In this document: piece after piece, positions 1-64,000 of the stretch
How the letters are laid out: each line of letters begins with the position of its first letter
Numbering within the stretch: position 1 is the first letter of the stretch
IMG/VR virus record: IMGVR_UViG_3300010163_003618
DNA from: an uncultured virus (IMG/VR IMGVR_UViG_3300010163_003618)
Lineage: Duplodnaviria; Heunggongvirae; Uroviricota; Caudoviricetes
Strand: one strand, 5' to 3'
Length of the DNA: 64,000 bases
Notes under the pieces: model-generated
What the model saw: only the letters and a program-made list of their open reading frames with translations
The model's database searches: none
Told to the model about the DNA's origin: nothing
Program-made: the position numbers and the translations under genes

Positions 1-627
1 ATGTTAAACATTACACTTCAGACATTGTTATTAACAGCAGTACAAGTGATTATAGTAAAATTACTTGTGGATAAATTTAATAATTTGGATAATGAAGTTG
101 ACTTAGCATTTAAAGTAAATGATATAATCACTTTGGTGATTATATCATTTTTATGTAATTTAGAAATATCAGCATTATGGAGTAATAAATTACATATAAT
201 TCAGTTATGGGTAACTACATTATATTTATTGATACAAGGATATACAGATTCAAAGACAAAACAAGTGTATAGTATTATAAACTACATAACATTAGGTTTA
301 AACATAATACTATTAATAATATCATGTATAAAGTTTAAATTATTAATACCATTACCAATTTTTATAGTATTATTTGTGTTATTTGTAATATGCATATTAA
401 GGGGGATAGGTGCCGGTGATATATTCGTTTATGTAATAATAGCTATAAATTATTTAATTTTTAAGGCTGAATTTTCTTATATTATAATAGCATTAAATTT
501 ATTGTTATCACAAGTGCTATTTATAATATTTAACATAAAGATTTTTATTAAGAATAAAAAAGAAAAAAGAGCACTTATACCATATATACTATTGGCATGG
601 GTATTATTACTACCAACATTAGCATAA
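1..627 (+). CDS. Prepilin peptidase-like (A24) polytopic membrane aspartic peptidase
   Basis: Multi-TM protein with first Asp (YTDSKTKQV), GxGD motif (GIGAGD) and C-terminal ALIPYI resembling the PFxP motif; start lies at the window edge. Confidence 0.65.
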   Translation: MLNITLQTLLLTAVQVIIVKLLVDKFNNLDNEVDLAFKVNDIITLVIISFLCNLEISALWSNKLHIIQLWVTTLYLLIQGYTDSKTKQVYSIINYITLGLNIILLIISCIKFKLLIPLPIFIVLFVLFVICILRGIGAGDIFVYVIIAINYLIFKAEFSYIIIALNLLLSQVLFIIFNIKIFIKNKKEKRALIPYILLAWVLLLPTLA

Positions 628-690
628 ATAGGATTAAATAAAAATTAAAAAACGAACAAGACAGATAACAGAAAGGCAAGGAAAGCTAAA

Positions 691-1881
691 ATGGGCAATA
701 TGGAAATTGAAAACATGGACAAAATAAGATTATACAAAATGATGTATAATAATCTAGCAATATTAGCACCTACAGTAGTATCATATAAAACAAACAATGA
801 GATAGTGATAGTAGACTTAGAAGGTAATGTGCTTGATAGGGGTACTTATAAAGAATTAAGCATATTAGGTGGATTTGCAATACATAAGGATAGTAATTCT
901 GATATAATAACAATTAGCAACTACTCAGGAAATAAAAAAATAGAAATAGGTAAGAGCAAAAACAAGTTTAACTTTGACTTAGGGATAAATTCACTAGAAA
1001 TACATTCTTTTGAAGAAATTGGTGAATCATTTTTAGCACTAGGTTTAATAAATGGAATTTTAATATTAAACAAGTATTGCGAAAAGGTAGCCCTGCTTAA
1101 ACATTGCAGATACATTAAGATGTTAAAAGAAAATGAAATAGGATGTTGGTTCCAATATGTACTATATTCAGAATATCATTATAATAGGGCATATGCAAGT
1201 AAAATTTCAAATAAAATTGAAATCTACGGAGGTTTTGAATTAGATGATGAGTACAGTTTAATATCTACAGAATTGGAAACATTTAATAGGGGTATAGCAT
1301 TAAATAAGAATAATTCACCTTCATTAAAATATAAATTAGCAAGGCATGGCAATATAGTAGGTAAAAAGAGCCATGGAGATATTAAGAAATCATTAAAACT
1401 AAATGGTACAAATTATTTTTTGAGTGCTGATCAAATTGGTATCAACTCAAAAATAGGATATGGTTTAATAGATAACAATGGGAATGAAATACTAAACACT
1501 GAATATGATGAAATAACACATATAGGAAGTTATAATTTCATATTAGAATCAAGAGGATACTTATGTATATTTAACACTAAGAAAAATCAAGTAATATTTG
1601 ATTGGAGCACAGTAGAAAAAGCAAGTCAACATGAAACACTTCCTATAACAATTGTGCAAACAAAAGATGGCAACTTTTATATAATAGATATAAATGATAG
1701 GATATTTGAATACAATGAGATTACAAAATATTTCAATTGTTATAGGTGCAAAGAAGATGAAACATATTTGAGGATAGATTTACCATCATACATTAAAAAA
1801 TATGTAACAACTACACTTATTCCAGTAACAAACGTAGGCAAGATAGCAGAGTTAAATAAATGTACATGGGAAAAGATATAA
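691..1881 (+). CDS. Hypothetical beta-rich protein with a WG-repeat-like segment
   Basis: 396 aa ORF; YGLIDNNGNEILNTEYDEI resembles a WG/KWG repeat. Confidence 0.5.
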   Translation: MGNMEIENMDKIRLYKMMYNNLAILAPTVVSYKTNNEIVIVDLEGNVLDRGTYKELSILGGFAIHKDSNSDIITISNYSGNKKIEIGKSKNKFNFDLGINSLEIHSFEEIGESFLALGLINGILILNKYCEKVALLKHCRYIKMLKENEIGCWFQYVLYSEYHYNRAYASKISNKIEIYGGFELDDEYSLISTELETFNRGIALNKNNSPSLKYKLARHGNIVGKKSHGDIKKSLKLNGTNYFLSADQIGINSKIGYGLIDNNGNEILNTEYDEITHIGSYNFILESRGYLCIFNTKKNQVIFDWSTVEKASQHETLPITIVQTKDGNFYIIDINDRIFEYNEITKYFNCYRCKEDETYLRIDLPSYIKKYVTTTLIPVTNVGKIAELNKCTWEKI

Positions 1882-2112
1882 AAATAATTGACAAAGCTAA
1901 AAATTAATTGACATTTTTCAATTCCAAGTAAGCTTTATGAAACATTAAAAAGACAACATTATTTAAACTTGTGATGTAAAAATATGTACTTGTGATTAAA
2001 CACATAAACATTAGGAACAAATAGACGTACATTAAGATATTTATTTGAAGGCTTTAAATAATTCTCTTATATCAATAGAAAGAAAAATTTATTTAAAGTT
2101 GGAGAAAAGTAT

Positions 2113-2520
2113 ATGAGTACATTGGAGAGACAGTTGTTACAGTTAATTTTTGTAAGGGTTACAGCATTAAATGGTGAAGAGACAGAGGCGGATTTAAACT
2201 TAGTTATTTCAGAAAATATAATGAGAGACAACTTAGATGAATTTATCAAAAATAATATCATAGCGGAAACACTTAAAGGTGAGCCAGATTTAGAAGAAAA
2301 GATAATAGACAATGGAGTGTTCGTTTATAACTATAAATCATTGATTAATTGGAGTTTTAATAGGTATAACACTATAGCAGACGCAGTAAGAGCAGCTATT
2401 AAAACTTTGAATGCCACTATTATATGTAATGGGAAGGTCATAACTTATGACATTTTAGATGATGAATCAGCATATTATATAGATACCACTGATAATAAAA
2501 TGAAAATTATCACAATATAG
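2113..2520 (+). CDS. Hypothetical protein
   Basis: 135 aa ORF with GGAG SD. Confidence 0.6.
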   Translation: MSTLERQLLQLIFVRVTALNGEETEADLNLVISENIMRDNLDEFIKNNIIAETLKGEPDLEEKIIDNGVFVYNYKSLINWSFNRYNTIADAVRAAIKTLNATIICNGKVITYDILDDESAYYIDTTDNKMKIITI

Positions 2521-2534
2521 GAAAGGAATACAAC

Positions 2535-2927
2535 ATGTCAAAATTAAGTGATGAACTTATAGTTTTGAATAAAGATAAAGTTTATAGTAGTTATTACACT
2601 AGAGGTTGTAAGATAGTCCCAGACTGGAGGCTTGTATCAATTTCTATAGGTATACCTGAAAACTTTAAGGGAGAAATTTGTAGAGAACTTAATCCACCTG
2701 ATTTTCTATTAAGGGGATATAAGAATGGTGCAATAGACGAAAAGGAATATGAGGAGATATATCAACAGCAGATACTAAGTAAGCTTGACCCTTTAGAAAT
2801 ATATAATAAGCTTAAGGGTAAAGTAATATTATGTTACTGTGGCAAAGATAAATTTTGCCACAGACATTTAGTATTAAAGTGGTTAGGAGAAAACCTAGGT
2901 AAAGACATAATAGGTGGAGAAATATAA
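2535..2927 (+). CDS. DUF488 family protein
   Basis: SISIGIP, LNPP and C-terminal LCYCGKDKFCHRHLVxxWL motif. Confidence 0.75.
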   Translation: MSKLSDELIVLNKDKVYSSYYTRGCKIVPDWRLVSISIGIPENFKGEICRELNPPDFLLRGYKNGAIDEKEYEEIYQQQILSKLDPLEIYNKLKGKVILCYCGKDKFCHRHLVLKWLGENLGKDIIGGEI

Positions 2928-3008
2928 ATATTAATAAAACAAGTAGCCTATGAACACAATAGGCAATAAGTAAGTTTAATTACTTAATTCAATATAGGTG
3001 TACTAGTT

Positions 3009-3042
3009 GGCATTAACTGTGTACTAGTTGATGCCTATTTTT
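3009..3042 (+). terminator. Intrinsic terminator
   Basis: GGCATTAACT/AGTTGATGCC stem followed by TATTTTT. Confidence 0.65.
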
Positions 3043-3093
3043 ATGCATTAAAATTATGGTAAAATAAAAATTAAATTTTTATAGGAGTTAGAA

Positions 3094-3717
3094 ATGAAAC
3101 TGCATCATCATATTAAAATCGGTAAAATGCTTTTAAACAAATTAGGAGACACATATAAAATAAATAGAAAGGCATATCTATTTGGAACAGTAGCACCAGA
3201 TCTTAATTGCATATACCCAGCACATAGATTAAACTGCACAGAGGATAGATTTCATAAAAGACTAGAAATAATAGACAACACTAACATAAACATAGTAAAG
3301 TCATTCGAATTAGGTGTAATCACTCATTATATTTGTGATTACTTTTGTTATGCTCATAATATCGATTCAATAGGATTAATGCATAAGAGATATGAGAAAA
3401 ACTTATATAGATTCTTCAATAAACATATTAAAGAAATTAAATTTAATGATGAAAAGATAGAATCAATATGGAATAAAAATAAGAGAGTAGTGTCAAACAA
3501 ATTAAAGAACACTAAAGAAAATACAAATATACACTGCGATTTCATACTAGAACAACTAAAATTAATGAATGAAGCATACAATAATGATCTTATACGTTAT
3601 AATAAAAATTGGATATTTAGTATAAATCAAATAGAAAAAGATATGCATTATACTATGGTGGTATTAGGTAACCTGATAGATATGCTACTTGAACCACCAT
3701 TAGCATTAGCTGCATAA
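3094..3717 (+). CDS. Zinc-dependent phospholipase C family protein
   Basis: N-terminal H, GTVAPD, LGVITHYICDYFCYAH and HKRYE zinc-ligand motifs. Confidence 0.8.
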   Translation: MKLHHHIKIGKMLLNKLGDTYKINRKAYLFGTVAPDLNCIYPAHRLNCTEDRFHKRLEIIDNTNINIVKSFELGVITHYICDYFCYAHNIDSIGLMHKRYEKNLYRFFNKHIKEIKFNDEKIESIWNKNKRVVSNKLKNTKENTNIHCDFILEQLKLMNEAYNNDLIRYNKNWIFSINQIEKDMHYTMVVLGNLIDMLLEPPLALAA

Positions 3718-3815
3718 TTAAAATACATAAGAGTGTTGTAAATTAAAAACGCATAATAAAGCATACTTAAGACAAAAGATGTAAGGCATAAAATTAAATT
3801 TTTGGTTTTTAGGGG

Positions 3816-3844
3816 TTGACAAAAGATAATAAGTATGTTATAAT
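3816..3844 (+). promoter_or_regulatory. sigmaA-type promoter (extended -10)
   Basis: TTGACA-17 nt-TATAAT with TG before -10. Confidence 0.85.
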
Positions 3845-3859
3845 AATTATGTTATTAAG

Positions 3860-4036
3860 TACAGGATTGGCACTGAAGTCAGAGTTTAGTGTCTCTTGGA
3901 AACAATACGTAAGGTAAATAAATTTACAGGGTAGACTTCAGGAGGAAGTCATACTGCTTAAGGTGGGTAAGAGGCAGACTACAGGAAAAGTGAACATAAC
4001 GTTTGCGAAAGTGGGGTTCAAATCCTCTTTTCCTGA
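3860..4036 (+). ncRNA. Structured RNA ending in a D-armless tRNA-like module
   Basis: CAGGAAAA(3982)/TTTTCCTG(4035) acceptor-like stem, GGGG-TTCAAAT-CCTC T-arm, upstream hairpins GCACTGAA/TTTAGTGT and GACTTC/GAAGTC; directly after a promoter. Confidence 0.45.
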
Positions 4037-4095
4037 CTAGCACTATGCAAGTGCAAAGATAATTAAAATTAAGGAAATGTAAAGGAAATAAATAA

Positions 4096-4194
4096 ATGAA
4101 GCATGTATTTAATACAACTACATCCACAAATTCAAGTAATTCAAGTTCAAGTACATCGACGAATTTGGATAAACTTAATATGTGTAAAATGTAG
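4096..4194 (+). CDS. Unannotated 32-aa Ser/Thr/Asn-rich peptide MKHVFNTTTSTNSSNSSSSTSTNLDKLNMCKM
   Basis: AAGGA SD 9 nt upstream of ATG; translated by hand. Confidence 0.5.
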   Translation: MKHVFNTTTSTNSSNSSSSTSTNLDKLNMCKM

Positions 4195-4227
4195 TGTGTT
4201 AGATAAAACCAATACAAGACAAAAATC

Positions 4228-4262
4228 AAGTGTCAGTGGATTATCTTCACTGACACTTTTTA
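4228..4262 (+). terminator. Intrinsic terminator
   Basis: AAGTGTCAGTGGA/TTCACTGACACTT stem plus T-tract. Confidence 0.85.
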
Positions 4263-4296
4263 TTTTGTAAATAAATTAGAAAAGGAGAAATGCAAT

Positions 4297-4398
4297 ATGG
4301 ACACAAGCTCAAGTTCAAGTGATTCATCGGACAATAATTCAAACACAAGAACTAATAATTTAAAACAATATAGAGTTTATAAGAAATCATCAAAATAA
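4297..4398 (+). CDS. Unannotated 33-aa Ser/Thr/Asn-rich peptide MDTSSSSSDSSDNNSNTRTNNLKQYRVYKKSSK
   Basis: AAGGAG SD 9 nt upstream of ATG; translated by hand. Confidence 0.5.
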   Translation: MDTSSSSSDSSDNNSNTRTNNLKQYRVYKKSSK

Positions 4399-4474
4399 AG
4401 AGTGGGCAAAAGATGGTTTATTAAAGTGCATCAAAAATTTTTCAAAAATAAATGAAAAATTTTTAAAATAAGTA

Positions 4475-4503
4475 TTGACAAAAGAAGTTTAGGGTATTAT
4501 AAT
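4475..4503 (+). promoter_or_regulatory. sigmaA-type promoter of the tRNA cluster
   Basis: TTGACA-17 nt-TATAAT. Confidence 0.85.
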
Positions 4504-4587
4504 GTGTATATAAGGTTGAGAGAGGAAAAGAAAGTAATAAAAGAAGAAATAGAAAATCAACCTTATAATAAATGTGATAAACATTAT

Positions 4588-4660
4588 TCCTATGTAGCTC
4601 AACAGGTAGAGCACGGAGCTGTTAACTCTGGGGTTAGGCGTTCGAGTCGCCTCGTAGGAG
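4588..4660 (+). tRNA. tRNA-Asn(GTT), no encoded CCA
   Basis: Cloverleaf TCCTATG/CGTAGGA, anticodon loop CTGTTAA, GTTCGAGT T-loop. Confidence 0.95.
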
Positions 4661-4686
4661 TGCAGACTATACATGGTGATAAAGAT

Positions 4687-5102
4687 ATGAAAATAATATT
4701 CTTAGATGTAGATGGGGTATTGAATCAACTTCAGAGATACCATGTAGATGAAAATTGTGTGAGGGAACTTGCAAAAATTTATTCCACGGATACAAGAATA
4801 GTATTAATATCATCATGGAGATTAGGTTTCTCAAGAAACATTAATCAGTGTAGTCCTCAGGTAAAAAATCTAATCACCTGCTTGAATAAGTACAACATGA
4901 ATATAATGTATTGTACAGAAAAATTAGGTGACAGAAGAAAGGAAGTATTAAACTGGTTACAAGGAAAGAATGTTGAATCCTATATAGTACTTGATGATGA
5001 CAAGTCGGAGTATTCATCATTAGAGGAGTTAAATATTTATATAACAAACTCAAAACTGGTTTAACATCAAAAGATATTAAAAACATCAAGAAAATGTTGT
5101 AA
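4687..5102 (+). CDS. HAD-domain protein (Swiss-army-knife RNA-repair type) with apparent -1 frameshift near the C-terminus
   Basis: IIFLDVDGVLN, LISSWR, YIVLDDD motifs; true start 4687; frame stops at 5064 but the expected GLT tail (TGLTSKDIKNIKKML) continues in the -1 frame from AAAA at 5052-5055. Confidence 0.75.
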
Positions 5103-5109
5103 TATACAT

Positions 5110-5182
5110 GCTGGAGTAGCTCAATTGGTAGAGCAAGTGCCTTGTAAGCACTAGGTTGTGGGTTCGAGTCCCACCTTTAGCT
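5110..5182 (+). tRNA. tRNA-Thr(TGT), no encoded CCA
   Basis: GCTGGAG/CTTTAGC acceptor, AGTGC-CTTGTAA-GCACT anticodon arm, GTTCGAGT. Confidence 0.95.
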
Positions 5183-5183
5183 T

Positions 5184-5313
5184 TTGGTAATGCCAAGTGG
5201 CACAGACCAATAGTAGTCAGTGCCTGTAACGACATGCCAAGGCTATGATGACGAAGCCATTAGATGGCAGGCACCAGTCATTAGGGTGGTAACCTTTGTA
5301 TAGGGATATACAA
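5184..5313 (+). ncRNA. Unassigned structured RNA between tRNA-Thr and tRNA-Ser
   Basis: Nested stems TTGGT/ACCAA, TGCC/GGCA, GTGCCTG/CAGGCAC, GGCT/AGCC, TTGTATA-GGGA-TATACAA; GC-richer than flanks; no ORF. Confidence 0.4.
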
Positions 5314-5331
5314 TGAATAACCATTAACATT

Positions 5332-5389
5332 TGTGATTCAGACAGCAATTAAAACAAATCAACTTGAAATTGATAAAAACAGAATCATG
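5332..5389 (+). ncRNA. Armless tRNA-like element carrying a Ser(TGA) anticodon stem-loop
   Basis: TGTGATTC/GAATCATG closing stem, ATCAA-CTTGAAA-TTGAT hairpin, no D or T arm. Confidence 0.45.
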
Positions 5390-5405
5390 TAAAAACAGAA
5401 TCATG
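5374..5405 (+). repeat. 16-bp perfect tandem duplication TAAAAACAGAATCATG x2
   Basis: Read directly from sequence. Confidence 0.9.
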
Positions 5406-5419
5406 TAAAAATATTATAT

Positions 5420-5504
5420 GCTGCATAAGCGAAAGGTTAGCAGGCTCATTGGAAATGAGTTGGTCTAGTTAATAGGCTTGCAGGTTCGAATCCTGTGTGC
5501 AGCG
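5420..5504 (+). tRNA. tRNA-Ser(GGA), atypical D arm
   Basis: GCTGCAT/GTGCAGC acceptor, GCTCA-TTGGAAA-TGAGT, long variable arm, GTTCGAAT; A at position 8 and weak D stem. Confidence 0.75.
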
Positions 5505-5529
5505 TTACCAGTGTAAGGGGAGAATAACC

Positions 5530-5715
5530 ATGAAAGATTGCAAAGGTCAGGAACTCAGTATTGGGGACAGTGTAGTTTATGTAGCAAGAAAACAGTCTGA
5601 TGCAATACTTCAAACTGGTGAAATCACTAAATTTTACAAGGGTAAATTTAATAGAGATGAATGTAGCGTGGGAAAGCAGTCCCATATCAACAGTTCAAGA
5701 ATAATGAAAATTTAA
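5530..5715 (+). CDS. Small phage-type hypothetical protein (MKDCKGQELSIGDSVVY...)
   Basis: GGGGAG SD before ATG 5530; the 5497 start in the track overlaps the tRNA. Confidence 0.7.
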   Translation: MKDCKGQELSIGDSVVYVARKQSDAILQTGEITKFYKGKFNRDECSVGKQSHINSSRIMKI

Positions 5716-5722
5716 AAAATTT

Positions 5723-5810
5723 GCGAGTTTGGCAGAGTTGGATTAATGCACTTGTCTTGAAAACAAGCAGCCCCTGAAAAGGCTCTAGGGTTCGAATCCC
5801 TAAGCTCGCG
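5723..5810 (+). tRNA. tRNA-Ser(TGA)
   Basis: GCGAGTT/AGCTCGC, CTTGT-CTTGAAA-ACAAG, long variable arm, GTTCGAAT, G73. Confidence 0.95.
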
Positions 5811-5812
5811 TT

Positions 5813-6091
5813 ACAGGTTAGTAAGATGTTTATTATTAAAATAGCATCTGAAGAAAGTACCATACTTTGGAAACGAAGTTAAAAGCCTAAAACCCTCTTT
5901 AAAATTTCCAAGATAAGGTTGAATTTACAGAAAAGTGAGTACTGGAGTAGTCATGTACGAAGAAGCGAAAGCCTAGTAAGTAGTTAGTAAACCGACGACA
6001 GTCTGTGAAGGGAGAAGTTGGGCAACGCAATTGGAAAGCGGGACAATGCAGTTACCAGATCAGCAGATGGGTTTCTGAGGGGGTCACCTGT
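5813..6091 (+). ncRNA. ~280-nt unassigned structured RNA (weak RNase P RNA-like hallmarks)
   Basis: Ends pair (ACAGGT/ACCTGT); internal stems AGATGT/GCATCT, TTGGAAA/TTTCCAA, TTTACAGA/TCTGTGAA, GGCAAC/GTTACC; exactly fills the gap between two tRNAs. Confidence 0.55.
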
Positions 6092-6116
6092 CAAAAATTA
6101 ATTGATTATTAATTAT

Positions 6117-6204
6117 GCTTGGGTACTCAAATTGGTGAAGAGGCGCCCCTGCTAAGGGTGTAGGTCAAGAAATTGGCATGTGGGTTCAAGTCCCACTCCA
6201 AGCG
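6117..6204 (+). tRNA. tRNA-Ser(GCT)
   Basis: GCTTGGG/TCCAAGC, CGCCC-CTGCTAA-GGGTG, long variable arm, GTTCAAGT, G73. Confidence 0.95.
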
Positions 6205-6206
6205 TT

Positions 6207-6247
6207 AAAATATGGTGCATAAGTTATGTCTTATGTACCATATTTTA
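6207..6247 (+). terminator. Terminator closing the tRNA cluster
   Basis: AAAATATGGTGCATAAG/CTTATGTACCATATTTT inverted repeat. Confidence 0.75.
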
Positions 6248-6330
6248 TACTTAAAAATATTTAAGAGGATTTTAAAAATTTTATAGAAAAGGATATAAAA
6301 GTAAGACATATCAGCTTTTTAAAAACTACA

Positions 6331-7080
6331 ATGAGAAAAATAAAAGTATTGAATTTATTATTAATAGTAATAGGGTGGGCAACAGTTGGTTTAACACTGT
6401 ATAATATGACCTTACAACATAAAAGTCAAGCAGAATATTTATATAAAAATAAATCATTAGTAAAACAAGTTAAACAATTAGAAAAATTCATAGAAACACC
6501 TTTAGAAGAACAGATAACATTTAGATCATACTCAAGCCTAAAGTCACTTGTAGAGGTAAGTATGTTAGTAGAAATTCCATTAGAAACAAATATCAAGGAC
6601 ATATTATTTATAGGTGATTCAAGGTTTGTAGGTATGGAAGAAGCAAATACAAATGGATATACATTCTTTTGTGAAGTAGGAAAAGGGTACAGCTGGTATA
6701 TAGACAATTTAGATAAAATAGAATCATTAATATCAGACAATACAATCATAATATTTGGTTTAGGAGTAAATGACTTAAGTAATATAGAAAATTATTTAAA
6801 GCTTAAAAATTCAGAGTACTTTGACCAAATATATTATTTGTCAGTCAATCCAGTAGATGAAGTAAAAGAAGCAGAATATGGATATACAGTAACAAACAAT
6901 AGTATAGACAGCTTCAATTCAAGAGTACAAGAAGTATTTAAAGACAGATACATTGATACAAATTCAGTATTAAAAGAAAGTGGGTTTGAAACAAAAGATG
7001 GATTACATTATACAGAAGAAACATACACGGATATTTATGAGTATATAATAAATAATTTACCTCTTATTGACAAAATATAA
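6331..7080 (+). CDS. Membrane-anchored SGNH/GDSL hydrolase
   Basis: N-terminal TM, LFIGDS, GLGVND and DGLHY blocks. Confidence 0.85.
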   Translation: MRKIKVLNLLLIVIGWATVGLTLYNMTLQHKSQAEYLYKNKSLVKQVKQLEKFIETPLEEQITFRSYSSLKSLVEVSMLVEIPLETNIKDILFIGDSRFVGMEEANTNGYTFFCEVGKGYSWYIDNLDKIESLISDNTIIIFGLGVNDLSNIENYLKLKNSEYFDQIYYLSVNPVDEVKEAEYGYTVTNNSIDSFNSRVQEVFKDRYIDTNSVLKESGFETKDGLHYTEETYTDIYEYIINNLPLIDKI

Positions 7081-7095
7081 TTAATATGTTATAAT
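7067..7095 (+). promoter_or_regulatory. sigmaA-type promoter
   Basis: TTGACA-17 nt-TATAAT with TG extension. Confidence 0.85.
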
Positions 7096-7117
7096 AATTA
7101 AAAAGAGGTAAAATGAT

Positions 7118-7540
7118 ATGAAAAAGTTATTAGTAATAGCATTGATAGTTGCAACAAGTGTAATGTTTACAGGCTGCGGAGAAGAATATAAGGTAGAACA
7201 GTTAAGAGAAGAAATACAGGCACTGGAAGAACAGAAAGAAAACCTCAATGCTGAAATCACGGAACTTGAATCTTATGATGTTGCATTGAAGGAAGAAACA
7301 GGCACTGCTAAGTATGTATTAACAATAGAGATCAAACAGGTTCACTATTCCCTTAATACTGATAACATCTTAAAAGACAGTATGAATGCAATAACCATTC
7401 AGATACCAGTAGATAAAGAGTATTATGATTCAGTAGAGATAGGAGACAAATTATCTGATAAATTCAGAACAGGCAGCTACATAATTTCTGGTTCATTAGG
7501 CTCTTGGAACATTTCAGTAAAAGACAAAGAAATTCAATAA
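7118..7540 (+). CDS. Lipoprotein with coiled coil
   Basis: Signal peptide with lipobox FTGC followed by heptad region. Confidence 0.7.
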   Translation: MKKLLVIALIVATSVMFTGCGEEYKVEQLREEIQALEEQKENLNAEITELESYDVALKEETGTAKYVLTIEIKQVHYSLNTDNILKDSMNAITIQIPVDKEYYDSVEIGDKLSDKFRTGSYIISGSLGSWNISVKDKEIQ

Positions 7541-7572
7541 AAGCAGAAAATTAAGAAAGTAGGTAAGTCAAT

Positions 7573-8406
7573 ATGGCATACAGCAGTAATAAGGAATATC
7601 TCATAGAAGTATTTAAGGATACTGAAAATTGGTATAAGACAGACAAAGAATTGATAGAGCATGTCAATGAAAGTAAAAGACACACAGAAATATACAAAGA
7701 GAAAGATTACCCTGACATTACATATGTAACTTGCAAGGGAAAACCAGCAAAAATAATGGTAACAAAGGGCAGAACATTTGAATCGGCAATAAAGCTTATG
7801 GAAGAATACCCTAATAAAAGGGTATTAGTCCATAATTTTGCATCAGCAACAAACCCTGGTGGTGGAGTATTAAAGGGATCCTCGACGCAGGAAGAAAGTT
7901 TATGCAGATGTTCAACATTATACCCAACGCTTACTACATCAGAATGTAATAATGGTTACTATAAGTATCATAAAAATCTTCACAATATGTTATATACGGA
8001 CACCTGTATATATTCACCAAACATATTAATAATCAAGTCAGACACAATTAAACCTGAAAGATTACCCAAAGATAAGTGGAGAACAGTTGACATAATCACA
8101 TGCCCAGCACCTAATTTAAGGGATGAAGCAGCTAAAACAAGTGATAAGCAATTGTTTGAAATTCATAAAAATAGAGCAAGACATATGATTACCATTGCAA
8201 TAGCACATGGTGTGGATGTACTGGTACTTGGAGCATTTGGTTGCGGTGCATTCAAAAATAAACCAGAAATTGTTGCAAGGGCATATAAGGAAGTAATAAT
8301 GGACTTCAGAAACTTCTTTGATGCTATAGAGTTTGCAGTTTATTGTAAAGCAACTGAAGACGAAAACTATAAAACTTTCAATAGGATCTTGGGAAACATT
8401 AAATAA
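7573..8406 (+). CDS. TIGR02452/DUF2263 bacterial PARG-type macrodomain (ADP-ribose glycohydrolase)
   Basis: NFASATNPGGG, QEESLCRCS, YSP, LVLGAFGCGAFKN motifs. Confidence 0.9.
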   Translation: MAYSSNKEYLIEVFKDTENWYKTDKELIEHVNESKRHTEIYKEKDYPDITYVTCKGKPAKIMVTKGRTFESAIKLMEEYPNKRVLVHNFASATNPGGGVLKGSSTQEESLCRCSTLYPTLTTSECNNGYYKYHKNLHNMLYTDTCIYSPNILIIKSDTIKPERLPKDKWRTVDIITCPAPNLRDEAAKTSDKQLFEIHKNRARHMITIAIAHGVDVLVLGAFGCGAFKNKPEIVARAYKEVIMDFRNFFDAIEFAVYCKATEDENYKTFNRILGNIK

Positions 8407-8431
8407 TCAATAAAAATAGGGGAATAAAAGC

Positions 8432-8902
8432 ATGAGTGAAAAGACTAAACCATTTACAAATGTAGTAATCAGAGAAGAAATCAAAAACAACAAGCAGTCT
8501 GGATACTATGTAACTGTTGATTACATGTATGGTGATGCAGACGGGTATAATGCTGTGGAGTATGGACCTTTCAAGAAAGGCCAGGAAAAATATTTAGCTG
8601 CATTTGCAAATATGCTGGAGGAATGTGTAGAGGCATATCCTAACGGTAGAGGCGGAGATGATAATTATGAAAATGAGGTGCCTGCATTTGCAGTATGGGC
8701 AATGTTGAATGACTATAAGAAATATAACTATACAATTGATGGGGATAAGTTAACTAAGGAAGACATTGGCATAATAGAGAACGTCGGATTTGAAGTTGAA
8801 ACAACACCAGATGGTTGGGGAACACAAGCTACAATCTGCAGTTACAAAGCAATTTATTATGATGCAGACACAAAAAAGAAATTTAATGTAAGTATATCAT
8901 AA
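8432..8902 (+). CDS. Hypothetical protein
   Basis: 156 aa ORF in operon; YMYGDADG motif. Confidence 0.6.
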   Translation: MSEKTKPFTNVVIREEIKNNKQSGYYVTVDYMYGDADGYNAVEYGPFKKGQEKYLAAFANMLEECVEAYPNGRGGDDNYENEVPAFAVWAMLNDYKKYNYTIDGDKLTKEDIGIIENVGFEVETTPDGWGTQATICSYKAIYYDADTKKKFNVSIS

Positions 8903-8921
8903 CAGAAAGAAAGAGAAAACC

Positions 8922-9296
8922 ATGGGTAGTGAGATTAAACAATGGACAGTTTGTACAACAATAGCACATTTTAAGGGTAGCAAAACATTACCAAAATGTA
9001 ACTTCTTTATAAATGTGGAAGGCACAGAAGATGAATTAAAAGCACTTCTAATGCGCATGGTAGAAATTAACAAAAAGAGTGTGGCAGAATATTATCCTGA
9101 AGACACATGGATGGATGGTACAGCTGACATAAGTCATGTGCAAATGAGATATGGTGGACAATTATATTGTGCATTTTCAATGCATAAGGACACCTTAATA
9201 AGCTATACAGCTGTAACACATATGAACTTCCATAAAATCAGTGAACTCATGGAAAGTAATGATAAGTTACACGCAGCAACCTTGATGGATGGTTAA
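8922..9296 (+). CDS. Hypothetical protein
   Basis: 124 aa ORF in operon. Confidence 0.6.
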   Translation: MGSEIKQWTVCTTIAHFKGSKTLPKCNFFINVEGTEDELKALLMRMVEINKKSVAEYYPEDTWMDGTADISHVQMRYGGQLYCAFSMHKDTLISYTAVTHMNFHKISELMESNDKLHAATLMDG

Positions 9297-9310
9297 GATA
9301 GGAGGAAAAA

Positions 9311-9850
9311 ATGAAAAGAGCATTGGTAGTAATTGATATGCAAAATGGTTTCATAAACGAGAATACAGCACATTTGTCTAAGAAGCTTATTGAGTTTATG
9401 AGCATGACACAGTTTGATAAAACAATTTTTACTAGATTCATTAACAGACCTGAAACGGCATGCTATAAATTTGAAGGTTACCATGATTGTATGGAAGGAT
9501 CAAGTGAAGCTGAAATTATACCAGAATTGAAATACATGGGGGATGTTGTGTTTGACAAGGATAAATTCAGCTGCTGGTACGGAAGATTTAAGGAGTATAT
9601 TAAGATTAATAAATTTGATAAGCTGTACTTTGTAGGAGTAAACACTGGATGTTGTGTATTAAACAGTGTGCTGGATGCTTATAATGACTTACAGGATTGT
9701 GCAGTCATAAGTGACTTATGTGGATCATCTAACGGAAATCATTCACACCAGATTGCATTGGAAGTTCTTGCAGAGAATATTACTAAGAGCAGGGTATTAA
9801 CATTTGATGAAGCAGTAAAAGAAATCATGGGTGACTGCAAAGGAGAATAA
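9311..9850 (+). CDS. Isochorismatase/cysteine hydrolase family protein
   Basis: LVVIDMQNGF, catalytic K (DKDKFS), GVNTGCCV. Confidence 0.85.
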   Translation: MKRALVVIDMQNGFINENTAHLSKKLIEFMSMTQFDKTIFTRFINRPETACYKFEGYHDCMEGSSEAEIIPELKYMGDVVFDKDKFSCWYGRFKEYIKINKFDKLYFVGVNTGCCVLNSVLDAYNDLQDCAVISDLCGSSNGNHSHQIALEVLAENITKSRVLTFDEAVKEIMGDCKGE

Positions 9851-9855
9851 AAACA

Positions 9856-10356
9856 ATGGAGTATTTTATATCAGACTTCCATATAGGTGATGCAAACATT
9901 TTAACTTATGAGCATAGACCATTCAATTCATTGCATAGCATGAAAGAAACAATTATAACAAATATACAAAAAACAGTAACTCCATGTGATACTTTGTATA
10001 TACTTGGTGACTTAGGAAATACATCAATATTGGATGAAATACCAGGCAAGATAATCGTTGTTTGTGGCAATCATGATAACTATGAAGAAATCAAGAATAC
10101 ACATCCAGATATTTATGTATCCAAGTATCCCATTATGATTGATAACATGTGGTTATCACATGCACCTATAGGATATGTTCCACCTGAATGTCCATACATT
10201 AACATTCATGGTCACTTACATAGGTTTCAATACGGTTTAATTGGAAGAAATTGGGAAGAAGGCAATAGATACTTCAATGTATCAGTAGAAAATATTAACT
10301 ATACACCTATTTCTAAAGATGAGATCATAGAGAAAATAAAATATAAGAAGGTATAA
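9856..10356 (+). CDS. Calcineurin-like metallophosphoesterase
   Basis: SDFH, LGD, GNHD, LSHAP, NIHGHLH motifs. Confidence 0.9.
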   Translation: MEYFISDFHIGDANILTYEHRPFNSLHSMKETIITNIQKTVTPCDTLYILGDLGNTSILDEIPGKIIVVCGNHDNYEEIKNTHPDIYVSKYPIMIDNMWLSHAPIGYVPPECPYINIHGHLHRFQYGLIGRNWEEGNRYFNVSVENINYTPISKDEIIEKIKYKKV

Positions 10357-10358
10357 TA

Positions 10359-11204
10359 ATGTATAACATGACTGAAATGAATGGAAAATTACAAATACTG
10401 GTGGATGACACTGAATTAAACCTAGATAAGACATTTGATTGTGGTCAGGCATTCAGATGGGTAAAACAACCATCAGGAGAGTGGGTAGGAGTTGTAAACG
10501 GCAAGATTTGGGTACTAGAACAAAATAATAATGTAATTCATACAAATTTGGATAAAAACTCAGAGAAAGAGTTAGTTAATTATTTAAATTTAGATATGGA
10601 TTATACAAATAAAATAAACAGTTTATCTCTAACAAAATTTGAACTAAATGCCTACAATGTGGCAATGGGCATTCACATATTAAGACAAGATCTGTTTGAA
10701 ACAATGGTGACATTTTTAATGTCTTCCTGTAACACAATGAGAAATATAAGAAGCATTGTAAATAAACTATGTGAAGCATATGGAGAAGATATTACAACAG
10801 AGCATAACAAAAAAGAAATAAAACAGAAGTCATTTCCAACATTGGAAAGACTAGCAACAGTCAGTGCAAATGAATTTAGAACATTTAGCATGGGATTCAG
10901 AGCAGACTATTTGTACAGCATGTGCCAAAGATTAATCAACAATAGATCCCTGCTAGATAAAATAATACAATGCAATTACAAAGACTCATTAAGAATATTG
11001 AAGGAGTTTACAGGAGTAGGCAGTAAAGTAGCTGAATGTATAGAACTATTTTCACTTCATCACATTGAAGCATTTCCAATTGACACTCATATCAAGGCAA
11101 TAATCAATAAAGAATATGATGGTGCAATTGATTTAAGTAGATTTAAAGATGTAGCAGGAGTAATACAACAGTATTTATTTTACTATAAAGCATTCAATAA
11201 ATAG
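10359..11204 (+). CDS. 8-oxoguanine DNA glycosylase (OGG1-type, HhH-GPD)
   Basis: TFDCGQAFRW N-domain, GFRA, GVGSKVAECI HhH, FPIDTH, AGVIQQYLF. Confidence 0.9.
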   Translation: MYNMTEMNGKLQILVDDTELNLDKTFDCGQAFRWVKQPSGEWVGVVNGKIWVLEQNNNVIHTNLDKNSEKELVNYLNLDMDYTNKINSLSLTKFELNAYNVAMGIHILRQDLFETMVTFLMSSCNTMRNIRSIVNKLCEAYGEDITTEHNKKEIKQKSFPTLERLATVSANEFRTFSMGFRADYLYSMCQRLINNRSLLDKIIQCNYKDSLRILKEFTGVGSKVAECIELFSLHHIEAFPIDTHIKAIINKEYDGAIDLSRFKDVAGVIQQYLFYYKAFNK

Positions 11205-11208
11205 GATG

Positions 11209-11250
11209 GGCAGAGTGCAAGTTTAAACATAACAAGCACTCTGCTTTTTA
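11209..11250 (+). terminator. Intrinsic terminator
   Basis: GCAGAGTGC/GCACTCTGC plus TTTTT. Confidence 0.75.
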
Positions 11251-11334
11251 TTTGCTAAAAAATAAGCATAAAGTACAATAGAAAGAAATTTTTTAGTAAA
11301 TAAAAGACTATGACAGGCAGGGAGGAATATTAGT

Positions 11335-12099
11335 ATGAGAACTACAGTTTATGGAAGACAGACACTAATAATGGCAGAAGGTAAGTTGTTAGGAATAAAT
11401 TTAGGATATAATTTCTACTATGAGCATGAAGAAGGAACCTTAGAACTTGTACATAATATCAATAGAACAAGTCAAGCACACCTAGCAAATAAGATAGTTA
11501 AGCAGGGATGTAAAGATACGAAGTCGATTAAATTTTTATATAGGCTTAAAAAGGAAATTAAAAAAGAAGAAAAAATCATGCAAAGATATAAAAATACACC
11601 CTATGGAGAGTATACTATATCTTGTAGTATAGAACCATTCATTAGAAAAATAATAATTGACAATTCTAAACTAAAACGAGAATCAGTATATAGGAATTAT
11701 TTATTGAACGATGGTGGATATACATTAGTAATACTAGATAATTCATTACATACTGATTACTGGGCTAACAAAATAGAAAACAAAAGAAAATTCTGTGAAG
11801 GCAACTTCTTTTATATGGAAGATTACAATAATGGAGTTAAAAATAATCCTGGTTACATATTAAGAGGCAAAGGAGCAAATAAATTTACATCAGGAAATGT
11901 GCAATTTGCAGCAGCTTGGGGCAGTAGCGGTTTAATATTGTTAATAGATAGACAATCTGATGATACTTACAACATATCAGAAAGTATTGAAAAAGCAATT
12001 AAAAGTGGAAGCTTAGCAATAGTTCCAGAACAATCAAAATTATTCAATGACAGAGGATGCTGTCTAATATTATTAGATGAGGCATACAAGCCAAGATAA
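11335..12099 (+). CDS. Hypothetical protein
   Basis: 254 aa ORF with GGAGG SD. Confidence 0.65.
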   Translation: MRTTVYGRQTLIMAEGKLLGINLGYNFYYEHEEGTLELVHNINRTSQAHLANKIVKQGCKDTKSIKFLYRLKKEIKKEEKIMQRYKNTPYGEYTISCSIEPFIRKIIIDNSKLKRESVYRNYLLNDGGYTLVILDNSLHTDYWANKIENKRKFCEGNFFYMEDYNNGVKNNPGYILRGKGANKFTSGNVQFAAAWGSSGLILLIDRQSDDTYNISESIEKAIKSGSLAIVPEQSKLFNDRGCCLILLDEAYKPR

Positions 12100-12134
12100 G
12101 GCAATAAATGAGTAATTAAAGGAGATTTAGAGAA

Positions 12135-12365
12135 TTGATTAACAGGTCATTAGATAATGAAAATGTAATAGAAGAAGGGCAATTACTTTATGAAACATTA
12201 TTAAACAATGTGCATCAAGGAAACATAGAAGAAATGTTTAATTATTTTAAGAATAATGTAACATACATAGATTCATACGGATACACAACTGAAAAGAAAT
12301 TACTAAACTATTGTACATACAAACCAGAGTTAACAAAGAAAATGTATGGTGCATATAAAAAATAA
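12135..12365 (+). CDS. Hypothetical protein (possibly truncated)
   Basis: TTG start after AAGGAG SD. Confidence 0.45.
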   Translation: MINRSLDNENVIEEGQLLYETLLNNVHQGNIEEMFNYFKNNVTYIDSYGYTTEKKLLNYCTYKPELTKKMYGAYKK

Positions 12366-12737
12366 GGATATAAAGAGAGAAAAAACAATAGAGATTATTA
12401 TATACATACCTTAATAATTTGGCATAACAAGGATTAAGAGTATTATTACATGATTAAATAATTGTTTTATACAAGATGAATTAGTAGGAAAATTAACAAT
12501 AAACACAGACGAAATATTAAAGATGCAATGGAAAGATGATACCACATATAATGAATTCTGGCATAATCAGTTACAAACCCGTAATAGGCTAAATAAATTT
12601 TAAACAGGCATTTACAAAGTTTAGTAAGTGCCTATTTTTATACATAAAAGTATAATAAAAAGATTTTTAATTTTTATTTGGTAAAATTTTACATTATAAG
12701 TATACATTAAAATAAGACAAGGAGACAAATTAAAACT

Positions 12738-13394
12738 ATGTCAAACAATTATAACACATGGGGTGGAAAAAACAATAAGTGGGGAAATAGGAATAGGAAA
12801 GGGAGAGGTAACAACAGCAAAAGGACTAGATATACTACAAACAAGTTATTCAATGTAATAGCAGGTGGAATATTTTTATTCATGCTTGCTGGTTTTGGGT
12901 GGAGTATTTTAAAATCAGGATTTGAAACTGCATTCCAGTTCAGAGACAATGTAGGACAAGTAAGGGACATCATACAGTATGTAACAAGCGATGGAACAAC
13001 TCAGAAATGTAATGTAAAATTAGAAGGCAGCATTGATATTTCCGAAGATGACATAGAAGGTGTATTAAATTATATTTATGATTCAATTTCAAAAAATAAT
13101 GAAAACCTAATAATACTTGATTCAGATGATATAAAAAAAGAGAGTGGCTACAAGAAAAACATAGTAAATAGACTAGACAAGTCATCGAGTAGTACAATAA
13201 CATTTGCAATAGTTTATGATGAAATAATGAATCAAGAGCAGGCAGAGCAGGAATTAGAAAGAATAAGAGAGTTGATAACAAATAACAGTGAAGAGTTAAG
13301 TAGTACAAAGTACAACAGTGTAATGTCAGGAGCACAGATATATAACTCATCAGATTACAGATTTATAATTACTATAACATTTGCAACAAAATAA
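12738..13394 (+). CDS. Single-pass membrane protein with basic N/G/R-rich N-terminus
   Basis: 218 aa, one TM (VIAGGIFLFMLAGFGWSIL). Confidence 0.65.
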   Translation: MSNNYNTWGGKNNKWGNRNRKGRGNNSKRTRYTTNKLFNVIAGGIFLFMLAGFGWSILKSGFETAFQFRDNVGQVRDIIQYVTSDGTTQKCNVKLEGSIDISEDDIEGVLNYIYDSISKNNENLIILDSDDIKKESGYKKNIVNRLDKSSSSTITFAIVYDEIMNQEQAEQELERIRELITNNSEELSSTKYNSVMSGAQIYNSSDYRFIITITFATK

Positions 13395-13409
13395 ATTTTA
13401 AATTAAGTA

Positions 13410-13438
13410 TTGACAAAATATTTTAAATGTGATATGAT
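13410..13438 (+). promoter_or_regulatory. sigmaA-type promoter for the initiator tRNA
   Basis: TTGACA-17 nt-TATGAT with TG extension. Confidence 0.8.
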
Positions 13439-13470
13439 ATAAGAGTGTTAGGGAAAGGGTTGAGAAATAA

Positions 13471-13544
13471 CGCGGGGTGGAGCAGTCTGGAAGCTCATCG
13501 GGCTCATAACCCGAAGGTCACAGGTTCAAATCCTGTCCCCGCTA
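13471..13544 (+). tRNA. Initiator tRNA-fMet(CAT)
   Basis: C1:T72 mismatch, A11:T24, three G:C pairs in the anticodon stem (TCGGG-CTCATAA-CCCGA). Confidence 0.95.
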
Positions 13545-13621
13545 TTAACTGGTCTTCTGTTCTGAAACTCCATTATCTATAATAGAGAAATCAGTTACCT
13601 AAACTAGAAGAAAAAGATAGT

Positions 13622-13660
13622 TAAGGGCTTAGTTATATAATGACTAAGCCCTTAGTTATT
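13622..13660 (+). terminator. Hairpin/terminator after tRNA-fMet
   Basis: TAAGGGCTTAGTTA/TGACTAAGCCCTTA. Confidence 0.7.
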
Positions 13661-13734
13661 GCCTAAAAATAGGCATATCTTAATAAGATAGGGATTTTTA
13701 ATTTTTAATTTAAAGAAAAGAGAGGTACAATAAG

Positions 13735-13974
13735 ATGTTCACTGAGGCAGTTGTAAAAATCAACTCAATTGATGCAGTTAAGAAATTTTGTGATATATCT
13801 ACAAAGCAAGATTTTGATATTGACATCATCAATGGGAGATACATAGTAGACGCCAAGTCAATAATGGGAATTTTCAGTTTAAACTTAACTGAAAATATTG
13901 AACTACGTATACATGAAAGCGAAGACAAGTGTAAGGATTTCTTAAACCAGATAGAGCAATTCAGGGTAAGATGA
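13735..13974 (+). CDS. HPr-like protein (regulatory Ser retained, catalytic His absent)
   Basis: VDAKSIMGIFSL motif; no GLHAR motif. Confidence 0.85.
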   Translation: MFTEAVVKINSIDAVKKFCDISTKQDFDIDIINGRYIVDAKSIMGIFSLNLTENIELRIHESEDKCKDFLNQIEQFRVR

Positions 13975-14039
13975 TAAAAATAAGTACACATTAGGAAAAT
14001 TAATATACCAAAAACCTACATAGGTTAAAAATGACCCTT

Positions 14040-14075
14040 AAAATGTTGAGTGTGGAAATGCATTCAACATTTTTA
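14040..14075 (+). terminator. Intrinsic terminator
   Basis: AAAATGTTGAGTG/CATTCAACATTTT. Confidence 0.65.
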
Positions 14076-14315
14076 TTTTTACTTATTTATCAATATAAAA
14101 ATGCCTTAAAACTATCATTGAGATCAAATAAGGTCAGTTTTAAATTTTTAAAAGTTAAAAAAAATTTTGATTTTAACTATACATTAAAGCAGGAGGGGGA
14201 GACAAAGGACACAATATAAATTAAACAATAAAAATTAACATTAACAATGTATTAAGTTATATTTACATAGGTAGCAAGAAAGTAAGCTTGTTACATAAAA
14301 ATGGAGGTAAAAAAT

Positions 14316-14849
14316 ATGGGAGCAAAAAGAACAGAGTATGCACTAGTAGGTAGATATATGAGTGGTAAAACAGTAGTAGGATATCATTTACAGGCACTTG
14401 AAACTGGTAAGAATGGTAGGTATACAAATGAACAGTTTGCATATCTAGTTGGTAGGGATCAAGTAGTTAACTGTTCTGGGCAAATTTACAATGACACAGT
14501 CTTGTACAGAGGTACAAATGGAACGGAAATAAATGCATTACCAGTTATGCAGGAAGATGGTTCAATATCAAGAACAAACAATGTAGGACACATCAGACGT
14601 GATGATACTGCTCAGGATGTAATGAATAAGTTGACATTTATAGCAAAGATTAAAGAAGGTAGAAACACAGTAGGTTACGTAGTACAAAACAATGGTGGTC
14701 AACAAAAATCAGTATCTTATAATCAGGCATATGAACTTGCACGTTCAGGTAAAATAGGCAATGCAAGGGCTCAGGTGTATCAGGGCAAGCCAATTATTAA
14801 AGGTGTAAATTGTGATTTAAACAGTTTACCTATTGTTAATAATAATTAA
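14316..14849 (+). CDS. Protein of two DUF3892-like repeats
   Basis: Internal repeat (GKTVVGYHL...INALP / GRNTVGYVV...LNSLP); GGAGGT SD before 14316. Confidence 0.6.
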   Translation: MGAKRTEYALVGRYMSGKTVVGYHLQALETGKNGRYTNEQFAYLVGRDQVVNCSGQIYNDTVLYRGTNGTEINALPVMQEDGSISRTNNVGHIRRDDTAQDVMNKLTFIAKIKEGRNTVGYVVQNNGGQQKSVSYNQAYELARSGKIGNARAQVYQGKPIIKGVNCDLNSLPIVNNN

Positions 14850-14959
14850 GTGTTTGTGTATTAATGTAATGGTGGCACTGCTTAAAAAGGCGGTGCTACT
14901 ATTATATACAGAGAAATTAATATAGAAAGATTTTTATTAATTTAAAAGGAGACTAAAAG

Positions 14960-15451
14960 ATGCAAAGTATAAGTAGCATAAAGAAAATGATGGGGCATTA
15001 TGAAGATATGATAATAGCCATGAATAGTAGAGTAGATGCTTACAGCAATGATATAACAATGAGATATTATGCATTGTTAGGTGTATATAAATACTTAGGT
15101 GGAAAAGAGAATATAGCAAAGAGGATAGTAGATAAGCATGTGATAGACCGTCTAACAACAAAGAAAGCAATGAAAACATACATATGGTATGCATTAAATT
15201 ATGCTGAAATTACCATAGTATATTTAAAATTAAAAAGTAAATATACTAAGAAAAACAAAGATATAACATTATTATATGATACAGTAACAGATTTAATAAA
15301 AAATTTATACCCAAACTATAAACTAGATTATATGCAATTTGATAATGACATAAGCGAGGCTGTTAAGGGTATTTTAATAGATATTGCAAAATCATTATAT
15401 ACAATAAATATAGATAGAAGTTACTTTAATATTGTAGATGAGACATTATAA
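14960..15451 (+). CDS. Hypothetical protein
   Basis: 163 aa ORF with AGGAG SD. Confidence 0.6.
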   Translation: MQSISSIKKMMGHYEDMIIAMNSRVDAYSNDITMRYYALLGVYKYLGGKENIAKRIVDKHVIDRLTTKKAMKTYIWYALNYAEITIVYLKLKSKYTKKNKDITLLYDTVTDLIKNLYPNYKLDYMQFDNDISEAVKGILIDIAKSLYTINIDRSYFNIVDETL

Positions 15452-15471
15452 GAAAGGGTGGGAGATTAAAT

Positions 15472-15855
15472 ATGGTAATTCATGGATTAACAACAGTAAA
15501 TGGTGGAGATATAAAACAATTTAATAAGAGAGATATTTTTGATTATAACTGGAATCTTACAGATAAATCAGACAATCATGTAGTACTAGAGATATTATAT
15601 CCTAAAAAACATAATCCAAATGCACAAATAGTTTGTTATTATTTTTGGGATAAGAAAGCATCAAGAAAAATAGAAGTGACAATATACAGAGTTATAACAA
15701 CAGGAGAGTGGGGTAGCGAGATTTATTATTTTAAAAATAAAGAATCATTGCAACACTATCAGGTAAGACACTATAGAAACTTTGCAAACATGCCAGAAAA
15801 ATATTACAACATAGTAAAATGGATTCATCCATGTTTTCTAGAAATATTTCAATAA
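15472..15855 (+). CDS. Hypothetical protein
   Basis: 127 aa ORF. Confidence 0.6.
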   Translation: MVIHGLTTVNGGDIKQFNKRDIFDYNWNLTDKSDNHVVLEILYPKKHNPNAQIVCYYFWDKKASRKIEVTIYRVITTGEWGSEIYYFKNKESLQHYQVRHYRNFANMPEKYYNIVKWIHPCFLEIFQ

Positions 15856-15873
15856 AGTAAAGGAATAGGCATT

Positions 15874-17538
15874 ATGAGTAGAAGAATAGTTGAACAAAAG
15901 ATATCAACAGAAAAAGAAGCTAAGCTATTAAAAATAAGTGAAAATACATTAAGTTTGGTAAGACAAAAGTTTAATTCTGGATTTAACAAGGTATTGGTAG
16001 TAAGACCAACTGGTTTTGGTAAAAGTTACATGTTGGCAAATCTAACATCAACACTAGATGATCAAGGTCAACTTAAATATAAAAAATGTTTATACATTTA
16101 TCCAACAGATGTAATCAAAGAAGATGTTTTAAGAACATATGCATCCGATAATAAGTACAGTAAATCAAAGAAGGAGTACAATCTAGCAACTAGAGAAGAA
16201 GCAAGTGAACAAGATACTAGACGAGGAATATTAAATGATAACACAGACTTTCTAAGCTACAATTGGTTAACTAATAGGGCAAATGATATCAAAAATGGTG
16301 ACATGACTAAGAAACAGCTTAGAGATAAAATAAAAGAGTATGACTTAATAATGTTAGATGAGTGTCATAGAGTTGGTGCAGAAGGCTTTAGAAATGCTTT
16401 TGAAATATTCAAGAGTTGTCTGGAATCTAACATTAACCTTGTAGGTGTTACAGCTACACCAGATAGATTAGACGAGGAAAATATAAGGGATATCTTTGGA
16501 GAAAGAAATCAGATAAAAAGATATGAATTAAAAGATGCAATTAAAGATGGGCTTTTACAAAAATTTGATTATGTTTATGCAATAAATAATTCAGAAAATT
16601 ACATCAAAAGTGCAATAAAAGAATTAAATAAAATAAGAGAACACAATGGAGATAATGACATAACAGAGAGTGAAATAAGAGAACTTAGAGAATTTATATC
16701 AAGTCATAATAATATGAGTAGCATTTTAAAGAAAATAATAAAATTACCATTATCAGATGATGAAAATGACAGTGAAGTTCATGTAGGTTACAATAATTAT
16801 GCTAAGTTTATAGTATTTATGAATAATAGAAATCATATTCATAATCAAGCCGATAATGTGTTTAAATGGTTTAAACAAGCATATCCAACAATGGACATAA
16901 GAAATCATGTAATAATTACAAAGATAAGTGATGATACACCTTATATAATAAATAATAAGACAGTTAAAGTAAAAGATACTAATGAACTAGATTCATTAGT
17001 TCCAAGAGATAACACAATTGATTTAATATTCTGTGTTGACAAATTAACTATGGGTTACCATGTGGAAAGTATAACAGGCGTTGTATTAATGGCAAATACA
17101 GAATCAGCCATTAAGTATAATCAGCAAATAGGAAGATGTTTCAGTGTAAGAAGTAATAATAAGCCTGTGATATTTCATATTGTAGACAACTTCTTAGATA
17201 GTCCATCTTTAGTAGAAGTTGATAAAAGTTTTAAAGGTAAGAAAATAGACTTACCAATGAAATTGGACAAACAATGTGTAGATTTATATGACTTTACAAA
17301 AGAATTTTGTAAACAAGCTTCAAAAATAGTTAATCAGGATTATACTAAAATAGATAAAATAGTTTGGCTGTATAATGTAAGACATATGTCAGCAGTAGAT
17401 ATAGCTAAAACATCAGGAGCAAAACTGGATACCATAGTAAAGATATTACTCAATAATAGAATAAATTTAGTCGATAAGAATGAGATACTAAAACATAAAA
17501 ATTTATTAAGTGCAGAGGTAATCAAGGAGATTAAGTAA
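15874..17538 (+). CDS. SF2 DExH helicase (ResIII-like)
   Basis: PTGFGKS, DECH, TATP, QQIGR motifs; C-terminal HTH-like segment. Confidence 0.9.
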   Translation: MSRRIVEQKISTEKEAKLLKISENTLSLVRQKFNSGFNKVLVVRPTGFGKSYMLANLTSTLDDQGQLKYKKCLYIYPTDVIKEDVLRTYASDNKYSKSKKEYNLATREEASEQDTRRGILNDNTDFLSYNWLTNRANDIKNGDMTKKQLRDKIKEYDLIMLDECHRVGAEGFRNAFEIFKSCLESNINLVGVTATPDRLDEENIRDIFGERNQIKRYELKDAIKDGLLQKFDYVYAINNSENYIKSAIKELNKIREHNGDNDITESEIRELREFISSHNNMSSILKKIIKLPLSDDENDSEVHVGYNNYAKFIVFMNNRNHIHNQADNVFKWFKQAYPTMDIRNHVIITKISDDTPYIINNKTVKVKDTNELDSLVPRDNTIDLIFCVDKLTMGYHVESITGVVLMANTESAIKYNQQIGRCFSVRSNNKPVIFHIVDNFLDSPSLVEVDKSFKGKKIDLPMKLDKQCVDLYDFTKEFCKQASKIVNQDYTKIDKIVWLYNVRHMSAVDIAKTSGAKLDTIVKILLNNRINLVDKNEILKHKNLLSAEVIKEIK

Positions 17539-17539
17539 A

Positions 17540-18826
17540 ATGGCAGCTAAGCTAAAAGTTGGTGACACATTAGTAAATTCTAGAGTAGCTTTAAAAGTTA
17601 CTAGTACATCAGCAGGTAAAGATGAATTTAATAGAGAACTCATAACTTGTATCTGTGGAAAATGTAATAGAGAATCAACTTATTTAAAGAAAGCATTTAT
17701 AAATGAAACTATATCAGCTTGCAAGATATGCAGCAAACAAGCAAATAAAAAGATAGATAAATTAAAATTAGAACCAGGCGACAAGATAAACAATGTTACA
17801 ATAGATAAAATTGATACAGTAGGCAATTCAATAAGATTGCAGTTTACATGCAATATATGCAAGAAGCAGCACAAGGTTTATAAAGATTCGGCTGATAAAA
17901 TTTCTAAGAGTGAAATAAGATGTAACTGTGAGGACTTTAAGAAAGGTAAGAAACAAATAGGACTTATAGAGGGATATCATACTGATAATGAGCCAAAACT
18001 TATGAGAAAGAAAGCAGCAGTAGCATTAAAACCAGATAACATATTTCAAAGAGAGATTCCTGGTTTTAGATATATAGGTTCATCAGTACAAGGTGTTAAG
18101 TCAGTATCATTTTCATATCAATGTTTGGATTGTTTAAGTATAATAAATATTCCAGAAGGAAGAGTAACAGCTGGAAATTGTGATATAACTTGTAAAAGAT
18201 GTAAGGAACTTAAAGATAATAATTCAATAACATTAACTAAAATGGATTGGGTAGGATATATAAATAATTGTCGCAGAGTACAAAGGGTTTATACAAGTGA
18301 TTCTAATATAAAAATGTGTGAAGTACAATGTATAATATGTGGAAGCACTGAAAAAATGCCTTTAGCAACTTTTATAAGTGACCAAACACTTATTTGTAAA
18401 GAATGTAGTACAAATATATTAAAGTTAAGATGCCCTATATGTGGGGAAGCACATATTAAAACTTCTATAAAAGCATTATATAATACAAACAACAGTGGAT
18501 ACACATGTACAACAACAGGTAAAAAGATAGATAAAGAAGATTTAATATCTGATCATGAATTTGAAATTGAAAAACAGTATATAAAATCTAAATACAGTGG
18601 TAAATATAACTTTGCAAGAAGAATAAAAGGAAGAAATGGGATAGCAAATATGATAGTATTTGATTCTGGATATACTGGAACCAATGGAGAATTTTATAAT
18701 AACTGTATGTGTATTGAGCATAACAAGTTTATGTCTTTATCAGACAGTGAGTTACAAAAATATATGCATGAATATTGCATGGAAACTAGAATGATGCCTT
18801 ATAATCAAAATGGAAAGCTTGTATAA
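17540..18826 (+). CDS. Multi-zinc-ribbon (CxxC repeat) protein
   Basis: CGKC, CKIC, CNIC, CLDC, CKRC, CIIC, CKEC, CPIC in repeated modules. Confidence 0.6.
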   Translation: MAAKLKVGDTLVNSRVALKVTSTSAGKDEFNRELITCICGKCNRESTYLKKAFINETISACKICSKQANKKIDKLKLEPGDKINNVTIDKIDTVGNSIRLQFTCNICKKQHKVYKDSADKISKSEIRCNCEDFKKGKKQIGLIEGYHTDNEPKLMRKKAAVALKPDNIFQREIPGFRYIGSSVQGVKSVSFSYQCLDCLSIINIPEGRVTAGNCDITCKRCKELKDNNSITLTKMDWVGYINNCRRVQRVYTSDSNIKMCEVQCIICGSTEKMPLATFISDQTLICKECSTNILKLRCPICGEAHIKTSIKALYNTNNSGYTCTTTGKKIDKEDLISDHEFEIEKQYIKSKYSGKYNFARRIKGRNGIANMIVFDSGYTGTNGEFYNNCMCIEHNKFMSLSDSELQKYMHEYCMETRMMPYNQNGKLV

Positions 18827-18949
18827 TTACATTTAAATATAAGAGATATATTTAATTAATTTTGATTTTCAAGATTACCAAGAAAAGGCATTTAAAAATA
18901 TACACATGAAAAAACAATAAAAAATATTTAGCATAGGTAGGGCTAAGAA

Positions 18950-19261
18950 ATGCAAATAAAAATTGAAAAAGATAAAACTTATAAAGACAAAGTAAATTAT
19001 AAGACAATACATGGCAAATTTCCATATAAACTTTATTTGGAGATAAAAGGCAGCTGCAATTATGGTAGATATATAGTAGTAGTAAGCAATAAGCCTATAA
19101 CTGGTGTGGATTCTATTTCAATAAAAGCTGAATCACCTGAACAAATAAATAGTGAATTTATGAAAGATAGATATTCAAACCTTAAAGTAAGAGAAATAGA
19201 CATATTTAAACTAAATGATAATCCAGTACATGTGTTTAAATTGGCAGAGGATAAAAAATGA
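18950..19261 (+). CDS. Hypothetical protein
   Basis: 103 aa ORF. Confidence 0.55.
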   Translation: MQIKIEKDKTYKDKVNYKTIHGKFPYKLYLEIKGSCNYGRYIVVVSNKPITGVDSISIKAESPEQINSEFMKDRYSNLKVREIDIFKLNDNPVHVFKLAEDKK

Positions 19262-19638
19262 GACAAGAAGCATTAAACAATAAAGACAATAAAGACAGTA
19301 AAGACAGTAAAGACAAAATTGACTTTATCTCTAAATTCTACTGTACAGTAAATAAGCCAGTATATTACATTATAACAATACTGTCAATAGTTCCATTTAT
19401 AGTAGCGTCTGCATTGTATAACACTAGTGGTACAAATATAATATTTTTCATGTCAATAATAGTATATACAATAGCACAGTATATTTTATATAGTATTTGT
19501 AAAAATAAAAAAGACATTAAGATTCAAAGAGTATCATTACCTAAAAAGACAATGTTTATAGTAAGTTCAATTTTTGCAGTAATAATAATTTTATTCATGA
19601 TAGCTGTATATTTTTCGAATATAAAGGAAATAATATAA
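19258..19638 (+). CDS. Small 3-TM membrane protein
   Basis: Three hydrophobic segments; 9-bp AAAGACA(A/G)T repeats near the start. Confidence 0.6.
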   Translation: MRQEALNNKDNKDSKDSKDKIDFISKFYCTVNKPVYYIITILSIVPFIVASALYNTSGTNIIFFMSIIVYTIAQYILYSICKNKKDIKIQRVSLPKKTMFIVSSIFAVIIILFMIAVYFSNIKEII

Positions 19639-19660
19639 AAGCAGAGAGGAGATATGAAAA

Positions 19661-19912
19661 ATGGCAAAATTAGGAAGTAAAAATAAGATTACAGTAACAG
19701 AAAGAGGAGTGCTTACGGGTTTACTAATGAGAGAAGAGAGACAGAATAACCTTACCGAAAGTGGTGAGGCTATTGAAACTCCTTGGTATTACAAATATCT
19801 TGATTCCTATAACTCTGAAAAAATTGAAAGAGCACATGAGATGAAGGTAGAACTAGATGCTAGCAAAGCTGACATGGTAGAAGATAGTAAAGCTGACATG
19901 GTAGAGGCTTAA
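19661..19912 (+). CDS. Hypothetical protein
   Basis: 83 aa; C-terminal SKADMVE duplicated. Confidence 0.55.
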   Translation: MAKLGSKNKITVTERGVLTGLLMREERQNNLTESGEAIETPWYYKYLDSYNSEKIERAHEMKVELDASKADMVEDSKADMVEA

Positions 19913-19965
19913 CAAAACATCAGAGAATATAGAAAATAATTGACATAGGCGTTAGTAATAATGAG

Positions 19966-20000
19966 AGGACACCTAATAAATCCATTAGGTGTCCTTTTTT
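19966..20000 (+). terminator. Intrinsic terminator
   Basis: AGGACACCTAAT/ATTAGGTGTCCT plus T-tract. Confidence 0.85.
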
Positions 20001-20037
20001 ACAAAAACAAGTTAAATTAAGGGGACTTACTAAAAAT

Positions 20038-20796
20038 ATGAAATACATGGGTTCAAAATCAAAAATAGCAGATGATATATTGCCTTTTATACATAGTTAT
20101 ATAGTATCAGAAGGCATTGATACATATATTGAGCCATTTGTAGGTGGTTGTAATATAATTGATAAAGTGCAATGCAAAAATAGATTAGCATATGATAAGA
20201 ATAAGTATCTTATAGCATTGTTTAAGTATCTTCAAAATGGTGGTGAATTACCAGAAAATATATCTAAGGATCAGTATGTAGATTGTAGAATACATTATCA
20301 AGCAAAAGATAAATATTATCCAGATTGGTATTTGGCAGCAGTAGGTTTCTTAGCAAGCTACAATGGTAGATTCTTTGATGGTGGATATGCAAATGCAAAC
20401 ATAAGTAACAATAACTATAGAAATTATTATGATGAAGCAAAAAGAAATATACTTAAACAAATGCAATCATTACAAGATGTAAAGTTTGAGGTAGCAGACT
20501 ATAAAACATTAAAACCTAAAAAGAGTTTAATATATGCAGATCCACCTTATGCAGGAACAAAAGGATATCTGACAATAACAAAAAAATTTAATCATCCTGA
20601 ATTTTGGGATATTATAAGAGAATGGAGTAAGGATAACATAGTATTAGTAAGTGAAGAACAAGCACCTGATGATTTTGATATAGTATGGGAAAAAGAAGTA
20701 GATAGAACCATACAAGCTCAAAACAAAAGTAAAGCAACAGAAAAATTATTTATGCATAAAAGTTATAATCAGTTATCATATGATTTTGATTTTTAA
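20038..20796 (+). CDS. DNA adenine methyltransferase (D12/Dam class), orphan
   Basis: KYMGSK, EPFVGG and DPPY motifs; no adjacent endonuclease. Confidence 0.9.
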   Translation: MKYMGSKSKIADDILPFIHSYIVSEGIDTYIEPFVGGCNIIDKVQCKNRLAYDKNKYLIALFKYLQNGGELPENISKDQYVDCRIHYQAKDKYYPDWYLAAVGFLASYNGRFFDGGYANANISNNNYRNYYDEAKRNILKQMQSLQDVKFEVADYKTLKPKKSLIYADPPYAGTKGYLTITKKFNHPEFWDIIREWSKDNIVLVSEEQAPDDFDIVWEKEVDRTIQAQNKSKATEKLFMHKSYNQLSYDFDF

Positions 20797-20830
20797 TCAT
20801 TATATTAAGAATAGGAAAGAGGGGATATAA

Positions 20831-21310
20831 ATGCAGAACAATAGAGAAATAATTAAAAACAATCTGATAAATAACTTTATACCTACCAAATATATTACAT
20901 TAGACAGTGAATATATAATAACACTCATAGTGATAAGTATATTAGGCAATATAATTATCAACATGAAAAATTCACACATAACATGGGTATTGAGTATAGT
21001 GCTATTAGTATATAATGTGATACATGCTATATATCTAAAAAGGCAACATATAAGAATAACACAACTAGGATTGTTATTAACAACAGCACTTGTATATATA
21101 GCATATATAATATGGTTTACATTAATATCAAAGAACAGTTTAGTAATAACATTATTTAAAGGTTTTGGCATTGGAATAAAGTGTTATATAACACAACAAA
21201 TAGCATACATAATTGTAAGAATACAAGAAAGAAATGAGATTAAACGTATAAAAAATATAAGTAAACAAATGAATAAATATGAAAACAAAATAAATAAGAT
21301 AATGCATTAA
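20831..21310 (+). CDS. Membrane protein
   Basis: About four hydrophobic segments. Confidence 0.55.
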   Translation: MQNNREIIKNNLINNFIPTKYITLDSEYIITLIVISILGNIIINMKNSHITWVLSIVLLVYNVIHAIYLKRQHIRITQLGLLLTTALVYIAYIIWFTLISKNSLVITLFKGFGIGIKCYITQQIAYIIVRIQERNEIKRIKNISKQMNKYENKINKIMH

Positions 21311-21504
21311 TAAAACAAAAGATAAAATAAATATTATGCATTAAAAGTTAGGTAAAAGATCTATAAATGATGTATATAATGGTAGCATTAAGAAAAAATT
21401 GATATACATTGGAGTAAAATCTACATTATTTAAAATTAATATTCAGTGGTTAGTAATTTATGGGTAGATAAAAATTTTAAAATCAACTTCAGAATGATCT
21501 TAAG

Positions 21505-21573
21505 ATGCATTGGGTAAAAACTAGGGTATGCATAGGGTAAAAATTTAGGTATACCTGGGGTACTAAAATTTTT
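21505..21573 (+). repeat. Three 23-bp-period imperfect direct repeats (iteron-like)
   Basis: ATGCATTGGGTAAAAA at 21505, ATGCATAGGGTAAAAA at 21528, ATACCTGGGGTACTAA at 21551. Confidence 0.7.
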
Positions 21574-21687
21574 TAGGAATTTTTGCGAGAGTTTAATGAC
21601 CGGATTTTTGATAAAATTGATTTTAATTAATATACAATAGGCATGAGATAGGTAAAAGACAACACAAATATAGGTGGGACATTTAAT

Positions 21688-23079
21688 ATGCAAGTAACAT
21701 ACTTACAAAAATATACATATGAAGTAGCAAACATGGGATATAACATATTTCTAACAGGTGATGCAGGAACAGGAAAGAGTTTTATCATTAATAAATATAT
21801 AAAAGACAAAGAAAAGCAAGGTTATAACGTGATGAAGCTAGCATCTACTGGTATAGCAGCATCTAATATAAATGGTGTAACTATTCATAAAGAGTTTAAG
21901 TTACCTACAGGAGTATTATCAAACAAATTAGCATCATATGATGACATAGATGAATGCTTGATAGAGTCAGACATAATAGTAATAGATGAAATAAGTATGT
22001 GTAGGGTAGACTTATTTGACTTTGTAGCAAACAAGATATTAAGAGCAAATAGCATAAGAAAAAATAGAGGATACAAAATATTACAATTTATTGTAGTAGG
22101 TGACTTTTTTCAATTACCACCTGTCATCACAGAATATGATAAAAATGCATTAGATAAAATATATGGTCATGATATAGGTAGTGGATTTGCATTTCAATCT
22201 AAATTCTGGAATATGTTTGAGTTTAAAAATATTATTTTAACTGAAGTAATAAGACAATCTAATAGAGAGTTTCTTACACAATTAAATAAGTTAAGAATAG
22301 GTGATAAATCATCATTAGACTATTTCTACAATAATTCAAATAAAAATGAAATTGAAGGTGCAATAACAATTTGCAGTAAAAACTCTGAAGTAGCTGAAAT
22401 AAACAACAGAGAATTGAATAAAATCAGTGGAGATGCAGTAGAATACAGAGCAATATTAAATGGTGACGTAAACTACAATGACACTGTAGCAGAGTTTAAT
22501 CTGGTACTAAAGCCGAATGCACGTATAATGATGTTAGTCAATCAGTCAAGTTATAATAATGGTACATTTGGGTTTGTAAAAGAATTAAATAAAGATTATA
22601 TAATGGTGCAACTAGATTCAGGCATAATAGAAAAAATTGAAAGATATACATGGGAAATATATAAATATGATATTATAGATGAGACAGAATCTACTGAAAA
22701 TAAAAAGAAACTAACTAAGAGGGTTGTAGGGACACTTGAGCAATTTCCAGTGAAACTTGCATATGCTATTACAATACACAAAAGCCAAGGGCAAACATAT
22801 GATTATGTAAATTTAAGTCCTTATTGCTGGGATTGTGGTCAGCTTTATACAGCATTATCACGTGTAAAATCATTAAGTAACATGTATATAAAATATGATA
22901 TAGACACAAGATATGCAGTAATAGCATTAAGTGTAGTTAAATTTCATAATGAAATGGTAAAAACAGCTAATCAGACAGTTCAACCTATGCAAAATGAAGA
23001 AAATAACACTAAACATAAGGATAAAGACATTCAAAATGATATGGATACAATACAAAATTTATTAAGGGACTTAAAATAA
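21688..23079 (+). CDS. Pif1/RecD-like SF1B helicase, copy 1
   Basis: TGDAGTGKS, DEISM, GDFFQLPPV, AYAITIHKSQG, LYTALSR. Confidence 0.92.
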   Translation: MQVTYLQKYTYEVANMGYNIFLTGDAGTGKSFIINKYIKDKEKQGYNVMKLASTGIAASNINGVTIHKEFKLPTGVLSNKLASYDDIDECLIESDIIVIDEISMCRVDLFDFVANKILRANSIRKNRGYKILQFIVVGDFFQLPPVITEYDKNALDKIYGHDIGSGFAFQSKFWNMFEFKNIILTEVIRQSNREFLTQLNKLRIGDKSSLDYFYNNSNKNEIEGAITICSKNSEVAEINNRELNKISGDAVEYRAILNGDVNYNDTVAEFNLVLKPNARIMMLVNQSSYNNGTFGFVKELNKDYIMVQLDSGIIEKIERYTWEIYKYDIIDETESTENKKKLTKRVVGTLEQFPVKLAYAITIHKSQGQTYDYVNLSPYCWDCGQLYTALSRVKSLSNMYIKYDIDTRYAVIALSVVKFHNEMVKTANQTVQPMQNEENNTKHKDKDIQNDMDTIQNLLRDLK

Positions 23080-23080
23080 A

Positions 23081-24379
23081 ATGAATTTGAACATGTTTAA
23101 AAGTGATAAAGAGTATGAAAGAAATGGTTTTACCTATATGCAATTTTATGGATATAACGTAATGCTAAGTGGAAGCAATGTATTTTTGACAGGCGATGCA
23201 GGAACAGGTAAGAGTTACTTACTTAATAGATTTATAAGACATTGTTTAGACAACAATAAAAATATAGCAGTTACAGCTCCAACTGGTATAGCAGCATTAA
23301 ATATAAATGGTGCAACACTGCATAGAACATTTAAGTTAGGATTAAACCCATTAGTAACTCCTATAAGTGAAATTAAAGTACCTGGTATTTTAATGAAAAT
23401 AGATACAATAATTATAGACGAAATTAGTATGTGTAGAATAGACCTATTTGAGCATGTAATGAAAGCAATAGGTAAAGCTAATAAACAAAGGAAAATTAAT
23501 GGTAAGCCAGTAATTCAAATAGTAGTTTGTGGTGATTTCTTTCAATTACCGCCTGTTATAACAGAGAGAGATAAGGCAGTTTTAAATGAATACTATGGGT
23601 GCGACATAGGAAAGGGTTATGCATTCCAGTCATCATTGTGGAACAAAGTAGGATTTGTAAATATAGTACTTAATGAAGTAGTAAGGCAACATGATAAAAA
23701 ATTTGCAAACATATTAAATGGAGCAAGAATAGGTATAAAGAGTAGCATAGGCAAAATAAGGGAGTTAAGTGCAAAAGAAAAAATTGAGAATGCAATAATA
23801 CTAACTTATAAGAACAAAGAAGTAGATGACATAAACAATTCAGAATTAAGAAAAATAAAAGCTGGATTAAGGTCATACGAAGCTGATATTGACGGTGAAG
23901 TTAAGGAATCTGATAAACCTACATTAGATATTTTAAATTTAAAAGTGTCAGCAAGAGTTATGACACTGATAAATGATGGTGGAGGTAAATATAAAAACGG
24001 ATCATTAGGGACAATATCAGGACTGACAGATGATTATATTTATATAGCCATGGATTCCACTGGTGAGGAAGTAAAGATTTCTAAATATACATGGAATATA
24101 ATAAAATATTCATTTGAGGGTAAGAAATTAAAAGGTGATGTAATAGGTACATTTACACAATTTCCAGTGAAACTTGCATATGCTATTACAATACACAAAA
24201 GCCAAGGGCAAACATATGATGCTGTTAATTTAAATCCTTATGCATGGGAATGTGGGCAGCTATATGTAGCATTATCACGTGTAAAATCAATAGAAAACTT
24301 GCATTTATTGAATTTCTTATCAGAAAATTATTTAATAACATCAAGATTGGTGCAAGATTTTTATAGAAATTTAAAATAA
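23081..24379 (+). CDS. Pif1/RecD-like SF1B helicase, copy 2
   Basis: Same motif set; tandem paralog. Confidence 0.92.
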   Translation: MNLNMFKSDKEYERNGFTYMQFYGYNVMLSGSNVFLTGDAGTGKSYLLNRFIRHCLDNNKNIAVTAPTGIAALNINGATLHRTFKLGLNPLVTPISEIKVPGILMKIDTIIIDEISMCRIDLFEHVMKAIGKANKQRKINGKPVIQIVVCGDFFQLPPVITERDKAVLNEYYGCDIGKGYAFQSSLWNKVGFVNIVLNEVVRQHDKKFANILNGARIGIKSSIGKIRELSAKEKIENAIILTYKNKEVDDINNSELRKIKAGLRSYEADIDGEVKESDKPTLDILNLKVSARVMTLINDGGGKYKNGSLGTISGLTDDYIYIAMDSTGEEVKISKYTWNIIKYSFEGKKLKGDVIGTFTQFPVKLAYAITIHKSQGQTYDAVNLNPYAWECGQLYVALSRVKSIENLHLLNFLSENYLITSRLVQDFYRNLK

Positions 24380-24401
24380 ACAAAAAGGAAGGTAAAGAAA
24401 A

Positions 24402-25472
24402 ATGAAGTATTCCTACAGAGACAGTGTAAAATTATGTATTGAACCTCAGGAGTTTAACAAAAACAGTGGAAAAGAAGTATTACAATATGCAGTTGGTGGA
24501 TTGCTGTATATGCCAGCAAGTAACACTAAAATAGCTAGTAAAATCATAAGCGGAGAATACAGCTTTGTAAAAAGTATGGTACTTGACTTAGAGGATGCCT
24601 TAGGTGATGATCTAGTAGGGTTTGGACAAAGGACAATCAAGGATACTATAAGAGAAATAGGTAAGGCAGTTGAGGATGGTAAAATTACAATAAATGAAGT
24701 TCCTTTAATATTCATAAGAGTAAGGGAGACAAAACATATATATGATACAAAAAAGATGTTAAAGGGTGATATCAAGTACATCACAGGATTTAACATTCCA
24801 AAATTTGATAAAAATAATTGTGATGATTTCATTGCTGCGTTTAAAGAAATAGCTGACTGGGCTAAAAATAAGTATGATACTACATTATATATGATGCCAA
24901 TTATAGAGAATAAAACTACAATATACAGACAGTTAAGGATGGAGAACCTTCTGTATATTAATGATAAGCTTCGTGATATAGTAGATAATGTATTAAATAT
25001 AAGGGTAGGCGGGGCAGATTTCTGTAGCGTTTATGGGATCAGGCGAAGCATGCATGATGATATTTATGACATAGGAGTTGTAAGAAGTGTATTAAATGAC
25101 ATAGTAAATGTGTTTGGTAAAAGCTATGTAGTAAGCGGTCCAGTTTGGGAATACTTTGAGAACAAGAACAATAAAGAAGATACACGGTGGTCAGAGGGTC
25201 TAAGAAAAGAACTTTACGCTGACAGACTGAATGGTTTCATTGGAAAAACATCCATACACCCTAGTCAGTTAAGTGTTATTCAAGAATCCTTAATACCATA
25301 CGACAACGACTACGAGGATGCAATGAGTATTTTGGGAATGAACACCAATACAGTTGGCGTTAAAAAGAGTATGGACGGAAACAGAATGAATGAGGCAAAA
25401 ACTCACACTAACTGGGCAAAGAAAGTGATAGGATTAGCAAAGGTTTATGGGGTAAGAACGGCAGATAACTAA
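24402..25472 (+). CDS. HpcH/HpaI aldolase-citrate lyase family C-C bond lyase (Ter-associated)
   Basis: VGGLLYMPA, LDLEDA, PLIFIRVR, NIRVGGADF, SGPVWEYF, DRLNGFIGKTSIHPSQ, MNEAKTHTNWA. Confidence 0.9.
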   Translation: MKYSYRDSVKLCIEPQEFNKNSGKEVLQYAVGGLLYMPASNTKIASKIISGEYSFVKSMVLDLEDALGDDLVGFGQRTIKDTIREIGKAVEDGKITINEVPLIFIRVRETKHIYDTKKMLKGDIKYITGFNIPKFDKNNCDDFIAAFKEIADWAKNKYDTTLYMMPIIENKTTIYRQLRMENLLYINDKLRDIVDNVLNIRVGGADFCSVYGIRRSMHDDIYDIGVVRSVLNDIVNVFGKSYVVSGPVWEYFENKNNKEDTRWSEGLRKELYADRLNGFIGKTSIHPSQLSVIQESLIPYDNDYEDAMSILGMNTNTVGVKKSMDGNRMNEAKTHTNWAKKVIGLAKVYGVRTADN

Positions 25473-25490
25473 AATTAGGACATAATAAAA

Positions 25491-25527
25491 CTGTGATACC
25501 CTTATCAATTATAAAGGGTATCACAGT
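25491..25527 (+). terminator. Hairpin/terminator
   Basis: CTGTGATACCCTT/AAGGGTATCACAG. Confidence 0.7.
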
Positions 25528-25564
25528 AAATAAAGAATAATTTAAAGATGAAAAGAGTGTTTTT

Positions 25565-26113
25565 ATGAAAAGTAATCAAAACTCGTATATAAATAGGCTA
25601 ACAATTTTTTATGACAAACATATTTATTCTGATAACAAGGAGTTTATAAAGCGGTTATAATATTTTATACTACATATTTTGTCTGTTATAGCTTCTGCTT
25701 CTTTGTGGATAGGAATGAACATTATGATAACTAGACTTGATAAACAGGAAAATAATATTAGTATGAAATGCATTATTTTTGAAATGTGTATAATACTTGT
25801 CTGCTTATATTTTGGTGAGTTCTTTTTTAATGTATCAAAACATATTATTTATGACAAATATTTTGGGTTATATAACATGATGAAGCTTATTAAGAAGAAT
25901 AGAAACTTTATCATTTATAATTCTGATGGCTGTGTAAAACTCATGTTTAGAGAGAAAGAACACTATTTTCCTGTTAATATGCATATGCTTAGAAATATGT
26001 TAGGAGCGGACAGCTGTTGTTATTTAATAAACAGTAAAACTAACGAAAATGATGTAATAGAAATTACAATTAATGCCAGAAATTTCCCTTTATATGAAAT
26101 TAATGTATGTTAA
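25565..26113 (+). pseudogene. Membrane protein gene probably interrupted by an in-frame TAA at 25658
   Basis: ATG 25565 is in frame with the 25679 ORF, separated by a single stop. Confidence 0.4.
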
Positions 26114-26177
26114 TATACATTATCTAAAGTATGTCATATAAAGGACATTATATTTTTAATTTTTATTTAGCATAAAC

Positions 26178-26206
26178 TTGATTTTTTATTAGAATTGAGG
26201 TACAAT
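26178..26206 (+). promoter_or_regulatory. sigmaA-type promoter of rpn-like gene
   Basis: TTGATT-17 nt-TACAAT. Confidence 0.55.
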
Positions 26207-26222
26207 AAAGGAGAAAAAGAAT

Positions 26223-27263
26223 ATGGGATTAGTGGATAGCATAAGCAATAATATCATGACATCAGAGAAAAATAATCTGATATTGGACAGAGCATTCAAA
26301 TCAATAGTTAAATTTAAGGGTATAGCATGTATCTTAATTAAAAATATGCTAGAGGAATACAAGGATTTAATCTATAAACAGATAGCTGAACTGATAGTAG
26401 ATAATAGACCTAAAACGTATGCATCTGATGAGGAATTATTTCAATCTGAAATAGACATGCTACCATCTGAAATGGGAGATGGAGTGGATAAAGCTATAAG
26501 ATTAGATGTTGTATTCCTTATTAAAAGACCTTGTATGCTTGGTAATAATAGTAAGCTGGAAGAATATAATAAGGTAACAATTGATTTTGAAATTCAAGAC
26601 AATAAACAAGATTACAGCATGACTAACAGAGCAGTACTTTATACAGATAAGTTACTTTCAGATACAGTTCACAGAGGTCAAAAATACAAGGATATTCATA
26701 AAGTGTATAGTGTTTGGTTATGTAATTTTAACATAACAGATGAATTTGATACTTATGGAACTGAGGATGATGACATAACATTAAATGAGTATGTTCATCC
26801 AATAAAACTTTGTAGAAGCTATCCAGGTATTCCGAAAGCATCATTTGATAAAGTGTTAGACATACAAGAAACAGTTATGGTAGAATTACCTAAGTTAAAA
26901 AGAAAAAATAATGATGTAGAGGCAATGTTAAACGAATTATTCTACAATACAAGAAATTCAATAGACAAAATATATGAGATAACAAGTATAAACTTAAAAA
27001 AATCTAAGGAGGTATACAATATGTTTGATTTAGTTAAAGAGGTAGAAGAGGAAAAAGCAAGAGCAGAAGAGGAAAAAGCAAGAGCAGATAGGGCAGAAGC
27101 AGAGAAAGAAAATATGATAAAGAGTATTATAGCAATAATACTAAAGCAAAATAAAGGTAAAGGCAAGGAGAATGTCATAAAAATGGCAGCTCATAATTTG
27201 TCAATACCTGAGGAAGATGTACAGTACGTATATGCAAAGTATTTCGAGAAAATTAACAACTGA
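26223..27263 (+). CDS. Rpn/YhgA-like PD-(D/E)XK nuclease family protein
   Basis: LDRAFK, IRLDVVF, DFEIQ, NRAVLY, KVYSVWLC and C-terminal EEEKARA repeat. Confidence 0.8.
   Translation: MGLVDSISNNIMTSEKNNLILDRAFKSIVKFKGIACILIKNMLEEYKDLIYKQIAELIVDNRPKTYASDEELFQSEIDMLPSEMGDGVDKAIRLDVVFLIKRPCMLGNNSKLEEYNKVTIDFEIQDNKQDYSMTNRAVLYTDKLLSDTVHRGQKYKDIHKVYSVWLCNFNITDEFDTYGTEDDDITLNEYVHPIKLCRSYPGIPKASFDKVLDIQETVMVELPKLKRKNNDVEAMLNELFYNTRNSIDKIYEITSINLKKSKEVYNMFDLVKEVEEEKARAEEEKARADRAEAEKENMIKSIIAIILKQNKGKGKENVIKMAAHNLSIPEEDVQYVYAKYFEKINN
27021..27263 (+). CDS. Putative internally initiated small C-terminal protein (RpnS-like antitoxin), 80 aa
   Basis: Perfect AAGGAGGT at 27006-27013 then in-frame ATG at 27021. 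Confidence 0.6.
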   Translation: MFDLVKEVEEEKARAEEEKARADRAEAEKENMIKSIIAIILKQNKGKGKENVIKMAAHNLSIPEEDVQYVYAKYFEKINN

Positions 27264-27429
27264 AAAAAGTATTAATAACCAATCTTAACTATAAACACAA
27301 CAATTTAACAACATAGAAAAATATAAAAACTCTTCATTAATAGCTTTTAAGTGATAAGTAAGAAATTTATTTTTAAACTTAAGGGTAATGGAGAGTTTTT
27401 ATTATTGCATTGGATTGGAGGATATTTAC

Positions 27430-30400
27430 ATGGAAATTTATATGGTAGGTGTTCATAAAAAAGGTAAAGATATAATAGGTTTTAGAATGTTATCATTAGA
27501 AAAGGATAATAAAACGGAAATAAAAGATGTAGCATACACCATTGTGTTAAATACATTACAAGCTGGTCTTGCTAAAATACATAATATTAAGCTTGAAAAC
27601 AATAGAATCAAAGGATCAAACGGTTCACTTGATAGATATGGCATTGTAAATAAGTCACAGTCGCTTGTAATCTTAAAGGAATTACATGATGATAGAGACA
27701 AGTTTATAGGATATTTATGTTCAGATTCTTTAGGAAATACTAAAAGACTTACTGAATCTGAAGCGGTAACATTTGCAGAAAAATTAGGTATAGCTAATGG
27801 AAAAGTTATGCGCACTAATAATTCTGAAAAGCATATATCAAGTATAGAAGGTACTTATGAAACACAGATAGTAAGGCAATCAGTGCTGCAGCAACAGCCT
27901 AAACAACCAGTACAACCACAGCAGCAACCATTAGCACAGCCTCAAGCAAACACCACTAACACATCAAATGCAGAGAAGGATTATTTTAGGGATGCTATGT
28001 TCCTAATATCCCAAATAAATAGTAATCCTGAACGTAAAAAAGCATTTGATAAAAGTTTTGCTAAAAAAATAGAGATATCAATAAAAAGGTATAATAAATG
28101 TTCAAAGAAGCAGTATGATGTAATAGAAAAAGAGTACAATACATTGTTTAACATACAGCAGCCAGTACAGCAAACAGTACAGCAGCCAGAAAAATCAGTT
28201 GCTAAAACAGAACAACCTGTAAAAGAATCAACTAAACAACCTGAATCACCAACAATACAACGGAGATCTTATCAACCCATAGTAATAGCTAAGCCAAACA
28301 CAGATATGGATGAAGTATTAAAATATCAAATAATGAAGAATGGCCAAGTATATGTATGTGGTTTAAATGAGAACAATACAGAAACAACATTAATTATTCC
28401 AGAAACAACTGTATTGAACGGGAAGCAATACAAAATCACAGGCATAAACGTAGGAGCATTTGTAGGTTCAAAAATAAAAGAAGTAAAAACTTCTAAATAT
28501 ATTGAGGACATAGGGCAAGGAGCATTTAAAAGTTGTAAATGGCTTCAAATAGTTGATTTATCTGAATCTAAGCATACACACTTAGCTATGAATTTGTTTA
28601 ATGGATGCAAGAGTTTAAAACAGATCAACATAGGTAATCAAGTACAACGTATACACGAAGCAGCATTCTTTGAGTGTAGTTCACTAGAGTACATTGAATT
28701 GCCTGATTCAACAGATACAATAGCAAGAAATGCATTCTTTGATTGTAATAAACTTGTAGAAATAAAGCATAAAGTAAAAAATATTCATGACTCAGCATTT
28801 AGACACTGTATAAAACTTGAAAACTTTGACTTTCATTCAGTAATAAGCATAGGTGCATATGCATTCAGAGAAACAGGTTTTAAGCATCTGGTTATACCTG
28901 GTAATGTTACCAGTATAGGTACTAAAGCATTTGCAGATTGTTTGGTGCTTGAAACAGTTGAATTACAAGAAGGAGTACAGGAGATAGGTGAGTATTGTTT
29001 CGCTAAATCATCCTATTCTGATGTAATAAGACAGTTAAGAGTGACAGATGTACCTTATACAAGAATAAAAGAAATAACTACTGCAAAATCAATAATTTCA
29101 GTATTGAATGATGCATTCAGACATGTAGAATTAGTTAAGGTATATACAGGATCAACTTGTGAATCACATTGTATAGGGTTTAACATTCCATACGAAAGAA
29201 TTGATGATATAAATTCTGATAACTCAACAAGAGTTAGAATAACATCATCAATTATTGATGTAAATCCTATAGAGACATTATATAAAGCTTTATCAACACC
29301 AGTAGAAAATGCAAGTAACCCTGAATTCGTGATGAATGAATCTAAATTAGTGAATATACCATTCAATGACCAACAGTTACAATTTTTCCATATAGGCAGA
29401 ACAACAGAACAAAAAGAGCCACATATAAAATTTAAAGCAATTGTAAACTACTTGCAAGATGTGAGCAATTTATACCAATTACCTTTATCTAATACAATAC
29501 TAAGATTGCAAGACACATTCTATGTTGAAGCAATTGAATTACTTAATGACAATTGTAATAGATTATATAAAGTAAACTACAGATTGATGGACACCCTAGA
29601 AGAGGGTAGCTATATCATGGTATTAACAGATAATAACTTAAGATATGTAACAGAATGTAATTTATTAACAGACATAGAAATTGAGAACACTTTTGCTACT
29701 AATGATGCACTACCAGTAAAGAAATTTTTACATGCAGGTGATACCATAGGAAAACAAGGGACAATAAGTGGTCAGAGTAGCATAATCAGAATAGAAGACA
29801 GCTATAAAAGAATAAATGTAGGGGAGATGCTGTTAGAAAGACTTAAAAATCACGGTATAACATTTAAGACAACAAAGAAAGATAGTATATTATACTTGCC
29901 AGTATGTGGTTTAGCATTGAATTTACATGATGGACGTATATGGGATAGACCAGGGGTAATAAGTAAGAATACCAAGGATTGTATTAACTTAATCAATATA
30001 CTAAATTATGATGAAATGAAAAATACGCTTAAGAATACTAAGAAAAATGCTTATAATGCTACAAGACTGTTTGATGACCTAGCAAAAATGAGTGATAGGG
30101 CGGTGAAAGTAAGAATTTCTAATCTGGCTACAATAGAAGATGAAAAAGAGGCACAGCTATTCCAAGTTAGTAAACATTTCAGGGATATAATAGACAAGGC
30201 AAGATTAAATGAAGTTAGTATAACTCCAAATCTAATAACACCTGAAATATTTATGGAACTCTCTAGATCATATTGGATGGTCAGCAAAGATGAACAGTGG
30301 CTAAGTAGTACTGGTAATAAGGCATTGAATAAGATGAATGAATACTCTATAGGTAAGTATAAACTCATAGAGTATAAAAGTAATCAGATAGTTAAATTTA

Positions 30401-31416
30401 ACAATCCATACATGAACGGACAAAAAGGTGCATTTGTATTTACATTAATGCAAGGTGGAAACATAATAGGAGTTTATGCGAGTAGATATAGTATAGATAT
30501 TATAGTTAAGAAGCTTTATGCATTAACTGATATGTCTAAGGTTCCTGAAGATGAAGCAATACCAGTATTAATGCAATCAGCAGAAAATATTGATAAAGTC
30601 AATCCAAATCTATTCTATACATTCTATGATGTGTTACAGTCAAAGAATGGCTGGAACTTCAACACAATGTATAGCAATTATAACTACAGTGCAAGCTTCC
30701 ATATTTCAATGTATAAGCCTACTGGAATTTTCTACTTAACACTGAATAGAGTAACTATATCAGAGAGAAAAGTGGAAGGAAATAAAGAAAAATTCATGAT
30801 GGCATATAAGGTTATGCCACTGTTACCCATAGGAAATATGGATAGGGCATTAATGGTAGCTACAACTACCAATACAAATGCTAAAGACTCCAAGTTATTA
30901 GAGGAATTAATGGCAATAATGAGTATGGAAGAGATAAGGGATAACAGAATGGTGCTTGGTCATAAAGTATCAAAAATAAAATATGAAAAGATAAGAGATA
31001 ATTATATACAAGCAAGACAGCTAGTAATAAATGGTGATAAAGATATAAGCAAGTATAAAGCCTTAATAGATGATAGAGCAGTTTATATGTTAGGAACACT
31101 TCATAAAGGGAAATTGCAACGTGAGAAAGATGTAATAGACAATACAAATATAGTAGATGATATAGATCTAGATGAATCATTTGATATAGAAGAAAATGAC
31201 ACCGATGAAATTGAAGATATCAATATAAATGATGAAGATTACTTAGAGGAAATTGAACTTGACGAAGATGAATTAGACATAGAAGAAGATAGTGATAATG
31301 CAATCATATCTGAAAAAGAATTTATAGAAATAGCTAAGTCACAAGGAGTTACAGATATCAATACCATTAAAGCAATGTATCTAAAATACAGCATAAGTCA
31401 ACAATCAAACAATTAA
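27430..31416 (+). CDS. Large modular protein: two DUF3892-like repeats, Q/P linker, BspA-type leucine-rich repeats, unknown C-domain, acidic tail
   Basis: IGxxAFxxCxxLxxIxLP repeats (e.g. IGQGAFKSCKWL, IGTKAFADCLVL); GGAGG SD before 27430. Confidence 0.8.
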   Translation: MEIYMVGVHKKGKDIIGFRMLSLEKDNKTEIKDVAYTIVLNTLQAGLAKIHNIKLENNRIKGSNGSLDRYGIVNKSQSLVILKELHDDRDKFIGYLCSDSLGNTKRLTESEAVTFAEKLGIANGKVMRTNNSEKHISSIEGTYETQIVRQSVLQQQPKQPVQPQQQPLAQPQANTTNTSNAEKDYFRDAMFLISQINSNPERKKAFDKSFAKKIEISIKRYNKCSKKQYDVIEKEYNTLFNIQQPVQQTVQQPEKSVAKTEQPVKESTKQPESPTIQRRSYQPIVIAKPNTDMDEVLKYQIMKNGQVYVCGLNENNTETTLIIPETTVLNGKQYKITGINVGAFVGSKIKEVKTSKYIEDIGQGAFKSCKWLQIVDLSESKHTHLAMNLFNGCKSLKQINIGNQVQRIHEAAFFECSSLEYIELPDSTDTIARNAFFDCNKLVEIKHKVKNIHDSAFRHCIKLENFDFHSVISIGAYAFRETGFKHLVIPGNVTSIGTKAFADCLVLETVELQEGVQEIGEYCFAKSSYSDVIRQLRVTDVPYTRIKEITTAKSIISVLNDAFRHVELVKVYTGSTCESHCIGFNIPYERIDDINSDNSTRVRITSSIIDVNPIETLYKALSTPVENASNPEFVMNESKLVNIPFNDQQLQFFHIGRTTEQKEPHIKFKAIVNYLQDVSNLYQLPLSNTILRLQDTFYVEAIELLNDNCNRLYKVNYRLMDTLEEGSYIMVLTDNNLRYVTECNLLTDIEIENTFATNDALPVKKFLHAGDTIGKQGTISGQSSIIRIEDSYKRINVGEMLLERLKNHGITFKTTKKDSILYLPVCGLALNLHDGRIWDRPGVISKNTKDCINLINILNYDEMKNTLKNTKKNAYNATRLFDDLAKMSDRAVKVRISNLATIEDEKEAQLFQVSKHFRDIIDKARLNEVSITPNLITPEIFMELSRSYWMVSKDEQWLSSTGNKALNKMNEYSIGKYKLIEYKSNQIVKFNNPYMNGQKGAFVFTLMQGGNIIGVYASRYSIDIIVKKLYALTDMSKVPEDEAIPVLMQSAENIDKVNPNLFYTFYDVLQSKNGWNFNTMYSNYNYSASFHISMYKPTGIFYLTLNRVTISERKVEGNKEKFMMAYKVMPLLPIGNMDRALMVATTTNTNAKDSKLLEELMAIMSMEEIRDNRMVLGHKVSKIKYEKIRDNYIQARQLVINGDKDISKYKALIDDRAVYMLGTLHKGKLQREKDVIDNTNIVDDIDLDESFDIEENDTDEIEDININDEDYLEEIELDEDELDIEEDSDNAIISEKEFIEIAKSQGVTDINTIKAMYLKYSISQQSNN

Positions 31417-31430
31417 AAGTAAAACACATT

Positions 31431-31460
31431 AAGGTGATGGTAAAATCCATCACCTTTTTA
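31431..31460 (+). terminator. Intrinsic terminator
   Basis: AAGGTGATGG/CCATCACCTT plus T-tract. Confidence 0.85.
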
Positions 31461-31537
31461 TTGTTTGTCTAAATATTTATCATATAAAACATTAGGGGTT
31501 GTCTTTATTTTTAAATATTAATTTTGGAGGATACATA

Positions 31538-32878
31538 ATGAAATCAGTAAAAATTATAATAAGTATATTAGTATGTATTAGTATTTTAATATCAACACCA
31601 TTTAAAACAAAAGCATCCAGCTTAGAAGGTAAAAATACATTAACACTAACATTAGGTGAGAATTTAACTGATGAACAATGTCAGCTTATTTTTAATTATC
31701 TTCAAATAACAGAGGATTCAGTTAATATAATAACAGTAACAAATGAAGATGAAAGAAGATATCTGGAAGGAATTATAGATTCAAGTAAAATAGGTACGAA
31801 AACATATAGTTGTAGTTTAATACAACCTACAGAATCAGGTGGTATACATGTAAAAACAGTTAATTTAACATATGTAACATGTGATATGTTGCGGAACGCA
31901 TTAATAACATCAGGGATTAACAATTGCAATATTATAGCTGTGTCACCTATTGAAGTATCCGGCACAGGTTCTTTAACTGGTATATTCAAAGCATATGAAC
32001 AAGTAAGCGGTGAGGAATTAAGCGAAGAAAAGAAGGAATTGGCATCACAAGAATTAGTAACAACAATAGATTTGGCAAATAATATTGGACAAGATAATGC
32101 AACTACATTATTAAGTAATTTAAAAGAATCAGTAATAGTTAATAATACAGTAGATAAAGATGAAATAGCAAATATAATAAGTAAATACATATCAGAACAT
32201 AATATAAAAATTACTGAAGAACAAAAATGGCAACTTGTAGATTTTTTATTAAATATATCGCAACAGGAATATAACATAGAGGAAGTCAAAACAGCTTATA
32301 ATGATATAAAGCAAACAGTAAATGATATAAAAGAAGCAGCAGACAAAACAAAGAATATCTTTCAAAAAATAGGAGAATTCTTTAAGGATTTATGGGCAAA
32401 AATAAGTGGTACATATGATGAAATCAAAGAAACAGAAGAATGCCAAATGATATCAGAGCAACTAGGTATACTTACACAGACAAATGAGAGTTTATTAGGA
32501 GATGAAACAGTAGTAACAATTACAGAGGATGAATCAATCATAGAAGAAATAAAAGAGGACACTAAACAATCAGAGGATAATAAAGAAATTAATCAAAATC
32601 AAGAAAACTGGCAGGATTCACCAGAAATAAATGAAATAACATTTGAAGATTTTTCAACAATAAATGAAGAACAATCCAATAATGGTAGCGATGCAGTTAT
32701 ATTTGAAGACTTAAACCCAGCAAATGATACAGAGAATTCAGGTATGTTGCAGTATGTAATATATCACTTACAAAGTTTAAAACTAGGAGAGACATATGAA
32801 TATAAATCATCAAACATAGATGACAATACAGATAATCAAGAGCAACTAACACAATCATTTGATCAATTAACAAAATAA
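31538..32878 (+). CDS. Secreted DUF1002 (YpuA-like) protein with acidic tail
   Basis: Signal peptide; LGENLT, VTNEDERRYL, NALITSGI, VSGTGSLTGIFKAYE. Confidence 0.88.
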   Translation: MKSVKIIISILVCISILISTPFKTKASSLEGKNTLTLTLGENLTDEQCQLIFNYLQITEDSVNIITVTNEDERRYLEGIIDSSKIGTKTYSCSLIQPTESGGIHVKTVNLTYVTCDMLRNALITSGINNCNIIAVSPIEVSGTGSLTGIFKAYEQVSGEELSEEKKELASQELVTTIDLANNIGQDNATTLLSNLKESVIVNNTVDKDEIANIISKYISEHNIKITEEQKWQLVDFLLNISQQEYNIEEVKTAYNDIKQTVNDIKEAADKTKNIFQKIGEFFKDLWAKISGTYDEIKETEECQMISEQLGILTQTNESLLGDETVVTITEDESIIEEIKEDTKQSEDNKEINQNQENWQDSPEINEITFEDFSTINEEQSNNGSDAVIFEDLNPANDTENSGMLQYVIYHLQSLKLGETYEYKSSNIDDNTDNQEQLTQSFDQLTK

Positions 32879-33038
32879 ATAGAACTAAAGCTAAATTACT
32901 GGAACTATCCAAAACAAATCATGATATAACTGAACTAAGCTAGCTGTAATCTGAACTAATACTAGAAAATAGGCATATAGTAGATATAGAAGAAAAAATT
33001 TTTAATTGTATTTGATTAAAAATGAAAGGAAGGAAGAC

Positions 33039-33632
33039 ATGGTATTTACTATTGAATCATTTAATAAGGAATTTGATATTTATACCGTCTCTAGTGATAC
33101 TAATGAAAAGAGAATGGTAACATCTACACAAATTGCTCAAGTATTAGCTCAAGGATATACTTTTACTAATGCTTTCCTTACAAGGAAAGGGTTTGGCATA
33201 CAATATAATAAGAGAACAAAGTATATTCAAATTAATAACATGCCTAAGCAATTAGACGCAATGATAGTAAATAGATTAAATTATCTGAAAGCTGAAGAGG
33301 AAAATAAAAAGAAGCAAATGACAGAAGCTATAAAAAAACCTACAGTAAAAGCTTCCTTACCAACCACAAAATCAAGTAAAAACATTGCACAATCTATAAC
33401 AAGCAATAGAAATAAGAGCATAGTATACAAAGGAGAAGTTTATTTATCATTAGAAAATTTATGCAAATCATTTAATAGAGATATAAATAGCTTTAAAGAA
33501 TTATATAAAAAAGGATATTCCATGGATGAATGCTTAGGCTTAATTCAGCCAAGACCTGAGTCTATGGTAACACCTCGTAAAGAAACACAGAGAATAGTGG
33601 AGTCACTTGATAAAATTAAGACAGAAGATTAA
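33039..33632 (+). CDS. Hypothetical protein (DUF3892-like N-terminus, possible C-terminal DNA-binding segment)
   Basis: VTSTQIAQVLAQGYTFTNAFLT; IVYKGEVYLSLENLCKSF. Confidence 0.55.
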   Translation: MVFTIESFNKEFDIYTVSSDTNEKRMVTSTQIAQVLAQGYTFTNAFLTRKGFGIQYNKRTKYIQINNMPKQLDAMIVNRLNYLKAEEENKKKQMTEAIKKPTVKASLPTTKSSKNIAQSITSNRNKSIVYKGEVYLSLENLCKSFNRDINSFKELYKKGYSMDECLGLIQPRPESMVTPRKETQRIVESLDKIKTED

Positions 33633-33655
33633 GAAAAAGAAAGGTGGAAAAAGAT

Positions 33656-34387
33656 ATGGCAGTATTAGTAGTAAGAGTTATAAAGAAATATTATGACAAG
33701 GATGACAAGCTTTTAGGATATGAAATTATGTCTAAAGCAGGAGAGAAGAGGTCAGTATACAAGGATCAGCTGAAGAATGCTATAGCTAATGGTCAGGTAG
33801 TTTGTGAAAACATGACATTTACATCAGATGGACGTTTAATTGGTAGAGCATCAGTAAAGCCTGTAGAACGAAAAGCAAAAAATCCTGGACAGCAAAAATC
33901 AGTTCCAATTCAAACCGTAGCTGTAAAAGCAATTATAACTAACGGTAGAAAAATTGGTGGTGCATTACTTGATGTGGCTCCATCTACACAGTACAAAGAA
34001 TTTGAAACTGGGCTTAATGCAGAAGCAAGCATCAAGTCAGGTAGATACAGTAACATTAGTATTGTAAATGGTAAGCCTGACTTTAACAACGTAAAGAAAA
34101 TATCATACAGTAAGATAAAGCCAAAGCTCATTAGGATTTTAGCAGATAACGGTATTAATCCCTCATTTGATGTACAGAAGTTTGGATCAGACGAATCTAA
34201 TAAGTATGGCTACAACATAACAGTTGATACCACCAACGGGTTAAATGTAATAAGGCTACTTGTAGAAAACGAGATGATACTGGCTAAAAATAAAGTACTT
34301 GGATTTGATGGAAACTGCATCAAGGTTGAATGTATTACAGGTATAAAAGATGTACGTAAGGTAGTCAAAGGAATCAAGATTGGATAA
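33656..34387 (+). CDS. Hypothetical protein with DUF3892-like repeat(s)
   Basis: LLGYEIMSKAGEKRSVYKDQLKNAIANGQVVCENM. Confidence 0.6.
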   Translation: MAVLVVRVIKKYYDKDDKLLGYEIMSKAGEKRSVYKDQLKNAIANGQVVCENMTFTSDGRLIGRASVKPVERKAKNPGQQKSVPIQTVAVKAIITNGRKIGGALLDVAPSTQYKEFETGLNAEASIKSGRYSNISIVNGKPDFNNVKKISYSKIKPKLIRILADNGINPSFDVQKFGSDESNKYGYNITVDTTNGLNVIRLLVENEMILAKNKVLGFDGNCIKVECITGIKDVRKVVKGIKIG

Positions 34388-34420
34388 GTAATAAAATTAA
34401 GTTTAAGGAGTGTATAAAAT

Positions 34421-34894
34421 ATGATTATTGAAGTACTTAATATAGAAATGACACCTGATGGTAGTGTAAGTACTATTACTGTTACAGATGGTAATGAAAT
34501 AAGAGATGTAACACCTAATATGATATTTGATGCACTCCTAAATGGTAGAATGGAAAGTAATACAGCTAGATTAACATTAACGGGCATAGAGGTATTATGT
34601 AACTCACAGATTACAAGTATAACTTTATCAATGAGTGCAACAACACGTAAAATGGTCAAACTTAGACTTGGAATGGATATAAGAACAGAAAAAGAAAAGA
34701 AAATTACAGAGGCATCAGCTAAAGAAGCAAAGTTAGCAGCTGAAAGAGCAGCAGCTAAAGAAAAGCAGAAACAATGGTTTGAAGAAAACAAGAGAAAAGC
34801 TGATGAGGCTAGGGCAAATGGCTTAATCAGGGGTAAAAATGGGGAATCAATTAGACCACGCGCAAAGGTTAGTTTAAGCAATGAGGTTGATTGA
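34421..34894 (+). CDS. Hypothetical protein, DUF3892-like N-terminus plus charged helix
   Basis: ITVTDGNEIRDVTPNMIFDALLNGRM. Confidence 0.55.
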   Translation: MIIEVLNIEMTPDGSVSTITVTDGNEIRDVTPNMIFDALLNGRMESNTARLTLTGIEVLCNSQITSITLSMSATTRKMVKLRLGMDIRTEKEKKITEASAKEAKLAAERAAAKEKQKQWFEENKRKADEARANGLIRGKNGESIRPRAKVSLSNEVD

Positions 34895-34947
34895 ACAAAA
34901 TAAGAACAAAAAGAAGAGTAATAGGAGGAGCATTTAAATTTTAAGGG

Positions 34948-34990
34948 ATAACATCAATGCAAAACTACAATTGCATTGATGTTATTTTTA
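34948..34990 (+). terminator. Intrinsic terminator
   Basis: ATAACATCAATGCAA/TTGCATTGATGTTAT plus T-tract. Confidence 0.8.
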
Positions 34991-35043
34991 TTTTAAATTT
35001 ATAAAATAAAATTTATGAATTTCAATAAAAGTAGAAAAATATA

Positions 35044-35072
35044 TTGACAAAAAAGAAATTATAAATTATAAT
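35044..35072 (+). promoter_or_regulatory. sigmaA-type promoter
   Basis: TTGACA-17 nt-TATAAT. Confidence 0.85.
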
Positions 35073-35207
35073 ATAGTACATAAAGGGAAGGAATTTATAT
35101 TATGGAAAAAGTTATTGTAAAATTAATTAAAGGAAGGCATGAAATACCTATAAAAAGATTACTATAAAGAGATAAAAATAAACATAGAAAGGTAGGACAA
35201 GAGATCA

Positions 35208-35912
35208 ATGTTGGAAATCACCAAGGGTTATAAGGTAGGCAAGGCAGTATTATTTTATGACTTAACAGACATTGACAGCACTGTAAAAGAAAGGGTGTCC
35301 AAGGAGGATGTAGTAAAGGCATGTAGTGATGGTCAGATATCAAATGCCAAGATTCAGTGGTGGGAAGGGAAACCCATTGTAAGGTGTTCTGATAAGAATC
35401 TACCCCTGGTGAAGCTGGATGATAAAGGAAATGTCATAGGAGAGGCACGGAGGGCTATAAGAGTTTATAGCGGTACAGGTAGTAGAAGTGCCAATTGTAC
35501 ATCCAGAAAGCAAAGAGAAGATCAGGTACCCACTCAGGCTGTAATTAATTCCACGGTAGTGGGTAAGTTAAACGGAAATAGCAGTAAGAAAGTAAAACCT
35601 GACATTCATTATGGTGGATATGACAAAAAATACAAAGACTACCAGCATAAATTAAAAAGTACAGTTGACCTTAAGGGGTTAAATACTGTAGGTGATTTGT
35701 TCGATAAAATGGCCGAAGACTTCAGACTTAAAAATGTAGAAGCCTACAGAAATCAGATATCCAAAAAGGTTGACATGAACAAAAAAGTAGTTGGTATGAA
35801 CGGTAGTCATGTGGCAGCTATACAGGAAAGTTTTGCAATTTATATGATGAACATGGCAGAGCAAGAGTTGAATGAAACATATATAAAGTACAGAAGCTTG
35901 TACGATGTATAA
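35208..35912 (+). CDS. Hypothetical protein with DUF3892-like N-terminal domain
   Basis: VSKEDVVKACSDGQISNAKIQWWEGKPIV aligns with the second repeat of 14316. Confidence 0.65.
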   Translation: MLEITKGYKVGKAVLFYDLTDIDSTVKERVSKEDVVKACSDGQISNAKIQWWEGKPIVRCSDKNLPLVKLDDKGNVIGEARRAIRVYSGTGSRSANCTSRKQREDQVPTQAVINSTVVGKLNGNSSKKVKPDIHYGGYDKKYKDYQHKLKSTVDLKGLNTVGDLFDKMAEDFRLKNVEAYRNQISKKVDMNKKVVGMNGSHVAAIQESFAIYMMNMAEQELNETYIKYRSLYDV

Positions 35913-35941
35913 AATATAAAAAATTATACATACTAAAGATA

Positions 35942-35980
35942 AGGCTACTTGATATTATTTTATCAAGTAGCCTATTTTTG
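35942..35980 (+). terminator. Intrinsic terminator
   Basis: AGGCTACTTGATA/TATCAAGTAGCCT plus T-tract. Confidence 0.85.
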
Positions 35981-36052
35981 CTGTTATTACCTAGATAATT
36001 ACATTTAAATATTGAGGTTAATTATTTTAATTTATTTTAGGAGTAGAAAAAT

Positions 36053-37132
36053 ATGGTAAAAGTCATTTACTTTAATCAATGGGTCAGCAGTATAACTGAT
36101 GTAATGCAAGATTTAAAACAAAGACACACTAATAAAATAAAAATTATAGCATCATCAAAAAATGAGGATCATGTATATAAATCTGCAGCAGATGAGTTTA
36201 TAATAGAAGACTGGGAAGAAGTTAAAGATGATATTGAGAAAACCAAGCTAAACTATATAAATTGGTTATTAGAAACATGTTCAAAATATAAGGTTGATTT
36301 ATTTTTTGTAAAAAAGCATGCAGAGTGGATAGCAGAATATAGTTATAAATTTGCAATCAACAATGTGATACTAATAAATGAAAGTGAAACTACACTTAAG
36401 AAATTTAATAATAAGTCAGACATATACAAACTACTTGAACAGCATAATGAATTAAAAAGATTCATTCCAGATTATATAGTTGTTAATAAATTACAAAAAG
36501 ACAAATATATACAGGCAATAATAAGCAATCTAAAAACAGGTTTATGGTGTTTTAAACTTAATAGTGACGAGGGTGGAGCAAGCTTCAGAAAAGTAGATAA
36601 TAAGAGTTTGTCAATGAACTCCTTATATAACTTTAGAACAAATACTGTAACATTTGATGAAGCACAGCAATTTGTAAATAATATTAGTGAAGAAGACTTA
36701 AGCAAGTTAATTTTTATGGAAATACTTGATAGTCCAGAGATTAGCATAGATTGTTATAATAGCAAGCAAGGATTTATAGCCATTTGCAGAGCAAAAGAGA
36801 ATGGTACAAGAAAACAAAGGATATTCTACAATAAAGAATTATATGATGTTTGTAAGAGTATTTGTAACATATTAAAATTAGATTTTCCATTCAATGTACA
36901 ATTTAGGGTTAAGCATGATACAAGTGGTATAGATAATATAGAAAATCTAAGACTGCTTGAAATAAATCCTAGAATGTCCGGTGGAGTATATTATGCTACT
37001 GCATTAGGTATGAATATTGCTAATATATGTTTATGTGATATGCTAAATTTAACTAATGAGTATGACATAAAGAATTATATAGGTTTTGAAACAAAATATG
37101 TTACACATACAGAAAGAGTAGTTATACTGTAA
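36053..37132 (+). CDS. ATP-grasp domain protein (Ter-associated)
   Basis: IYFNQW, ADE, EGGASFR, PEISIDC, NVQF, LLEINPRMSGG. Confidence 0.87.
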   Translation: MVKVIYFNQWVSSITDVMQDLKQRHTNKIKIIASSKNEDHVYKSAADEFIIEDWEEVKDDIEKTKLNYINWLLETCSKYKVDLFFVKKHAEWIAEYSYKFAINNVILINESETTLKKFNNKSDIYKLLEQHNELKRFIPDYIVVNKLQKDKYIQAIISNLKTGLWCFKLNSDEGGASFRKVDNKSLSMNSLYNFRTNTVTFDEAQQFVNNISEEDLSKLIFMEILDSPEISIDCYNSKQGFIAICRAKENGTRKQRIFYNKELYDVCKSICNILKLDFPFNVQFRVKHDTSGIDNIENLRLLEINPRMSGGVYYATALGMNIANICLCDMLNLTNEYDIKNYIGFETKYVTHTERVVIL

Positions 37133-37149
37133 AACAAGAGAAAGTAAAG

Positions 37150-38475
37150 GTGATAAAAATGTCAAACTTAATGAGAACAATACACGACCCTAAGACTTAT
37201 ATCAGCAACTCTTCTGAAGGCAGACAATTTAAGATTAATAATCTTACCGTAGAGCATAGAAGCAATAATGCAAAAAGAGACTTCCTTTTTGTAAATAAAA
37301 CACAATGTAAACATATACCATGTAGCCCTATTAAAATGATAAAGGCATGTGAGATTTTAGCACAAGAAATAAATAGTTTCTTTTCAATAAATACAAGATA
37401 TGCTAATAAAGTATTAGTAATAGCATTTGCAGAAACTGCTACAGCTATAGGAAACATAGTAGCAAATTATGTCCGTGATTGTACATATATTATGACAACT
37501 ACGCGTGAGGATATACCAAATAGCAAAGAACTTATAACATTTGAAGAAGAACATAGCCATTCAACAACTCAAAAGTTGTTAACTTATGATGATGGTAGCT
37601 TTGATATATATAACTATGACTTTATATTATTCATAGATGATGAAATTACAACTGGTAACACAATACTAAATTTCATTAAAGCATTTGAAAAAAGGTTTCC
37701 TACGAAAAGGTTCAGCTATGGTGTAGCAAGTATATGTAATTGGATGAACATAGAAAATAGACGTGTATTCAAGGATAAATCAATAGAAACATTCTATTTA
37801 ATAGAAGGTATATTAATCGATGCTTCATTAAAATTAATTAATAACATTAATAGCAATATAGAATTTGAGTCAAGAATTGATAACTTAAATAAAAACAGTA
37901 AAGATAGTGGGTTACTCATTCATTATTCAGCATATGACAATAAAAGTAAAAATACATCAGAGGATAACATATTTAGACAAGAAAGATTAGGAAAGACACC
38001 AGGTAACTTGACAGACATGACTATTAGAGAGTTTACAAGAAAAGATCATATACTAAATGATTTAATAGTCAAAATCAAAGGATTGATTGAAAGATTAAAC
38101 GAGCAAGGTAATAACATCACCTCCATAAGAGTTATTGGTACTGAGGAGTTTATGTATATTCCAATTATGGTAGCAGCATACCTTGAAGAAGCTAGATATG
38201 AAGTAATTTGTCACAGCACAACAAGAAGTCCCATAGATAAAATACAGTATAGAAAAGGTATGACACAGGTAAGTGGTATACAAGATAATATAGTAAGCAA
38301 GTATTCAGTTTTAAGTCCCTATGATAAAAATAGAGAGACATTCATTTATAATATAAATGAATGGACAGACTTAACTATTATCATTACAGATGTAGATATG
38401 GATTATGATACAAAAATGGATTATTATGATTTGTTAAAGCCATACTGTGAAAATATAGCACTATACAACGTTTAA
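37150..38475 (+). CDS. Phosphoribosyltransferase plus TRSP domain protein (Ter-associated)
   Basis: RSNNAKRDFLFV, KHIP, FAETATAIG, FEEEHSH, DDEITTGNT, GTEEFMYIP, STTRSPI. Confidence 0.9.
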   Translation: MIKMSNLMRTIHDPKTYISNSSEGRQFKINNLTVEHRSNNAKRDFLFVNKTQCKHIPCSPIKMIKACEILAQEINSFFSINTRYANKVLVIAFAETATAIGNIVANYVRDCTYIMTTTREDIPNSKELITFEEEHSHSTTQKLLTYDDGSFDIYNYDFILFIDDEITTGNTILNFIKAFEKRFPTKRFSYGVASICNWMNIENRRVFKDKSIETFYLIEGILIDASLKLINNINSNIEFESRIDNLNKNSKDSGLLIHYSAYDNKSKNTSEDNIFRQERLGKTPGNLTDMTIREFTRKDHILNDLIVKIKGLIERLNEQGNNITSIRVIGTEEFMYIPIMVAAYLEEARYEVICHSTTRSPIDKIQYRKGMTQVSGIQDNIVSKYSVLSPYDKNRETFIYNINEWTDLTIIITDVDMDYDTKMDYYDLLKPYCENIALYNV

Positions 38476-38520
38476 AAGAAACAAAAAATAAACAAAACAA
38501 GAAAGTGAAAGGGTACACAC

Positions 38521-39669
38521 ATGTTAGAAATTAAAAATTCATCCAATTTAGTAAAGACATCATATTCAAGAGATGATGTGGTAATTCTGCTCAAGGACTT
38601 ATCAAATAATATGAAGGAGCTTAGCACCCAAGAGAGGGAAAGAAAGATTCAAAGTGGTGTGCATTATTCAGAAATGCTTCCTCAGGAAAAAGAGCCATCA
38701 GAGAGGTATCAATACCTTTACGATAAAGCACTTGTGGATAAAAAAGATGAGATAGCAAAGCATATAGCAACTGTGTCAGAAATAATTGTTAACAATACAG
38801 TAGGCAAAAAGGCACCAGTAATAATAAGCTTAGCAAGAGCAGGTATACCTATTGGCATCCTAATTAAAAGATATATAAAATGGAAATATAATATGGATTG
38901 CAGTCATTATGCTATCAGTATTATTAGAGATAGAGGAATTGACATAAATGCAATGAACTATATCTATACTCAAGAAGTATATATGCAAAAGAACACATTG
39001 GAAAACTTCTTTTTTGTAGATGGATGGACAGGAAAGGGTGCCATTAAAAATCAGCTTACAGAAGCAGTAAATGATCTTAAGTCACTTGATAATAAGTGGT
39101 CAGACCTAAAAGATTATTTATATGTACTTGCTGATCCAGCTAATATCACCAAGTTATGTGGTACACATGAGGATTATTTAATACCAAGCGCATGCCTAAA
39201 TAGTACAGTCAGTGGACTTATAAGCAGAACAATATTAAATAGTTATGTGGACGTTGAGAACGGAGAGTTTCACGGAGCAGTTTATTTTGAAAGGTTTAAG
39301 AGTATAGACAGAAGCAATCAGTTTATTGATGTAATTAGAGATGCATTTGAGAACATTACAGATGATATTAACGTTACACCAGTAGAGTTAACAGGTGACA
39401 CTGGAATGGAAATAGTAACAAAGATATGCCAGGATTATGACGTGGCAGATTATAAAAAGGTTAAGCCTGGAATTGGTGAAACTACACGAGTATTATTAAG
39501 AAGGGTTCCATATAAAATATTGATAAATAACAATATTAGTATGGATGATCCAGATATCCAACACATTTTAGTATTATGTGATGAAAAAAATGTTATTGTA
39601 GAGAGGGCATCCTTAGGTAGGCATTATAAGGTATGTGGAATCATTAAAGAATTAAGCGCTGATGCTTAA
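38521..39669 (+). CDS. StiP-family PRTase plus Pelota-like RNA-binding domain (Ter-associated)
   Basis: SGVHYSEMLPQE, SLARAGIPIG, SIIRDRGID, VDGWTGKGAI, IPSACLNSTVSGL, KPGIGETTRVLLRR. Confidence 0.92.
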   Translation: MLEIKNSSNLVKTSYSRDDVVILLKDLSNNMKELSTQERERKIQSGVHYSEMLPQEKEPSERYQYLYDKALVDKKDEIAKHIATVSEIIVNNTVGKKAPVIISLARAGIPIGILIKRYIKWKYNMDCSHYAISIIRDRGIDINAMNYIYTQEVYMQKNTLENFFFVDGWTGKGAIKNQLTEAVNDLKSLDNKWSDLKDYLYVLADPANITKLCGTHEDYLIPSACLNSTVSGLISRTILNSYVDVENGEFHGAVYFERFKSIDRSNQFIDVIRDAFENITDDINVTPVELTGDTGMEIVTKICQDYDVADYKKVKPGIGETTRVLLRRVPYKILINNNISMDDPDIQHILVLCDEKNVIVERASLGRHYKVCGIIKELSADA

Positions 39670-39700
39670 TATAAACAAAGAAAGGACAGGTAATAAAACA

Positions 39701-40564
39701 ATGGGAGTTAACTTAAGTAAGACAGAGGAGCAGTTGACAAATGAGGTCATGAGTAAGATTAACCTCAGCAAGGACCAGCAAAAGTTTAAGGGAACAGTTG
39801 TAAATTTGAGCAAGACAATTGTAAACTTAAGCAAGTCATCAGGAGTGGATCTTGGTGCTACAAAAGCACAGGTGGTAGTTGTATTAGACTACAGCGGATC
39901 CATGCAAGGAAGATATGAGAATGGTACTGTGCAACAAGTAATTGATAAGATGGTACCTCTTGGAATCACCTTTGATGATAATGGATCAGTTGAGGTATTC
40001 AGATTTGCAAACGGTATTGATTTCATGCAGTTTGAAAGTCTGACTATTAAAAATTATGAAGGCTATGTAAAAAAGTATATCATGACTGGTGACATGGGCG
40101 GTACAGATTATGCTCCTGTACTTAAAGAAATTAAACGACTGTACATTGATGGTGAGTGTGAAGACAATAGTAATAAGAAAGCTAAGAAAGGATTCCTTGG
40201 ATTATTTGGACACAAAACAAGTCAAAAAGAAGTTAAGGCATCTGGTAAGGTTAAGACACTTACAGGTGCAGATGCAGCAGTAAATCCTCTGTTTGTAATA
40301 TTCATTACAGATGGAGATAACTTTGATAAGAGAGATACAGATGATATTATCAGAAAACTATCGAAGGAATACTGTTTCATTCAGTTTATTGGTGTAGGCA
40401 ATGATAGGATGTCATATCTTGAGAAACTGGATAATTTAACAGGTAGAGAATGTGATAATACAGGGTTTACCAGATTTGATGATATTAAAAATATAAGTGA
40501 TACACAGCTATATGAGGCTGTTCTTGGGAACTTTGCAGATTGGCTTAAGGTAAAAGGATTTTAG
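39701..40564 (+). CDS. vWA domain protein (vWA-TerF-like)
   Basis: MIDAS DYSGSM, FDDNG, GGTDYAP, FITDGD, FIQFIGVG, DNTGF. Confidence 0.9.
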   Translation: MGVNLSKTEEQLTNEVMSKINLSKDQQKFKGTVVNLSKTIVNLSKSSGVDLGATKAQVVVVLDYSGSMQGRYENGTVQQVIDKMVPLGITFDDNGSVEVFRFANGIDFMQFESLTIKNYEGYVKKYIMTGDMGGTDYAPVLKEIKRLYIDGECEDNSNKKAKKGFLGLFGHKTSQKEVKASGKVKTLTGADAAVNPLFVIFITDGDNFDKRDTDDIIRKLSKEYCFIQFIGVGNDRMSYLEKLDNLTGRECDNTGFTRFDDIKNISDTQLYEAVLGNFADWLKVKGF

Positions 40565-40666
40565 GCTAAGCAGTCAACATATAAGCATTAATAAGTAGTG
40601 AGTAGGCTAGTATATAAGGTAAAAATAAATATGCTAGCCTATTTAAAATAAATGAGGAGTAATAAA

Positions 40667-40948
40667 ATGGGAGAACAACAAAATGAAGAAGTAATGACAA
40701 TAGGTAAAAGGTTAAGACAACTTACAAACCAAGCAAATAGAAAAGTTGAAATAGACACCTTCGTTGCAGCTTTAGAAGATGCAGCTAACAATAGATTAAG
40801 TTCATTAGCATTTCCAGACTTAAGGCAGTATTTGAACAGTATGATTATGGATGGTACCATTTGGGAATGGTTGAAATCACAAGATTTGATTCCAACAGGT
40901 GAGATTGATCAAAACACAGGAGCATATAATTTTACAATATCCTGGTAA
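40667..40948 (+). CDS. Hypothetical protein
   Basis: GAGGAG SD; about 93 aa. Confidence 0.6.
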   Translation: MGEQQNEEVMTIGKRLRQLTNQANRKVEIDTFVAALEDAANNRLSSLAFPDLRQYLNSMIMDGTIWEWLKSQDLIPTGEIDQNTGAYNFTISW

Positions 40949-41003
40949 ATATAAGTAATGGACAAACAAAAAAACACAAAACAAAAGGGAGAATAAAATA
41001 AAC

Positions 41004-41795
41004 ATGAAAGATAAATTAATTTACAGTTCAGATATGGATAGAACACTAATTTTTTCAGAGAAATTTCTTAGAGGGTATCCAACAACATGTAGTTATCATG
41101 CAGTAGAGTATAGAGATGATGGAACAGTAATAAGCTACATGGCAGATGAAGTAAAAAAGAGTTTAAACGAACTGGCTTCACATCCAGATATAGTATTTAT
41201 ACCAGTTACATCAAGAAGTAAAAAAGAGTATGATAGAATTAAGCTAGGTTTTACACCAGAGTATGCAATAGTAGCAAACGGTGGAATCATACTGCATCAT
41301 GGCATAGTAATAGATGAATACTCAAAATATGTAAGATCAAAGATAAACAGAATGGATATTTTAACAATGTGCAACGATATAAAAGATTACATTCCATCAG
41401 TAACATATGAACCTAAATTAATAGATGGATGTTATATCTTTTTTAAGACTGATAATCCTGAAAACTTTGATGCTGAGGTAGACTATCTTGTTGAAAGATA
41501 TCCAGATTGGGAGTTTACAAGGCAAGTAAGCAAGTGTTATGCAGTACCAAAGCATTTTTCAAAACAGGTAGCACTTAGATGGTTATGGCATAGGCTTGGA
41601 AAACCTTATGTAGTAGCAAGCGGAGACAGCCAGTTAGATTTACCTATGTTGGCATTAGCAAACAGAGCAATAATTCCCTCACATGGTAGTTTAGTCAAGG
41701 AAAAATATGTTGAATCAGGTACAATAGTAGATGGTGGAATATTAAGTCCACTGGAAACAATGAAAATAGTTAAAGGGGAACTGGAAAAATTGTAA
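41004..41795 (+). CDS. HAD-superfamily phosphatase (Ter-associated)
   Basis: SDMDRTLIFS, PVTSRS, ANGG, SGDSQLDLPML. Confidence 0.87.
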   Translation: MKDKLIYSSDMDRTLIFSEKFLRGYPTTCSYHAVEYRDDGTVISYMADEVKKSLNELASHPDIVFIPVTSRSKKEYDRIKLGFTPEYAIVANGGIILHHGIVIDEYSKYVRSKINRMDILTMCNDIKDYIPSVTYEPKLIDGCYIFFKTDNPENFDAEVDYLVERYPDWEFTRQVSKCYAVPKHFSKQVALRWLWHRLGKPYVVASGDSQLDLPMLALANRAIIPSHGSLVKEKYVESGTIVDGGILSPLETMKIVKGELEKL

Positions 41796-41945
41796 ATAAC
41801 AGTTTATACAATTAAGATAAGTGTACATAAGGAGGCATATGATTAAAATTATGTCTCCTTATATTTAGTAATATACCAAAAATTAGACTAGTTAATATAA
41901 TAGGTATAAAAATTATTTATTAATAGCTGAGGTGAAAATAGAAAC

Positions 41946-44132
41946 ATGATTGTCACTGGAGAAAAAATTTCTACAATTAAATTAGTAGAGGATAACAGTA
42001 TAACAGTTATTGATGATGTAAATAAAGAGAATATTGAGCAAATAAAAGCAACAGTAGAAGTATGTGATAAATTCATTGACAAAAAATTTGAACTACCTAC
42101 AACAAAAAATGAGGTCATTACCAAAAGAAGTAAGACAATAAGTAAGGTATATGAATGCTTGACAGAAATGCATAATGCATTACTTAACAATAAATCCCAA
42201 TATTTTAGTAGTGAAACACAGTTCACTAACTTTAAAATCAAGATAATATTTTGGTGTACAAATATATTTGAGGATGTAGTAAACCATTTGGATAATGATG
42301 GCTCTGCACTTTTAGTAATAAACAACAATAATATATCCAAACATGAAATAATGTTTGTGAATATGCTAAATAAAGCAGGTGCAACAGTACTTATAATTTC
42401 AAATAAAAATGAATGTGAGAGTATACTTAAAAATAATAATAGTTTAATTATTAAGAAATATGGGACTACAGAGAATTTAACTATAGACAATAAGTTGGCA
42501 GATAGAAATAAATCTGTATCTGCTTATGGCATAGTAGTAAGAAAGAGTTTAAGAGAGTTTGGATCATTACAAGAAGTAGAAGATGCAATTTATAATAAGC
42601 ATGAAACAATTAAGTTAATTGTAAGTGGTACTTCAATTTATATAGACACATGCGATTTTTATGCTAAGTTATATAACGAAAGTACAAAGAATCCTGAATT
42701 TGTGTTATATACAACTGGATTTCATAAGCCATCATACAATGAAACTAATGCATTTCCTAGATTAAGAATCAATAATCATTCATATATAATAGAAACTGCA
42801 TTAAAGTTTTTAGATGTTAAAAATAGTGAGATAAAGACAGAACTTGAAGAAGCATTAAGAATGCAGTTCAACAAACCAGAATACAGGTGTTTAACACCTG
42901 AAATACTTTCAAACAAGATATTTTATTCAATATGCATTATAAATAATATTTTAAAAGATGAAACTAAAAAATTTATCATTTATTATGGTAATGTAACAAA
43001 TAATGACAGTGTAATATTGCAAATATTAAGTAATGTAGAATCATTATCATATATTGTATTAACATCAGACAAGTCAAAGAGAGTCACAATAGATAATGTG
43101 TACACATTGGAGTTACCTAATTCTGTAGAGTATTTTGCAATACCTACGGTTGATAGTAGAGATAATGCATCAACAATGGCAGCACAAGCTGCTAGAAGAG
43201 TTAATCAAACACTGTATAGTGGTGATACAATTGGTATGTATAAACCTGGACAGTTTAGGACTTGTAATACCAAGAGATTTACTACAACCTTTGATGAAAT
43301 TGTAATGTGGTGGAACAAAGAGATGTATATTAGACCTGGCTTTGAATCACAAGGTGATGTTGCAATCATACCTACAATGTTCAAAGTAATCAAAGGAGTA
43401 TATCCAGATGATTATGAATACGCCAATTATATTAAAAAGTTGGCATGTGGAAAAACAATAGTGTTTAGAGTGGTTAAGCAGATAAGAGAACTTTCGGACT
43501 TTTATCCAAATTGCAATAATGACAATAGATATCAAGGAGGATTCATTCATAGGTTAACAGATATACATAATACAAAATTTGAGGACCAAAGGCCATTCTA
43601 TGAAAATGGGAAATTAAATAAAAAAAGAATCATAAATGGCATAAATTATAAGTATAAATTCCTTAATAAAAATAAGCAAGACTTAATATTTGATAAGATT
43701 GAGGAAATCATAAATAAGGGATACATCAATGAAAGCAGCTTTAAGGATAAAGAAGCATTCATTGATACAGTATTAAACTTACTGCTAAACATTAACATTG
43801 AAGTATTACAATATATTCAGTGGTTTGAATTTTATACTTATAATCCTAATTTAATAGTAATACTGAATGATATTCAGATGCCAAGTGTAAATGATACAAT
43901 ACTTATGTTATTCCTAAGTTTAATGGGATTTGATGTACTTATATTTGTACCAACTGCATACTCTGGAGTTGAGGATCATATCACTAATAAGTTTTCATAT
44001 GACACGCATACAATAGGTGAAGCAGCATATGATATAGATTTTGATAATATACAAGTAACACCTAATATTGAAGTGGATCAAGAAGAAACTAAAAAGAAAC
44101 AAGGTTTCTTTAGTAAGTTATTTAATAAATGA
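41946..44132 (+). CDS. YceG-like Ter 'biosynthetic module' component
   Basis: TTFDEIVMWW, RPGF, C-terminal LMGFDVLIFVPTAY; directly upstream of TelA as in yceG-yceH. Confidence 0.7.
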   Translation: MIVTGEKISTIKLVEDNSITVIDDVNKENIEQIKATVEVCDKFIDKKFELPTTKNEVITKRSKTISKVYECLTEMHNALLNNKSQYFSSETQFTNFKIKIIFWCTNIFEDVVNHLDNDGSALLVINNNNISKHEIMFVNMLNKAGATVLIISNKNECESILKNNNSLIIKKYGTTENLTIDNKLADRNKSVSAYGIVVRKSLREFGSLQEVEDAIYNKHETIKLIVSGTSIYIDTCDFYAKLYNESTKNPEFVLYTTGFHKPSYNETNAFPRLRINNHSYIIETALKFLDVKNSEIKTELEEALRMQFNKPEYRCLTPEILSNKIFYSICIINNILKDETKKFIIYYGNVTNNDSVILQILSNVESLSYIVLTSDKSKRVTIDNVYTLELPNSVEYFAIPTVDSRDNASTMAAQAARRVNQTLYSGDTIGMYKPGQFRTCNTKRFTTTFDEIVMWWNKEMYIRPGFESQGDVAIIPTMFKVIKGVYPDDYEYANYIKKLACGKTIVFRVVKQIRELSDFYPNCNNDNRYQGGFIHRLTDIHNTKFEDQRPFYENGKLNKKRIINGINYKYKFLNKNKQDLIFDKIEEIINKGYINESSFKDKEAFIDTVLNLLLNINIEVLQYIQWFEFYTYNPNLIVILNDIQMPSVNDTILMLFLSLMGFDVLIFVPTAYSGVEDHITNKFSYDTHTIGEAAYDIDFDNIQVTPNIEVDQEETKKKQGFFSKLFNK

Positions 44133-44148
44133 TAAGGAGAATAAAAAC

Positions 44149-45351
44149 ATGGCAATTAAGAAAACAACTGGAACAAGTAATGTTGCTACTCAGACAATCA
44201 ATACTCCTGTAGCTGAATCAACTGGTGTAATTTCACTTGAAAAGGTAGAGGATACCAGAAAGACTTATGATCTTGCACTTGCTAAGGACAAATATAAGCA
44301 GGAGATTTTAGCAAGTGGTTTGATTGATAAGCTTACAAGCACTATTGATTTGGAAAACACCAATACAATTTTGGAGTTTGGTAAGGAACCAGCTACAAGA
44401 ATGGCTCAAGTAGCTGATCAGGTATTATCTAAATATGACATGGCCAATCTGAATGGTACATCTCAGCTTGTAGATGCATTACTTACTATAATGAAAAAGA
44501 TTGATATTGGAGAATTGGAAGATGCAAAGACACTTTTAGCATCTCAGGCTAAGAAAACTTTTCTTGATCGTTTCAAGAAGTCAGCTCAAGAAAAGCTTGA
44601 TGCATTAGTAGGCAAATACAGAACACTTGGTGGTGACATGGAAAAGATCATTACTCAGTTGACAACCTACGAAACTCAAATTAAAAATTCCAATGTTGAC
44701 ATTGACAGAATGTATGATCAGGCAATTCAGAACTTTAAGGAATTAATGGGATTCGTGTTAGCTGGTGAGCAGGCTTGTACAGAAATTGAGCAGTACAAGG
44801 GGGAAGTTCAGCAGGAATTTGCAGAAACAGGTAACCCTGATTTGCAGTTTAAGCTGCAGAATATTAATCAAGCACTAACATTGATGGAGCAAAGAACATC
44901 GGACTTAAGAAGTGCAGAAGCAATTGCATTACAAGCCATTCCTGAGTTTAAGATTCAAGAATATACAAATGCGAATCTTGCACGTAAGATCAATAGTGCA
45001 TTTATTGTAACTGTACCAGCATTTAAGAATGCTTTGGTTAGTAGTGTAATTGCTAAGCAGCAGGCTATCCAGAATCAGGGTTTAAGTGCCCTTGATGAAG
45101 CTACATCAATGTTGATTAGAAAGAAAGCTGAAAATGCAGTACAACAACTTAAAAATTCTCAGCAGCTTGCTAATTCATCAGCAGTCAAAGCAGATGATAT
45201 CGAGTATGCTTGGAATGTTATTATGAATGGCATTCAGGAATATAAGCAGCTTGAAGAGCAGTACAGAAATGTTCGTAAAGAAGAAGCCAAGAGAATTGAA
45301 GAAGCAAACACAAAGTACCTTGATGCAATTGCAAGCGGACAGGGTATCTAA
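44149..45351 (+). CDS. telA: TelA/YceH toxic anion resistance protein
   Basis: TILEFGKE, long coiled coils, LEQR-like MEQRTSDL, NANLARKINSAF, VPAFK; AAGGAG SD before 44149. Confidence 0.88.
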   Translation: MAIKKTTGTSNVATQTINTPVAESTGVISLEKVEDTRKTYDLALAKDKYKQEILASGLIDKLTSTIDLENTNTILEFGKEPATRMAQVADQVLSKYDMANLNGTSQLVDALLTIMKKIDIGELEDAKTLLASQAKKTFLDRFKKSAQEKLDALVGKYRTLGGDMEKIITQLTTYETQIKNSNVDIDRMYDQAIQNFKELMGFVLAGEQACTEIEQYKGEVQQEFAETGNPDLQFKLQNINQALTLMEQRTSDLRSAEAIALQAIPEFKIQEYTNANLARKINSAFIVTVPAFKNALVSSVIAKQQAIQNQGLSALDEATSMLIRKKAENAVQQLKNSQQLANSSAVKADDIEYAWNVIMNGIQEYKQLEEQYRNVRKEEAKRIEEANTKYLDAIASGQGI

Positions 45352-45533
45352 AAGAAAAATACAATATGTAATAAAGTGGGGCAAGTAGATAGGCAAGATG
45401 TTTACATAGTTAATATGAAATGTTAACCACCTATAATAAAGAATAGCATGTGAAATAGAATAGAACATTATAAATAGCCTTTAAATATTATAAGTATGAT
45501 TTTTAATATTTAATTTTTGAAAGGAGAAAAATT

Positions 45534-45722
45534 ATGAAAATCAGAAAAGTCTTAAATAGGTCATCCAAAACTATGGCTATTGTATTAGTTCCATTAAGTG
45601 TAGCATTGATCATCTTAGCCATGCTAGGTAAATTGCCTTGGAATCAAGTTCTGCCGTATTGCATAGCAATTAACATTTTGGCATTCATTGCATTAAGCAA
45701 AAGAAGGCAGAAAGCAAACTGA
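45534..45722 (+). CDS. Small 2-TM membrane protein preceding the ATPase
   Basis: 62 aa, AAGGAG SD. Confidence 0.65.
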   Translation: MKIRKVLNRSSKTMAIVLVPLSVALIILAMLGKLPWNQVLPYCIAINILAFIALSKRRQKAN

Positions 45723-45787
45723 TATAAAAGAGTACAATACATAATACTCTTTATATAAAATAATTTAACAAGAAAGGAAAAATAACA

Positions 45788-48442
45788 ATGAGCGAAATTG
45801 AAAAGACACTATCTGATAGACTGAAAGGCTTGTCTGATGAACAGGTAGCCAACAGTAGAAATAACTATGGCACCAATGCATTGTCAAGAAAAGAGCCTGA
45901 ATCAATCCTGTCGATGTTTTTAAGTGCATTAAAGGATTTGTGTGTGCTGATCCTGCTTAGTTGCTTGGGAGTAAAAGCATTGTTTATGATCATTGGTATG
46001 ATTGTACCAGCATTAGCAAACCCAAGTGATGCTGTTGAGATCATAGGTATCATCATGGCAGTTGCACTTTCAACTGGTTTTAGTACATTATCAGAGTACA
46101 GAAACACCTCAAGAAATGAGGCATTGCAGGCAGAGTATAGTAAGACATTTGCAAAAGTAATTAGGTCAGGTAAGCTTTTGAGTATTCTTACCAGTGAGAT
46201 TGTGAAGGGCGATATCATTCTGCTTCAGTCAGGTGATAAGGTTCCTGTGGATGGTATCCTTATTAAAGGAAACCTTAAGGTAAATCAGGCGGCACTGAAT
46301 GGTGAGTCCAGGGATGAAAAGAAAGAAGCAGCCGACAATATGGATGAAGCTGAAGCAACTGATACATCATCACTACATAAGGTGTTCATGGGTTCAGTTG
46401 TAACAGCAGGTGAAGCTTATATCGAAGCAACTGTTATCGGTGATGCATCCGAGTTGGGTAAGATTAATGCTTCCTTGAACGAGGATGATGCAGATGAAAG
46501 AAAGGATACCACTTCCTTGAAGTTGGAAGTGCTATTAGGTCAGATCAACAAGCTTGGTATGACTTGTGCAGTCATCGCAGGTATTCTTAATGTAGCAATG
46601 ACGTTGTCCAGAACAAATGAAGCAATGACCTGGGCAACTATAGCATTACTTATTATGGATTCCATTATGCTTGCTGCTAGTATCATCATCATGGCAGTAC
46701 CTGAGGGACTTGCATTGATTGTGAGTCTTGTACAGTCTATGAATACAGAATCAATGTATAAGAAACACATTCTAGTTCATCACAAGGCGGCATTTGCTGA
46801 TTCAGCATATATGAATATCCTATTCAGTGATAAGACAGGTACAATTACCAAGGGTAACCTTTCACTTGCAGAGTTTATCATGGGTAACAGCAAGATTACA
46901 AAAGATGTAACAAGCAATAAGGACTTTCTGAACGCAATTGTACTTAACAATTCAGCAAAGATTTCAGAAGGTAAGGCAATTGGTAGTAACAATATGGACC
47001 AGGCTCTTCTCACTTATGCAATGAGTACATACAAATACTCAAATGATAAGAGAGATGAATCCAATGTCAAAGAAGGCAGTACAAGTATGTTCTCATCTGA
47101 AAAGAAGTGTGCAACAGTGGATCTTAAGGACGGTGGACAGTACTGGAAGGGTGCTACAGAGTTTATTATTGATTCAGTCACTCATTATGTAAATGAAAAT
47201 GGTGAGGAAGAGAAGTTTACTGAATCTGATAAGAAGGCACTGCTTAATACAATTAAGGATCAGGCAGCTCGTACAATGAAGATGCTGTCCATTGTAAGAA
47301 AGTACACTGATAGAGTTGTATTATATGCAGTAGGTTGTTTCAGAGATGATGTAAGGCCTGATGCAATAGAAACAGTTCATGTTTTGAACAGTGCAGGTAT
47401 TCAGGTTGCTATGATCACTGGTGATGCTGAAGATACAGCTTTAGCAATTGCTAAGGAAGCTGGATTAATGAATAATCCTGATGACATCATGTTAACACAT
47501 AAACAATTAGCTGCAATGTCAGATGATGAAATTAAGGAGCAGCTTAAGCATATTAAGGTAGTTAGCAGAGCAGAACCCATGGATAAAAAGAGACTTGTGC
47601 AGATTGCACAGAGCCTGGATAATGTAGTAGGTATGACAGGTGACGGTGTAAATGATGCACCTGCTCTGAAGCAGGCAGATGTTGGGTTTGCAATGGGTGA
47701 TGGTACAGCAGTTGCTCAGGAAGCAGGTGACGTTGTTATCCTAAATAACAGCTTGACTTCTATCAAGGATGCTGTATTGAACAGCCGTACTATGGCAAAG
47801 TCAATTGCCAAGTTCCTGATCTTCCAGCTTACAGTGAATGTAAGTACACTGTTAATGAATATCATTTCTCCTGTGTTGGGTTGGACAGAGCCATTCAGTA
47901 TTGTACAGATTCTGTGGATCAATCTGATAATGGATACACTCTGTGCCCTTAGTTTTGGAGCAGAACCAATTTTGAACAGGTACATGAAGGAGAAGCCAGC
48001 TAATAGAAATGATAAAGTATTGACACCTTATATCAAATCTGCAATCGGTATGGGAGCAATATTCATCACTATTGGATCAATATTAATCCTTGAGAATGTA
48101 GGCGGAATTGCATCCATGGTTACACCTAGTGACTGTACAAATGTAGAGTTGTATGAGAAGACTTTCATGTTCGCATTCTTCATCTACGCAATTCTGTTTA
48201 ACGGATTGAATGCAAGATCAGAAAACTTGAATATCTTCGAGCATATCGGAGAAAACAAGAAGTTCATGCTGATCATGGGAAGTGTAGCAGTATTACAGAC
48301 ATTGATCATCCAGTTTGGCGGTGGAATCTTTGGTACAACGACATTAACCTTTGATGCACTGCTGACAGCGTTTGTACTCGGTGCATGTATTATTCCTGTA
48401 GATATGCTCCGTAAGGTAATTTGGAAAGCAATGCATAAGTAA
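45788..48442 (+). CDS. Calcium-translocating P-type ATPase (P2, PMCA-like)
   Basis: NGES actuator, VPEGL, DKTGT, KGA, MITGD, GDGVNDAPAL, LWINLIMD. Confidence 0.95.
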   Translation: MSEIEKTLSDRLKGLSDEQVANSRNNYGTNALSRKEPESILSMFLSALKDLCVLILLSCLGVKALFMIIGMIVPALANPSDAVEIIGIIMAVALSTGFSTLSEYRNTSRNEALQAEYSKTFAKVIRSGKLLSILTSEIVKGDIILLQSGDKVPVDGILIKGNLKVNQAALNGESRDEKKEAADNMDEAEATDTSSLHKVFMGSVVTAGEAYIEATVIGDASELGKINASLNEDDADERKDTTSLKLEVLLGQINKLGMTCAVIAGILNVAMTLSRTNEAMTWATIALLIMDSIMLAASIIIMAVPEGLALIVSLVQSMNTESMYKKHILVHHKAAFADSAYMNILFSDKTGTITKGNLSLAEFIMGNSKITKDVTSNKDFLNAIVLNNSAKISEGKAIGSNNMDQALLTYAMSTYKYSNDKRDESNVKEGSTSMFSSEKKCATVDLKDGGQYWKGATEFIIDSVTHYVNENGEEEKFTESDKKALLNTIKDQAARTMKMLSIVRKYTDRVVLYAVGCFRDDVRPDAIETVHVLNSAGIQVAMITGDAEDTALAIAKEAGLMNNPDDIMLTHKQLAAMSDDEIKEQLKHIKVVSRAEPMDKKRLVQIAQSLDNVVGMTGDGVNDAPALKQADVGFAMGDGTAVAQEAGDVVILNNSLTSIKDAVLNSRTMAKSIAKFLIFQLTVNVSTLLMNIISPVLGWTEPFSIVQILWINLIMDTLCALSFGAEPILNRYMKEKPANRNDKVLTPYIKSAIGMGAIFITIGSILILENVGGIASMVTPSDCTNVELYEKTFMFAFFIYAILFNGLNARSENLNIFEHIGENKKFMLIMGSVAVLQTLIIQFGGGIFGTTTLTFDALLTAFVLGACIIPVDMLRKVIWKAMHK

Positions 48443-48475
48443 GACCAACTGTATAAAAAGTGGCAGTTTTAAATA

Positions 48476-48505
48476 AAAGGAATGCCTTTTGGGGCATTCC
48501 TTTTA
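48476..48505 (+). terminator. Intrinsic terminator
   Basis: AAAGGAATGCC/GGCATTCCTTT. Confidence 0.85.
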
Positions 48506-48739
48506 TATTGTACATATATAAAATACTTAAACATAAGCATAAAAATGACGTGATATTAAATTTTTAATTAAAAAGTAAAAATGGGGGTATGTAACAACTA
48601 ATATAAGGTATGCATTAATTATTATTTTTACAACAAAAAGAAAATGGTTAAAAACAAAATATTATAAGATAAAAGTATACTAAAGACAAAAAATTGAAAT
48701 TACAACAAAACTAAATAAAAATAAGGGAGGGTATGAGAA

Positions 48740-49354
48740 ATGCTTGGAAAAATTCAAATTACAAATAAATATAATGAGGATACCTGTGGTAATCCAGATT
48801 TTATAACAGTCAGGTTAGATAGTGAGTATGTTATACCATCTAGTTCAGGATATAACATTATGAAAGTTATACTTGTAAGAAAAAGAGATTACACAATATA
48901 TTTAGATTTTAATGATGAAGAAGTCAACACTAAAAGCTATGTAACTTTATCTAACTTTTTAAAATCTGTATATCCAAAAGGATTTTACATAGCAAAAGTA
49001 AAGGATAATATATTTACAGTGCTGGCAAGTGTAAATAATGATAAAGTACTTGTTGATACAAATGGAAATGAAATTCAATTTCCTAGAGAATTATTGAAAA
49101 TAATATCAAAGATTGTACCATTATATAAAAATAAGATTAAGCTTACTGATTCAAACATAGAAAAAATAAAAATAATATCCAAGCATGAAATTAAAGAAAA
49201 TGGTAAGAGAAATATAGTATATGTAATAACAGATGGTAGACAACAGAGCACACTAGATGCAAAAAAGTTAAAAGAAAATATTAGGGCAAAGTCAATATGT
49301 GTTGTAAATGCAAAATTAACTAAAAATAATAGATTACTTGTAAAGTATGAATAA
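48740..49354 (+). CDS. Hypothetical protein with C-terminal DUF3892-like domain
   Basis: IVYVITDGRQQSTLDAKKLKENIRAKSICVVNAKLT. Confidence 0.6.
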   Translation: MLGKIQITNKYNEDTCGNPDFITVRLDSEYVIPSSSGYNIMKVILVRKRDYTIYLDFNDEEVNTKSYVTLSNFLKSVYPKGFYIAKVKDNIFTVLASVNNDKVLVDTNGNEIQFPRELLKIISKIVPLYKNKIKLTDSNIEKIKIISKHEIKENGKRNIVYVITDGRQQSTLDAKKLKENIRAKSICVVNAKLTKNNRLLVKYE

Positions 49355-49540
49355 GTCAAAGTGATATACAAGTGGCAATTTTTAATATTATTATAAAATT
49401 AAAAATAAGTATAAAGCATATAAGAAAATATGTAGGCATACAGACAAGTTGATATAAGCATGTAATTTAAGCCTCAAATTAATTAAGGAATAGTTTTAAT
49501 TTAATTTTTAATAAATTTAATGGAAAGGTAGGACATTGGA

Positions 49541-50341
49541 ATGGGATTTGATATACCTATGAACACAAAAGGTGCAATGAATTTGTCAGCTATGGTTCAA
49601 GGTGGTTTAAGTGGTAATACAGGTGGAATAAGCACAAACATGGGGCAACCAAGCATGAGCCAGCCAATAAATCAAAATTTTGCACCTCAGCAACCAATGC
49701 AACAGCCCAACATGGGACAGCAAATGCAGAACTTTAATCAACAGCCTACACCTAAGCAGAGACCACAAGGAAATGGTGTTCATCTTAAGAAGGGTCAAAA
49801 GGTTGCACTTGGAGCACCTGGTCAAGTATTACAACAAATTCAAGTATGCTTAGGTTGGGATGTAACTGATGGAAGATGTGATCTTGATGCATCAGCATTT
49901 ATGCTTGGGAGTGATAATAAGGTCATTGGTGATGATTGGTTTGTATTCTACGGTCAAATAAATAGTCCTGATGGGAGTGTAATACACTCAGGTGATAGTT
50001 TAGGAGATGCAGTAGGTGATGATGAAATAATTACCGTTAATTTACCTCAAGTGAACCCTCAAGTTCAGAAAATAACATTTGTAGTTACTATAAATGAAGC
50101 ACTTGAACAAGGACTCAACTTTAGTATGGTTCAAAATGCATATGTAAGAGTAGTAGACAAGATTACAGGTCAAGAGTTAAATAAGTTTATATTAACTGAT
50201 TATTACTCAAATGTAACATCCATGGTAGTTGGTGAGATATACAAGCATAATGGTGCTTGGAAGTTTAATGCGGTTGGTGACGGCGTAGCAAAAGATCTTG
50301 CAGGACTTTGTGCAATGTATGGAGTAAACGTAGCAGATTAA
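49541..50341 (+). CDS. terD: TerD family protein with Q/P/N/M-rich N-terminal extension
   Basis: LGWD, DLDASAF, FVFY, HSGD, GDDE, WKFNAVG. Confidence 0.92.
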   Translation: MGFDIPMNTKGAMNLSAMVQGGLSGNTGGISTNMGQPSMSQPINQNFAPQQPMQQPNMGQQMQNFNQQPTPKQRPQGNGVHLKKGQKVALGAPGQVLQQIQVCLGWDVTDGRCDLDASAFMLGSDNKVIGDDWFVFYGQINSPDGSVIHSGDSLGDAVGDDEIITVNLPQVNPQVQKITFVVTINEALEQGLNFSMVQNAYVRVVDKITGQELNKFILTDYYSNVTSMVVGEIYKHNGAWKFNAVGDGVAKDLAGLCAMYGVNVAD

Positions 50342-50363
50342 GAGATGGCAGAGGTAATAAAAC

Positions 50364-51902
50364 ATGTCAGCAGTTAAGATATTTTTTACAACTTTATGTT
50401 TGTTATTAGGTGTTTTAAATCCTCTTGCTCCGCTATTGTTAATTGATGGTGGTTCATTTGATAACAATGAGAATACTGTAATAGATGAACCACCTATAAA
50501 CGCAAATATTGATGATATCATTGAGAATAATTCAGATAACATTTATAACATAAACGGTTTCCTTACTATAGAATTAGATGGATACTGTACAGTGGATATT
50601 CCACAGTCACATTGGCAATTGGTGTCATCAGACTTAAATACTATGACACAGAAATATCTTAAGTACAAAGATAATAAAACAAGAATGCTAATGGGTTATG
50701 TAACAAACTTGGATAAAGAAACAGACATACCAGGATATATAGTACAACAAGCAGCTGATGTTGATATGGTAACAAATAATAAGCAAGAAGTTGAATATAA
50801 TAATGAGACTTGGACAGTTGTTTCATCTAGTTCACCAATAGATAATTCAAATGTAGAAGTTTATTATAAGTTAGATAAAAACGGTACATCAGCATTTTGG
50901 ATGAGATTAACAAAAGACTTGGACTTAACAGACAAATATGAAGAAGAGTTTACTGAGGTTTTAAATAAGATAATCAATTCATATAATATGTATTACATAG
51001 GTGGAAATATATTTGAAACACCAACAGATGGTATATACAATGAATTAGGAATAGGTGAAAAAGATACAGGAGAGTATAAAGAAAATAATGACAATAACAC
51101 TGTATTTCAAGGTAGGGGCGGATTTATAAAAGATACTAATATATCAGATAATTGGACGGACATGGAGATCATAATAGATGATAATAAATTTAAGCTACCA
51201 TGTTCAATGGATGATTTTTATAATGCAGGATATAGCATACATGAAACAAATATTAATGGGGAAACAGTAGTTCCAGTATCAACTACTCTCTCATTTAAGA
51301 TATCAAACATTAACGGAACAGTAGTAGAAATTACAGTATCAAATGATTCAACTGATACAATAAAGACAGTCAACGAGTGCTTAGTAAAAGCACTGCTGAT
51401 AGATAGTAACGAGTTTATATCAGTATCAGAAGCAATTAATCAAGCCACAGAACAACAGCAAGTGGAGCAGCAAGTGAAGCAGCAAGTGGAGCAGCAAGTG
51501 GAACAACCCACAGAAGGTGGAATACCACTTGAAGAATATGAGAGAGATGAAAACGGAATAATAGCAGAATTAGAAAATGGTATAGAAGGCTTAGAAATTA
51601 CAGATGGTACAAACAAAACACAGAATGAAACAAACAATAATAAAGATGATTCATCTGAATCTGAATCATCAACAATAGCAAATAATAACTTAAATACACA
51701 ACATAAGTTAATATTAGCAGGTGGAATTACATGGGACATATATACAGATGACTTAAAAGAATACTATGGTGCTTGTACAACAACTAAGTATGATAGCAAT
51801 ACATTAAATCTAATATATAAAAACAATAATTACTATATGGTAATCAGAATAGGAAATTTAAAAACAATAACATCAGTTTACATCTCAACAATAGGAGAAT
51901 AA
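50364..51902 (+). CDS. Secreted/anchored acidic hypothetical protein
   Basis: Signal-like N-terminus; 512 aa. Confidence 0.65.
   Translation: MSAVKIFFTTLCLLLGVLNPLAPLLLIDGGSFDNNENTVIDEPPINANIDDIIENNSDNIYNINGFLTIELDGYCTVDIPQSHWQLVSSDLNTMTQKYLKYKDNKTRMLMGYVTNLDKETDIPGYIVQQAADVDMVTNNKQEVEYNNETWTVVSSSSPIDNSNVEVYYKLDKNGTSAFWMRLTKDLDLTDKYEEEFTEVLNKIINSYNMYYIGGNIFETPTDGIYNELGIGEKDTGEYKENNDNNTVFQGRGGFIKDTNISDNWTDMEIIIDDNKFKLPCSMDDFYNAGYSIHETNINGETVVPVSTTLSFKISNINGTVVEITVSNDSTDTIKTVNECLVKALLIDSNEFISVSEAINQATEQQQVEQQVKQQVEQQVEQPTEGGIPLEEYERDENGIIAELENGIEGLEITDGTNKTQNETNNNKDDSSESESSTIANNNLNTQHKLILAGGITWDIYTDDLKEYYGACTTTKYDSNTLNLIYKNNNYYMVIRIGNLKTITSVYISTIGE
51456..51503 (+). repeat. 12-bp coding tandem repeat CAGCAAGTG(G/A)A(G/A) x4 (QQVE)
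   Basis: Read directly from sequence. Confidence 0.85.
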
Positions 51903-51970
51903 ATAACAAATATAAATGAATTATAATCATTTATAGATAAATTAAAAATTAATGTAAAAGGAGAAAACAC

Positions 51971-52846
51971 ATGCTTAAACTTGAAACAGTCAACGAATTG
52001 ACATTGAAGGTTACATCAGATGGTACTGGGCAAGATGTATTATTCACAAAAGCAGGTGCTTTCATAGCTGGTGAGTGTTATGGGCAAAAGAACTACCAGT
52101 TTGAAAAAGTGCTGTTAGGTCCTGAGGGTAACCCTATGGCAGGGTTAATGCACCAGATTACAAGAAGGTTTACTGGTGAAAATCTTCCATTGATGAAGGT
52201 AACAATGAGAGGTCAAAGTATTACATACTATGCTAATCAACAACAGCATGTAGTAGTATATAGGCTCAATCCTGGTGAGGAAATCTCAGTAGAATCTGAA
52301 AACATTTTAGCATTTACACCTGATTGTAAATATAGTGTAAGATTTCTAGCACAAGGCGTTATATCACAGAAGGGGTTAGCAACCAGTACCTTAACTGCTC
52401 AGGGACCTAATGCTTATGTGGCAGTAATAATTGATGGAAATCCTATAGTTATCAGCAATGTACAAAATGGTTCAACACTTGAAGTAGATCCAGATGCTGT
52501 AGTTTGTTGGGTAGGACAAAAGGGACAGTGTGATCCTGGCTTTAAGCTCGATTTATCATGGAAGAATATAATAGGGCAAGCATCAGGTGAAAGCTATATG
52601 TTTGAATGGAGCGGTAATCGTAGGGCTACTGTCATTGTACAGCCTAATGAGCGTCAATCAGGTATTAATATTGGTATGGATGGTGGTTCTAGCGGACAAA
52701 GGGCATCCAGACAGCAAAATCAGACATTTAGTCAGGCAGGTCAATCTATAGGACAGACATTAGGTCAGGTAGGTGGAATGCTAGGAGGGGGCAATGGTGG
52801 AAACGGCGGAGGCCTCGGAGGTATGATAGGAGGCTTATTCCAGTAA
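51971..52846 (+). CDS. AIM24 family protein with G/Q-rich tail
   Basis: KAGAFIA, TGENLPLM, VESENILAF, VDPDAVV, SGESY, VIVQP. Confidence 0.85.
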   Translation: MLKLETVNELTLKVTSDGTGQDVLFTKAGAFIAGECYGQKNYQFEKVLLGPEGNPMAGLMHQITRRFTGENLPLMKVTMRGQSITYYANQQQHVVVYRLNPGEEISVESENILAFTPDCKYSVRFLAQGVISQKGLATSTLTAQGPNAYVAVIIDGNPIVISNVQNGSTLEVDPDAVVCWVGQKGQCDPGFKLDLSWKNIIGQASGESYMFEWSGNRRATVIVQPNERQSGINIGMDGGSSGQRASRQQNQTFSQAGQSIGQTLGQVGGMLGGGNGGNGGGLGGMIGGLFQ

Positions 52847-52868
52847 TCATAAGATCAATATAGATTTA

Positions 52869-52908
52869 ATATGGAGTATGATAATAGTGTTGTCATACTC
52901 CATATTTA
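52869..52908 (+). terminator. Hairpin/terminator
   Basis: ATATGGAGTATGATAA/TTGTCATACTCCATAT. Confidence 0.7.
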
Positions 52909-53042
52909 ATGAAAGGGGCATGTACTAAATAGACATATAATAAGTTATATTAGGCTGACATATTTAATAAATGACATAAAAATATACATTATAATATCTA
53001 GAGTTAGAAATTTTAATTAAAATACAAAAGGAGAATAATTCA

Positions 53043-53756
53043 ATGTCAGCAATCAATTTGAGTAAGGTAACAGTCAACCTTAGTAAGGGTGAAAAGGTAA
53101 ATCTATCTAAGGCATCCAATAATTTGAATAAGATTATGGTGGCTTTAGGATGGGATCCAGTAGAGCCTGAGGTAGAAACAGTAGTAGAAAAGGTGAAGCC
53201 TGGTTTCTTTGCAAAACTCTTTGGGGCACAAGAGAAAGAAGTAACAAGACAGATAAGAGTAAGCAAGTCAACAGAGGATTATGATCTTGATGCATGGATT
53301 GCATTGGAAAGAAAAGGCAAGATTGAAAGAATTCAAGATGTAGTTTATTACGGCAATCTTGCATTCTACGATGACGACAATATTTTAATCATTAAGCATC
53401 ATGGTGATAATCTTACAGGACAAGGTGCAGCAAACAGTGATAAGGAACAAATTACATTTAATCTTGAGCATATTCCTTCTAAATATGACAAGATTCTTGT
53501 AGCTGTTACAATATACAGAGGAAAAGAGAGACATCAGTCTTTTGGAATTGTAAAGAATACCTTTGTAAGAGTAGTAGATATGAATGATAATTTTGAAATC
53601 TGTCGATACAGTCAGGCAGACATGTCTGATAATCCTGATGCAATCAGTTTTATTGCAGGGGAGTTCTGCAGAGAAGGTGGTACATGGCAATTTAAGGCTA
53701 TTGGTGAATGCACTAAAGATGGAAGTATTACAGATGTAATTGCCAGATACCAATAG
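53043..53756 (+). CDS. TerD family protein (TerZ/YceC-like)
   Basis: LGWD, GFFAKLFG insert, DLDA, HHGDNLTG, WQFKAIG. Confidence 0.9.
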   Translation: MSAINLSKVTVNLSKGEKVNLSKASNNLNKIMVALGWDPVEPEVETVVEKVKPGFFAKLFGAQEKEVTRQIRVSKSTEDYDLDAWIALERKGKIERIQDVVYYGNLAFYDDDNILIIKHHGDNLTGQGAANSDKEQITFNLEHIPSKYDKILVAVTIYRGKERHQSFGIVKNTFVRVVDMNDNFEICRYSQADMSDNPDAISFIAGEFCREGGTWQFKAIGECTKDGSITDVIARYQ

Positions 53757-53783
53757 AAAATACATAGGAGAGGTGGTATAAAA

Positions 53784-55028
53784 ATGTCGATTTCACTTAA
53801 AAAAGGTGGAACGGTATCATTAAGTAAGGAAGCAACTAAGCTAGGTATACAGTCACTTTCAAAAGTAGCAGTAGGACTTGGATGGGATTGTAATGTGGCA
53901 TCTGGTAAAACCTTTGATCTTGACGCATGGGCATTTATGGTAATAAATAATGAAGTCAAGAGAAAGAATCTAGTGTATTTTGCAAATACATCCGACCAGT
54001 ATGGAAGTATACATCATATGGGGGATAACCTGACAGGTAAAGGTGAGGGTGATGATGAAACAATTCAGATAAACCTTGACAAGGTACCTATGAAGTGTGA
54101 CAGAATACTTATTGGAGTTACCATTTACCATGGTGTATCTAAGGGGCAGTCATTCAAGGATGTAAACAATACATTCATAAGAATATATGATACTATATCA
54201 GGTATTGAAATCTGTAAGTATGCAGATGAATTTAAAGGTAACCTAGGGGATAGCGTAAGCATGTTATTTGGTATGCTATACAGAGATAGTGATCAGTGGA
54301 AGTTTATGTCAATGGGTGTGGGCTCTAAGATAGCCCAAATAACCAGTTTAATAAATGCATATGGAATGTATGCATCTATTAATATAAAAGAGTTAGATAA
54401 CAATAACAATCCAAATCAAGGAGGAAAGAAAAGAATGGCAGTATCATTAAGTAAAGGTGGCAAGGTTAGTCTTGCTAAGGTTGCACAGGATGCAGGCATT
54501 GCAGGAGGTTTATCTAAGATTACAGTGGGTCTTGGATGGGATGTAAACAGATACGATGGCGGTGCTGACTTCGATCTCGACGCAGCAGCATTTTTGTTAG
54601 GCACAAATGGCAAGGTAAGAAACGAAGCCGACTTTGTGTTCTATAATAATAAGAATGGTGCAGGTGTAATGCATACAGGAGATAACAGGACTGGTGCCGG
54701 TGAAGGTGATGATGAGCAGATTAAGGTTGATCTTACTGCAATTCCAGCAGATGTAGACAAGATTGCTTTCACTGTAACCATTGATCAGGCAGACGAGCGT
54801 CACGAGAATTTTGGTATGGTTGAAAATTCTTTTATTAGACTTGTGGATGATACAACAGGTACCGAGTTGTTGAGATATGACCTTGGGGAGGACTTCTCCA
54901 TCGAAACGGCAGTTGTGGTAGCAGAGTTGTACCGTAACAACGGTGAATGGAAGTTCAATGCAATTGGATCAGGATTCTCTGGAGGTTTGGCAGCATTGTG
55001 CAACAACTATGGCATCCAGGTAGGATAA
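53784..55028 (+). CDS. terD: Tandem two-domain TerD protein with internal start at 54435
   Basis: Two full TerD domains in one frame; AAGGAGG SD precedes in-frame ATG 54435. Confidence 0.9.
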
Positions 55029-55206
55029 TGCCAAAAGTCTAAGGGCACCTAAAATAGCGGTGCCCTCTGTTAAAGATTAAGGGTCATTAATACACTAAAT
55101 CTTAAAACAGTTTTCATACATATTAAATTAAAATGTAAGTACATGATACTAACAATGATACATAATCATTGTGTGTATAGATAATTAAAATCAAGGAGGA
55201 CATTTT

Positions 55207-55842
55207 ATGATTACGAAAGGCTACAATTCTAATAACTCAAACAGTAGTGTTATTAACTTATCAAAGGGTAACAAAATCAATCTGTCTAAGGAGGCTCCTG
55301 GACTTAAGAAGATCATGGTAGGATTAGGGTGGGATACCCAAAAGTATGATGGAGCAGATGACTTTGACCTTGACGCAAGCGTATTCCTTGTAAATAAGTA
55401 TAACAGAACCACAGCAGATGGCTTTGTATTCTACAATAACTTGAAGGGGCCCAATGATTCAGTTATTCATCAGGGAGACAACAGGGACGGTTCAGATATA
55501 GCTGGCATGGATGATGACGAGCAGATTTACATTGATCTGGACAAGGTACCTGAGGATATCGAGAAGATAGCAATTACTGTTACAATAGATCAGGCAGATA
55601 AGAGGGGTGGCCAAAACTTTGGTATGGTAGAAAATGCTTACCTGCGCCTGTTAGATACCGAGACAGGCAAAGAAGTGGTTCACTTCGACCTTGGTGAGGA
55701 GTTCTCCATTGAAACAGCAATCGTAGTAGGAGAAGTTTACAAGCACAATGGGGACTGGAAGTTCAACGCTATTGCTAAGGGATTCAGTGGTGGTCTGTTA
55801 GCACTCTGCAGAAACTATGGATTAGACGCTGAATACAGATAA
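55207..55842 (+). CDS. terD: TerD family protein
   Basis: GLGWD, FDLDAS, FVFYNN, HQGDNRDG, DDEQI, WKFNAI. Confidence 0.93.
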   Translation: MITKGYNSNNSNSSVINLSKGNKINLSKEAPGLKKIMVGLGWDTQKYDGADDFDLDASVFLVNKYNRTTADGFVFYNNLKGPNDSVIHQGDNRDGSDIAGMDDDEQIYIDLDKVPEDIEKIAITVTIDQADKRGGQNFGMVENAYLRLLDTETGKEVVHFDLGEEFSIETAIVVGEVYKHNGDWKFNAIAKGFSGGLLALCRNYGLDAEYR

Positions 55843-55864
55843 GATCAACAAAATAACAAACAAG

Positions 55865-55896
55865 TGGGGTGTGCCAAAGGCATGCCCCATTTTTTA
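55865..55896 (+). terminator. Terminator closing the Ter region
   Basis: TGGGGTGTGCC/GGCATGCCCCA plus T-tract. Confidence 0.85.
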
Positions 55897-56109
55897 TTAC
55901 AGTTGGAAACTAACCAATAAATGACCACTTTAATATTTTATTAAGCAATTTTGTAGCCCTATTAAGATTTGTAATAATTCTGTAATAACTCCAATATGCA
56001 TGTACTCAAAATTTTAGCCTATTATTATACATAAAGTTATATATAATTGATTTTAATATTTAATTAAAAAATATGAAAATTTAAGTAACAGTGATTATTG
56101 GAGGATAAC

Positions 56110-56946
56110 ATGAGAAATAAATTTATAAAGCTTGCTATTCCATATTCTTTACTTATAGCAATTGTACCTACAAACATATTTACATATGCAACTACAGATA
56201 TAGAATATGTAGAGCAAGTATATTCAACCGTAGATTTACCAGAATTACAACTTGTAGCAGAGGAAGATTTAAGCAATAACATAGAAAATAAGCAATTAGT
56301 TAGCATAGATGATATAGCAGTCAACAGTCCAACAGAGGGAAGCATAGAACCAATCATAATGGCAAGAGGGATAATGCCAATTCAATATGACGAAACAAAG
56401 CAACAATACATATATGAGACAATAACAGAAGACGCAGAACAAATACCAGAGGAGCAAGAGGTAGAAAAACAAGAAGTTGTAACAGAGTCAGCTGAATCAG
56501 TAACAACAATCATAACAACAAACATAAGTCAAGAAAACGCATTACTAGAAATAAGCAATCCAGATGAAAATTATACAGGTGCAATAGTAGAATTATCACC
56601 AGAAGATAGAAATTTACTAGAACATTTGGTAATGGGAGAATCAGGTGGAATAGATGTAGAAGCAGCAGCTCTTGTTGCCCAAGCAATAAGAGATGCTATG
56701 GTATACAAGGGGTATGAATCAGTAGCAGCAGTTAGAGAAGGCTTAAGTTACAGCGGAAGTATAAAGAAGGAGCCTAATCAAAATGTGCTGGATGCATGTG
56801 CTTATATATTTGATGAGGGTGGAATGGCAGTACAACATGAAATAATATACTTTTATGCACCTAAAAGAGTGGATTCAAGTTGGCATGAAAGTCAAAATTT
56901 TATAATAGAATATGGTGGGCATAGATTTTTTAGTTCTAACAAATAA
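56110..56946 (+). CDS. SleB-like (Hydrolase_2) cell wall hydrolase with signal peptide
   Basis: LLEHLVMGESG, ALVAQAIRD, YFYAP, C-terminal GGHRFF. Confidence 0.8.
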   Translation: MRNKFIKLAIPYSLLIAIVPTNIFTYATTDIEYVEQVYSTVDLPELQLVAEEDLSNNIENKQLVSIDDIAVNSPTEGSIEPIIMARGIMPIQYDETKQQYIYETITEDAEQIPEEQEVEKQEVVTESAESVTTIITTNISQENALLEISNPDENYTGAIVELSPEDRNLLEHLVMGESGGIDVEAAALVAQAIRDAMVYKGYESVAAVREGLSYSGSIKKEPNQNVLDACAYIFDEGGMAVQHEIIYFYAPKRVDSSWHESQNFIIEYGGHRFFSSNK

Positions 56947-56970
56947 TTAATAATAAAATGTAATTAACTA

Positions 56971-56999
56971 TTGACAAAATAAGAAAAATATGATATAAT
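56971..56999 (+). promoter_or_regulatory. sigmaA-type promoter
   Basis: TTGACA-17 nt-TATAAT with TG extension. Confidence 0.85.
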
Positions 57000-57028
57000 G
57001 AAAGAAAAAATAAAGAACATTAAAAAAC

Positions 57029-57409
57029 ATGACAGACACAGATACTAAATATTACAAAATTATAGTAAATACAAACATTAAAGAACATAATGTGCATCCT
57101 GCATATTCCACATCAAGTAAATATCTTAATGCTGATGACATTAAATGTCACATAACTAATTGTATTTATAGGCTTGAACTTAGCAGATATACAAAAATAT
57201 CGGATATTAAAGTATGTGAGATAACAAAAGCTGAATCACAAAAATTACCTTCAATTGATAAATTATACAAGCCATTAATAGAATCAGACAAAAAGATGAT
57301 ATGGGGAGCAGAGGAAGAAAGGCTTCGTATGCAAGGTGTAAAGCACATTAAACTTGATTTATTCTTCAAAAAATTAGATAAAATATTTGATTATAGTGAT
57401 GATGAATAA
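57029..57409 (+). CDS. Hypothetical protein
   Basis: 126 aa ORF. Confidence 0.55.
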   Translation: MTDTDTKYYKIIVNTNIKEHNVHPAYSTSSKYLNADDIKCHITNCIYRLELSRYTKISDIKVCEITKAESQKLPSIDKLYKPLIESDKKMIWGAEEERLRMQGVKHIKLDLFFKKLDKIFDYSDDE

Positions 57410-57431
57410 CATTAATATAAGGAGTACCACA

Positions 57432-58205
57432 ATGAATGATACAAGAGAGGCATTTCCAGAATTTCCAAAACCAGCTATTGCAATAGACACAGTGCTATTA
57501 AGGGTAAGTGATTATACTGAAGATACAAATAGACATGTAGCACAAAAGAGAATGCAAGTACTTTTAATTAAGGACAAAGCATTAAATGATAGAAGACTGG
57601 ATGACTTGTGGCATTTGCCTGGGACTATACTTCGATTAGGTGAAACACCTATGGATGCCATAAACAGGATTATAGTAAATAAAACTAATATCAATGATGC
57701 TTATTATGAGCAGCTCTATACTATAGCAGACGACATAAATAGAGATAATCGAGGACATATTATATCTATAGTTTATATAGGTATAGTAAATAGCAATGAA
57801 GAAATAGTATTGCCTGAAGATTATCAATATGAAGCAGAGTGGGCATGGATAAATAAACCTTTACCAATTGATGACACAAGTAATAAAAAGGCAAGAAGCT
57901 TTTATTTTGAACAATTAAGTGAAGTTATACATGACTTAAGGTATGACCACGTTGAAATAATAAATGATACCATTGAAAGAATTAAAAATAAATTAATGTA
58001 TACAGATATAGGGTTTAAATTCCTTAATAAAATATTTACTATCAAAAGTCTAGAAAATACTTTTGAAGCAATAAATGAAAGAAATATTCCTGGTTTTAGG
58101 AGAATCATCTCAAATAAAATTGAACCTACTGGAATTTTAAGTGCAGGCAAGGCTTACAGACCTGCTGCGCTCTATAAGAAAAAAGAAGTGACATTGGATA
58201 ACTAA
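57432..58205 (+). CDS. nrtR: NrtR-like Nudix plus winged-helix protein
   Basis: WHLPG with degenerate Nudix box, EQLYT, RDNRG, YDH, FTI, FRR, RPAALY; AAGGAG SD before 57432. Confidence 0.8.
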   Translation: MNDTREAFPEFPKPAIAIDTVLLRVSDYTEDTNRHVAQKRMQVLLIKDKALNDRRLDDLWHLPGTILRLGETPMDAINRIIVNKTNINDAYYEQLYTIADDINRDNRGHIISIVYIGIVNSNEEIVLPEDYQYEAEWAWINKPLPIDDTSNKKARSFYFEQLSEVIHDLRYDHVEIINDTIERIKNKLMYTDIGFKFLNKIFTIKSLENTFEAINERNIPGFRRIISNKIEPTGILSAGKAYRPAALYKKKEVTLDN

Positions 58206-58276
58206 CCTAGGAATTAGAAAAATAAAAAATTTGATGCCATAGGATAGGCATATTTTATTAAGAAAGCATAATAGAT

Positions 58277-58501
58277 ATGAATAAAATCATTGTATTGTTT
58301 GTGAAAAGCCAAGAAGATGGAAAAGTCAAAATGCTTAAATGGAATAATGAAGAAGAGTTTTCAATGGCATTAAAAACTGGTATAGGAATACCTGAGATGA
58401 ATGACATTATCACAGAAGCTTGGATAACAGACAACTTAGTAGATATAGGTAACACATTTGAAGTAACATTAAACAAATTAAAATTGGTATTGGACATTTG
58501 A
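58277..58501 (+). CDS. Hypothetical protein
   Basis: 74 aa ORF. Confidence 0.5.
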   Translation: MNKIIVLFVKSQEDGKVKMLKWNNEEEFSMALKTGIGIPEMNDIITEAWITDNLVDIGNTFEVTLNKLKLVLDI

Positions 58502-58564
58502 TGTTAAGTTTGGTATTTTATATTAATAAAAGATATAAAATGCCAAATTTAGTATACAAAGATA

Positions 58565-58594
58565 TTGACAAAATGTATATAAGTGTGATATAAT
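58565..58594 (+). promoter_or_regulatory. sigmaA-type promoter upstream of the pncA operon
   Basis: TTGACA-18 nt-TATAAT with TG extension. Confidence 0.75.
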
Positions 58595-58629
58595 GTGTAA
58601 TATAAGAAATAAGAAAGGAAAGTTCTAAA

Positions 58630-59379
58630 ATGTTAGAGAAAATTAACATTACAGACATTGACAAATTGCATATTACACGAGTAAAATTTTTAAAAATACA
58701 TTTTACTTATGATGGTATCAAGTATATGCTTATAGAAGATGGAGAGGAAGATGCTCACATAAGCCTTTACAAAAGAGTATATACAGATGACAACCGGTTA
58801 AAAAATGTGCACATAAACGGTAAAATCACACTTATGCACACATATTCATTCATAAAAGATGTGTCAAAAAGTAAACCCAGAAATACAACATATGCTTGTA
58901 TAGACAAGCAGTATTTTGTAAAGAAGCTCGTAGAACTTGGATTTGCATATGGGATTTATGAAGAGTCATATAATGAATACAAGCAAAAAGTGGATGAAAT
59001 TAACGAACTCATCCAGAAACTTCAAGACGAAAAGAACCAGCTTAAAGACAAATGGGAGAAAACCAGTGGGCATGGTTCAAAAACAGATAGCATTGCTCAT
59101 AAGTTCAAAATTCGTGCATGTGAACGTGTTAAAGGCGCAAAAGACGGTGACTGGTGCAAGAGATTTAAAACACCTTATGGATCAACCAGCAAAGAATATG
59201 GTGGAACACTTACAGATTTGTTTAACTTGCCATATGGCACATATTTTCATGTAGAAAATGGCGGATATGATGCATGTATTAGTTATGATGGGTGCGGAAA
59301 TAAGACAATTATAACACCTGAATCTGAAGTAAAGCTAACTAAAGAGAATTGTTCAGCATATATAACATTATATCAATAA
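58630..59379 (+). CDS. Hypothetical protein with central coiled coil
   Basis: 249 aa ORF. Confidence 0.6.
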   Translation: MLEKINITDIDKLHITRVKFLKIHFTYDGIKYMLIEDGEEDAHISLYKRVYTDDNRLKNVHINGKITLMHTYSFIKDVSKSKPRNTTYACIDKQYFVKKLVELGFAYGIYEESYNEYKQKVDEINELIQKLQDEKNQLKDKWEKTSGHGSKTDSIAHKFKIRACERVKGAKDGDWCKRFKTPYGSTSKEYGGTLTDLFNLPYGTYFHVENGGYDACISYDGCGNKTIITPESEVKLTKENCSAYITLYQ

Positions 59380-59401
59380 CATTAAATAGGAGGCATTAAA
59401 A

Positions 59402-59971
59402 ATGGAAAAGAAGAAAGTGCTTATTGTTGTGGATTACCAGAAGGATTTCGTGGATGGTGCATTGGGGTTTGAAAGTGCCAAGAATTTGGATCAGGGAATC
59501 GCTGATCTCGTAGAGCAGTATATGAAAAACGGAGATGTAGTCATCTTTACGGCTGACACACATTATGAAAACTATCTGGACACACAGGAAGGCAAGAAGT
59601 TACCCGTGATGCATTGTGTAGAAGGATCTGATGGATGGCAGTTTTACGGTAAAACCGGTGAAGCATACAACAAGGAGTATAACAATGGAAAGATACTGAT
59701 GATCAGCAAAGAAACCTTTGGAAGCCATACATTGGTTAACACACTCATGAGGGAAGACAAAGATGAGCAGGGGATCCCTAATCAGATCGAAAGTGTTACA
59801 GTGGTGGGTGTGGTTACCAATATGTGTGTTATCAGTAACGCGGTAATTGCTAAGGCGGCTTGCCCTGAGGCTGAAATCATCATCTTAAAGGATCTTGTAG
59901 ACAGCTTTGATAAGGAGTTGCATCAGAAGGCACTTGATGTGATGGCATCCATGCAGATGATAATTAAATAA
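59402..59971 (+). CDS. pncA: Nicotinamidase (PncA-like)
   Basis: VVDYQKDF, DTH, HC, KETFGS, GVVTNMCV; metal ligands and catalytic triad present. Confidence 0.85.
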   Translation: MEKKKVLIVVDYQKDFVDGALGFESAKNLDQGIADLVEQYMKNGDVVIFTADTHYENYLDTQEGKKLPVMHCVEGSDGWQFYGKTGEAYNKEYNNGKILMISKETFGSHTLVNTLMREDKDEQGIPNQIESVTVVGVVTNMCVISNAVIAKAACPEAEIIILKDLVDSFDKELHQKALDVMASMQMIIK

Positions 59972-60000
59972 GCTGCATAGAGTTCTAAGAAGGGGCATAT

Positions 60001-60246
60001 ATGAGTATTGAAAAAATAAAGCTTACAAAAGTTAAAGATGATAAAGGTCATAATAATTGCACTAACGAAAAAAGAGTGTCCGGGGGCATGGTGCTTATAC
60101 TATTGTGTGCCGTTGCAGTATTTGGAGCAACGTTAACAGGGTTAGGATCTGATATTAATTCAAATGCATTAATGGATGGTGGAATAGCATTAATGATATC
60201 AGGCGGAGTGTTCTGTATACCAGTAGGATGTCATTACTTCGGATAG
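60001..60246 (+). CDS. Small 2-TM membrane protein
   Basis: 81 aa, two hydrophobic segments. Confidence 0.55.
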   Translation: MSIEKIKLTKVKDDKGHNNCTNEKRVSGGMVLILLCAVAVFGATLTGLGSDINSNALMDGGIALMISGGVFCIPVGCHYFG

Positions 60247-60269
60247 AAGCATAAAACATTGAGGGGTCA

Positions 60270-60310
60270 AAAAAGTCACTGATTGCATATAGGTGGTCAG
60301 TGACTTTTTT
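60270..60310 (+). terminator. Intrinsic terminator
   Basis: AAAAGTCACTGATTGC/GTGGTCAGTGACTTTT. Confidence 0.85.
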
Positions 60311-60385
60311 ACTACCTACATATTAAAAAGCCTTAAGTTAGTAAAAAGGTATTTTTAATTTAGTAGGAGAGGAAGTAAGTACATA

Positions 60386-61972
60386 ATGAAGCACATTAAA
60401 ACTGAACAAAGACATGATGAGTTTAAAATGACATTTAATGAAAAAGTAATATTTACAATATTGAATTTATCTATGCTTTTAGCAGCTGGATTTTTCATTT
60501 GGAGAGGTACACCCAACACTGATACATATTGGATGGTGGCAACAGGAGAGTACATAGTTCAAAATAGAGAAATACCAACCATCAATCCGTTTGTAATACA
60601 CGATAACATGAGCATTATAATACAACAATATACATATGATATATTGATATATTTATTATATACAAAACTGGGTAATTTTGGATTAATGATATTATGTTTT
60701 ATAACATATGCAATAAGTTGTTATTTTATACATCAATATATAAAACTTGTTGCACATAACAAGTATACTTTATATTTAACAACATTTGCTACACAAATAT
60801 TATTTGCTGTTGTACAATTAGCAATGGTATCAAGACCACAATCAATATCATTAATAAACATACTAGTAATATTAGTACAATTAGAAAAATATTCACAAAC
60901 AAATAATAAAAAGCATTTACTTGTATTACCAATTATATCATTATTAGAAATAAATATACATGCATCATTTTTCTTAATATTATTTGTATTTATGCTACCT
61001 TACTTATGTATAGAGAAATTGCATATACAATCATTTAAAAAAGACATAACAGAATGGATAAAATCAAGAAAATATATAATATTAACAATGATTATAATGT
61101 TGATTACAGGATTTATTAATCCTTATGGCATTGATAATATAATGTATCTAGCAAATTCCTATGGCTCAGCATCATATAATAATTTAATAGAAGAATTGCA
61201 AAAGCCAGAACTATCTAGTATAACAGGTATAATGTGCATAATAGCAATAATAATGATAACAGTTTACATATGTGAATATAAAAAGAATGTAAAGATAAGT
61301 CATTTAACATTATGTGCAGGCACTATTATATTAGGATCAATGCATCACAGAAACTTATGGATAGTCTTTATAGGTATGATTCCAGTAATAACATCAGTTG
61401 TGAACAAGCAATTAGATGGAAGGAAGTTCAATGGATTTAATAATAGGAATACCATAATAGTAAGTATAACTTACTTGTTATTAAATATATTGATATTGTC
61501 AGCATTTATACAAGACAATGGTTTAAAACTTAGGGAATTAAAAGACAATAACAGAACACCTGAATCAGCAGTAGAATATTTGAATACGCTTAATAAAGAT
61601 GATTTAGTAATATATAACAGCTTCAATTCAGGTGGATACCTGGAGATGTACGGATATAAAGTTTATATAGATCAGCGTCCAGAGATATATCAGAAGTTAA
61701 TCAACAACAAGGAAGACATATACACTGAATATGTAGAAGTTAATTATAAAAATAGTGTAGAAGCCATAAGAAAATTTCTAGAAAAGTACCATTTTACACA
61801 TTTAATTGTAGGTGGTGGTACAGATTTGCATTTATATCTTGAGTTACAAGATGATTACAAAGCAATAGTAAGTGTAAACAAGTCATATACATTATTTGAG
61901 CATACAAGTTTTAGGTCAAAAGAATCAAACAAAATAGAGGGACATCTAAAATATGAAGTTAACAAAGAATAG
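60386..61972 (+). CDS. Polytopic membrane protein, GT-C glycosyltransferase-like, copy 1
   Basis: About 11-12 TM; DTYW-x4-G in the first external loop, RPQ, NIHAS, INPYG, GGYL, IDQRPE. Confidence 0.65.
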   Translation: MKHIKTEQRHDEFKMTFNEKVIFTILNLSMLLAAGFFIWRGTPNTDTYWMVATGEYIVQNREIPTINPFVIHDNMSIIIQQYTYDILIYLLYTKLGNFGLMILCFITYAISCYFIHQYIKLVAHNKYTLYLTTFATQILFAVVQLAMVSRPQSISLINILVILVQLEKYSQTNNKKHLLVLPIISLLEINIHASFFLILFVFMLPYLCIEKLHIQSFKKDITEWIKSRKYIILTMIIMLITGFINPYGIDNIMYLANSYGSASYNNLIEELQKPELSSITGIMCIIAIIMITVYICEYKKNVKISHLTLCAGTIILGSMHHRNLWIVFIGMIPVITSVVNKQLDGRKFNGFNNRNTIIVSITYLLLNILILSAFIQDNGLKLRELKDNNRTPESAVEYLNTLNKDDLVIYNSFNSGGYLEMYGYKVYIDQRPEIYQKLINNKEDIYTEYVEVNYKNSVEAIRKFLEKYHFTHLIVGGGTDLHLYLELQDDYKAIVSVNKSYTLFEHTSFRSKESNKIEGHLKYEVNKE

Positions 61973-63398
61973 AAAAAGAGTTTACACAGCATGCATAATA
62001 ACACTATTTCTCTACAGCTTGGTAATGATAAAAACATTATTACCAAGCTCAGACATATACTGGATGATATCAACAGGTAGATTTATAGCAGAGCATGGGA
62101 TACCTACAATCAATCCATTTACAATACATGAGAACTTTAGTATAATTATTCAACAGTGGTTATACGACGTTATAATATATAAGCTATACAGTGCAGCAGA
62201 GTTCAATGCCATATTTGTATTTTCAGCATTAACATATTTAATGTTTTTCATACTTCTGTATAAGTATATAAAAATACTGTCAAATAATATATACACATCT
62301 TTAAATTTAACATTGATCTTTGGATTTATAATAGCAAGACTTCAACATATGTTTGTAAACAGACCACAATTTATATCATTAATATTAATATTAGTAGCAT
62401 ATATAGTCATAGAGAAGTATAAGCATACAAATAATAAAAAATATTTAGTAATATTGCCTATGGTATCAATAATACAAGCTAATATACATTCTTCATTCTT
62501 ACTAGTAACATTTGTAATGATACTGCCACATCTTTGTAAAGAATTTTTCAATAAGAAAACAGTATATTGGATAAAAAGTAAAAAAGCTTTATTTATATCC
62601 TTTATATGCATGATCTTAGTATCTATAATAAATCCATATAAATTACAGGGCATAACATATTTGATTAAATCATATAGAGAAGTAGTAGAAAACATAGCTA
62701 TAGTAGAATTAAGAAAACCTATATTTTTAAGTGTCGAAGGGATAATAATGATAGCATGTATATGTATAATAGCAATATATGTGTACATATACAAAGATAA
62801 CTTAAGAATAACATATATAACAATGTCAATTGGCACACTTATATTAGGACTTATGCATTATAGAAATATATGGTTAGCAGTTATAGGAGTTATACCATTG
62901 ATTTCCACACTGTTACAAAACAGACAATATGAGGACTTTGAACAATATAAGACAGTAGCAACATGTATAGTGTTAGGAATCATAAGTTTAATTTTGGCAG
63001 TATGCATGATAAAATCAACTTATAAATCAGAAGAAGATAACAGTGTAAGACCTGAATTAGCAGTTGAATATCTTAATAATTATCAAGGTGAAATAAAATT
63101 ATACAATGATTTCAATTCAGGTGGATACCTGGAGATGTACGGATATAAAGTTTATATAGATCAGCGTCCAGAGATATATGAATCAGCAATAAATAATCAA
63201 AAAGACATATATTCAGAATATATAAATTTGAATTATAATTCAAATACAGATGAATTAAAAAGTATACTTGATAAATATAATTTTACACATATGATTATTA
63301 GGAAAGGTACAACATTAGATATGATTGTACAACTTCAATCAGATTATAAAGTAGTTGTAGATAGTACAGATTATAAGTTATTGGAGCATGTTAAATAA
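61953..63398 (+). CDS. Polytopic membrane protein, GT-C glycosyltransferase-like, copy 2
   Basis: Tandem paralog with the same motifs (DIYW, RPQ, NIHSS, INPY, GGYL, IDQRPE). Confidence 0.65.
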   Translation: MKLTKNRKRVYTACIITLFLYSLVMIKTLLPSSDIYWMISTGRFIAEHGIPTINPFTIHENFSIIIQQWLYDVIIYKLYSAAEFNAIFVFSALTYLMFFILLYKYIKILSNNIYTSLNLTLIFGFIIARLQHMFVNRPQFISLILILVAYIVIEKYKHTNNKKYLVILPMVSIIQANIHSSFLLVTFVMILPHLCKEFFNKKTVYWIKSKKALFISFICMILVSIINPYKLQGITYLIKSYREVVENIAIVELRKPIFLSVEGIIMIACICIIAIYVYIYKDNLRITYITMSIGTLILGLMHYRNIWLAVIGVIPLISTLLQNRQYEDFEQYKTVATCIVLGIISLILAVCMIKSTYKSEEDNSVRPELAVEYLNNYQGEIKLYNDFNSGGYLEMYGYKVYIDQRPEIYESAINNQKDIYSEYINLNYNSNTDELKSILDKYNFTHMIIRKGTTLDMIVQLQSDYKVVVDSTDYKLLEHVK

Positions 63399-63470
63399 AA
63401 GTTGTTGCTATGTATTTAGGCTCAAAAATATTGTAGATATAATTTTTAATAAGAATTGGAGGGAATAATA

Positions 63471-63971
63471 ATGAGTGAAACATCTAATAAAACAGTTTTA
63501 GACCTGGCAAAGGATCAAGGAGCAGTAGCAATTAAATTAGTGCTTTACGCTTCAGCATATTATTCAGAAGCAGAATATACAGAGGAAATTGTGTTGCTTA
63601 CTGCAGATTATGCAAAGTACATTGAGGGTAAAGTAGAGATAGACCCTTTTGGCAAAACAGTTATATCTATCCCTGAACTTGATGGTAAGTTTTCTGAAAC
63701 AGAAGGTGAGATTGATGTAGAGTTCATCACAGAAGATGATTTGAAGAATGATGACTTATGTCTTTATGACTTATCAGAAGATGGTGAGTACTTAAGAAAT
63801 TATTTATTTAGCAGTGATTCAGAGTTGAGGGATCAGTTAAAGGCTAATTTCAATGAGTACTATGATAAGATAGATTACTTTAAAACAATAAAGGTGTCAG
63901 TAAGAAAAAGTCAAATACAACAGGTCAGAGACTTTGTAAATAAACTAAATAATGAAAGTGGTAATGAGTAA
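63471..63971 (+). CDS. Acidic hypothetical protein
   Basis: GGAGG SD before 63471. Confidence 0.6.
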   Translation: MSETSNKTVLDLAKDQGAVAIKLVLYASAYYSEAEYTEEIVLLTADYAKYIEGKVEIDPFGKTVISIPELDGKFSETEGEIDVEFITEDDLKNDDLCLYDLSEDGEYLRNYLFSSDSELRDQLKANFNEYYDKIDYFKTIKVSVRKSQIQQVRDFVNKLNNESGNE

Positions 63972-64000
63972 TGAAAGATATCTTTACTAAAAGAGAAGCA

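What the first reader, a model, noticed from the sequence alone, without database searches (positions are those of the whole stretch)
4096..6204. Two Ser/Thr/Asn-rich mini-ORFs sit directly upstream of a tRNA cluster made only of Asn, Thr and Ser tRNAs
Seen: ORF 4096-4194 has 18 consecutive N/T/S codons (N6-N23), and ORF 4297-4398 has N/T/S at 16 of 19 positions (T3-N21). Both have well-spaced SD sites, and a strong terminator (4228-4262) lies between them. The downstream tRNAs are exactly Asn(GTT), Thr(TGT), Ser(GGA), Ser(TGA) and Ser(GCT), which together can read the AAY, ACN, TCN and AGY codons used. Known: attenuator leader peptides sense charged tRNA through runs of cognate codons, and phage tRNAs offset host tRNA-cleaving defences. 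Inference: a translation-coupled sensor of tRNA depletion that tunes the element's own tRNA supply. Alternatively these are Ser/Thr-rich precursor or decoy peptides. Caveat: a separate promoter at 4475 can transcribe the tRNAs independently.
Basis: partly seen in the sequence, partly recalled or inferred. Interest (0 to 1): 0.8.

Follow-up and report, generated by a model that had tools for sequence, protein, structure and literature searches.

The report
Codon-matched leader ORFs before phage tRNAs
In this large gut-type phage and its relatives, each block of tRNA genes is preceded by a tiny gene written almost only in the codons that block decodes, followed by a transcription stop signal, which most likely lets tRNA production follow how well those codons are being read.

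Summary
In relatives the two mini-ORFs keep their frame, length and composition. In other tRNA operons of the same phage family the leader composition changes with the tRNA set. I found 14 leader ORFs before 13 tRNA operons, covering five amino-acid sets: Asn/Thr/Ser, Cys/Gln/Arg/Met, Asp/His/Ile/Phe/Glu, Trp/Tyr and Leu/Ile/Ala/Pro/Trp/Arg. Each is followed by a strong hairpin, with a U-run in 13 of 14, and then a consensus promoter and the tRNAs. Several matches hold at codon level. A bacterial Leu/Tyr/Ser tRNA operon has the same leader, with the terminator abutting the first tRNA and no promoter between. The best reading is a ribosome-mediated, attenuator-like sensor of the operon's own tRNAs. 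Two things weaken it. No antiterminator scores better than shuffled sequence, and the phage operons also have their own promoter. Seven literature searches found no description. Peptide-product, RiPP and chance readings are rejected.

The parts
3816..3844 (+). Promoter P1, a 12 of 12 match to the sigma-70 consensus with 17-nt spacing. It starts the leader transcript.
   Evidence: An equivalent consensus promoter is present in relatives.
3925..4042 (+). Conserved RNA between P1 and mini-ORF 1. It has two nearly invariant 5' hairpins followed by a tRNA-like acceptor stem and T arm. Its anticodon arm is not conserved, and in the window it is missing. Function unknown; possibly a processing signal.
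   Evidence: Five versions were aligned and folded. The acceptor-like stem has 7 pairs with compensatory change at 4. The T arm has 5 pairs with compensatory change at 2. ARAGORN calls it a tRNA in 1 of 5 versions (L027). No Rfam match covers it in the window at E up to 10.
4096..4194 (+). Mini-ORF 1, the leader ORF of 32 codons. Codons 6-23 (4111-4164) are all Asn, Thr or Ser.
   Evidence: 17 of the 18 run codons are readable by the cluster's anticodons under strict wobble, and 18 of 18 if U34 reads all four. The ORF is conserved in four relatives with a run of 17-18 of 18.
4106..4204 (+). Long imperfect hairpin spanning mini-ORF 1. The start region and first half of the run pair with the ORF tail and the bases after the stop codon.
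   Evidence: MFE fold. Energy z = -4.1 against dinucleotide shuffles. The consensus over 5 relatives has 26 pairs, 7 with compensatory change.
4228..4268 (+). Intrinsic terminator T1: a 13-pair stem with a 5-nt loop and a T-run.
   Evidence: The terminator consensus over 5 relatives has 14 pairs, 3 with compensatory change.
4297..4398 (+). Mini-ORF 2 (33 codons). It begins Met-Asp-Thr and then mixes Asn/Thr/Ser codons with Asp. It has no obvious promoter of its own, so it would be read mainly on transcripts that pass T1.
   Evidence: An equivalent ORF 2 (Met, an acidic residue, then cognate codons mixed with Asp or Glu) occurs in 5 of 5 Asn/Thr/Ser modules, 2 of 2 Trp/Tyr, 2 of 2 Asp/His/Ile/Phe/Glu and the Leu/Ile/Ala/Pro module. 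None was seen in the one Cys/Gln/Arg/Met module read for it (G001).
4412..4474 (+). A/T-rich block upstream of P2, conserved at DNA level. It looks like an UP element.
   Evidence: Alignment with L019. The same block is seen in L027, L051 and the other operons of G001.
4475..4503 (+). Promoter P2, a 12 of 12 match to the consensus, directly before the tRNA operon.
   Evidence: A 12 of 12 match was scored in 8 phage operons and an 11 of 12 match in L058. In the other 4 (L019, L027, L052; the L061-type variant apart) the promoter was read by eye.
4587..6205 (+). tRNA operon: Asn(gtt) 4587-4661, Thr(tgt) 5110-5182, Ser(gga) 5419-5505, Ser(tga) 5722-5811, Ser(gct) 6116-6205. Interspersed are a HAD_SAK_2 protein (4687-5064) and a 61-aa ORF (5530-5715).

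Best explanation
The two mini-ORFs are cis-acting leader ORFs of the tRNA operon, not genes for useful peptides. Transcription from P1 (or, in some modules, from upstream genes) passes a short ORF whose central ~18 codons are drawn almost only from the codons decoded by the tRNAs immediately downstream. It then meets a strong intrinsic terminator. When those tRNAs are plentiful, the ribosome runs to the stop codon, the ORF-spanning hairpin closes and T1 stops the transcript. When any of them is scarce, the ribosome stalls inside the run and the 3' half of the hairpin stays single-stranded. More polymerases then pass T1, cross mini-ORF 2 and add to P2-driven transcription of the tRNA genes. This would be an on-demand boost on top of a basal supply, one sensor per operon. 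Shown: the anatomy, its conservation, and the amino-acid and codon-level co-variation with the tRNA set. Inferred: stalling, the sign of the response and read-through. Unresolved: how a stalled ribosome would defeat the terminator.
For: (1) Co-variation. In contig G001 (268 kb) four operons each have their own leader. These are an 18-codon run of only Gln/Met/Cys/Arg before Cys,Cys,Gln,Arg,Arg,Met,Arg,Gln tRNAs; two tandem Phe/Glu/Asp/Ile/His leaders before Asp,His,Asp,Ile,Phe,Glu,Glu; a Tyr/Trp-rich leader before Trp,Tyr,Tyr; and the Asn/Thr/Ser leader. Phage-like contigs of G002 repeat these and add a Leu/Ile/Ala/Pro/Trp/Arg leader. Best 18-codon windows score 18,18,18,17,17 (Asn/Thr/Ser), 18,18,16 (Cys/Gln/Arg/Met), 16,16,12 (Asp/His/Ile/Phe/Glu), 9,9 (Trp/Tyr) and 16 (Leu/Ile/Ala/Pro/Trp/Arg). 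(2) Specificity. In the leader-by-set matrix 14 of 16 leaders score highest on their own set; the two Trp/Tyr leaders do not. In a six-frame scan of 168,529 bases the top windows for three sets are the leaders or ORF 2 only. (3) Codon level. The cluster that keeps only Arg(cct) has a single Arg codon, and it is AGG, while its sisters with Arg(tct) and Arg(acg) use AGA, CGA and CGC. Ile is ATA where tRNA-Ile(tat) is in the cluster and ATT where it is Ile(gat). (4) A hairpin follows every leader, with a U-run in 13 of 14. (5) The ORF-spanning hairpin has z = -3.8 to -6.1 in 6 of 7 modules, with compensatory changes. (6) Bacterial chromosomal operons (Leu,Leu,Tyr,Ser,Ser in G002:C257; Tyr,Leu x4,Ser x2 in G018:C175) have Leu/Tyr/Ser leaders. 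Their terminator abuts the first tRNA, so read-through is the only route from that promoter. (7) In three unrelated phage tRNA regions, 0 of 157, 185 and 149 small ORFs passed the same test, which gave 2 and 4 hits in the window and L030.
Against: No antiterminator is supported. The best pairing between the region after the run and the terminator's 5' arm is no better than dinucleotide shuffles in any of 7 modules (z -1.1 to +0.5). All 13 phage operons have a consensus promoter after the terminator, so read-through could at most add to constitutive transcription. Mini-ORF 2 has no explained role. One module (L058) has the hairpin but no U-run. The Trp/Tyr leaders are only 9 of 18 cognate, and a Tyr,Tyr,Arg cluster (L061) has only a weak leader (6 of 12). 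One codon-level prediction fails: the L052 leader uses TCC and TCT, although no Ser(gga) gene is on that complete 5.2-kb contig. Solitary tRNAs and several small groups have no leader. The leader before L055 does not pass the stricter control test. Homologous modules in related phages are not independent, so the independent support is six set types, not 16 leaders. No expression data exist.
Confidence: 0.6

Rival explanations
1. The leader is a real decoding sensor, but its output is not read-through of T1 into the tRNA genes. The short P1 transcript (tRNA-like RNA, leader and terminator) could act in trans as a small RNA. Alternatively, a stalled ribosome could change its processing or stability, or the thing controlled could be mini-ORF 2.
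For: No antiterminator scores better than shuffles. A strong promoter sits after the terminator in every phage module. The transcript would end in a stable hairpin with a U-tail, like many small RNAs. A conserved tRNA-like element lies on the same transcript in the Asn/Thr/Ser modules. Attenuator-derived RNAs and leader peptides acting in trans are reported for Sinorhizobium (PMC6614838, PMC7298713; only the search listing and the start of the abstract were seen).
Against: In the bacterial operons the terminator directly abuts the first tRNA with no promoter between, which only makes sense if read-through matters. Mini-ORF 2 has no conserved peptide beyond its first residues. No target for a trans-acting RNA was identified.
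Confidence: 0.2
2. The terminator is mainly an insulator that stops upstream transcription before a self-sufficient tRNA operon. The leader ORF works with the opposite sign or as a passive element. For example, efficient translation could keep the RNA open, or could protect the transcript until the terminator.
For: In two G001 modules (Trp/Tyr and Cys/Gln/Arg/Met) no 12 of 12 promoter lies between the preceding gene and the leader, so there T1 also ends the upstream transcription unit. P2 is a perfect consensus promoter.
Against: An insulator needs no ORF, no Shine-Dalgarno site and no codon run matched to the downstream tRNAs. Nor would it need to track loss of tRNA genes at codon level. The stop codon lies 21-51 nt before the terminator. 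That is too far for a terminating ribosome to touch the hairpin.
Confidence: 0.1
3. The mini-ORFs encode functional peptides: RiPP precursors, decoys, or anti-defence or signalling peptides rich in Ser/Thr/Asn.
For: Both ORFs have ribosome-binding sites and are conserved as ORFs. Several mini-ORF 1 versions carry one Cys near the C-terminus.
Against: Composition and length are conserved, but residue order is not. Sister modules carry chemically unrelated runs that track the tRNA set. The tail residues are explained by RNA pairing with the run. No peptide-modifying enzyme was found among 29 neighbouring proteins scanned with Pfam and PHROGs. There is no signal peptide or hydrophobic segment.
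Confidence: 0.04
4. The runs are chance low-complexity sequence of an A+T-rich genome.
For: The window is 25-40% G+C. Asn, Ser and Thr have A/T-rich codons.
Against: The longest run in 200 simulations was 10, against 18 observed. The Gln/Met/Cys/Arg run, which includes CGA and CGC codons, cannot come from A+T bias. Lys, Ile, Leu and Phe, the commonest A/T-rich codons, are absent from the Asn/Thr/Ser run. Position and frame are conserved in five diverged versions.
Confidence: 0.01

Closest known systems
Classical ribosome-mediated leader-peptide attenuators of amino-acid operons (trpL, hisL, thrL, leuL, pheL, the multivalent ilv leaders). Recalled; for pheL and for the theory of attenuation only the search listings of PMC3082878 and PMC1183508 were seen.
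   Same: A short ORF with a ribosome-binding site, a run of regulatory codons, a hairpin that includes the run, and an intrinsic terminator before the regulated genes. Tandem leaders and multi-amino-acid runs also occur.
   Different: The regulated genes are the tRNAs that read the run, not biosynthetic enzymes, so the signal and the product are the same molecule. The runs mix 2-6 amino acids chosen by operon content and sample individual isoacceptors. No antiterminator scores better than shuffled sequence. In the phage a second consensus promoter and a second mini-ORF follow the terminator.
pheM leader of the pheST operon (recalled)
   Same: A component of the translation apparatus controlled by a leader peptide rich in its own cognate codons.
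   Different: That leader controls a synthetase and senses one amino acid. Here tRNA genes are controlled and several amino acids are sensed at once.
T-box riboswitches of Firmicutes (recalled)
   Same: They sense tRNA status and act through an intrinsic terminator, and they occur in low-G+C Gram-positive hosts.
   Different: T-boxes bind uncharged tRNA directly and need no ORF. No T-box match was found in 3700-6400 at E up to 10, nor in the bacterial leaders at E up to 1.
Attenuator-derived trans-acting RNA and peptide (rnTrpL and peTrpL of Sinorhizobium; PMC6614838, PMC7298713; listing and start of abstract only)
   Same: A terminated leader transcript that could have a life of its own.
   Different: No trans target is known here. 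The composition tracks the downstream genes in cis.
Leader-ORF attenuators before phage tRNA arrays, noted earlier in this scan (e1-6024449, e1-5406488, e1-5961540, e1-5896972, e1-5844010, e1-5824790). These are unchecked AI notes on other genomes.
   Same: The same idea: a mini-gene plus a transcription stop in front of phage tRNA genes, in some cases spelled in the codons those tRNAs read.
   Different: These are other phages with no sequence similarity to this window. They are reported with switchable terminators, which I could not support here. The present family gives one leader per operon with near-pure codon sets, and it has a bacterial counterpart.

Membership tests
Leader-peptide (ribosome-mediated) transcription attenuator | Short ORF with a ribosome-binding site upstream of the regulated genes | tested here: met
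   Found in all 14 phage leaders and 3 bacterial leaders.
Leader-peptide (ribosome-mediated) transcription attenuator | Run of codons cognate to what the operon supplies | tested here: met
   Own-set scores are 12-18 of 18 for 12 leaders and 9 of 18 for the 2 Trp/Tyr leaders. 14 of 16 leaders score highest on their own set. Background scan.
Leader-peptide (ribosome-mediated) transcription attenuator | Intrinsic terminator between the leader ORF and the regulated genes | tested here: met
   A hairpin plus U-run follows 13 of 14 phage leaders. L058 has the hairpin without the U-run. In bacteria the terminator abuts the first tRNA.
Leader-peptide (ribosome-mediated) transcription attenuator | Mutually exclusive antiterminator that forms when the ribosome stalls | tested here: inconclusive
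   The duplex of the post-run region with the terminator's 5' arm gives z -1.1 to +0.5 against 500 shuffles in 7 of 7 modules. Weak alternative pairings exist, but shuffled sequence does as well. The same test on the bacterial leaders was not completed.
Leader-peptide (ribosome-mediated) transcription attenuator | Read-through responds to the supply of charged cognate tRNA | not testable with these tools
   No sequencing run was listed for this stretch. Reporter or in vitro assays are needed.
T-box riboswitch | Match to the T-box model (stem I specifier, T-box sequence) | tested here: not met
   No T-box hit at E up to 10 in 3700-6400, nor at E up to 1 in the bacterial loci.
RiPP precursor peptide | Conserved core or leader sequence with modifying enzymes encoded nearby | tested here: not met
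   Residue order is not conserved. No modifying enzyme was found among 29 neighbouring proteins.
tRNA (for the element at 3925-4042) | Full cloverleaf with an anticodon arm | tested here: not met
   ARAGORN calls it a tRNA in 1 of 5 versions. There is no Rfam tRNA hit on it in the window. The anticodon-arm region is not alignable, and it is missing in the window. Only the acceptor-like stem and the T arm are conserved.

The most novel reading that the evidence does not exclude
A modular, re-programmable 'codon-demand sensor' that controls stable-RNA genes. Each tRNA operon of these jumbo phages, and one class-II tRNA operon of Lachnospiraceae-type bacteria, would be autoregulated by how fast ribosomes read a test track of its own codons. 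The mechanism would differ from the classical four-region attenuator, because no antiterminator is detectable. Candidates are a switch in which the ribosome-binding region competes for the spacer, or a factor that reads the exposed 3' half of the leader hairpin. In the phage this would act as a per-codon-family alarm that raises tRNA supply when host tRNAs are scarce or are cleaved by defence nucleases.
Probability: 0.3. Interest if true: 0.95.

Novelty: new variant of a known kind. Interest (0 to 1): 0.85.

Why it matters
Bacterial tRNA genes are generally thought to be controlled at promoters (growth rate, stringent response) and by processing. I know of no described case in which a tRNA operon is controlled by translation of its own codons. 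Seven full-text searches found none. If the reading is right, tRNA supply can be set by direct feedback from decoding performance, operon by operon and even isoacceptor by isoacceptor. It would also explain how large phages decide how much of their own tRNA to make in hosts with a different tRNA pool or with anticodon-nuclease defences. The cassettes are small and modular, and the run is simply re-spelled for each operon. They are therefore easy to test with reporters and could serve as sensors of codon-specific translation capacity. The bacterial counterpart suggests the logic is not confined to phages.

Tried and rejected
**Rfam.** At gathering threshold on the whole window, and at E up to 10 on 3700-6400, only tRNAs and sub-threshold noise were found. 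Nothing matched the bacterial leaders.

**Cultured-phage database.** blastn of 3700-6500 and of 3846-4480, and tblastn of the neighbouring phospholipase-C-like protein, gave no relatives beyond tRNA matches.

**Looking for relatives.**
- The search for related loci with the HAD protein gave 18 loci with no tRNAs, so they were not useful.
- With the phospholipase-C-like protein 1 of 2 loci was useful.
- Pattern scans gave 1 real hit of 5, 2 of 3 (one a near-duplicate, L028, dropped from the counts), 3 of 19 (all in G001) and 1 of 1.

**Antiterminator search.** The classical antiterminator test found no support.

**Own genome and sequencing runs.** No genome is held for this window. No sequencing run, RNA or DNA, was listed.

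**Bacterial leader.**
- DNA searches for it in 301 and 401 family genomes found only G018 and G302. These searches score only two candidates per genome, so this says little about prevalence.
- 11 other bacterial tRNA operons with upstream sequence had no cognate leader.

**tRNAs without a leader.** Solitary tRNAs and small groups in the phage contigs have none.

**Inter-tRNA spacers.** Spacers 5183-5325 and 5812-6115 are not significantly structured (z -1.65 and -0.78).

**Technical failures.** One script timed out. The duplex test on the bacterial leaders was not completed.

**Readings considered and rejected.** These were tmRNA or permuted tmRNA, a T-box, and a Y-RNA-like role for the tRNA-like element (no model hit), RiPP precursors, and chance low complexity.
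Full report
**Context.** The window is A+T-rich (25-40% G+C) and nearly all long ORFs lie on the + strand. Its proteins are typical of a large phage. They include SF1/SF2 helicases, a Dam-type methyltransferase, a phosphoesterase, a HAD domain of the RNA-repair 'Swiss Army Knife' type, a microbial PARG domain, an isochorismatase-family protein and an OGG-type glycosylase. No whole genome is held for the window. No cultured phage in the database is related.

**Observation.**
- Mini-ORF 1 (4096-4194) has 18 consecutive Asn/Thr/Ser codons at 4111-4164.
- Mini-ORF 2 (4297-4398) has 16 of 19.
- A 13-pair terminator with a T-run lies between them at 4228-4258.
- Promoters matching the consensus 12 of 12 lie at 3816-3844 and 4475-4503.
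- The five tRNAs downstream are Asn(gtt), Thr(tgt), Ser(gga), Ser(tga) and Ser(gct).
- The next longest Asn/Thr/Ser run in six frames of the window is 8, and 200 Markov simulations never exceeded 10.

**Relatives of the module.** I used the neighbouring phospholipase-C-like protein and short patterns from a conserved RNA upstream of mini-ORF 1. These gave four diverged versions of the whole module:
- L019 = G001, a 268-kb IMG/VR contig whose neighbouring protein is 49% identical;
- L027, a 140-kb metagenome contig;
- L051/L052 and L054, two contigs binned in a Lachnospiraceae MAG, G002.

L028 is a near-duplicate of G001 and is not counted. The order of parts is the same in all five: consensus promoter, conserved tRNA-like RNA, mini-ORF 1, terminator, mini-ORF 2, A/T-rich block, consensus promoter, then Asn, Thr and Ser tRNAs only. 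Mini-ORF 1 is 29-33 codons long, and its best 18-codon window is 18, 18, 18, 17 and 17 cognate. The order of the three residues differs between versions. Mini-ORF 2 keeps its start (Met, Asp) and a mix of cognate codons with Asp, but nothing else. So composition and length are conserved, not a peptide sequence.

**The decisive test: do other operons have other leaders?** G001 has 27 tRNA hits in several clusters.
- Before Cys,Cys,Gln,Arg,Arg,Met,Arg,Gln lies a 41-codon ORF with an 18-codon run made only of Gln, Met, Cys and Arg. A terminator and a consensus promoter follow (L030 8996-9348).
- Before Asp,His,Asp,Ile,Phe,Glu,Glu lie a consensus promoter and two tandem leaders rich in Phe/Glu/Asp/Ile/His, each with its own terminator. 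An ORF 2 and two consensus promoters follow (L030 5212-6092).
- Before Trp,Tyr,Tyr lies a Tyr/Trp-rich leader, a terminator, an ORF 2 and a consensus promoter (L030 1598-2017).

G002 holds at least two related phages. They repeat these modules (L057, L058, L059, L063) and add a fifth set. That set is a leader rich in Leu, Ile, Ala, Pro, Trp and Arg before a Leu/Pro/Ala/Ile/Met/Gly/Trp/Arg tRNA block (L055).

In all I count 14 leaders before 13 operons. In the leader-by-set matrix 14 of 16 leaders, including the bacterial ones below, score highest on their own set. The two Trp/Tyr leaders, whose set has only two members, do not. In a six-frame scan of 168,529 bases the top windows for the Asn/Thr/Ser, Cys/Gln/Arg/Met and Asp/His/Ile/Phe/Glu sets are leaders or ORF 2 only. 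For Trp/Tyr the margin is small (9 against 8). For the Leu-rich set the scan does not discriminate.

**Codon level.**
- The Cys/Gln/Arg/Met runs use both Gln codons (tRNAs ctg and ttg), AGA (tct) and CGA/CGC (acg). The last two are unusual choices in so A+T-rich a genome.
- The sister cluster L058 retains only Arg(cct). It has a single Arg codon, and that codon is AGG.
- Ile is ATT in the leaders of clusters with Ile(gat), and ATA (four times) in the leader of the cluster with Ile(tat).
- The window has Ser(gga) and one TCC codon. G001 and L027 lack that tRNA and have no TCY codon.
- Against this, the L052 leader has TCC and TCT without a Ser(gga) gene on its complete 5.2-kb contig.

**Misses.** I found no cognate leader before the following:
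- the window's solitary tRNA-Met, which has its own promoter;
- G001's solitary tRNAs;
- 12 further tRNAs or small groups in G002 contigs, where the best score was 7 of 12.

A Tyr,Tyr,Arg cluster (L061) has only a weak Tyr/Arg-enriched leader, scoring 6 of 12. L058 has the hairpin but no U-run and an 11 of 12 promoter.

**A bacterial counterpart.** Contig C257 of G002 is chromosomal, carrying flagellin, FliS, LytR and a DinB-type polymerase at about 38-42% G+C. On it a 42-codon ORF has a 16-codon run of Leu, Tyr and Ser using all six Leu codons. A terminator follows, and its T-run runs straight into a Leu,Leu,Tyr,Ser,Ser tRNA operon. The promoter scan shows no strong promoter in between. Homologous leaders precede Tyr/Leu/Ser operons in two other genomes of the same family. 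The G018 leader scores 14 of 18. The G302 leader is degenerate. Eleven other tRNA operons of those two genomes have no such leader. Where the terminator abuts the first tRNA, expression from that promoter requires read-through. This is the strongest structural argument that these cassettes are attenuators.

**RNA structure.** Each leader ORF lies inside a long imperfect hairpin. The ribosome-binding and start region, plus the first half of the run, pairs with the ORF tail and the bases just after the stop codon.
- The energy z-score is -3.8 to -6.1 in 6 of 7 modules, and -0.6 in the seventh.
- The five Asn/Thr/Ser leaders share a consensus of 26 pairs, 7 with compensatory change. Their terminator has 14 pairs, 3 with compensatory change.
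- This pairing explains the conserved tail of mini-ORF 1.

This is the arrangement expected for regions 1:2 and 3:4 of an attenuator. The third element is missing, however. The best duplex between the post-run region and the terminator's 5' arm is no better than 500 dinucleotide shuffles in any of 7 modules (z -1.1 to +0.5). The weak alternative pairings seen in stalled-ribosome simulations are not consistent between modules. I could not complete the same test on the bacterial leaders. How a stalled ribosome would suppress termination is therefore open.

**The tRNA-like RNA.** All five Asn/Thr/Ser modules carry a conserved RNA between P1 and mini-ORF 1, but the other modules do not. It has two nearly invariant hairpins followed by an acceptor-like stem and a T arm with compensatory changes. 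The anticodon-arm region is not conserved and is absent in the window. ARAGORN calls it a tRNA in only one version, and Rfam has no match. It may be a processing signal or a decayed tRNA. I have no evidence for its function. Other tRNA remnants lie near sister modules (read).

**Interpretation.** Co-variation over six set types, codon-level tracking, conserved ribosome-binding sites and terminators, and the bacterial arrangement all point one way. A cis-acting decoding sensor of the operon's own tRNAs is by far the best reading. I put 0.6 on the specific mechanism of stall-dependent read-through adding P1 transcripts to basal P2 transcription. The phage design of a gated upstream promoter plus a constitutive downstream one would give a basal supply with an on-demand boost. 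The rivals are these:
- the same sensor with another output, such as a trans-acting leader RNA, processing, or mini-ORF 2 (0.2);
- an insulator, or a response of the opposite sign (0.1);
- functional peptides (0.04);
- chance (0.01).

The link to host tRNA-cleaving defences is plausible, given the RNA-repair-type HAD gene inside the cluster, but it is untested.

**Generality and novelty.** Three unrelated phage tRNA regions were put through the same test: Lactobacillus phage LfeInf, Phass-1 and Vibrio phage 2.275.O. They gave 0 hits among 157, 185 and 149 small ORFs. The window gave 2 hits and L030 gave 4. The feature is therefore not universal.

Seven full-text searches returned no paper describing leader ORFs with cognate codons before tRNA genes. 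I saw only listings and the starts of abstracts, and subscription journals are not covered.

Earlier unchecked notes of this scan report leader-ORF attenuators before tRNA arrays in other, unrelated phages. They agree with this reading but are not independent evidence, and I did not test them.

I classify the finding as a new variant of a known kind. It is leader-peptide attenuation logic applied to tRNA genes, with an unresolved and possibly different switching mechanism.

Noticed in passing
L060 2265-2470 (= G002:C257 about 7265-7470); L082 minus strand 1587-1880; L081 minus strand: Chromosomal Leu/Tyr/Ser (class II) tRNA operons of three Lachnospiraceae-family genomes carry a Leu/Tyr/Ser-run leader ORF and a terminator that abuts the first tRNA. 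Eleven other tRNA operons in two of these genomes have none.
   Followed up: partly
window 3925-4042; L019 5297-5440; L027 2885-3026 (-); L052 1315-1446; L054 641-775: Conserved RNA with two nearly invariant hairpins plus a tRNA-like acceptor stem and T arm, lacking a conserved anticodon arm. It has no Rfam match. It is present only in the Asn/Thr/Ser modules.
   Followed up: partly
window 4687-5064: A HAD domain of the 'Swiss Army Knife' RNA-repair type (PF18143, E 6e-17) is encoded between tRNA-Asn and tRNA-Thr. In L027 a 349-aa ORF occupies the same position; it was not scanned against any family library.
   Followed up: no
window 2535-2927 and 7573-11204: A run of accessory genes next to the tRNA operon: a DUF488-N3a protein, a microbial PARG domain, an isochorismatase-family protein, a metallophosphoesterase and an OGG-type DNA glycosylase. 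It looks like an NAD/ADP-ribose and repair island.
   Followed up: no
window 13410-13544: A solitary tRNA-Met(cat) with its own near-consensus promoter (11 of 12) and no leader ORF.
   Followed up: yes
L030 9225-9262; L061 about 2440-2500: Fragments resembling tRNA T arms or truncated tRNAs lie between the terminator and the promoter, or between the promoter and the first tRNA, of sister modules. This suggests decay and turnover of tRNA genes around the cassettes.
   Followed up: no
L058 3470-3592 (-): The leader of this Cys/Gln/Arg/Met module is followed by a strong hairpin without a U-run and by an 11 of 12 promoter. Its cluster has lost two of the three Arg tRNAs. It may be a decaying or re-tuned module.
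   Followed up: partly
window 5183-5325 and 5812-6115: Spacers between the tRNAs are richer in G+C, but their folding energies are not significant (z -1.65 and -0.78).
   Followed up: yes
window 27388-31416 and 31499-32878: A 1342-aa protein with BspA-type leucine-rich repeats, followed by a DUF1002 protein. These are unusual cargo for a phage and fit a gut Firmicutes host.
   Followed up: no

Follow-up and report, generated by a model that had tools for sequence, protein, structure and literature searches.

A proposed knotted RNA between two phage tRNA genes: most likely an enlarged member of an apparently undescribed compact RNA family

We analysed a stretch of viral DNA of 64,000 nucleotides, here called the window, in which a long spacer separates two tRNA-Ser genes. 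Positions 5888–6092 of this spacer most likely represent an enlarged member of a compact phage RNA family that is apparently undescribed. The family sits in the tRNA arrays and non-coding islands of Clostridia phages; its short form is about 128 nt long, and its central element is a pseudoknot that ties the 5′ end of the RNA to the loop of a 3′ hairpin.

The spacer, its setting and the RNase P question

The window, at 31% GC, encodes a Ter-type stress cluster (TerD, TelA, vWA-TerF and a C-C bond lyase), helicases and six tRNAs. Nine of its genes (691–14849) are matched by genes of a 268-kb IMG/VR record (G001), where their order is conserved, and contigs of up to 451 and 673 kb bear relatives of two window proteins; we infer that its source is a jumbo phage of gut Clostridia. 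Further relatives of this phage come from a Lachnospiraceae MAG (G002) and from 26 metagenome loci; the tRNA array of the window is seen again in two long loci among these, L086 and L087 (L086–L099 were searched as 20-kb loci). Locus searches with single proteins returned no relatives; alignments did recover them. The MAG contains several phage-type tRNA arrays (L014, L015, L059–L066) with 94 tRNA matches and appears to be contaminated with more than one jumbo phage. Within the tRNA array of the window lies a gene for a HAD_SAK_2 protein, an RNA-repair-type phosphatase (4687–5064), and near it a microbial PARG gene (7573–8406); the two are suggestive of counter-defence. The features to which we refer, by position in the window, are as follows.

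4475..4503, plus strand: sigma-70-type promoter-like site, TTGACA-17-TATAAT, 12 of 12 positions matching, as a consensus match only
5722..5811, plus strand: tRNA-Ser(TGA), upstream neighbour, without an encoded CCA
5813..5887, plus strand: 5′ segment with a hairpin (5824–5849) and a GAAA-capped hairpin (5864–5879)
5888..5891, plus strand: A-rich leader TAAA, running into stem C
5892..5899, plus strand: 5′ strand of stem C (pseudoknot), pairing with 6077–6084 over 8 bp, with covariation in the family
5905..5911, plus strand: 5′ strand of stem D, pairing with 6031–6037 through 7 Watson–Crick pairs
5912..6030, plus strand: loop of stem D, 119 nt against 43–46 nt in the short members
6031..6039, plus strand: 3′ strand of stem D and a conserved GC
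6040..6065, plus strand: region matching stem F, the UGAGAA loop and the second pseudoknot strand, features not convincingly retained
6066..6092, plus strand: 3′ hairpin E, GATGGGT (6066–6072) with ACCTGTC (6086–6092), 7 bp, 2 of them G–U
6116..6205, plus strand: tRNA-Ser(GCT), downstream neighbour
6206..6247, plus strand: 18-bp inverted repeat directly after the last tRNA

The preliminary description presented 5813–6091 as an ornate RNA between two tRNA-Ser genes. Its account of the place is accurate: the stretch is flanked by tRNA-Ser(TGA) and tRNA-Ser(GCT), and the motifs it named are all there, ACAGGT at 5813, GAAGAAAGTACCAT at 5850, ACCCTCTT at 5892, GCGAAAGC at 5965, ATGGGTTTC at 6067, GAGGGGGT at 6077 and ACCTGT at 6086. 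The spacer has 40% GC against the 31% of the window, and 38–44% against 20–28% in neighbouring non-coding spacers; the other tRNA spacer has 36%. Internal stops occur in every frame, and the sole ORF of at least 50 aa that touches the spacer is one of 58 aa on the minus strand, running across the tRNA.

Is the fold itself ornate? The minimum free energy of −61.2 kcal/mol corresponds to a z-score of −0.63, with 59 of 200 shuffles equally stable, and the core alone gives a z-score of −0.82. Because single-sequence folding is at chance level, the ornate character is not demonstrable from the sequence alone. Rfam at E ≤ 10 returned two matches on the spacer, both on the minus strand and at chance level; the SNORA25 match (E 0.058, minus strand) was taken as chance. 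Scanning 5812–6116 with the models that the preliminary description had singled out (RNase P, GOLLD, ROOL and group I intron) produced no Rfam match at E ≤ 10.

Could the spacer nevertheless encode a highly diverged phage RNase P RNA, as was first proposed? It sits in a tRNA array, it has the motif GAAGAAAGU after a hairpin, and it resembles bacterial RNase P RNA of class A/B (RF00010 and RF00011) in size, in this GAAAGU-like motif following a 5′ hairpin, and in GTAAACC. At E ≤ 10, Rfam gave no RNase P match on 5812–6116 (305 nt) or on window 1–20000, and no RF00010 match in the related 268-kb record. Diverged RNase P RNAs can score below model thresholds, as PMC8172020 reports, and profile and motif tests were added for this reason. 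As controls we cut 28 rnpB genes from 30 Clostridia loci. Five motifs, each matching 24–28 of the 28, were used (a sixth regular expression, matching 1 of 28, was discarded), and the spacer holds one of the five, GTAAACC. The conserved regions around P4, J11/12 and J18/2 were not encountered in it, and nhmmer with the rnpB profile found no match there. With hmmsearch the spacer ranked 445th among 1,000 shuffles, and its glocal scores were those of background, equalled by 113 of 500 shuffles for the whole RNA and by 572 of 800 for the S-domain.

We also looked for a P4 pseudoknot with a single bulged U and with the 3′ strand of P1 directly after it. In all 28 rnpB controls the base triplet that follows GAGGAAAGTCC is complementary to the one that precedes GGCTT. 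The candidate strands in the window can pair only with a mismatch or additional bulges, and 11 nt separate them from the terminal helix downstream; they do not form an RNase P P4, and the proposed 3′ strand of P4 is instead the 5′ strand of a hairpin that covaries in the family described below. The best P2 candidate in the spacer has 4 bp, two of them G–U, and the long-range knot of C and E has no counterpart in bacterial RNase P RNA. Lacking a model match, a proper P4, a convincing P2 and the conserved regions, with one motif of five and background profile scores, the spacer is extremely improbable as a divergent RNase P-like RNA.

The short RNA family

In related phages (L058/L111, L086, L087) tRNA-Ser(TGA) is followed by another element than in the window, which indicates that spacers are exchanged. 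The family was reached through another slot. A covariance model built from the window core alone gave, as its best non-self match in 391 kb, L059:2965–3085 (E 0.022), a sequence that begins right after tRNA-Ala in a related phage contig (G002 contig C292). By eye it starts like the window core, and its stem D is paired through bases other than those of the window; nhmmer found no link between this spacer and the window element. The pattern common to the two occurs at 106 viral loci. Three of them (L201, L212 and L227) match the two-sequence model at E 1e-15 to 1e-17 and the other 103 fail; as L201 and L212 are identical, the three matches amount to two distinct sequences. Blastn with L059 yielded L278, in one other of 401 Lachnospiraceae genomes, and the identical core of L278 occurs in a second genome of the same genus. 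The family thus comprises four distinct short sequences in six phage or prophage-like records, and window 5888–6092 matches it.

L201/L212 immediately follows a tRNA-like gene, and the non-coding island that contains both is upstream of a terminase gene in a phage of about 41 kb; L227, in an island of similar kind, is separated from tRNA-Gln by 107 nt; and L278 is found among tRNA-like elements at a contig end, preceding one of them. For L059, L201 and L227 the element has no Rfam match at E ≤ 10.

How far does the family extend? Covariance model R3, run on 150 genomes, and blastn on 391 genomes each found only G361. Model R2 gave no match in 149 Clostridia genomes, but it missed the known G002 copy too, as did model R1. 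A loose pattern run on 401 genomes returned mostly noise. Exact patterns of the element found 12 short matches in viral contigs, without flanking similarity or a tRNA, another pattern found none there, and metagenome contigs gave none. Blastn with the element produced nothing credible among the INPHARED phages, and in the 401 Lachnospiraceae genomes nothing credible either, the yield being 10 short AT-rich matches. The short members compared with phages and plasmids gave no match to the element. In the searches of viral sequences, phages, metagenome contigs and Lachnospiraceae, no long-form homologue of the window copy was found.

The four short members share six helices with 32 pairs, and 97.6% of the cells are paired. 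Two-sided changes occur in 11 of the 32 pairs; none of 500 shuffles reached as high a value, and slid controls gave 31–52%, although these controls lean in favour of the structure, which was proposed from the same four distinct sequences. RNAalifold recovered D and E unprompted. Stem C is formed between the 5′ end and the loop of hairpin E at the 3′ side, while the loop of D and the one that follows UGAGAA are connected by a second pseudoknot. This second pseudoknot and the UGAGAA loop are conserved in all four short members; in L278 the pseudoknot consists of 8 bp of different sequence, misaligned in the alignment that was counted. The members also share a GNRA hairpin and two conserved blocks, GAUAAGGCAA and AAGCC. 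We discarded a GGUU/AACC helix within the D loop, as L278 does not have it. The short form is a compact double pseudoknot with many invariant unpaired bases. On this comparative evidence the family is, with high confidence, a real structured RNA, and the covariation of its short members, together with the existence of homologues, supports the earlier suggestion of a new class of non-coding RNA.

Might such a fold be catalytic? Its compactness and its invariant unpaired bases would suit a new class of small ribozyme that cuts near its own 5′ end and matures the 3′ ends of phage tRNAs, a theta-like role with another fold. In two of the four short sequences (L059 and L201/L212) the element starts no more than about 2 nt from the 3′ end of a tRNA or tRNA-like gene. 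Such sites are occupied by theta ribozymes, minimal HDV-like knotted RNAs at the 3′ ends of gut-phage tRNAs (described in PMC10879173). On the other hand, the start lies about 76 nt after the tRNA in the window and 107 nt after it in L227, L278 precedes its tRNA-like element, and the window lacks several of the bases that are invariant in the short form. Theta ribozymes, moreover, have the nested double pseudoknot of HDV, with G1 at most 5 nt from the tRNA end and a catalytic C; a descriptor of our own, run without a positive control, detected nothing HDV-like where the tRNA ends, either in the window or in L059, and Rfam gave no match to such ribozymes on the spacer. A ribozyme thus seems unlikely.

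The order of the stems invites a further comparison. Group I introns possess helices in the order P3, P4, P7, and C, D and E, with A-rich junctions around D, follow each other in like manner, as though the RNA were the relic of a group I core retained as a folding scaffold (C as P3, D as P4, E as P7). Yet Rfam gave no group I match for the window, L059, L201 or L227. In the short members a single base stands where P8 and J8/7 belong, and there is no P9; the base pairs of E expected to form the guanosine site vary, and no gene is interrupted. We consider this origin quite improbable. A likeness to group II introns, noticed by eye, was likewise rejected: Rfam gave no match, and nhmmer did not align the window with the group II intron that G001 carries. 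The reading that we prefer remains that of a distinct, knotted RNA family.

The probable copy in the window

Does the spacer truly contain a copy of this RNA? In the fold supported by the family, the window copy keeps all three helices of the knot, ACCCUCUU finding its partner within the loop of a 3′ hairpin. The preliminary description had suspected a pseudoknot between ACCCTCTT and GAGGGGGT; in the family structure it is a true pseudoknot, though the pairing is nested in the minimum-free-energy fold. Stem D of the window is unlike that of all four short members in sequence. Hairpin E has a 13-nt loop, made up in part of a U-rich linker and of the strand 6077–6084, which is the 3′ side of stem C. 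Hairpin E was used in no search; with the window included, 35 of 35 cells are paired and four of its seven pairs show two-sided changes, and the chance expectation is 0.3–1%.

A descriptor specifying only the geometry of C, D and E, with a loop range set with the window known, matched 26 of 13,990 shuffled spacers, and none when the GCAA/GC flanks were required; without flanks it has three unrelated matches on the plus strand of the window. In 2.97 Mb (345 sequences, both strands, partly redundant) the flanked version found the family members and the window only. In 15 of 15 descriptor matches TAAAA stands directly before stem C, though it is not part of the descriptor. Profile blocks of the short members fall at the right positions of the window, scores as high being reached by 1 of 1,500 shuffles for the 5′ block and by 9 of 1,500 for the 3′ block. 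Since the family was seeded from the window, the likeness in the 5′ block and in part of the 3′ block was selected; hairpin E, the A-run and the GNRA motif are the features independent of seeding. A model built from the short members alone placed the window third of 18 matches at E = 1.1, with the correct start at 5888 and a different 3′ alignment; this score does not speak for membership, and the long insert probably exceeds the span of the model.

Might the likeness be a coincidence in an unstructured spacer? The z-score of −0.63, the E-value of 1.1 from the unbiased model and the discovery of the family from the window itself would all allow it. Against this stand the three independent features, the tRNA-adjacent location within the same phage clade, and the failure of every one of the shuffles to match once flanks were required. 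We judge coincidence improbable and homology very probable: 5888–6092 would be a diverged and enlarged variant of the short family.

In what respects has it diverged? The 119-nt D loop contains a GC-GAAA-GC hairpin (5965–5972), a GNRA-like motif (6001–6017) and the conserved GCAA (6027–6030). The GNRA motif that the family has just before GCAA is met at 6001–6017, with a different stem and 10 extra bases after it. For the additional 75 nt or so of the loop we found no homologue. UGAGAA is absent, and the best helix for a second pseudoknot (6 bp, 2 of them G–U) is what chance would supply in a loop of 119 nt. It is because the second pseudoknot and UGAGAA are missing that we call the window copy a diverged variant, and not a typical member.

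Where might the insert have come from? By eye, after seeing the sequence, we chose for comparison 19 Clostridia FMN riboswitches drawn from 30 loci. Were the insert a diverged FMN-riboswitch-like aptamer grafted into the clamp as a ligand sensor, it would account for a glocal profile that ends at 6020 (equalled by 2 of 1,500 shuffles, and for the 3′ half by 1 of 800) and for a 6-bp helix, 5903–5908 with 6014–6019, at the position of P1. But the score is 15 against 110–126 for true members, the 5′ half is at background (408 of 800), and Rfam gives no RF00050 match. The six-helix junction with both halves conserved was not encountered, the GNRA motif of the family itself accounts for much of the match, such a P1 and stem D would be rival pairings, and there is no gene downstream to regulate. 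This origin of the insert is very improbable.

A further question concerns the ends. The preliminary description had the spacer closed by a terminal helix, ACAGGT with ACCTGT. Both strands are present, and a 6-bp terminal match of this kind arises in about 2% of shuffles; ACCUGU (6086–6091), however, has a partner supported by the family other than the 5′ ACAGGU. It may pair with ACAGGU or with 6067–6072 in hairpin E, and since ACCTGT is the 3′ strand of the covarying hairpin with GATGGGT (6066–6072), that hairpin competes with the proposed terminal helix. By nearest-neighbour energies the nested fold is worth −61.7 against −48.6 for D and E with C unpaired; stem C is worth about −10.7 as a duplex, and base triples are left out of these energies. 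The 5′ segment accordingly has two choices, to pair 5813–5818 with 6086–6091 or, with ACAGGU unused, to close upon itself through 5815–5819 and 5884–5888, over the first 75 nt. No homologue of these 75 nt was found. The conserved unit is 5888–6092, in place of the extent first given, 5813–6091. In related phages, as judged by eye, modules follow tRNAs and each is closed by its own terminal helix; the spacer may likewise consist of two modules.

This competition allows another reading, that of a decaying or re-wired copy, derived from the family, which has adopted the nested ACAGGU/ACCUGU fold and serves as a sealed spacer that isolates the folding of the tRNAs. The nested fold is the one of minimum free energy, with terminal pair probabilities of 0.72–1.0; the second pseudoknot and the UGAGAA loop are lost, there is no close homologue, and many post-tRNA spacers of related phages are, by eye, closed by terminal helices. 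Random decay should nonetheless have broken some of the 22 pairs of C, D and E, and these are fully paired, with sequences distinct to the member. A decaying copy is in our view fairly unlikely.

Possible function, known systems and neighbouring RNAs

How might such an RNA be produced, and what might it do? The promoter-like site at 4475..4503 lies upstream of the tRNA array and is the likely start of the transcript; the inverted repeat at 6206..6247, uncalled in a terminator scan, is its likely end. The RNA would be co-transcribed with the tRNAs from the site at 4475. As the tRNAs lack CCA, host RNase Z, acting after tRNA-Ser(UGA), and host RNase P, acting before tRNA-Ser(GCU), would be expected to release a piece of about 300 nt; cleavage by these two enzymes belongs to established tRNA processing. 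It is somewhat more probable than not that the element is set free as a stable RNA.

The chain runs in this order: the 5′ strand of E, the U-rich linker, the purine-rich strand of C, one base, and the 3′ strand of E, while the A-run and the other strand of C come from the 5′ end. Stems C and E could stack upon one another as a circularly permuted H-type pseudoknot, with the U-rich linker occupying the deep groove of C, and the shallow groove of E taken up by the conserved A-run from the 5′ end. In classical H-type pseudoknots a U-rich loop and an A-rich loop form triples. Triples in this knot would explain the conservation of the U-run and the A-run and would clamp both ends of the RNA. So clamped, it would halt 5′-to-3′ exonucleases (RNase J) as well as 3′-to-5′ ones, and a stable RNA would result; Clostridia are expected to possess the 5′ exonuclease RNase J. 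A knotted viral RNA, the xrRNA of flaviviruses, can stop bacterial RNase J1 in vitro, according to PMC5760640. The loop of stem D would then be an exchangeable cargo, a decoy or scaffold whose binding partner might be a tRNA, part of the ribosome or a protein of host defence. For the whole mechanism, a stable end-clamped RNA with a variable cargo acting as decoy or scaffold, we propose a probability of about 0.4. The analogy with the xrRNAs of flaviviruses and plant viruses consists in a pseudoknot that engages the 5′ end and possibly in the mode of working; those RNAs belong to eukaryotic RNA viruses and have a different fold, and our family has no Rfam match.

A bolder and doubtful proposal is that of a new class of phage RNA, arising from tRNA spacers, in which a permuted triple-helix pseudoknot ties both ends together around an exchangeable cargo. 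It would be either the bacterial counterpart of the viral exonuclease-proof RNAs or a new ribozyme fold, making stable decoys, and the window would show a swap of cargo, possibly for a riboswitch-derived domain.

Is the RNA already known under another name? GOLLD (RF02032) and ROOL (RF03087) share with the window element a location in phage tRNA islands, a context that does not by itself confer membership. They are far longer, the ROOL model having 574 nt and GOLLD often more than 800 nt. Neither gave an Rfam match for the window or for three short members, while ROOL was detected in a related phage, as a positive control; the ROOL of that phage had no nhmmer match in the window. In T4, RNAC and RNAD lie in the tRNA cluster and are released by tRNA processing, and we know of no such knot in them. 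Their hosts differ, and the family has no sequence match to any INPHARED phage record. According to PMC9697503, they are small phage RNAs of unknown function; GOLLD and ROOL are described, in PMC12286853, as structured non-coding RNAs of phages and prophages, often near tRNA islands and also of unknown function.

In the literature covered, which takes in the large candidate catalogues in part, we found no description of the knotted motif, and a full-text search with one conserved 12-mer gave no match. The same holds for three of the six supplement files of PMC10690425 and six of the eight of PMC8040213. The family may figure in the candidate lists of these two sources, of PMC11109978 or of 10.64898/2026.10.21.760802, each covered in part. 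What is new is apparently the fold; the tRNA-island setting is already known.

The window and its relatives contain other modules of this general kind. A structured-looking spacer follows tRNA-Thr at 5183–5330 of the window (z-score −1.6); its motif AGGGTGGTAACC...GAATAACC recurs in the tRNA spacers of L060 and L065 and in the viral contigs L073 and L074. Next to it, 5335–5410 has the motif TGTGATTCA.ACAGCAA...AGAATCATGT, which by eye also follows tRNA-Thr in L086, L087 and L111, and is probably another small RNA module. Directly after tRNA-Ser there is a different conserved module in L058:6599–6782, L086:15231–15521, L087:4986–5169 and L064:2290–2360; for L058 and L064, nothing in Rfam reaches the gathering score. 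A conserved module of about 70 nt, closed by AGGTT/AACCT and directly following tRNAs (L064:3770–3840, L065:3409–3480, L086:15594–15660), is a candidate small RNA or ribozyme. In L201 and L227 two further shared modules lie downstream of the knotted RNA, in an order kept in both temperate phages, and one of them also matches Dulem virus 39 (PP511791).

Larger elements are present too. At L056:7453–8033 (about 137.5 kb in G001:C1) a group II intron (Rfam Intron_gpII, 47 bits) lies in a tRNA anticodon loop, an interruption that is unusual for a phage tRNA. G001 also encodes ROOL behind tRNA-Met and tmRNA (L058:16702–17320 and L056:13832–14243); the window has no ROOL behind its tRNA-Met. Non-coding inter-tRNA spacers of 400–700 nt occur at L063:4584–5988, L060:5811–6235 and 7260–7777, and L059:3093–3506, without an Rfam match; some recur in three or four of the phage contigs, with nhmmer E-values as low as 1e-49. 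They are candidates for further undescribed RNAs.

New ribozymes and riboswitches usually come from among compact RNAs that combine several pseudoknots with numerous invariant unpaired bases, and the 128-nt form, which has no Rfam family, is easy to make and to assay. A knot able to block RNase J would amount to an exonuclease-proof element of natural bacterial type, usable as a stabilising tag. Many structured RNAs without annotation reside in the tRNA arrays of gut jumbo phages, and the knotted family bears on the purpose of those that accompany phage tRNA islands, GOLLD, ROOL and the RNAC and RNAD of T4 among them.

Follow-up and report, generated by a model that had tools for sequence, protein, structure and literature searches.

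Ter gene content of the window

We analyzed a 64,000-nucleotide stretch of DNA (the window), which lies on a 72,019-bp contig and revealed a backbone segment, a lyase gene and a block of Ter genes with interspersed ORFs:

691..14849, + strand: carrier-identifying backbone segment whose 9 genes and tRNA cluster keep the order seen at the end of G002
24402..25472, + strand: Ter-associated C-C lyase, HpcH/CitE-type TIM barrel (PF15617, C-C_Bond_Lyase, E 1e-96)
36053..37132, + strand: ATP-grasp ligase of the Ter module (PF15632, ATPgrasp_Ter, E 1e-24; EINPR motif)
37150..38475, + strand: PRTase-TRSP, nucleobase-type phosphoribosyltransferase fold (PF15609, PRTase_2, and PF12500, TRSP)
38521..39669, + strand: 'StiP'-Pelota, second PRTase fold with a C-terminal L7Ae-like RNA-binding fold (PF11202 and PF15608, PELOTA_1, E 1e-93)
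39662..40564, + strand: vWA (TerF-like) protein (PF10138, E 2e-50)
40652..40948, + strand: small ORF, kept after vWA in relative L136 (no Pfam match)
41004..41795, + strand: HAD phosphatase, IIB type (DMDRT and GDSQLD motifs; weak Pfam and NCBIfam matches)
41946..44132, + strand: YceG-like protein (PF14266, E 4e-33, three stretches)
44152..45351, + strand: TelA/YceH toxic-anion resistance protein (PF05816, E 5e-64)
45534..45722, + strand: hydrophobic ORF of 62 aa directly 5' of the pump (from sequence; no family)
45788..48442, + strand: P-type ATPase, PMCA-like (NCBIfam, PDB sequence matches, motifs)
49541..50341, + strand: TerD with Q-rich N-terminal linker (PF02342, E 5e-64)
50364..51902, + strand: element backbone gene, predicted secreted (no family; present in L062)
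51971..52846, + strand: AIM24-family protein (PF01987, E 1e-19)
53043..53756, + strand: divergent TerD (PF02342, E 1e-44)
53784..55028, + strand: TerD-TerD tandem (PF02342, two stretches)
55207..55842, + strand: TerD (PF02342, E 4e-71)

All 14 Ter genes named in a preliminary description of this DNA were present and full-length, with catalytic motifs kept and no internal stop or frameshift. A Pfam scan of 29 ORFs placed the Ter families over curated cut-offs, HAD excepted, all on the + strand. The five TerD domains it listed were recovered with PF02342 in four genes, one of them a tandem, and the absence of TerC (PF03741) and TerB (PF05099) that it reported extends to the whole 72,019-bp contig, with no match to either. 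PspA was also unmatched among the 29 window ORFs scanned. The lyase, said to lie about 10.5 kb from the rest, is separated from the downstream ATP-grasp gene by 10.6 kb in ORF coordinates, and the interleaved element-specific genes were likewise found: four ORFs within the block fall outside Ter families (40652, 45534, 48740 and 50364), of which 50364..51902 recurs in L062, 5' of a SleB-like gene with no Ter genes in between. In relative L136, StiP is followed by vWA with one extra ORF in between, and the counterpart of ORF 40652 is 38% identical. The likely TelA start is the ATG at 44152, 3' of a ribosome-binding site. As a side lead only, the Atlas look-alikes of ORF 40652 are mostly viral (score 0.88).

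Comparison with chromosomal and published Ter systems

Of 400 other Lachnospiraceae genomes, 37 had StiP, with 45–52% identity. Across 15 fetched chromosomal 20-kb Ter loci, the pump adjoined TerD in 10 and YceG plus TelA were found in 10; two TerC queries found no TerC in the fetched loci. Like the window, chromosomal Lachnospiraceae loci (L131 in G102; L119, L121–L124, L126, L128, L130 and L132) hold the lyase, PRTase-TRSP, StiP-Pelota, YceG and TelA, with several TerD genes and a P-type pump in one neighborhood. L131 also shares the vWA, HAD and TerD–AIM24 pair, bringing pump, TerDs, vWA, lyase, PRTase, StiP, HAD, TerD and AIM24 all together. The pump-plus-enzyme combination, earlier thought unusual, is thus the usual layout in the fetched Lachnospiraceae loci and, judged by sequence, the gene set is that of an ordinary clostridial Ter locus, not a special one. 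The window differs from the chromosomal loci in its lyase, 10.6 kb off beside PIF1, in its interleaved backbone genes and in a five-enzyme set that is complete alongside YceG/TelA, vWA and AIM24; its Ter proteins form their own clade, with 23–65% identity to chromosomal copies.

A Ter system with a five-gene biosynthetic module was described by Anantharaman, Iyer and Aravind in 2012 (cited in PMC11994780, PMC8115787 and PMC7824862). As far as the available portion of that account goes, it resembles the window in its two PRTase-fold proteins, HAD, ATP-grasp and TIM-barrel lyase with TerD, TelA, vWA and YceG, and differs in that the window's contig lacks TerB and TerC and includes a P-type pump. 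Earlier publications document Ter enzymes both on plasmids and on phage ME3, as well as calcium pumps of gut huge phages. StiP matched 2,572 PLSDB plasmid records (1,683 typed conjugative), the window's backbone marker had no PLSDB match, and pXO16 was absent from the best 40 of the 2,572 StiP matches. Enterobacterales and Pseudomonas plasmids (for example Klebsiella pK2044-like, PMC8115787) share plasmid-borne Ter genes and a biosynthetic cluster, but their ter set is terZABCDEF, TerC included, at about 35% identity. Acinetobacter phage vB_AbaM_ME3 (PMC7824862), a cultured phage, shares vWA, TerD, PRTase, HAD and StiP-Pelota but differs in a gene resembling TerC; the 19 kb examined showed no lyase, ATP-grasp, YceG, TelA or pump. 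In the available portions of their reports, Jug and other gut huge phages (PMC12880540; bioRxiv 10.64898/2026.10.24.761521), some Bacillota-like, resemble the window in carrying a Ca2+ P-type ATPase on large gut elements, with TerD and vWA near and a small ORF 5' of the pump, but their modules include PspA and are described there without an enzyme module.

Identity of the carrier

We found that 0.7–14.8 kb of the window is colinear with the end of G002, a 268-kb relative (tblastn, 9 genes in the same order, 31–72% identity), with tRNAs for Asn, Thr, Ser and Met also in the same order. In G002, 259 of 265 ORFs lie on one strand, and the best plasmid match of its DUF87 ATPase is pXO16 (31.7%, E 1e-79). 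pXO16 (pBTHD789-1) is a 350-kb conjugative plasmid of Bacillus thuringiensis israelensis that shares one gene orientation and a phage-like look with the window's family. Gene order is shared with pXO16 across eight matching proteins of G002 and seven of G001, a block comprising ATPases of DUF87, FtsK and clamp-loader-like type along with a giant protein and a helicase; this block is in the relatives G001 and G002 and not on the window's own contig, identity is only 24–33%, and the window's element shows no enrichment of GGGTA, the pXO16 word. The ATPase family had a sole, weak PDB match, to VirB4 (E 0.09), with homologs scoring just below cut-off on P-loop_TraG.

Identical bp sizes in both match lists place StiP and the family ATPase on presumed single contigs of 600,378 and 451,431 bp, and by the same reasoning StiP and the marker gene at 14301 appear together on five contigs. 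G001 and G002 reach roughly half the expected element size, so that genes for a virion could be in the remainder; the sequences include no complete family member. Fragments of two such elements were binned in a Lachnospiraceae MAG (G004), the one bin on which host assignment rests; both elements have the ATPase, a TerD/AIM24/pump block and, 3' of PIF1, a lyase. Hodor conjugative megaplasmids (PMC12934698) are similar in being gut elements above 300 kb that often sit in virus databases; these come from gut Bacillota with 45–47% GC, Rep_3 and sortases, whereas the window's family is one-stranded and tRNA-rich with 30–38% GC, and the Hodor paper's text does not mention 'TerD' or 'P-type'.

The preliminary description had called the element phage-like and suggested superinfection exclusion or membrane-stress control as possible roles. 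The term fits loosely: coding is on one strand, there are 6 tRNAs and IMG/VR applies the label 'provirus' (to G000, G001 and G405), but head, tail, packaging and lysis families had no match among the 73 window-contig ORFs scanned (PHROGs). A divergent huge phage or phage-plasmid, with Ter genes serving superinfection exclusion or host stabilization in long infection, is in our judgment an unlikely carrier. It would explain why the window is filed as a virus record and would suit traits common in huge phages (genes on one strand, tRNAs, a tmRNA in relatives, PolA, gyrase, a sigma factor, Prs plus Nampt), the Ter enzymes of ME3, the calcium pumps that gut huge phages bear with TerD and vWA, the IMG/VR records that hold the closest outside StiP and lyase copies and, as a lead only, the viral look-alikes of ORF 40652. 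However, no capsid, portal or terminase family was found among the 106 large G002 ORFs scanned out of 163 (Pfam), nor among the 85 large G001 ORFs scanned out of 132 plus 10 G002 ORFs (PHROGs), where only short domain-level tail and peptidase matches arose; the Terminase_6N test is insensitive, as it also gave no match on G003, a complete 345-kb record. Marker 14301 matched none of 50,697 phage records, and the relatives' block is colinear with conjugative pXO16, itself phage-looking, with one gene orientation and no plaques. A phage carrier was thus not borne out, while a mobile rather than ordinary chromosomal location was supported.

Enzyme module and probable calcium pump

The lyase keeps the motifs LDLED, IRVR, MPIIE and GGADF and starts 22 bp after the second PIF1 helicase; L047, L138 and L139 also have a lyase directly 3' of PIF1 (69–78% identity). 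PRTase-TRSP has the PRPP loop IDDEITTGNT, and its model (pLDDT 79.6) best matched 2dy0 (Z 14.4) and B. subtilis xanthine PRTase (Z 13.9). For StiP (pLDDT 85.2), the top folds were the glycan ribofuranosyltransferases 8a0c (Z 10.4, 193 residues, rmsd 3.8) and 7shg (Z 10.0, 205 residues, rmsd 4.2), followed by PyrR (Z 9.2) and HGPRT (Z 8.9), a margin of about 1 Z unit over nucleobase-type folds at 9–11% identity; a sequence-profile search of StiP found no match to glycan ribofuranosyltransferases. Its C-terminal L7Ae likeness appears both in a sequence profile (E 3e-4) and in the model. As a new lead, modeling suggests that StiP joins a PRTase closest to O-ribofuranosyltransferases with an L7Ae fold. 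HAD 41004 is homologous to HADs of chromosomal Ter loci, with weak matches to S6PP (Pfam, E 1e-4) and TIGR01484 HAD-IIB (E 4e-8, under cut-off).

The five enzymes are predicted to yield a ribose-bearing molecule. ATP-grasp and lyase would build a small base-like acceptor, which PRTase-TRSP, with its adenine/xanthine PRTase-like fold, would N-ribosylate with PRPP as donor; StiP, given its closest folds, would then add ribose-5-phosphate onto a hydroxyl, after which HAD would take the phosphate off. Rather improbably, the target could instead be a macromolecule, with no free metabolite: StiP would O-phosphoribosylate RNA (via its L7Ae domain) or a cell-envelope glycan and HAD would trim the phosphate, like CriT/CrpP. 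The top two StiP folds belong to enzymes that work as PRTase plus HAD pairs, and an L7Ae-like domain fits such a target, but the narrow fold margin over PyrR, the low identity and the lack of a profile match weaken the comparison, and small-molecule chemistry better fits the ATP-grasp, lyase and adenine-PRTase-like partner.

The Ca2+-type pump of the preliminary description held up. Its best NCBIfam match was TIGR01517 (463.5 bits, under the cut-off of 507), its best PDB sequences were plant ACA8 and Listeria LMCA1, and the motifs PEGL, DKTGT, GDGVND, FQLTVN and NLIMD are intact, so that it is likely, from sequence, a PMCA-like Ca2+ exporter. The hydrophobic ORF 45534, which had no homolog among fetched Ter loci, is a possible pump regulator. 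In the tandem protein, the second TerD domain aligns to solved TerD 2kxt (E 7e-68) with the loop GDNRTGxGxGDDE.

Probable long residence on the element

Ter proteins were closer to element than to chromosomal copies for the lyase (78 versus 43%), AIM24 (81 versus 50%), StiP (67 versus 48%) and TerD 49541 (66% to L134 versus 56% to L131). A quick tree gave a StiP clade with SH-aLRT 99, in which 12 of 12 proteins came from contigs of at least 350 kb, and the element lyase clade also had support 99; both element-specific clades include proteins on 350–720 kb contigs and adjoin copies from large IMG/VR virus records (support 82–91). The word GAGTTTA, chosen post hoc on G000 and mostly in one frame, exceeded synonymous-codon shuffles about twofold in G001, G002 and G405 (z 4.1–6.4; other element fragments weak, z 1.6) and occurred 10 times in the Ter genes versus 3.3 expected from such shuffles (z 4.1), with no enrichment in pooled chromosomal Ter loci (z -1.2). 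With the split lyase site after PIF1 in relatives, these clades and word counts support the long residence proposed earlier, and the Ter locus is likely, on this evidence, long-resident cargo. The pump groups with chromosomal copies (61%) and not with the G004 element copies (33–37%), which argues that the locus was not inherited as one unit. Integration of the element in a clostridial chromosome (ICE-like or a large island), with Ter as a host-type locus carried along, would suit the 'provirus' labels, a 98,604-bp contig that also holds window proteins and is 26 kb longer than the window's contig, and the fragments in a Lachnospiraceae bin, but is improbable given that the family ATPase occurs in 1 of 401 Lachnospiraceae genomes (the MAG, on short element contigs only), that the family's long contigs cluster at 330–720 kb and that the Ter proteins lie so much nearer element copies.

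Proposed role

We therefore favor, with a probability of roughly 0.55, an intact, rearranged, TerC-less clostridial-type Ter locus as likely long-resident and, by prediction, envelope-protecting cargo of a giant (likely 350–720 kb), one-strand, pXO16-like element, likely a conjugative plasmid hosted by Lachnospiraceae-like gut bacteria. On such an element the PMCA-like pump would export Ca2+ and hold cytosolic Ca2+ low, probably taking the cation-handling role held by TerC in proteobacterial loci. Beneath the membrane, vWA, YceG, TelA and AIM24 would form an assembly for which the five TerD domains, binding Ca2+, would serve as sensors or scaffolds. The window is, in our assessment, a rearranged variant of the known, widespread Ter stress-response system on a poorly described replicon family. 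Its predicted function is protection of the host cell envelope: the enzyme module would supply a ribosylated signal or protectant, with whose help the host, and hence the element, would withstand bacteriocins, antimicrobial peptides or phage that attack the envelope.

The Ter gene set

The window does carry an intact Ter locus, rearranged and of an ordinary clostridial type, that has likely resided for long on a giant element resembling pXO16, the 350-kb conjugative plasmid of Bacillus thuringiensis israelensis. Pfam recovered every Ter gene that the preliminary description had named from sequence alone, each at its claimed position, including the five TerD domains, which are spread over four genes. 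The Ter enzymes and the neighbouring features discussed below lie as follows.

24402..25472, C-C lyase
36053..37132, ATP-grasp enzyme
37150..38475, PRTase-TRSP
38521..39669, StiP-Pelota
41004..41795, HAD phosphatase
21688-24379, two tandem PIF1-like helicases directly 5' of the lyase
60386-63398, a tandem pair of multi-pass membrane proteins (528 and 481 aa) lacking any family match
7573-8406, 9311-9850, 57387-58205 and 59402-59971, with 66651-67502 and 69253-71274 of the whole contig G000 (L001), NAD-salvage set

The first PRTase matched PF15609 and has the PRPP-binding loop IDDEITTGNT, and the second, StiP-Pelota, matched PF11202 and PF15608. The ATP-grasp enzyme, the TIM-barrel lyase and the HAD phosphatase were all present, the last with weak family scores and whole motifs, as were the sub-membrane components TelA, vWA and YceG (Pfam). 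Degenerate catalytic residues had been raised as a concern; every catalytic motif sought was present, with motif identities that we assumed from general family knowledge, and 14 of 14 Ter genes were uninterrupted. All five TerD domains contain GD(N/S) loops and DLD motifs, the second domain of the tandem gene aligns to the solved TerD 2kxt, and we take the acidic GD(N/S) loops to be Ca2+-binding. By gene content, the locus belongs to the Ter system with its five-gene module, and it is predicted to work like that system.

The window makes up the first 64,000 bases of a single contig of 72,019 bp, filed in IMG/VR as a virus. The claimed lack of TerC and TerB in the window extends to this whole contig, where PF03741 and PF05099 gave no match; their absence rules out a classical terZABCDE tellurite-resistance operon on this contig. 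Rfam at gathering scores returned only tRNAs, with no K-turn and no riboswitch, and a promoter scan gave chance-level counts (113 versus 107 +/- 10 expected).

The best family for the P-type ATPase was the PMCA-type TIGR01517, at 463.5 bits and below the cut-off of 507.05, and its best solved relatives were plant ACA8 and Listeria LMCA1. It has a DKTGT phosphorylation site at 348, and its M4 and M6 cation ligands (PEGL, NLIMD) align to those of ACA8. The protein is likely a P-type II Ca2+ pump-like ATPase, with Ca2+ as its putative ion.

Occurrence of the gene set

The combination of pump and enzymes is not unusual, being the common layout of the chromosomal Lachnospiraceae loci compared. Among 15 such loci of up to 20 kb, a P-type pump adjoins TerD in 10, several of the remaining ones being cut at the stretch end; YceG and TelA likewise occur in 10, and searches with two TerC queries gave no homolog in any. 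One chromosomal locus (L131) holds the pump, TerDs, vWA, lyase, PRTase, StiP, HAD, TerD and AIM24 together. Of 401 sampled Lachnospiraceae genomes, 38 gave a StiP match, namely the metagenome-assembled genome G004 and 37 others at 45-52% identity, as did 16 of 401 genomes of a phylum-wide sample (43-51% identity, G004 excepted); StiP also matched 2,572 PLSDB plasmid records.

The Acinetobacter phage vB_AbaM_ME3 has vWA, a TerC-like gene, TerD, PRTase, HAD and StiP, which passages of PMC7824862 call a relatively complete Ter system. Passages of PMC12880540 report calcium pumps in Jug and 81 other huge gut phages, and a PspA-TerD-vWA-pump module appears in part of bioRxiv 10.64898/2026.10.24.761521. 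At two IMG/VR loci (L009, L010), TerDs, pump, HAD, lyase, PRTase and StiP form one run, with Nampt also near the locus in L010. Two 244-kb IMG/VR records (L004, L005) contain the lyase-PRTase-StiP trio, with no TerD or HAD within 21 kb.

The carrier

Judged from sequence, the carrier is likely a giant pXO16-like element of plasmid type, putatively circular, autonomous and self-transmissible. Relatives were reached through a backbone gene of the window, marker 14301, which has no named family, has 111 homologs and is absent from phage and plasmid collections. Single-protein scans of IMG/VR with this marker and StiP gave no matches, and alignment queries gave nine and two loci. The marker alignment led to IMG/VR records G001 (250 kb) and G002 (268 kb) and to 28 metagenome loci, of which three belong to contigs measuring 465-497 kb. 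Nine genes and the tRNA cluster of window 0.7-14.8 kb recur in the same order in the final 20 kb of G002, and therefore G002 likely displays the region upstream of the G000 contig. ORFs lie largely on one strand in both relatives (259 of 265 in G002, 218 of 231 in G001), which have 85 proteins in common.

Scanned ORFs of G002 encode an actin-like protein, a ParA fusion, DUF87 and FtsK ATPases, PolA, gyrase, sigma-70, NlpC/P60 and a second TelA-like protein. The best plasmid match of the DUF87 ATPase was pBTHD789-1, identified with pXO16 in a passage of PMC6199540, and the only PDB match of its family was a weak one to VirB4. Eight proteins in G002 and seven in G001 match pXO16 genes in order, in a block with two ATPases that is present in these relatives and not on the window's own contig. 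The corresponding pXO16 stretch, which encodes an NlpC/P60 protein besides two ATPases, is by size and content presumably the tip transfer locus, given as 25 kb in part of PMC9673590. Identical sizes in bp across match lists suggest that StiP and the DUF87 ATPase share contigs of 600,378 and 451,431 bp and that StiP and the marker share five, and contigs of the family reach ~720 kb. A stand-alone TelA-like gene lies directly 3' of the block in G002 (L034:10653-11615). The strand-polarised word GGGTA reaches a z of 7.4 in the pXO16 stretch and is not enriched in window genes (z -0.5 and 1.3).

The preliminary description had favoured a phage, and a viral origin agrees with the typing of G000 as a provirus by IMG/VR; this typing and the lack of a complete family member among the sequences count against a plasmid. 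Virion families were absent from all 73 contig ORFs, and neither the 106 largest scanned ORFs of G002 (of 163 at >=200 aa) nor, by PHROGs, 85 of 132 large G001 ORFs and 10 further G002 ORFs gave a capsid, portal or terminase. This absence of terminase, portal and major capsid covers the window contig and about half of two relatives, all incomplete, and Terminase_6N also missed the complete record G003. Together with the ordered block shared by the relatives and pXO16, these results make a phage the less probable carrier.

G003 itself (L156) is 345 kb long with inverted terminal repeats and 44 tRNA-type genes; it has TerC-like, TelA, TerD, lyase, PRTase, StiP and HAD genes at 264-272 kb, and no clear capsid match among 55 large ORFs scanned. 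It has only 12 proteins in common with G002 and neither transfer-type ATPase, and was therefore set aside as another kind of element. Hodor megaplasmids of gut Bacillota were rejected on GC content and layout: their GC of 45-47% (passages of PMC12934698) contrasts with 25-40% in 2-kb bins of the window and 31-38% in its relatives. Rep_3 and sortases, also Hodor traits, gave no match among the 106 scanned ORFs of the incomplete G002. Inocle was considered too, and nothing in the passages of PMC12340149 links it to the window. The literature search turned up no description of a pXO16-like family in the gut; members may be listed in publications beyond its reach, namely subscription papers and supplements on bioRxiv such as the neighbourhood tables of 10.64898/2026.10.24.761521.

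Residence of the Ter genes on the element

Long residence, as first proposed, agrees with element-specific clades of StiP and lyase and with the recurrence in relatives of a separate lyase after PIF1. In a quick StiP tree of locus copies and 23 hand-picked sequences from 119 non-self matches, the window copy groups (SH-aLRT 99) with every one of the 12 tree members that come from contigs of 350-721 kb, separate from the chromosomal clade. The lyase tree is concordant, and the TelA tree, with no element partner, was uninformative. Identity to element versus chromosomal copies is 78 versus 43% for lyase, 67 versus 48% for StiP, 81 versus 50% for AIM24 and 76 versus 57% for the last TerD; ATP-grasp, PRTase, HAD, YceG and TelA have no element copy among the compared fragments. 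Comparison with clostridial ter loci thus sets StiP and lyase apart from chromosomal copies, but the pump groups with these (61%) and not with the element copies of G004 (33-37%), and was therefore likely swapped.

Gene order is also conserved. G004 contains pieces of two family members, with two ATPases, two TerD blocks in window order and two lyases directly 3' of PIF1, and element locus L047 has the PIF1-lyase-LRR order of the window. The word GAGTTTA, chosen on G000, exceeds synonymous-codon shuffles in G001, G002, the further relative G405 and the Ter genes; it is not enriched in chromosomal Ter loci or G003 and is weak in other element fragments, a pattern that modestly backs long residence. 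The whole contig has 29 copies of it on the coding strand against two on the opposite one, and such a word might orient the FtsK of the element.

The Ter cargo is patchily distributed across the family. In one locus (L062) the flanking backbone genes are present but no Ter genes separate them, another (L064) has PIF1 without a lyase after it, and G001 has neither StiP nor lyase; of 13 contigs of >=300 kb among the 120 ATPase matches listed, at least two agree in size with a contig among the 120 StiP matches listed. Locus L061, from a further family member with marker 14301 nearby, carries a far more divergent lyase-PRTase-StiP trio (17047-20347; 31-37%), and this divergence suggests a separate acquisition.

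Neighbouring genes

The NAD-salvage set comprises a Prs-like gene, Nampt/NAPRTase, an NrtR-like Nudix regulator, two isochorismatase-family genes and a microbial PARG. We liken its Prs and Nampt pair to the phage NAD reconstitution pathway NARP1, and the Prs-like gene could supply PRPP to the Ter PRTases. The tandem membrane proteins at 60386-63398 presumably resemble GT-C glycosyltransferases, as judged by eye. Backbone ORFs 14301, 27388, 33006, 33644, 34421 and 35208 (named by start coordinate) also appear by eye to share a repeated N-terminal domain type, to which neither Pfam nor PHROGs assigns a family; G001 and G002 contain paralogs of 14301 and 33644. Atlas searches gave no name for ORFs 40652 and 50364.

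The motif TTTTAATT occurs in 8 of 35 upstream regions versus 0.6 expected from base shuffles, a weak control, and precedes backbone and Ter genes alike (for example, 13735, 36053, 49541, 53043 and 56098). Near-consensus TTGACA promoters lie 5' of 57029, 58630, 66288 and 67684.

Enzyme folds and proposed function

The PRTase-TRSP model resembles adenine and xanthine PRTases (Z 14.4 and 13.9), with no PDB match by sequence. The StiP model combines a PRTase fold with an L7Ae/Pelota domain, and its listed structure matches, over residues 64-380, are of these folds, with no protease fold among them to fit the cysteine protease of its Pfam name. Two glycan ribofuranosyltransferases rank first (Z 10.4 and 10.0), by a small margin over PyrR (9.2) and HGPRT (8.9). 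On these models, one PRTase looks base-type and the other looks closest to O-ribofuranosyltransferases, with an added RNA-binding domain. Ribofuranosyltransferases transfer ribose-5-phosphate from PRPP to a hydroxyl and have a HAD phosphatase partner (passages of PMC10299916). We found no paper treating StiP as such an enzyme in a search that did not cover subscription papers.

Anantharaman and colleagues described the five-gene module and predicted a pyrimidine-like ribonucleoside as its product, as related in passages of PMC11994780 and PMC8115787. For the present locus, ATP-grasp and lyase would build an acceptor, the two PRTase folds would ribosylate it and HAD would then remove the phosphate; pump and TerDs would set and read Ca2+, and vWA, YceG, TelA and AIM24 would act at the membrane. 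On a bolder reading, a family of pXO16-like conjugative elements of 350-720 kb in gut Clostridia would have domesticated a complete, calcium-gated Ter pathway, with StiP as an O-phosphoribosyltransferase guided by its L7Ae RNA-binding domain; together with HAD, it would place a ribosyl-ribose mark on an RNA or produce a disaccharide nucleoside signal that shields the host envelope and blocks rival phages or elements. We give this roughly one chance in eight. Host-envelope protection would be the simplest benefit for a plasmid-like passenger, with phage exclusion as one putative case.

A product of the Ter module has been predicted since 2012, with none identified in the literature passages covered. 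The present copy leaves that question unsolved but sharpens its test, because its two PRTase-fold proteins differ and its five-enzyme set sits with a pump and is TerC-free. More broadly, the members of a large family of gut elements now listed among viruses are likely plasmid-like, with a patchy stress cargo. This bears on the counting of 'phage auxiliary genes', as part of the Ter and pump genes attributed to huge phages may lie on elements of this kind.
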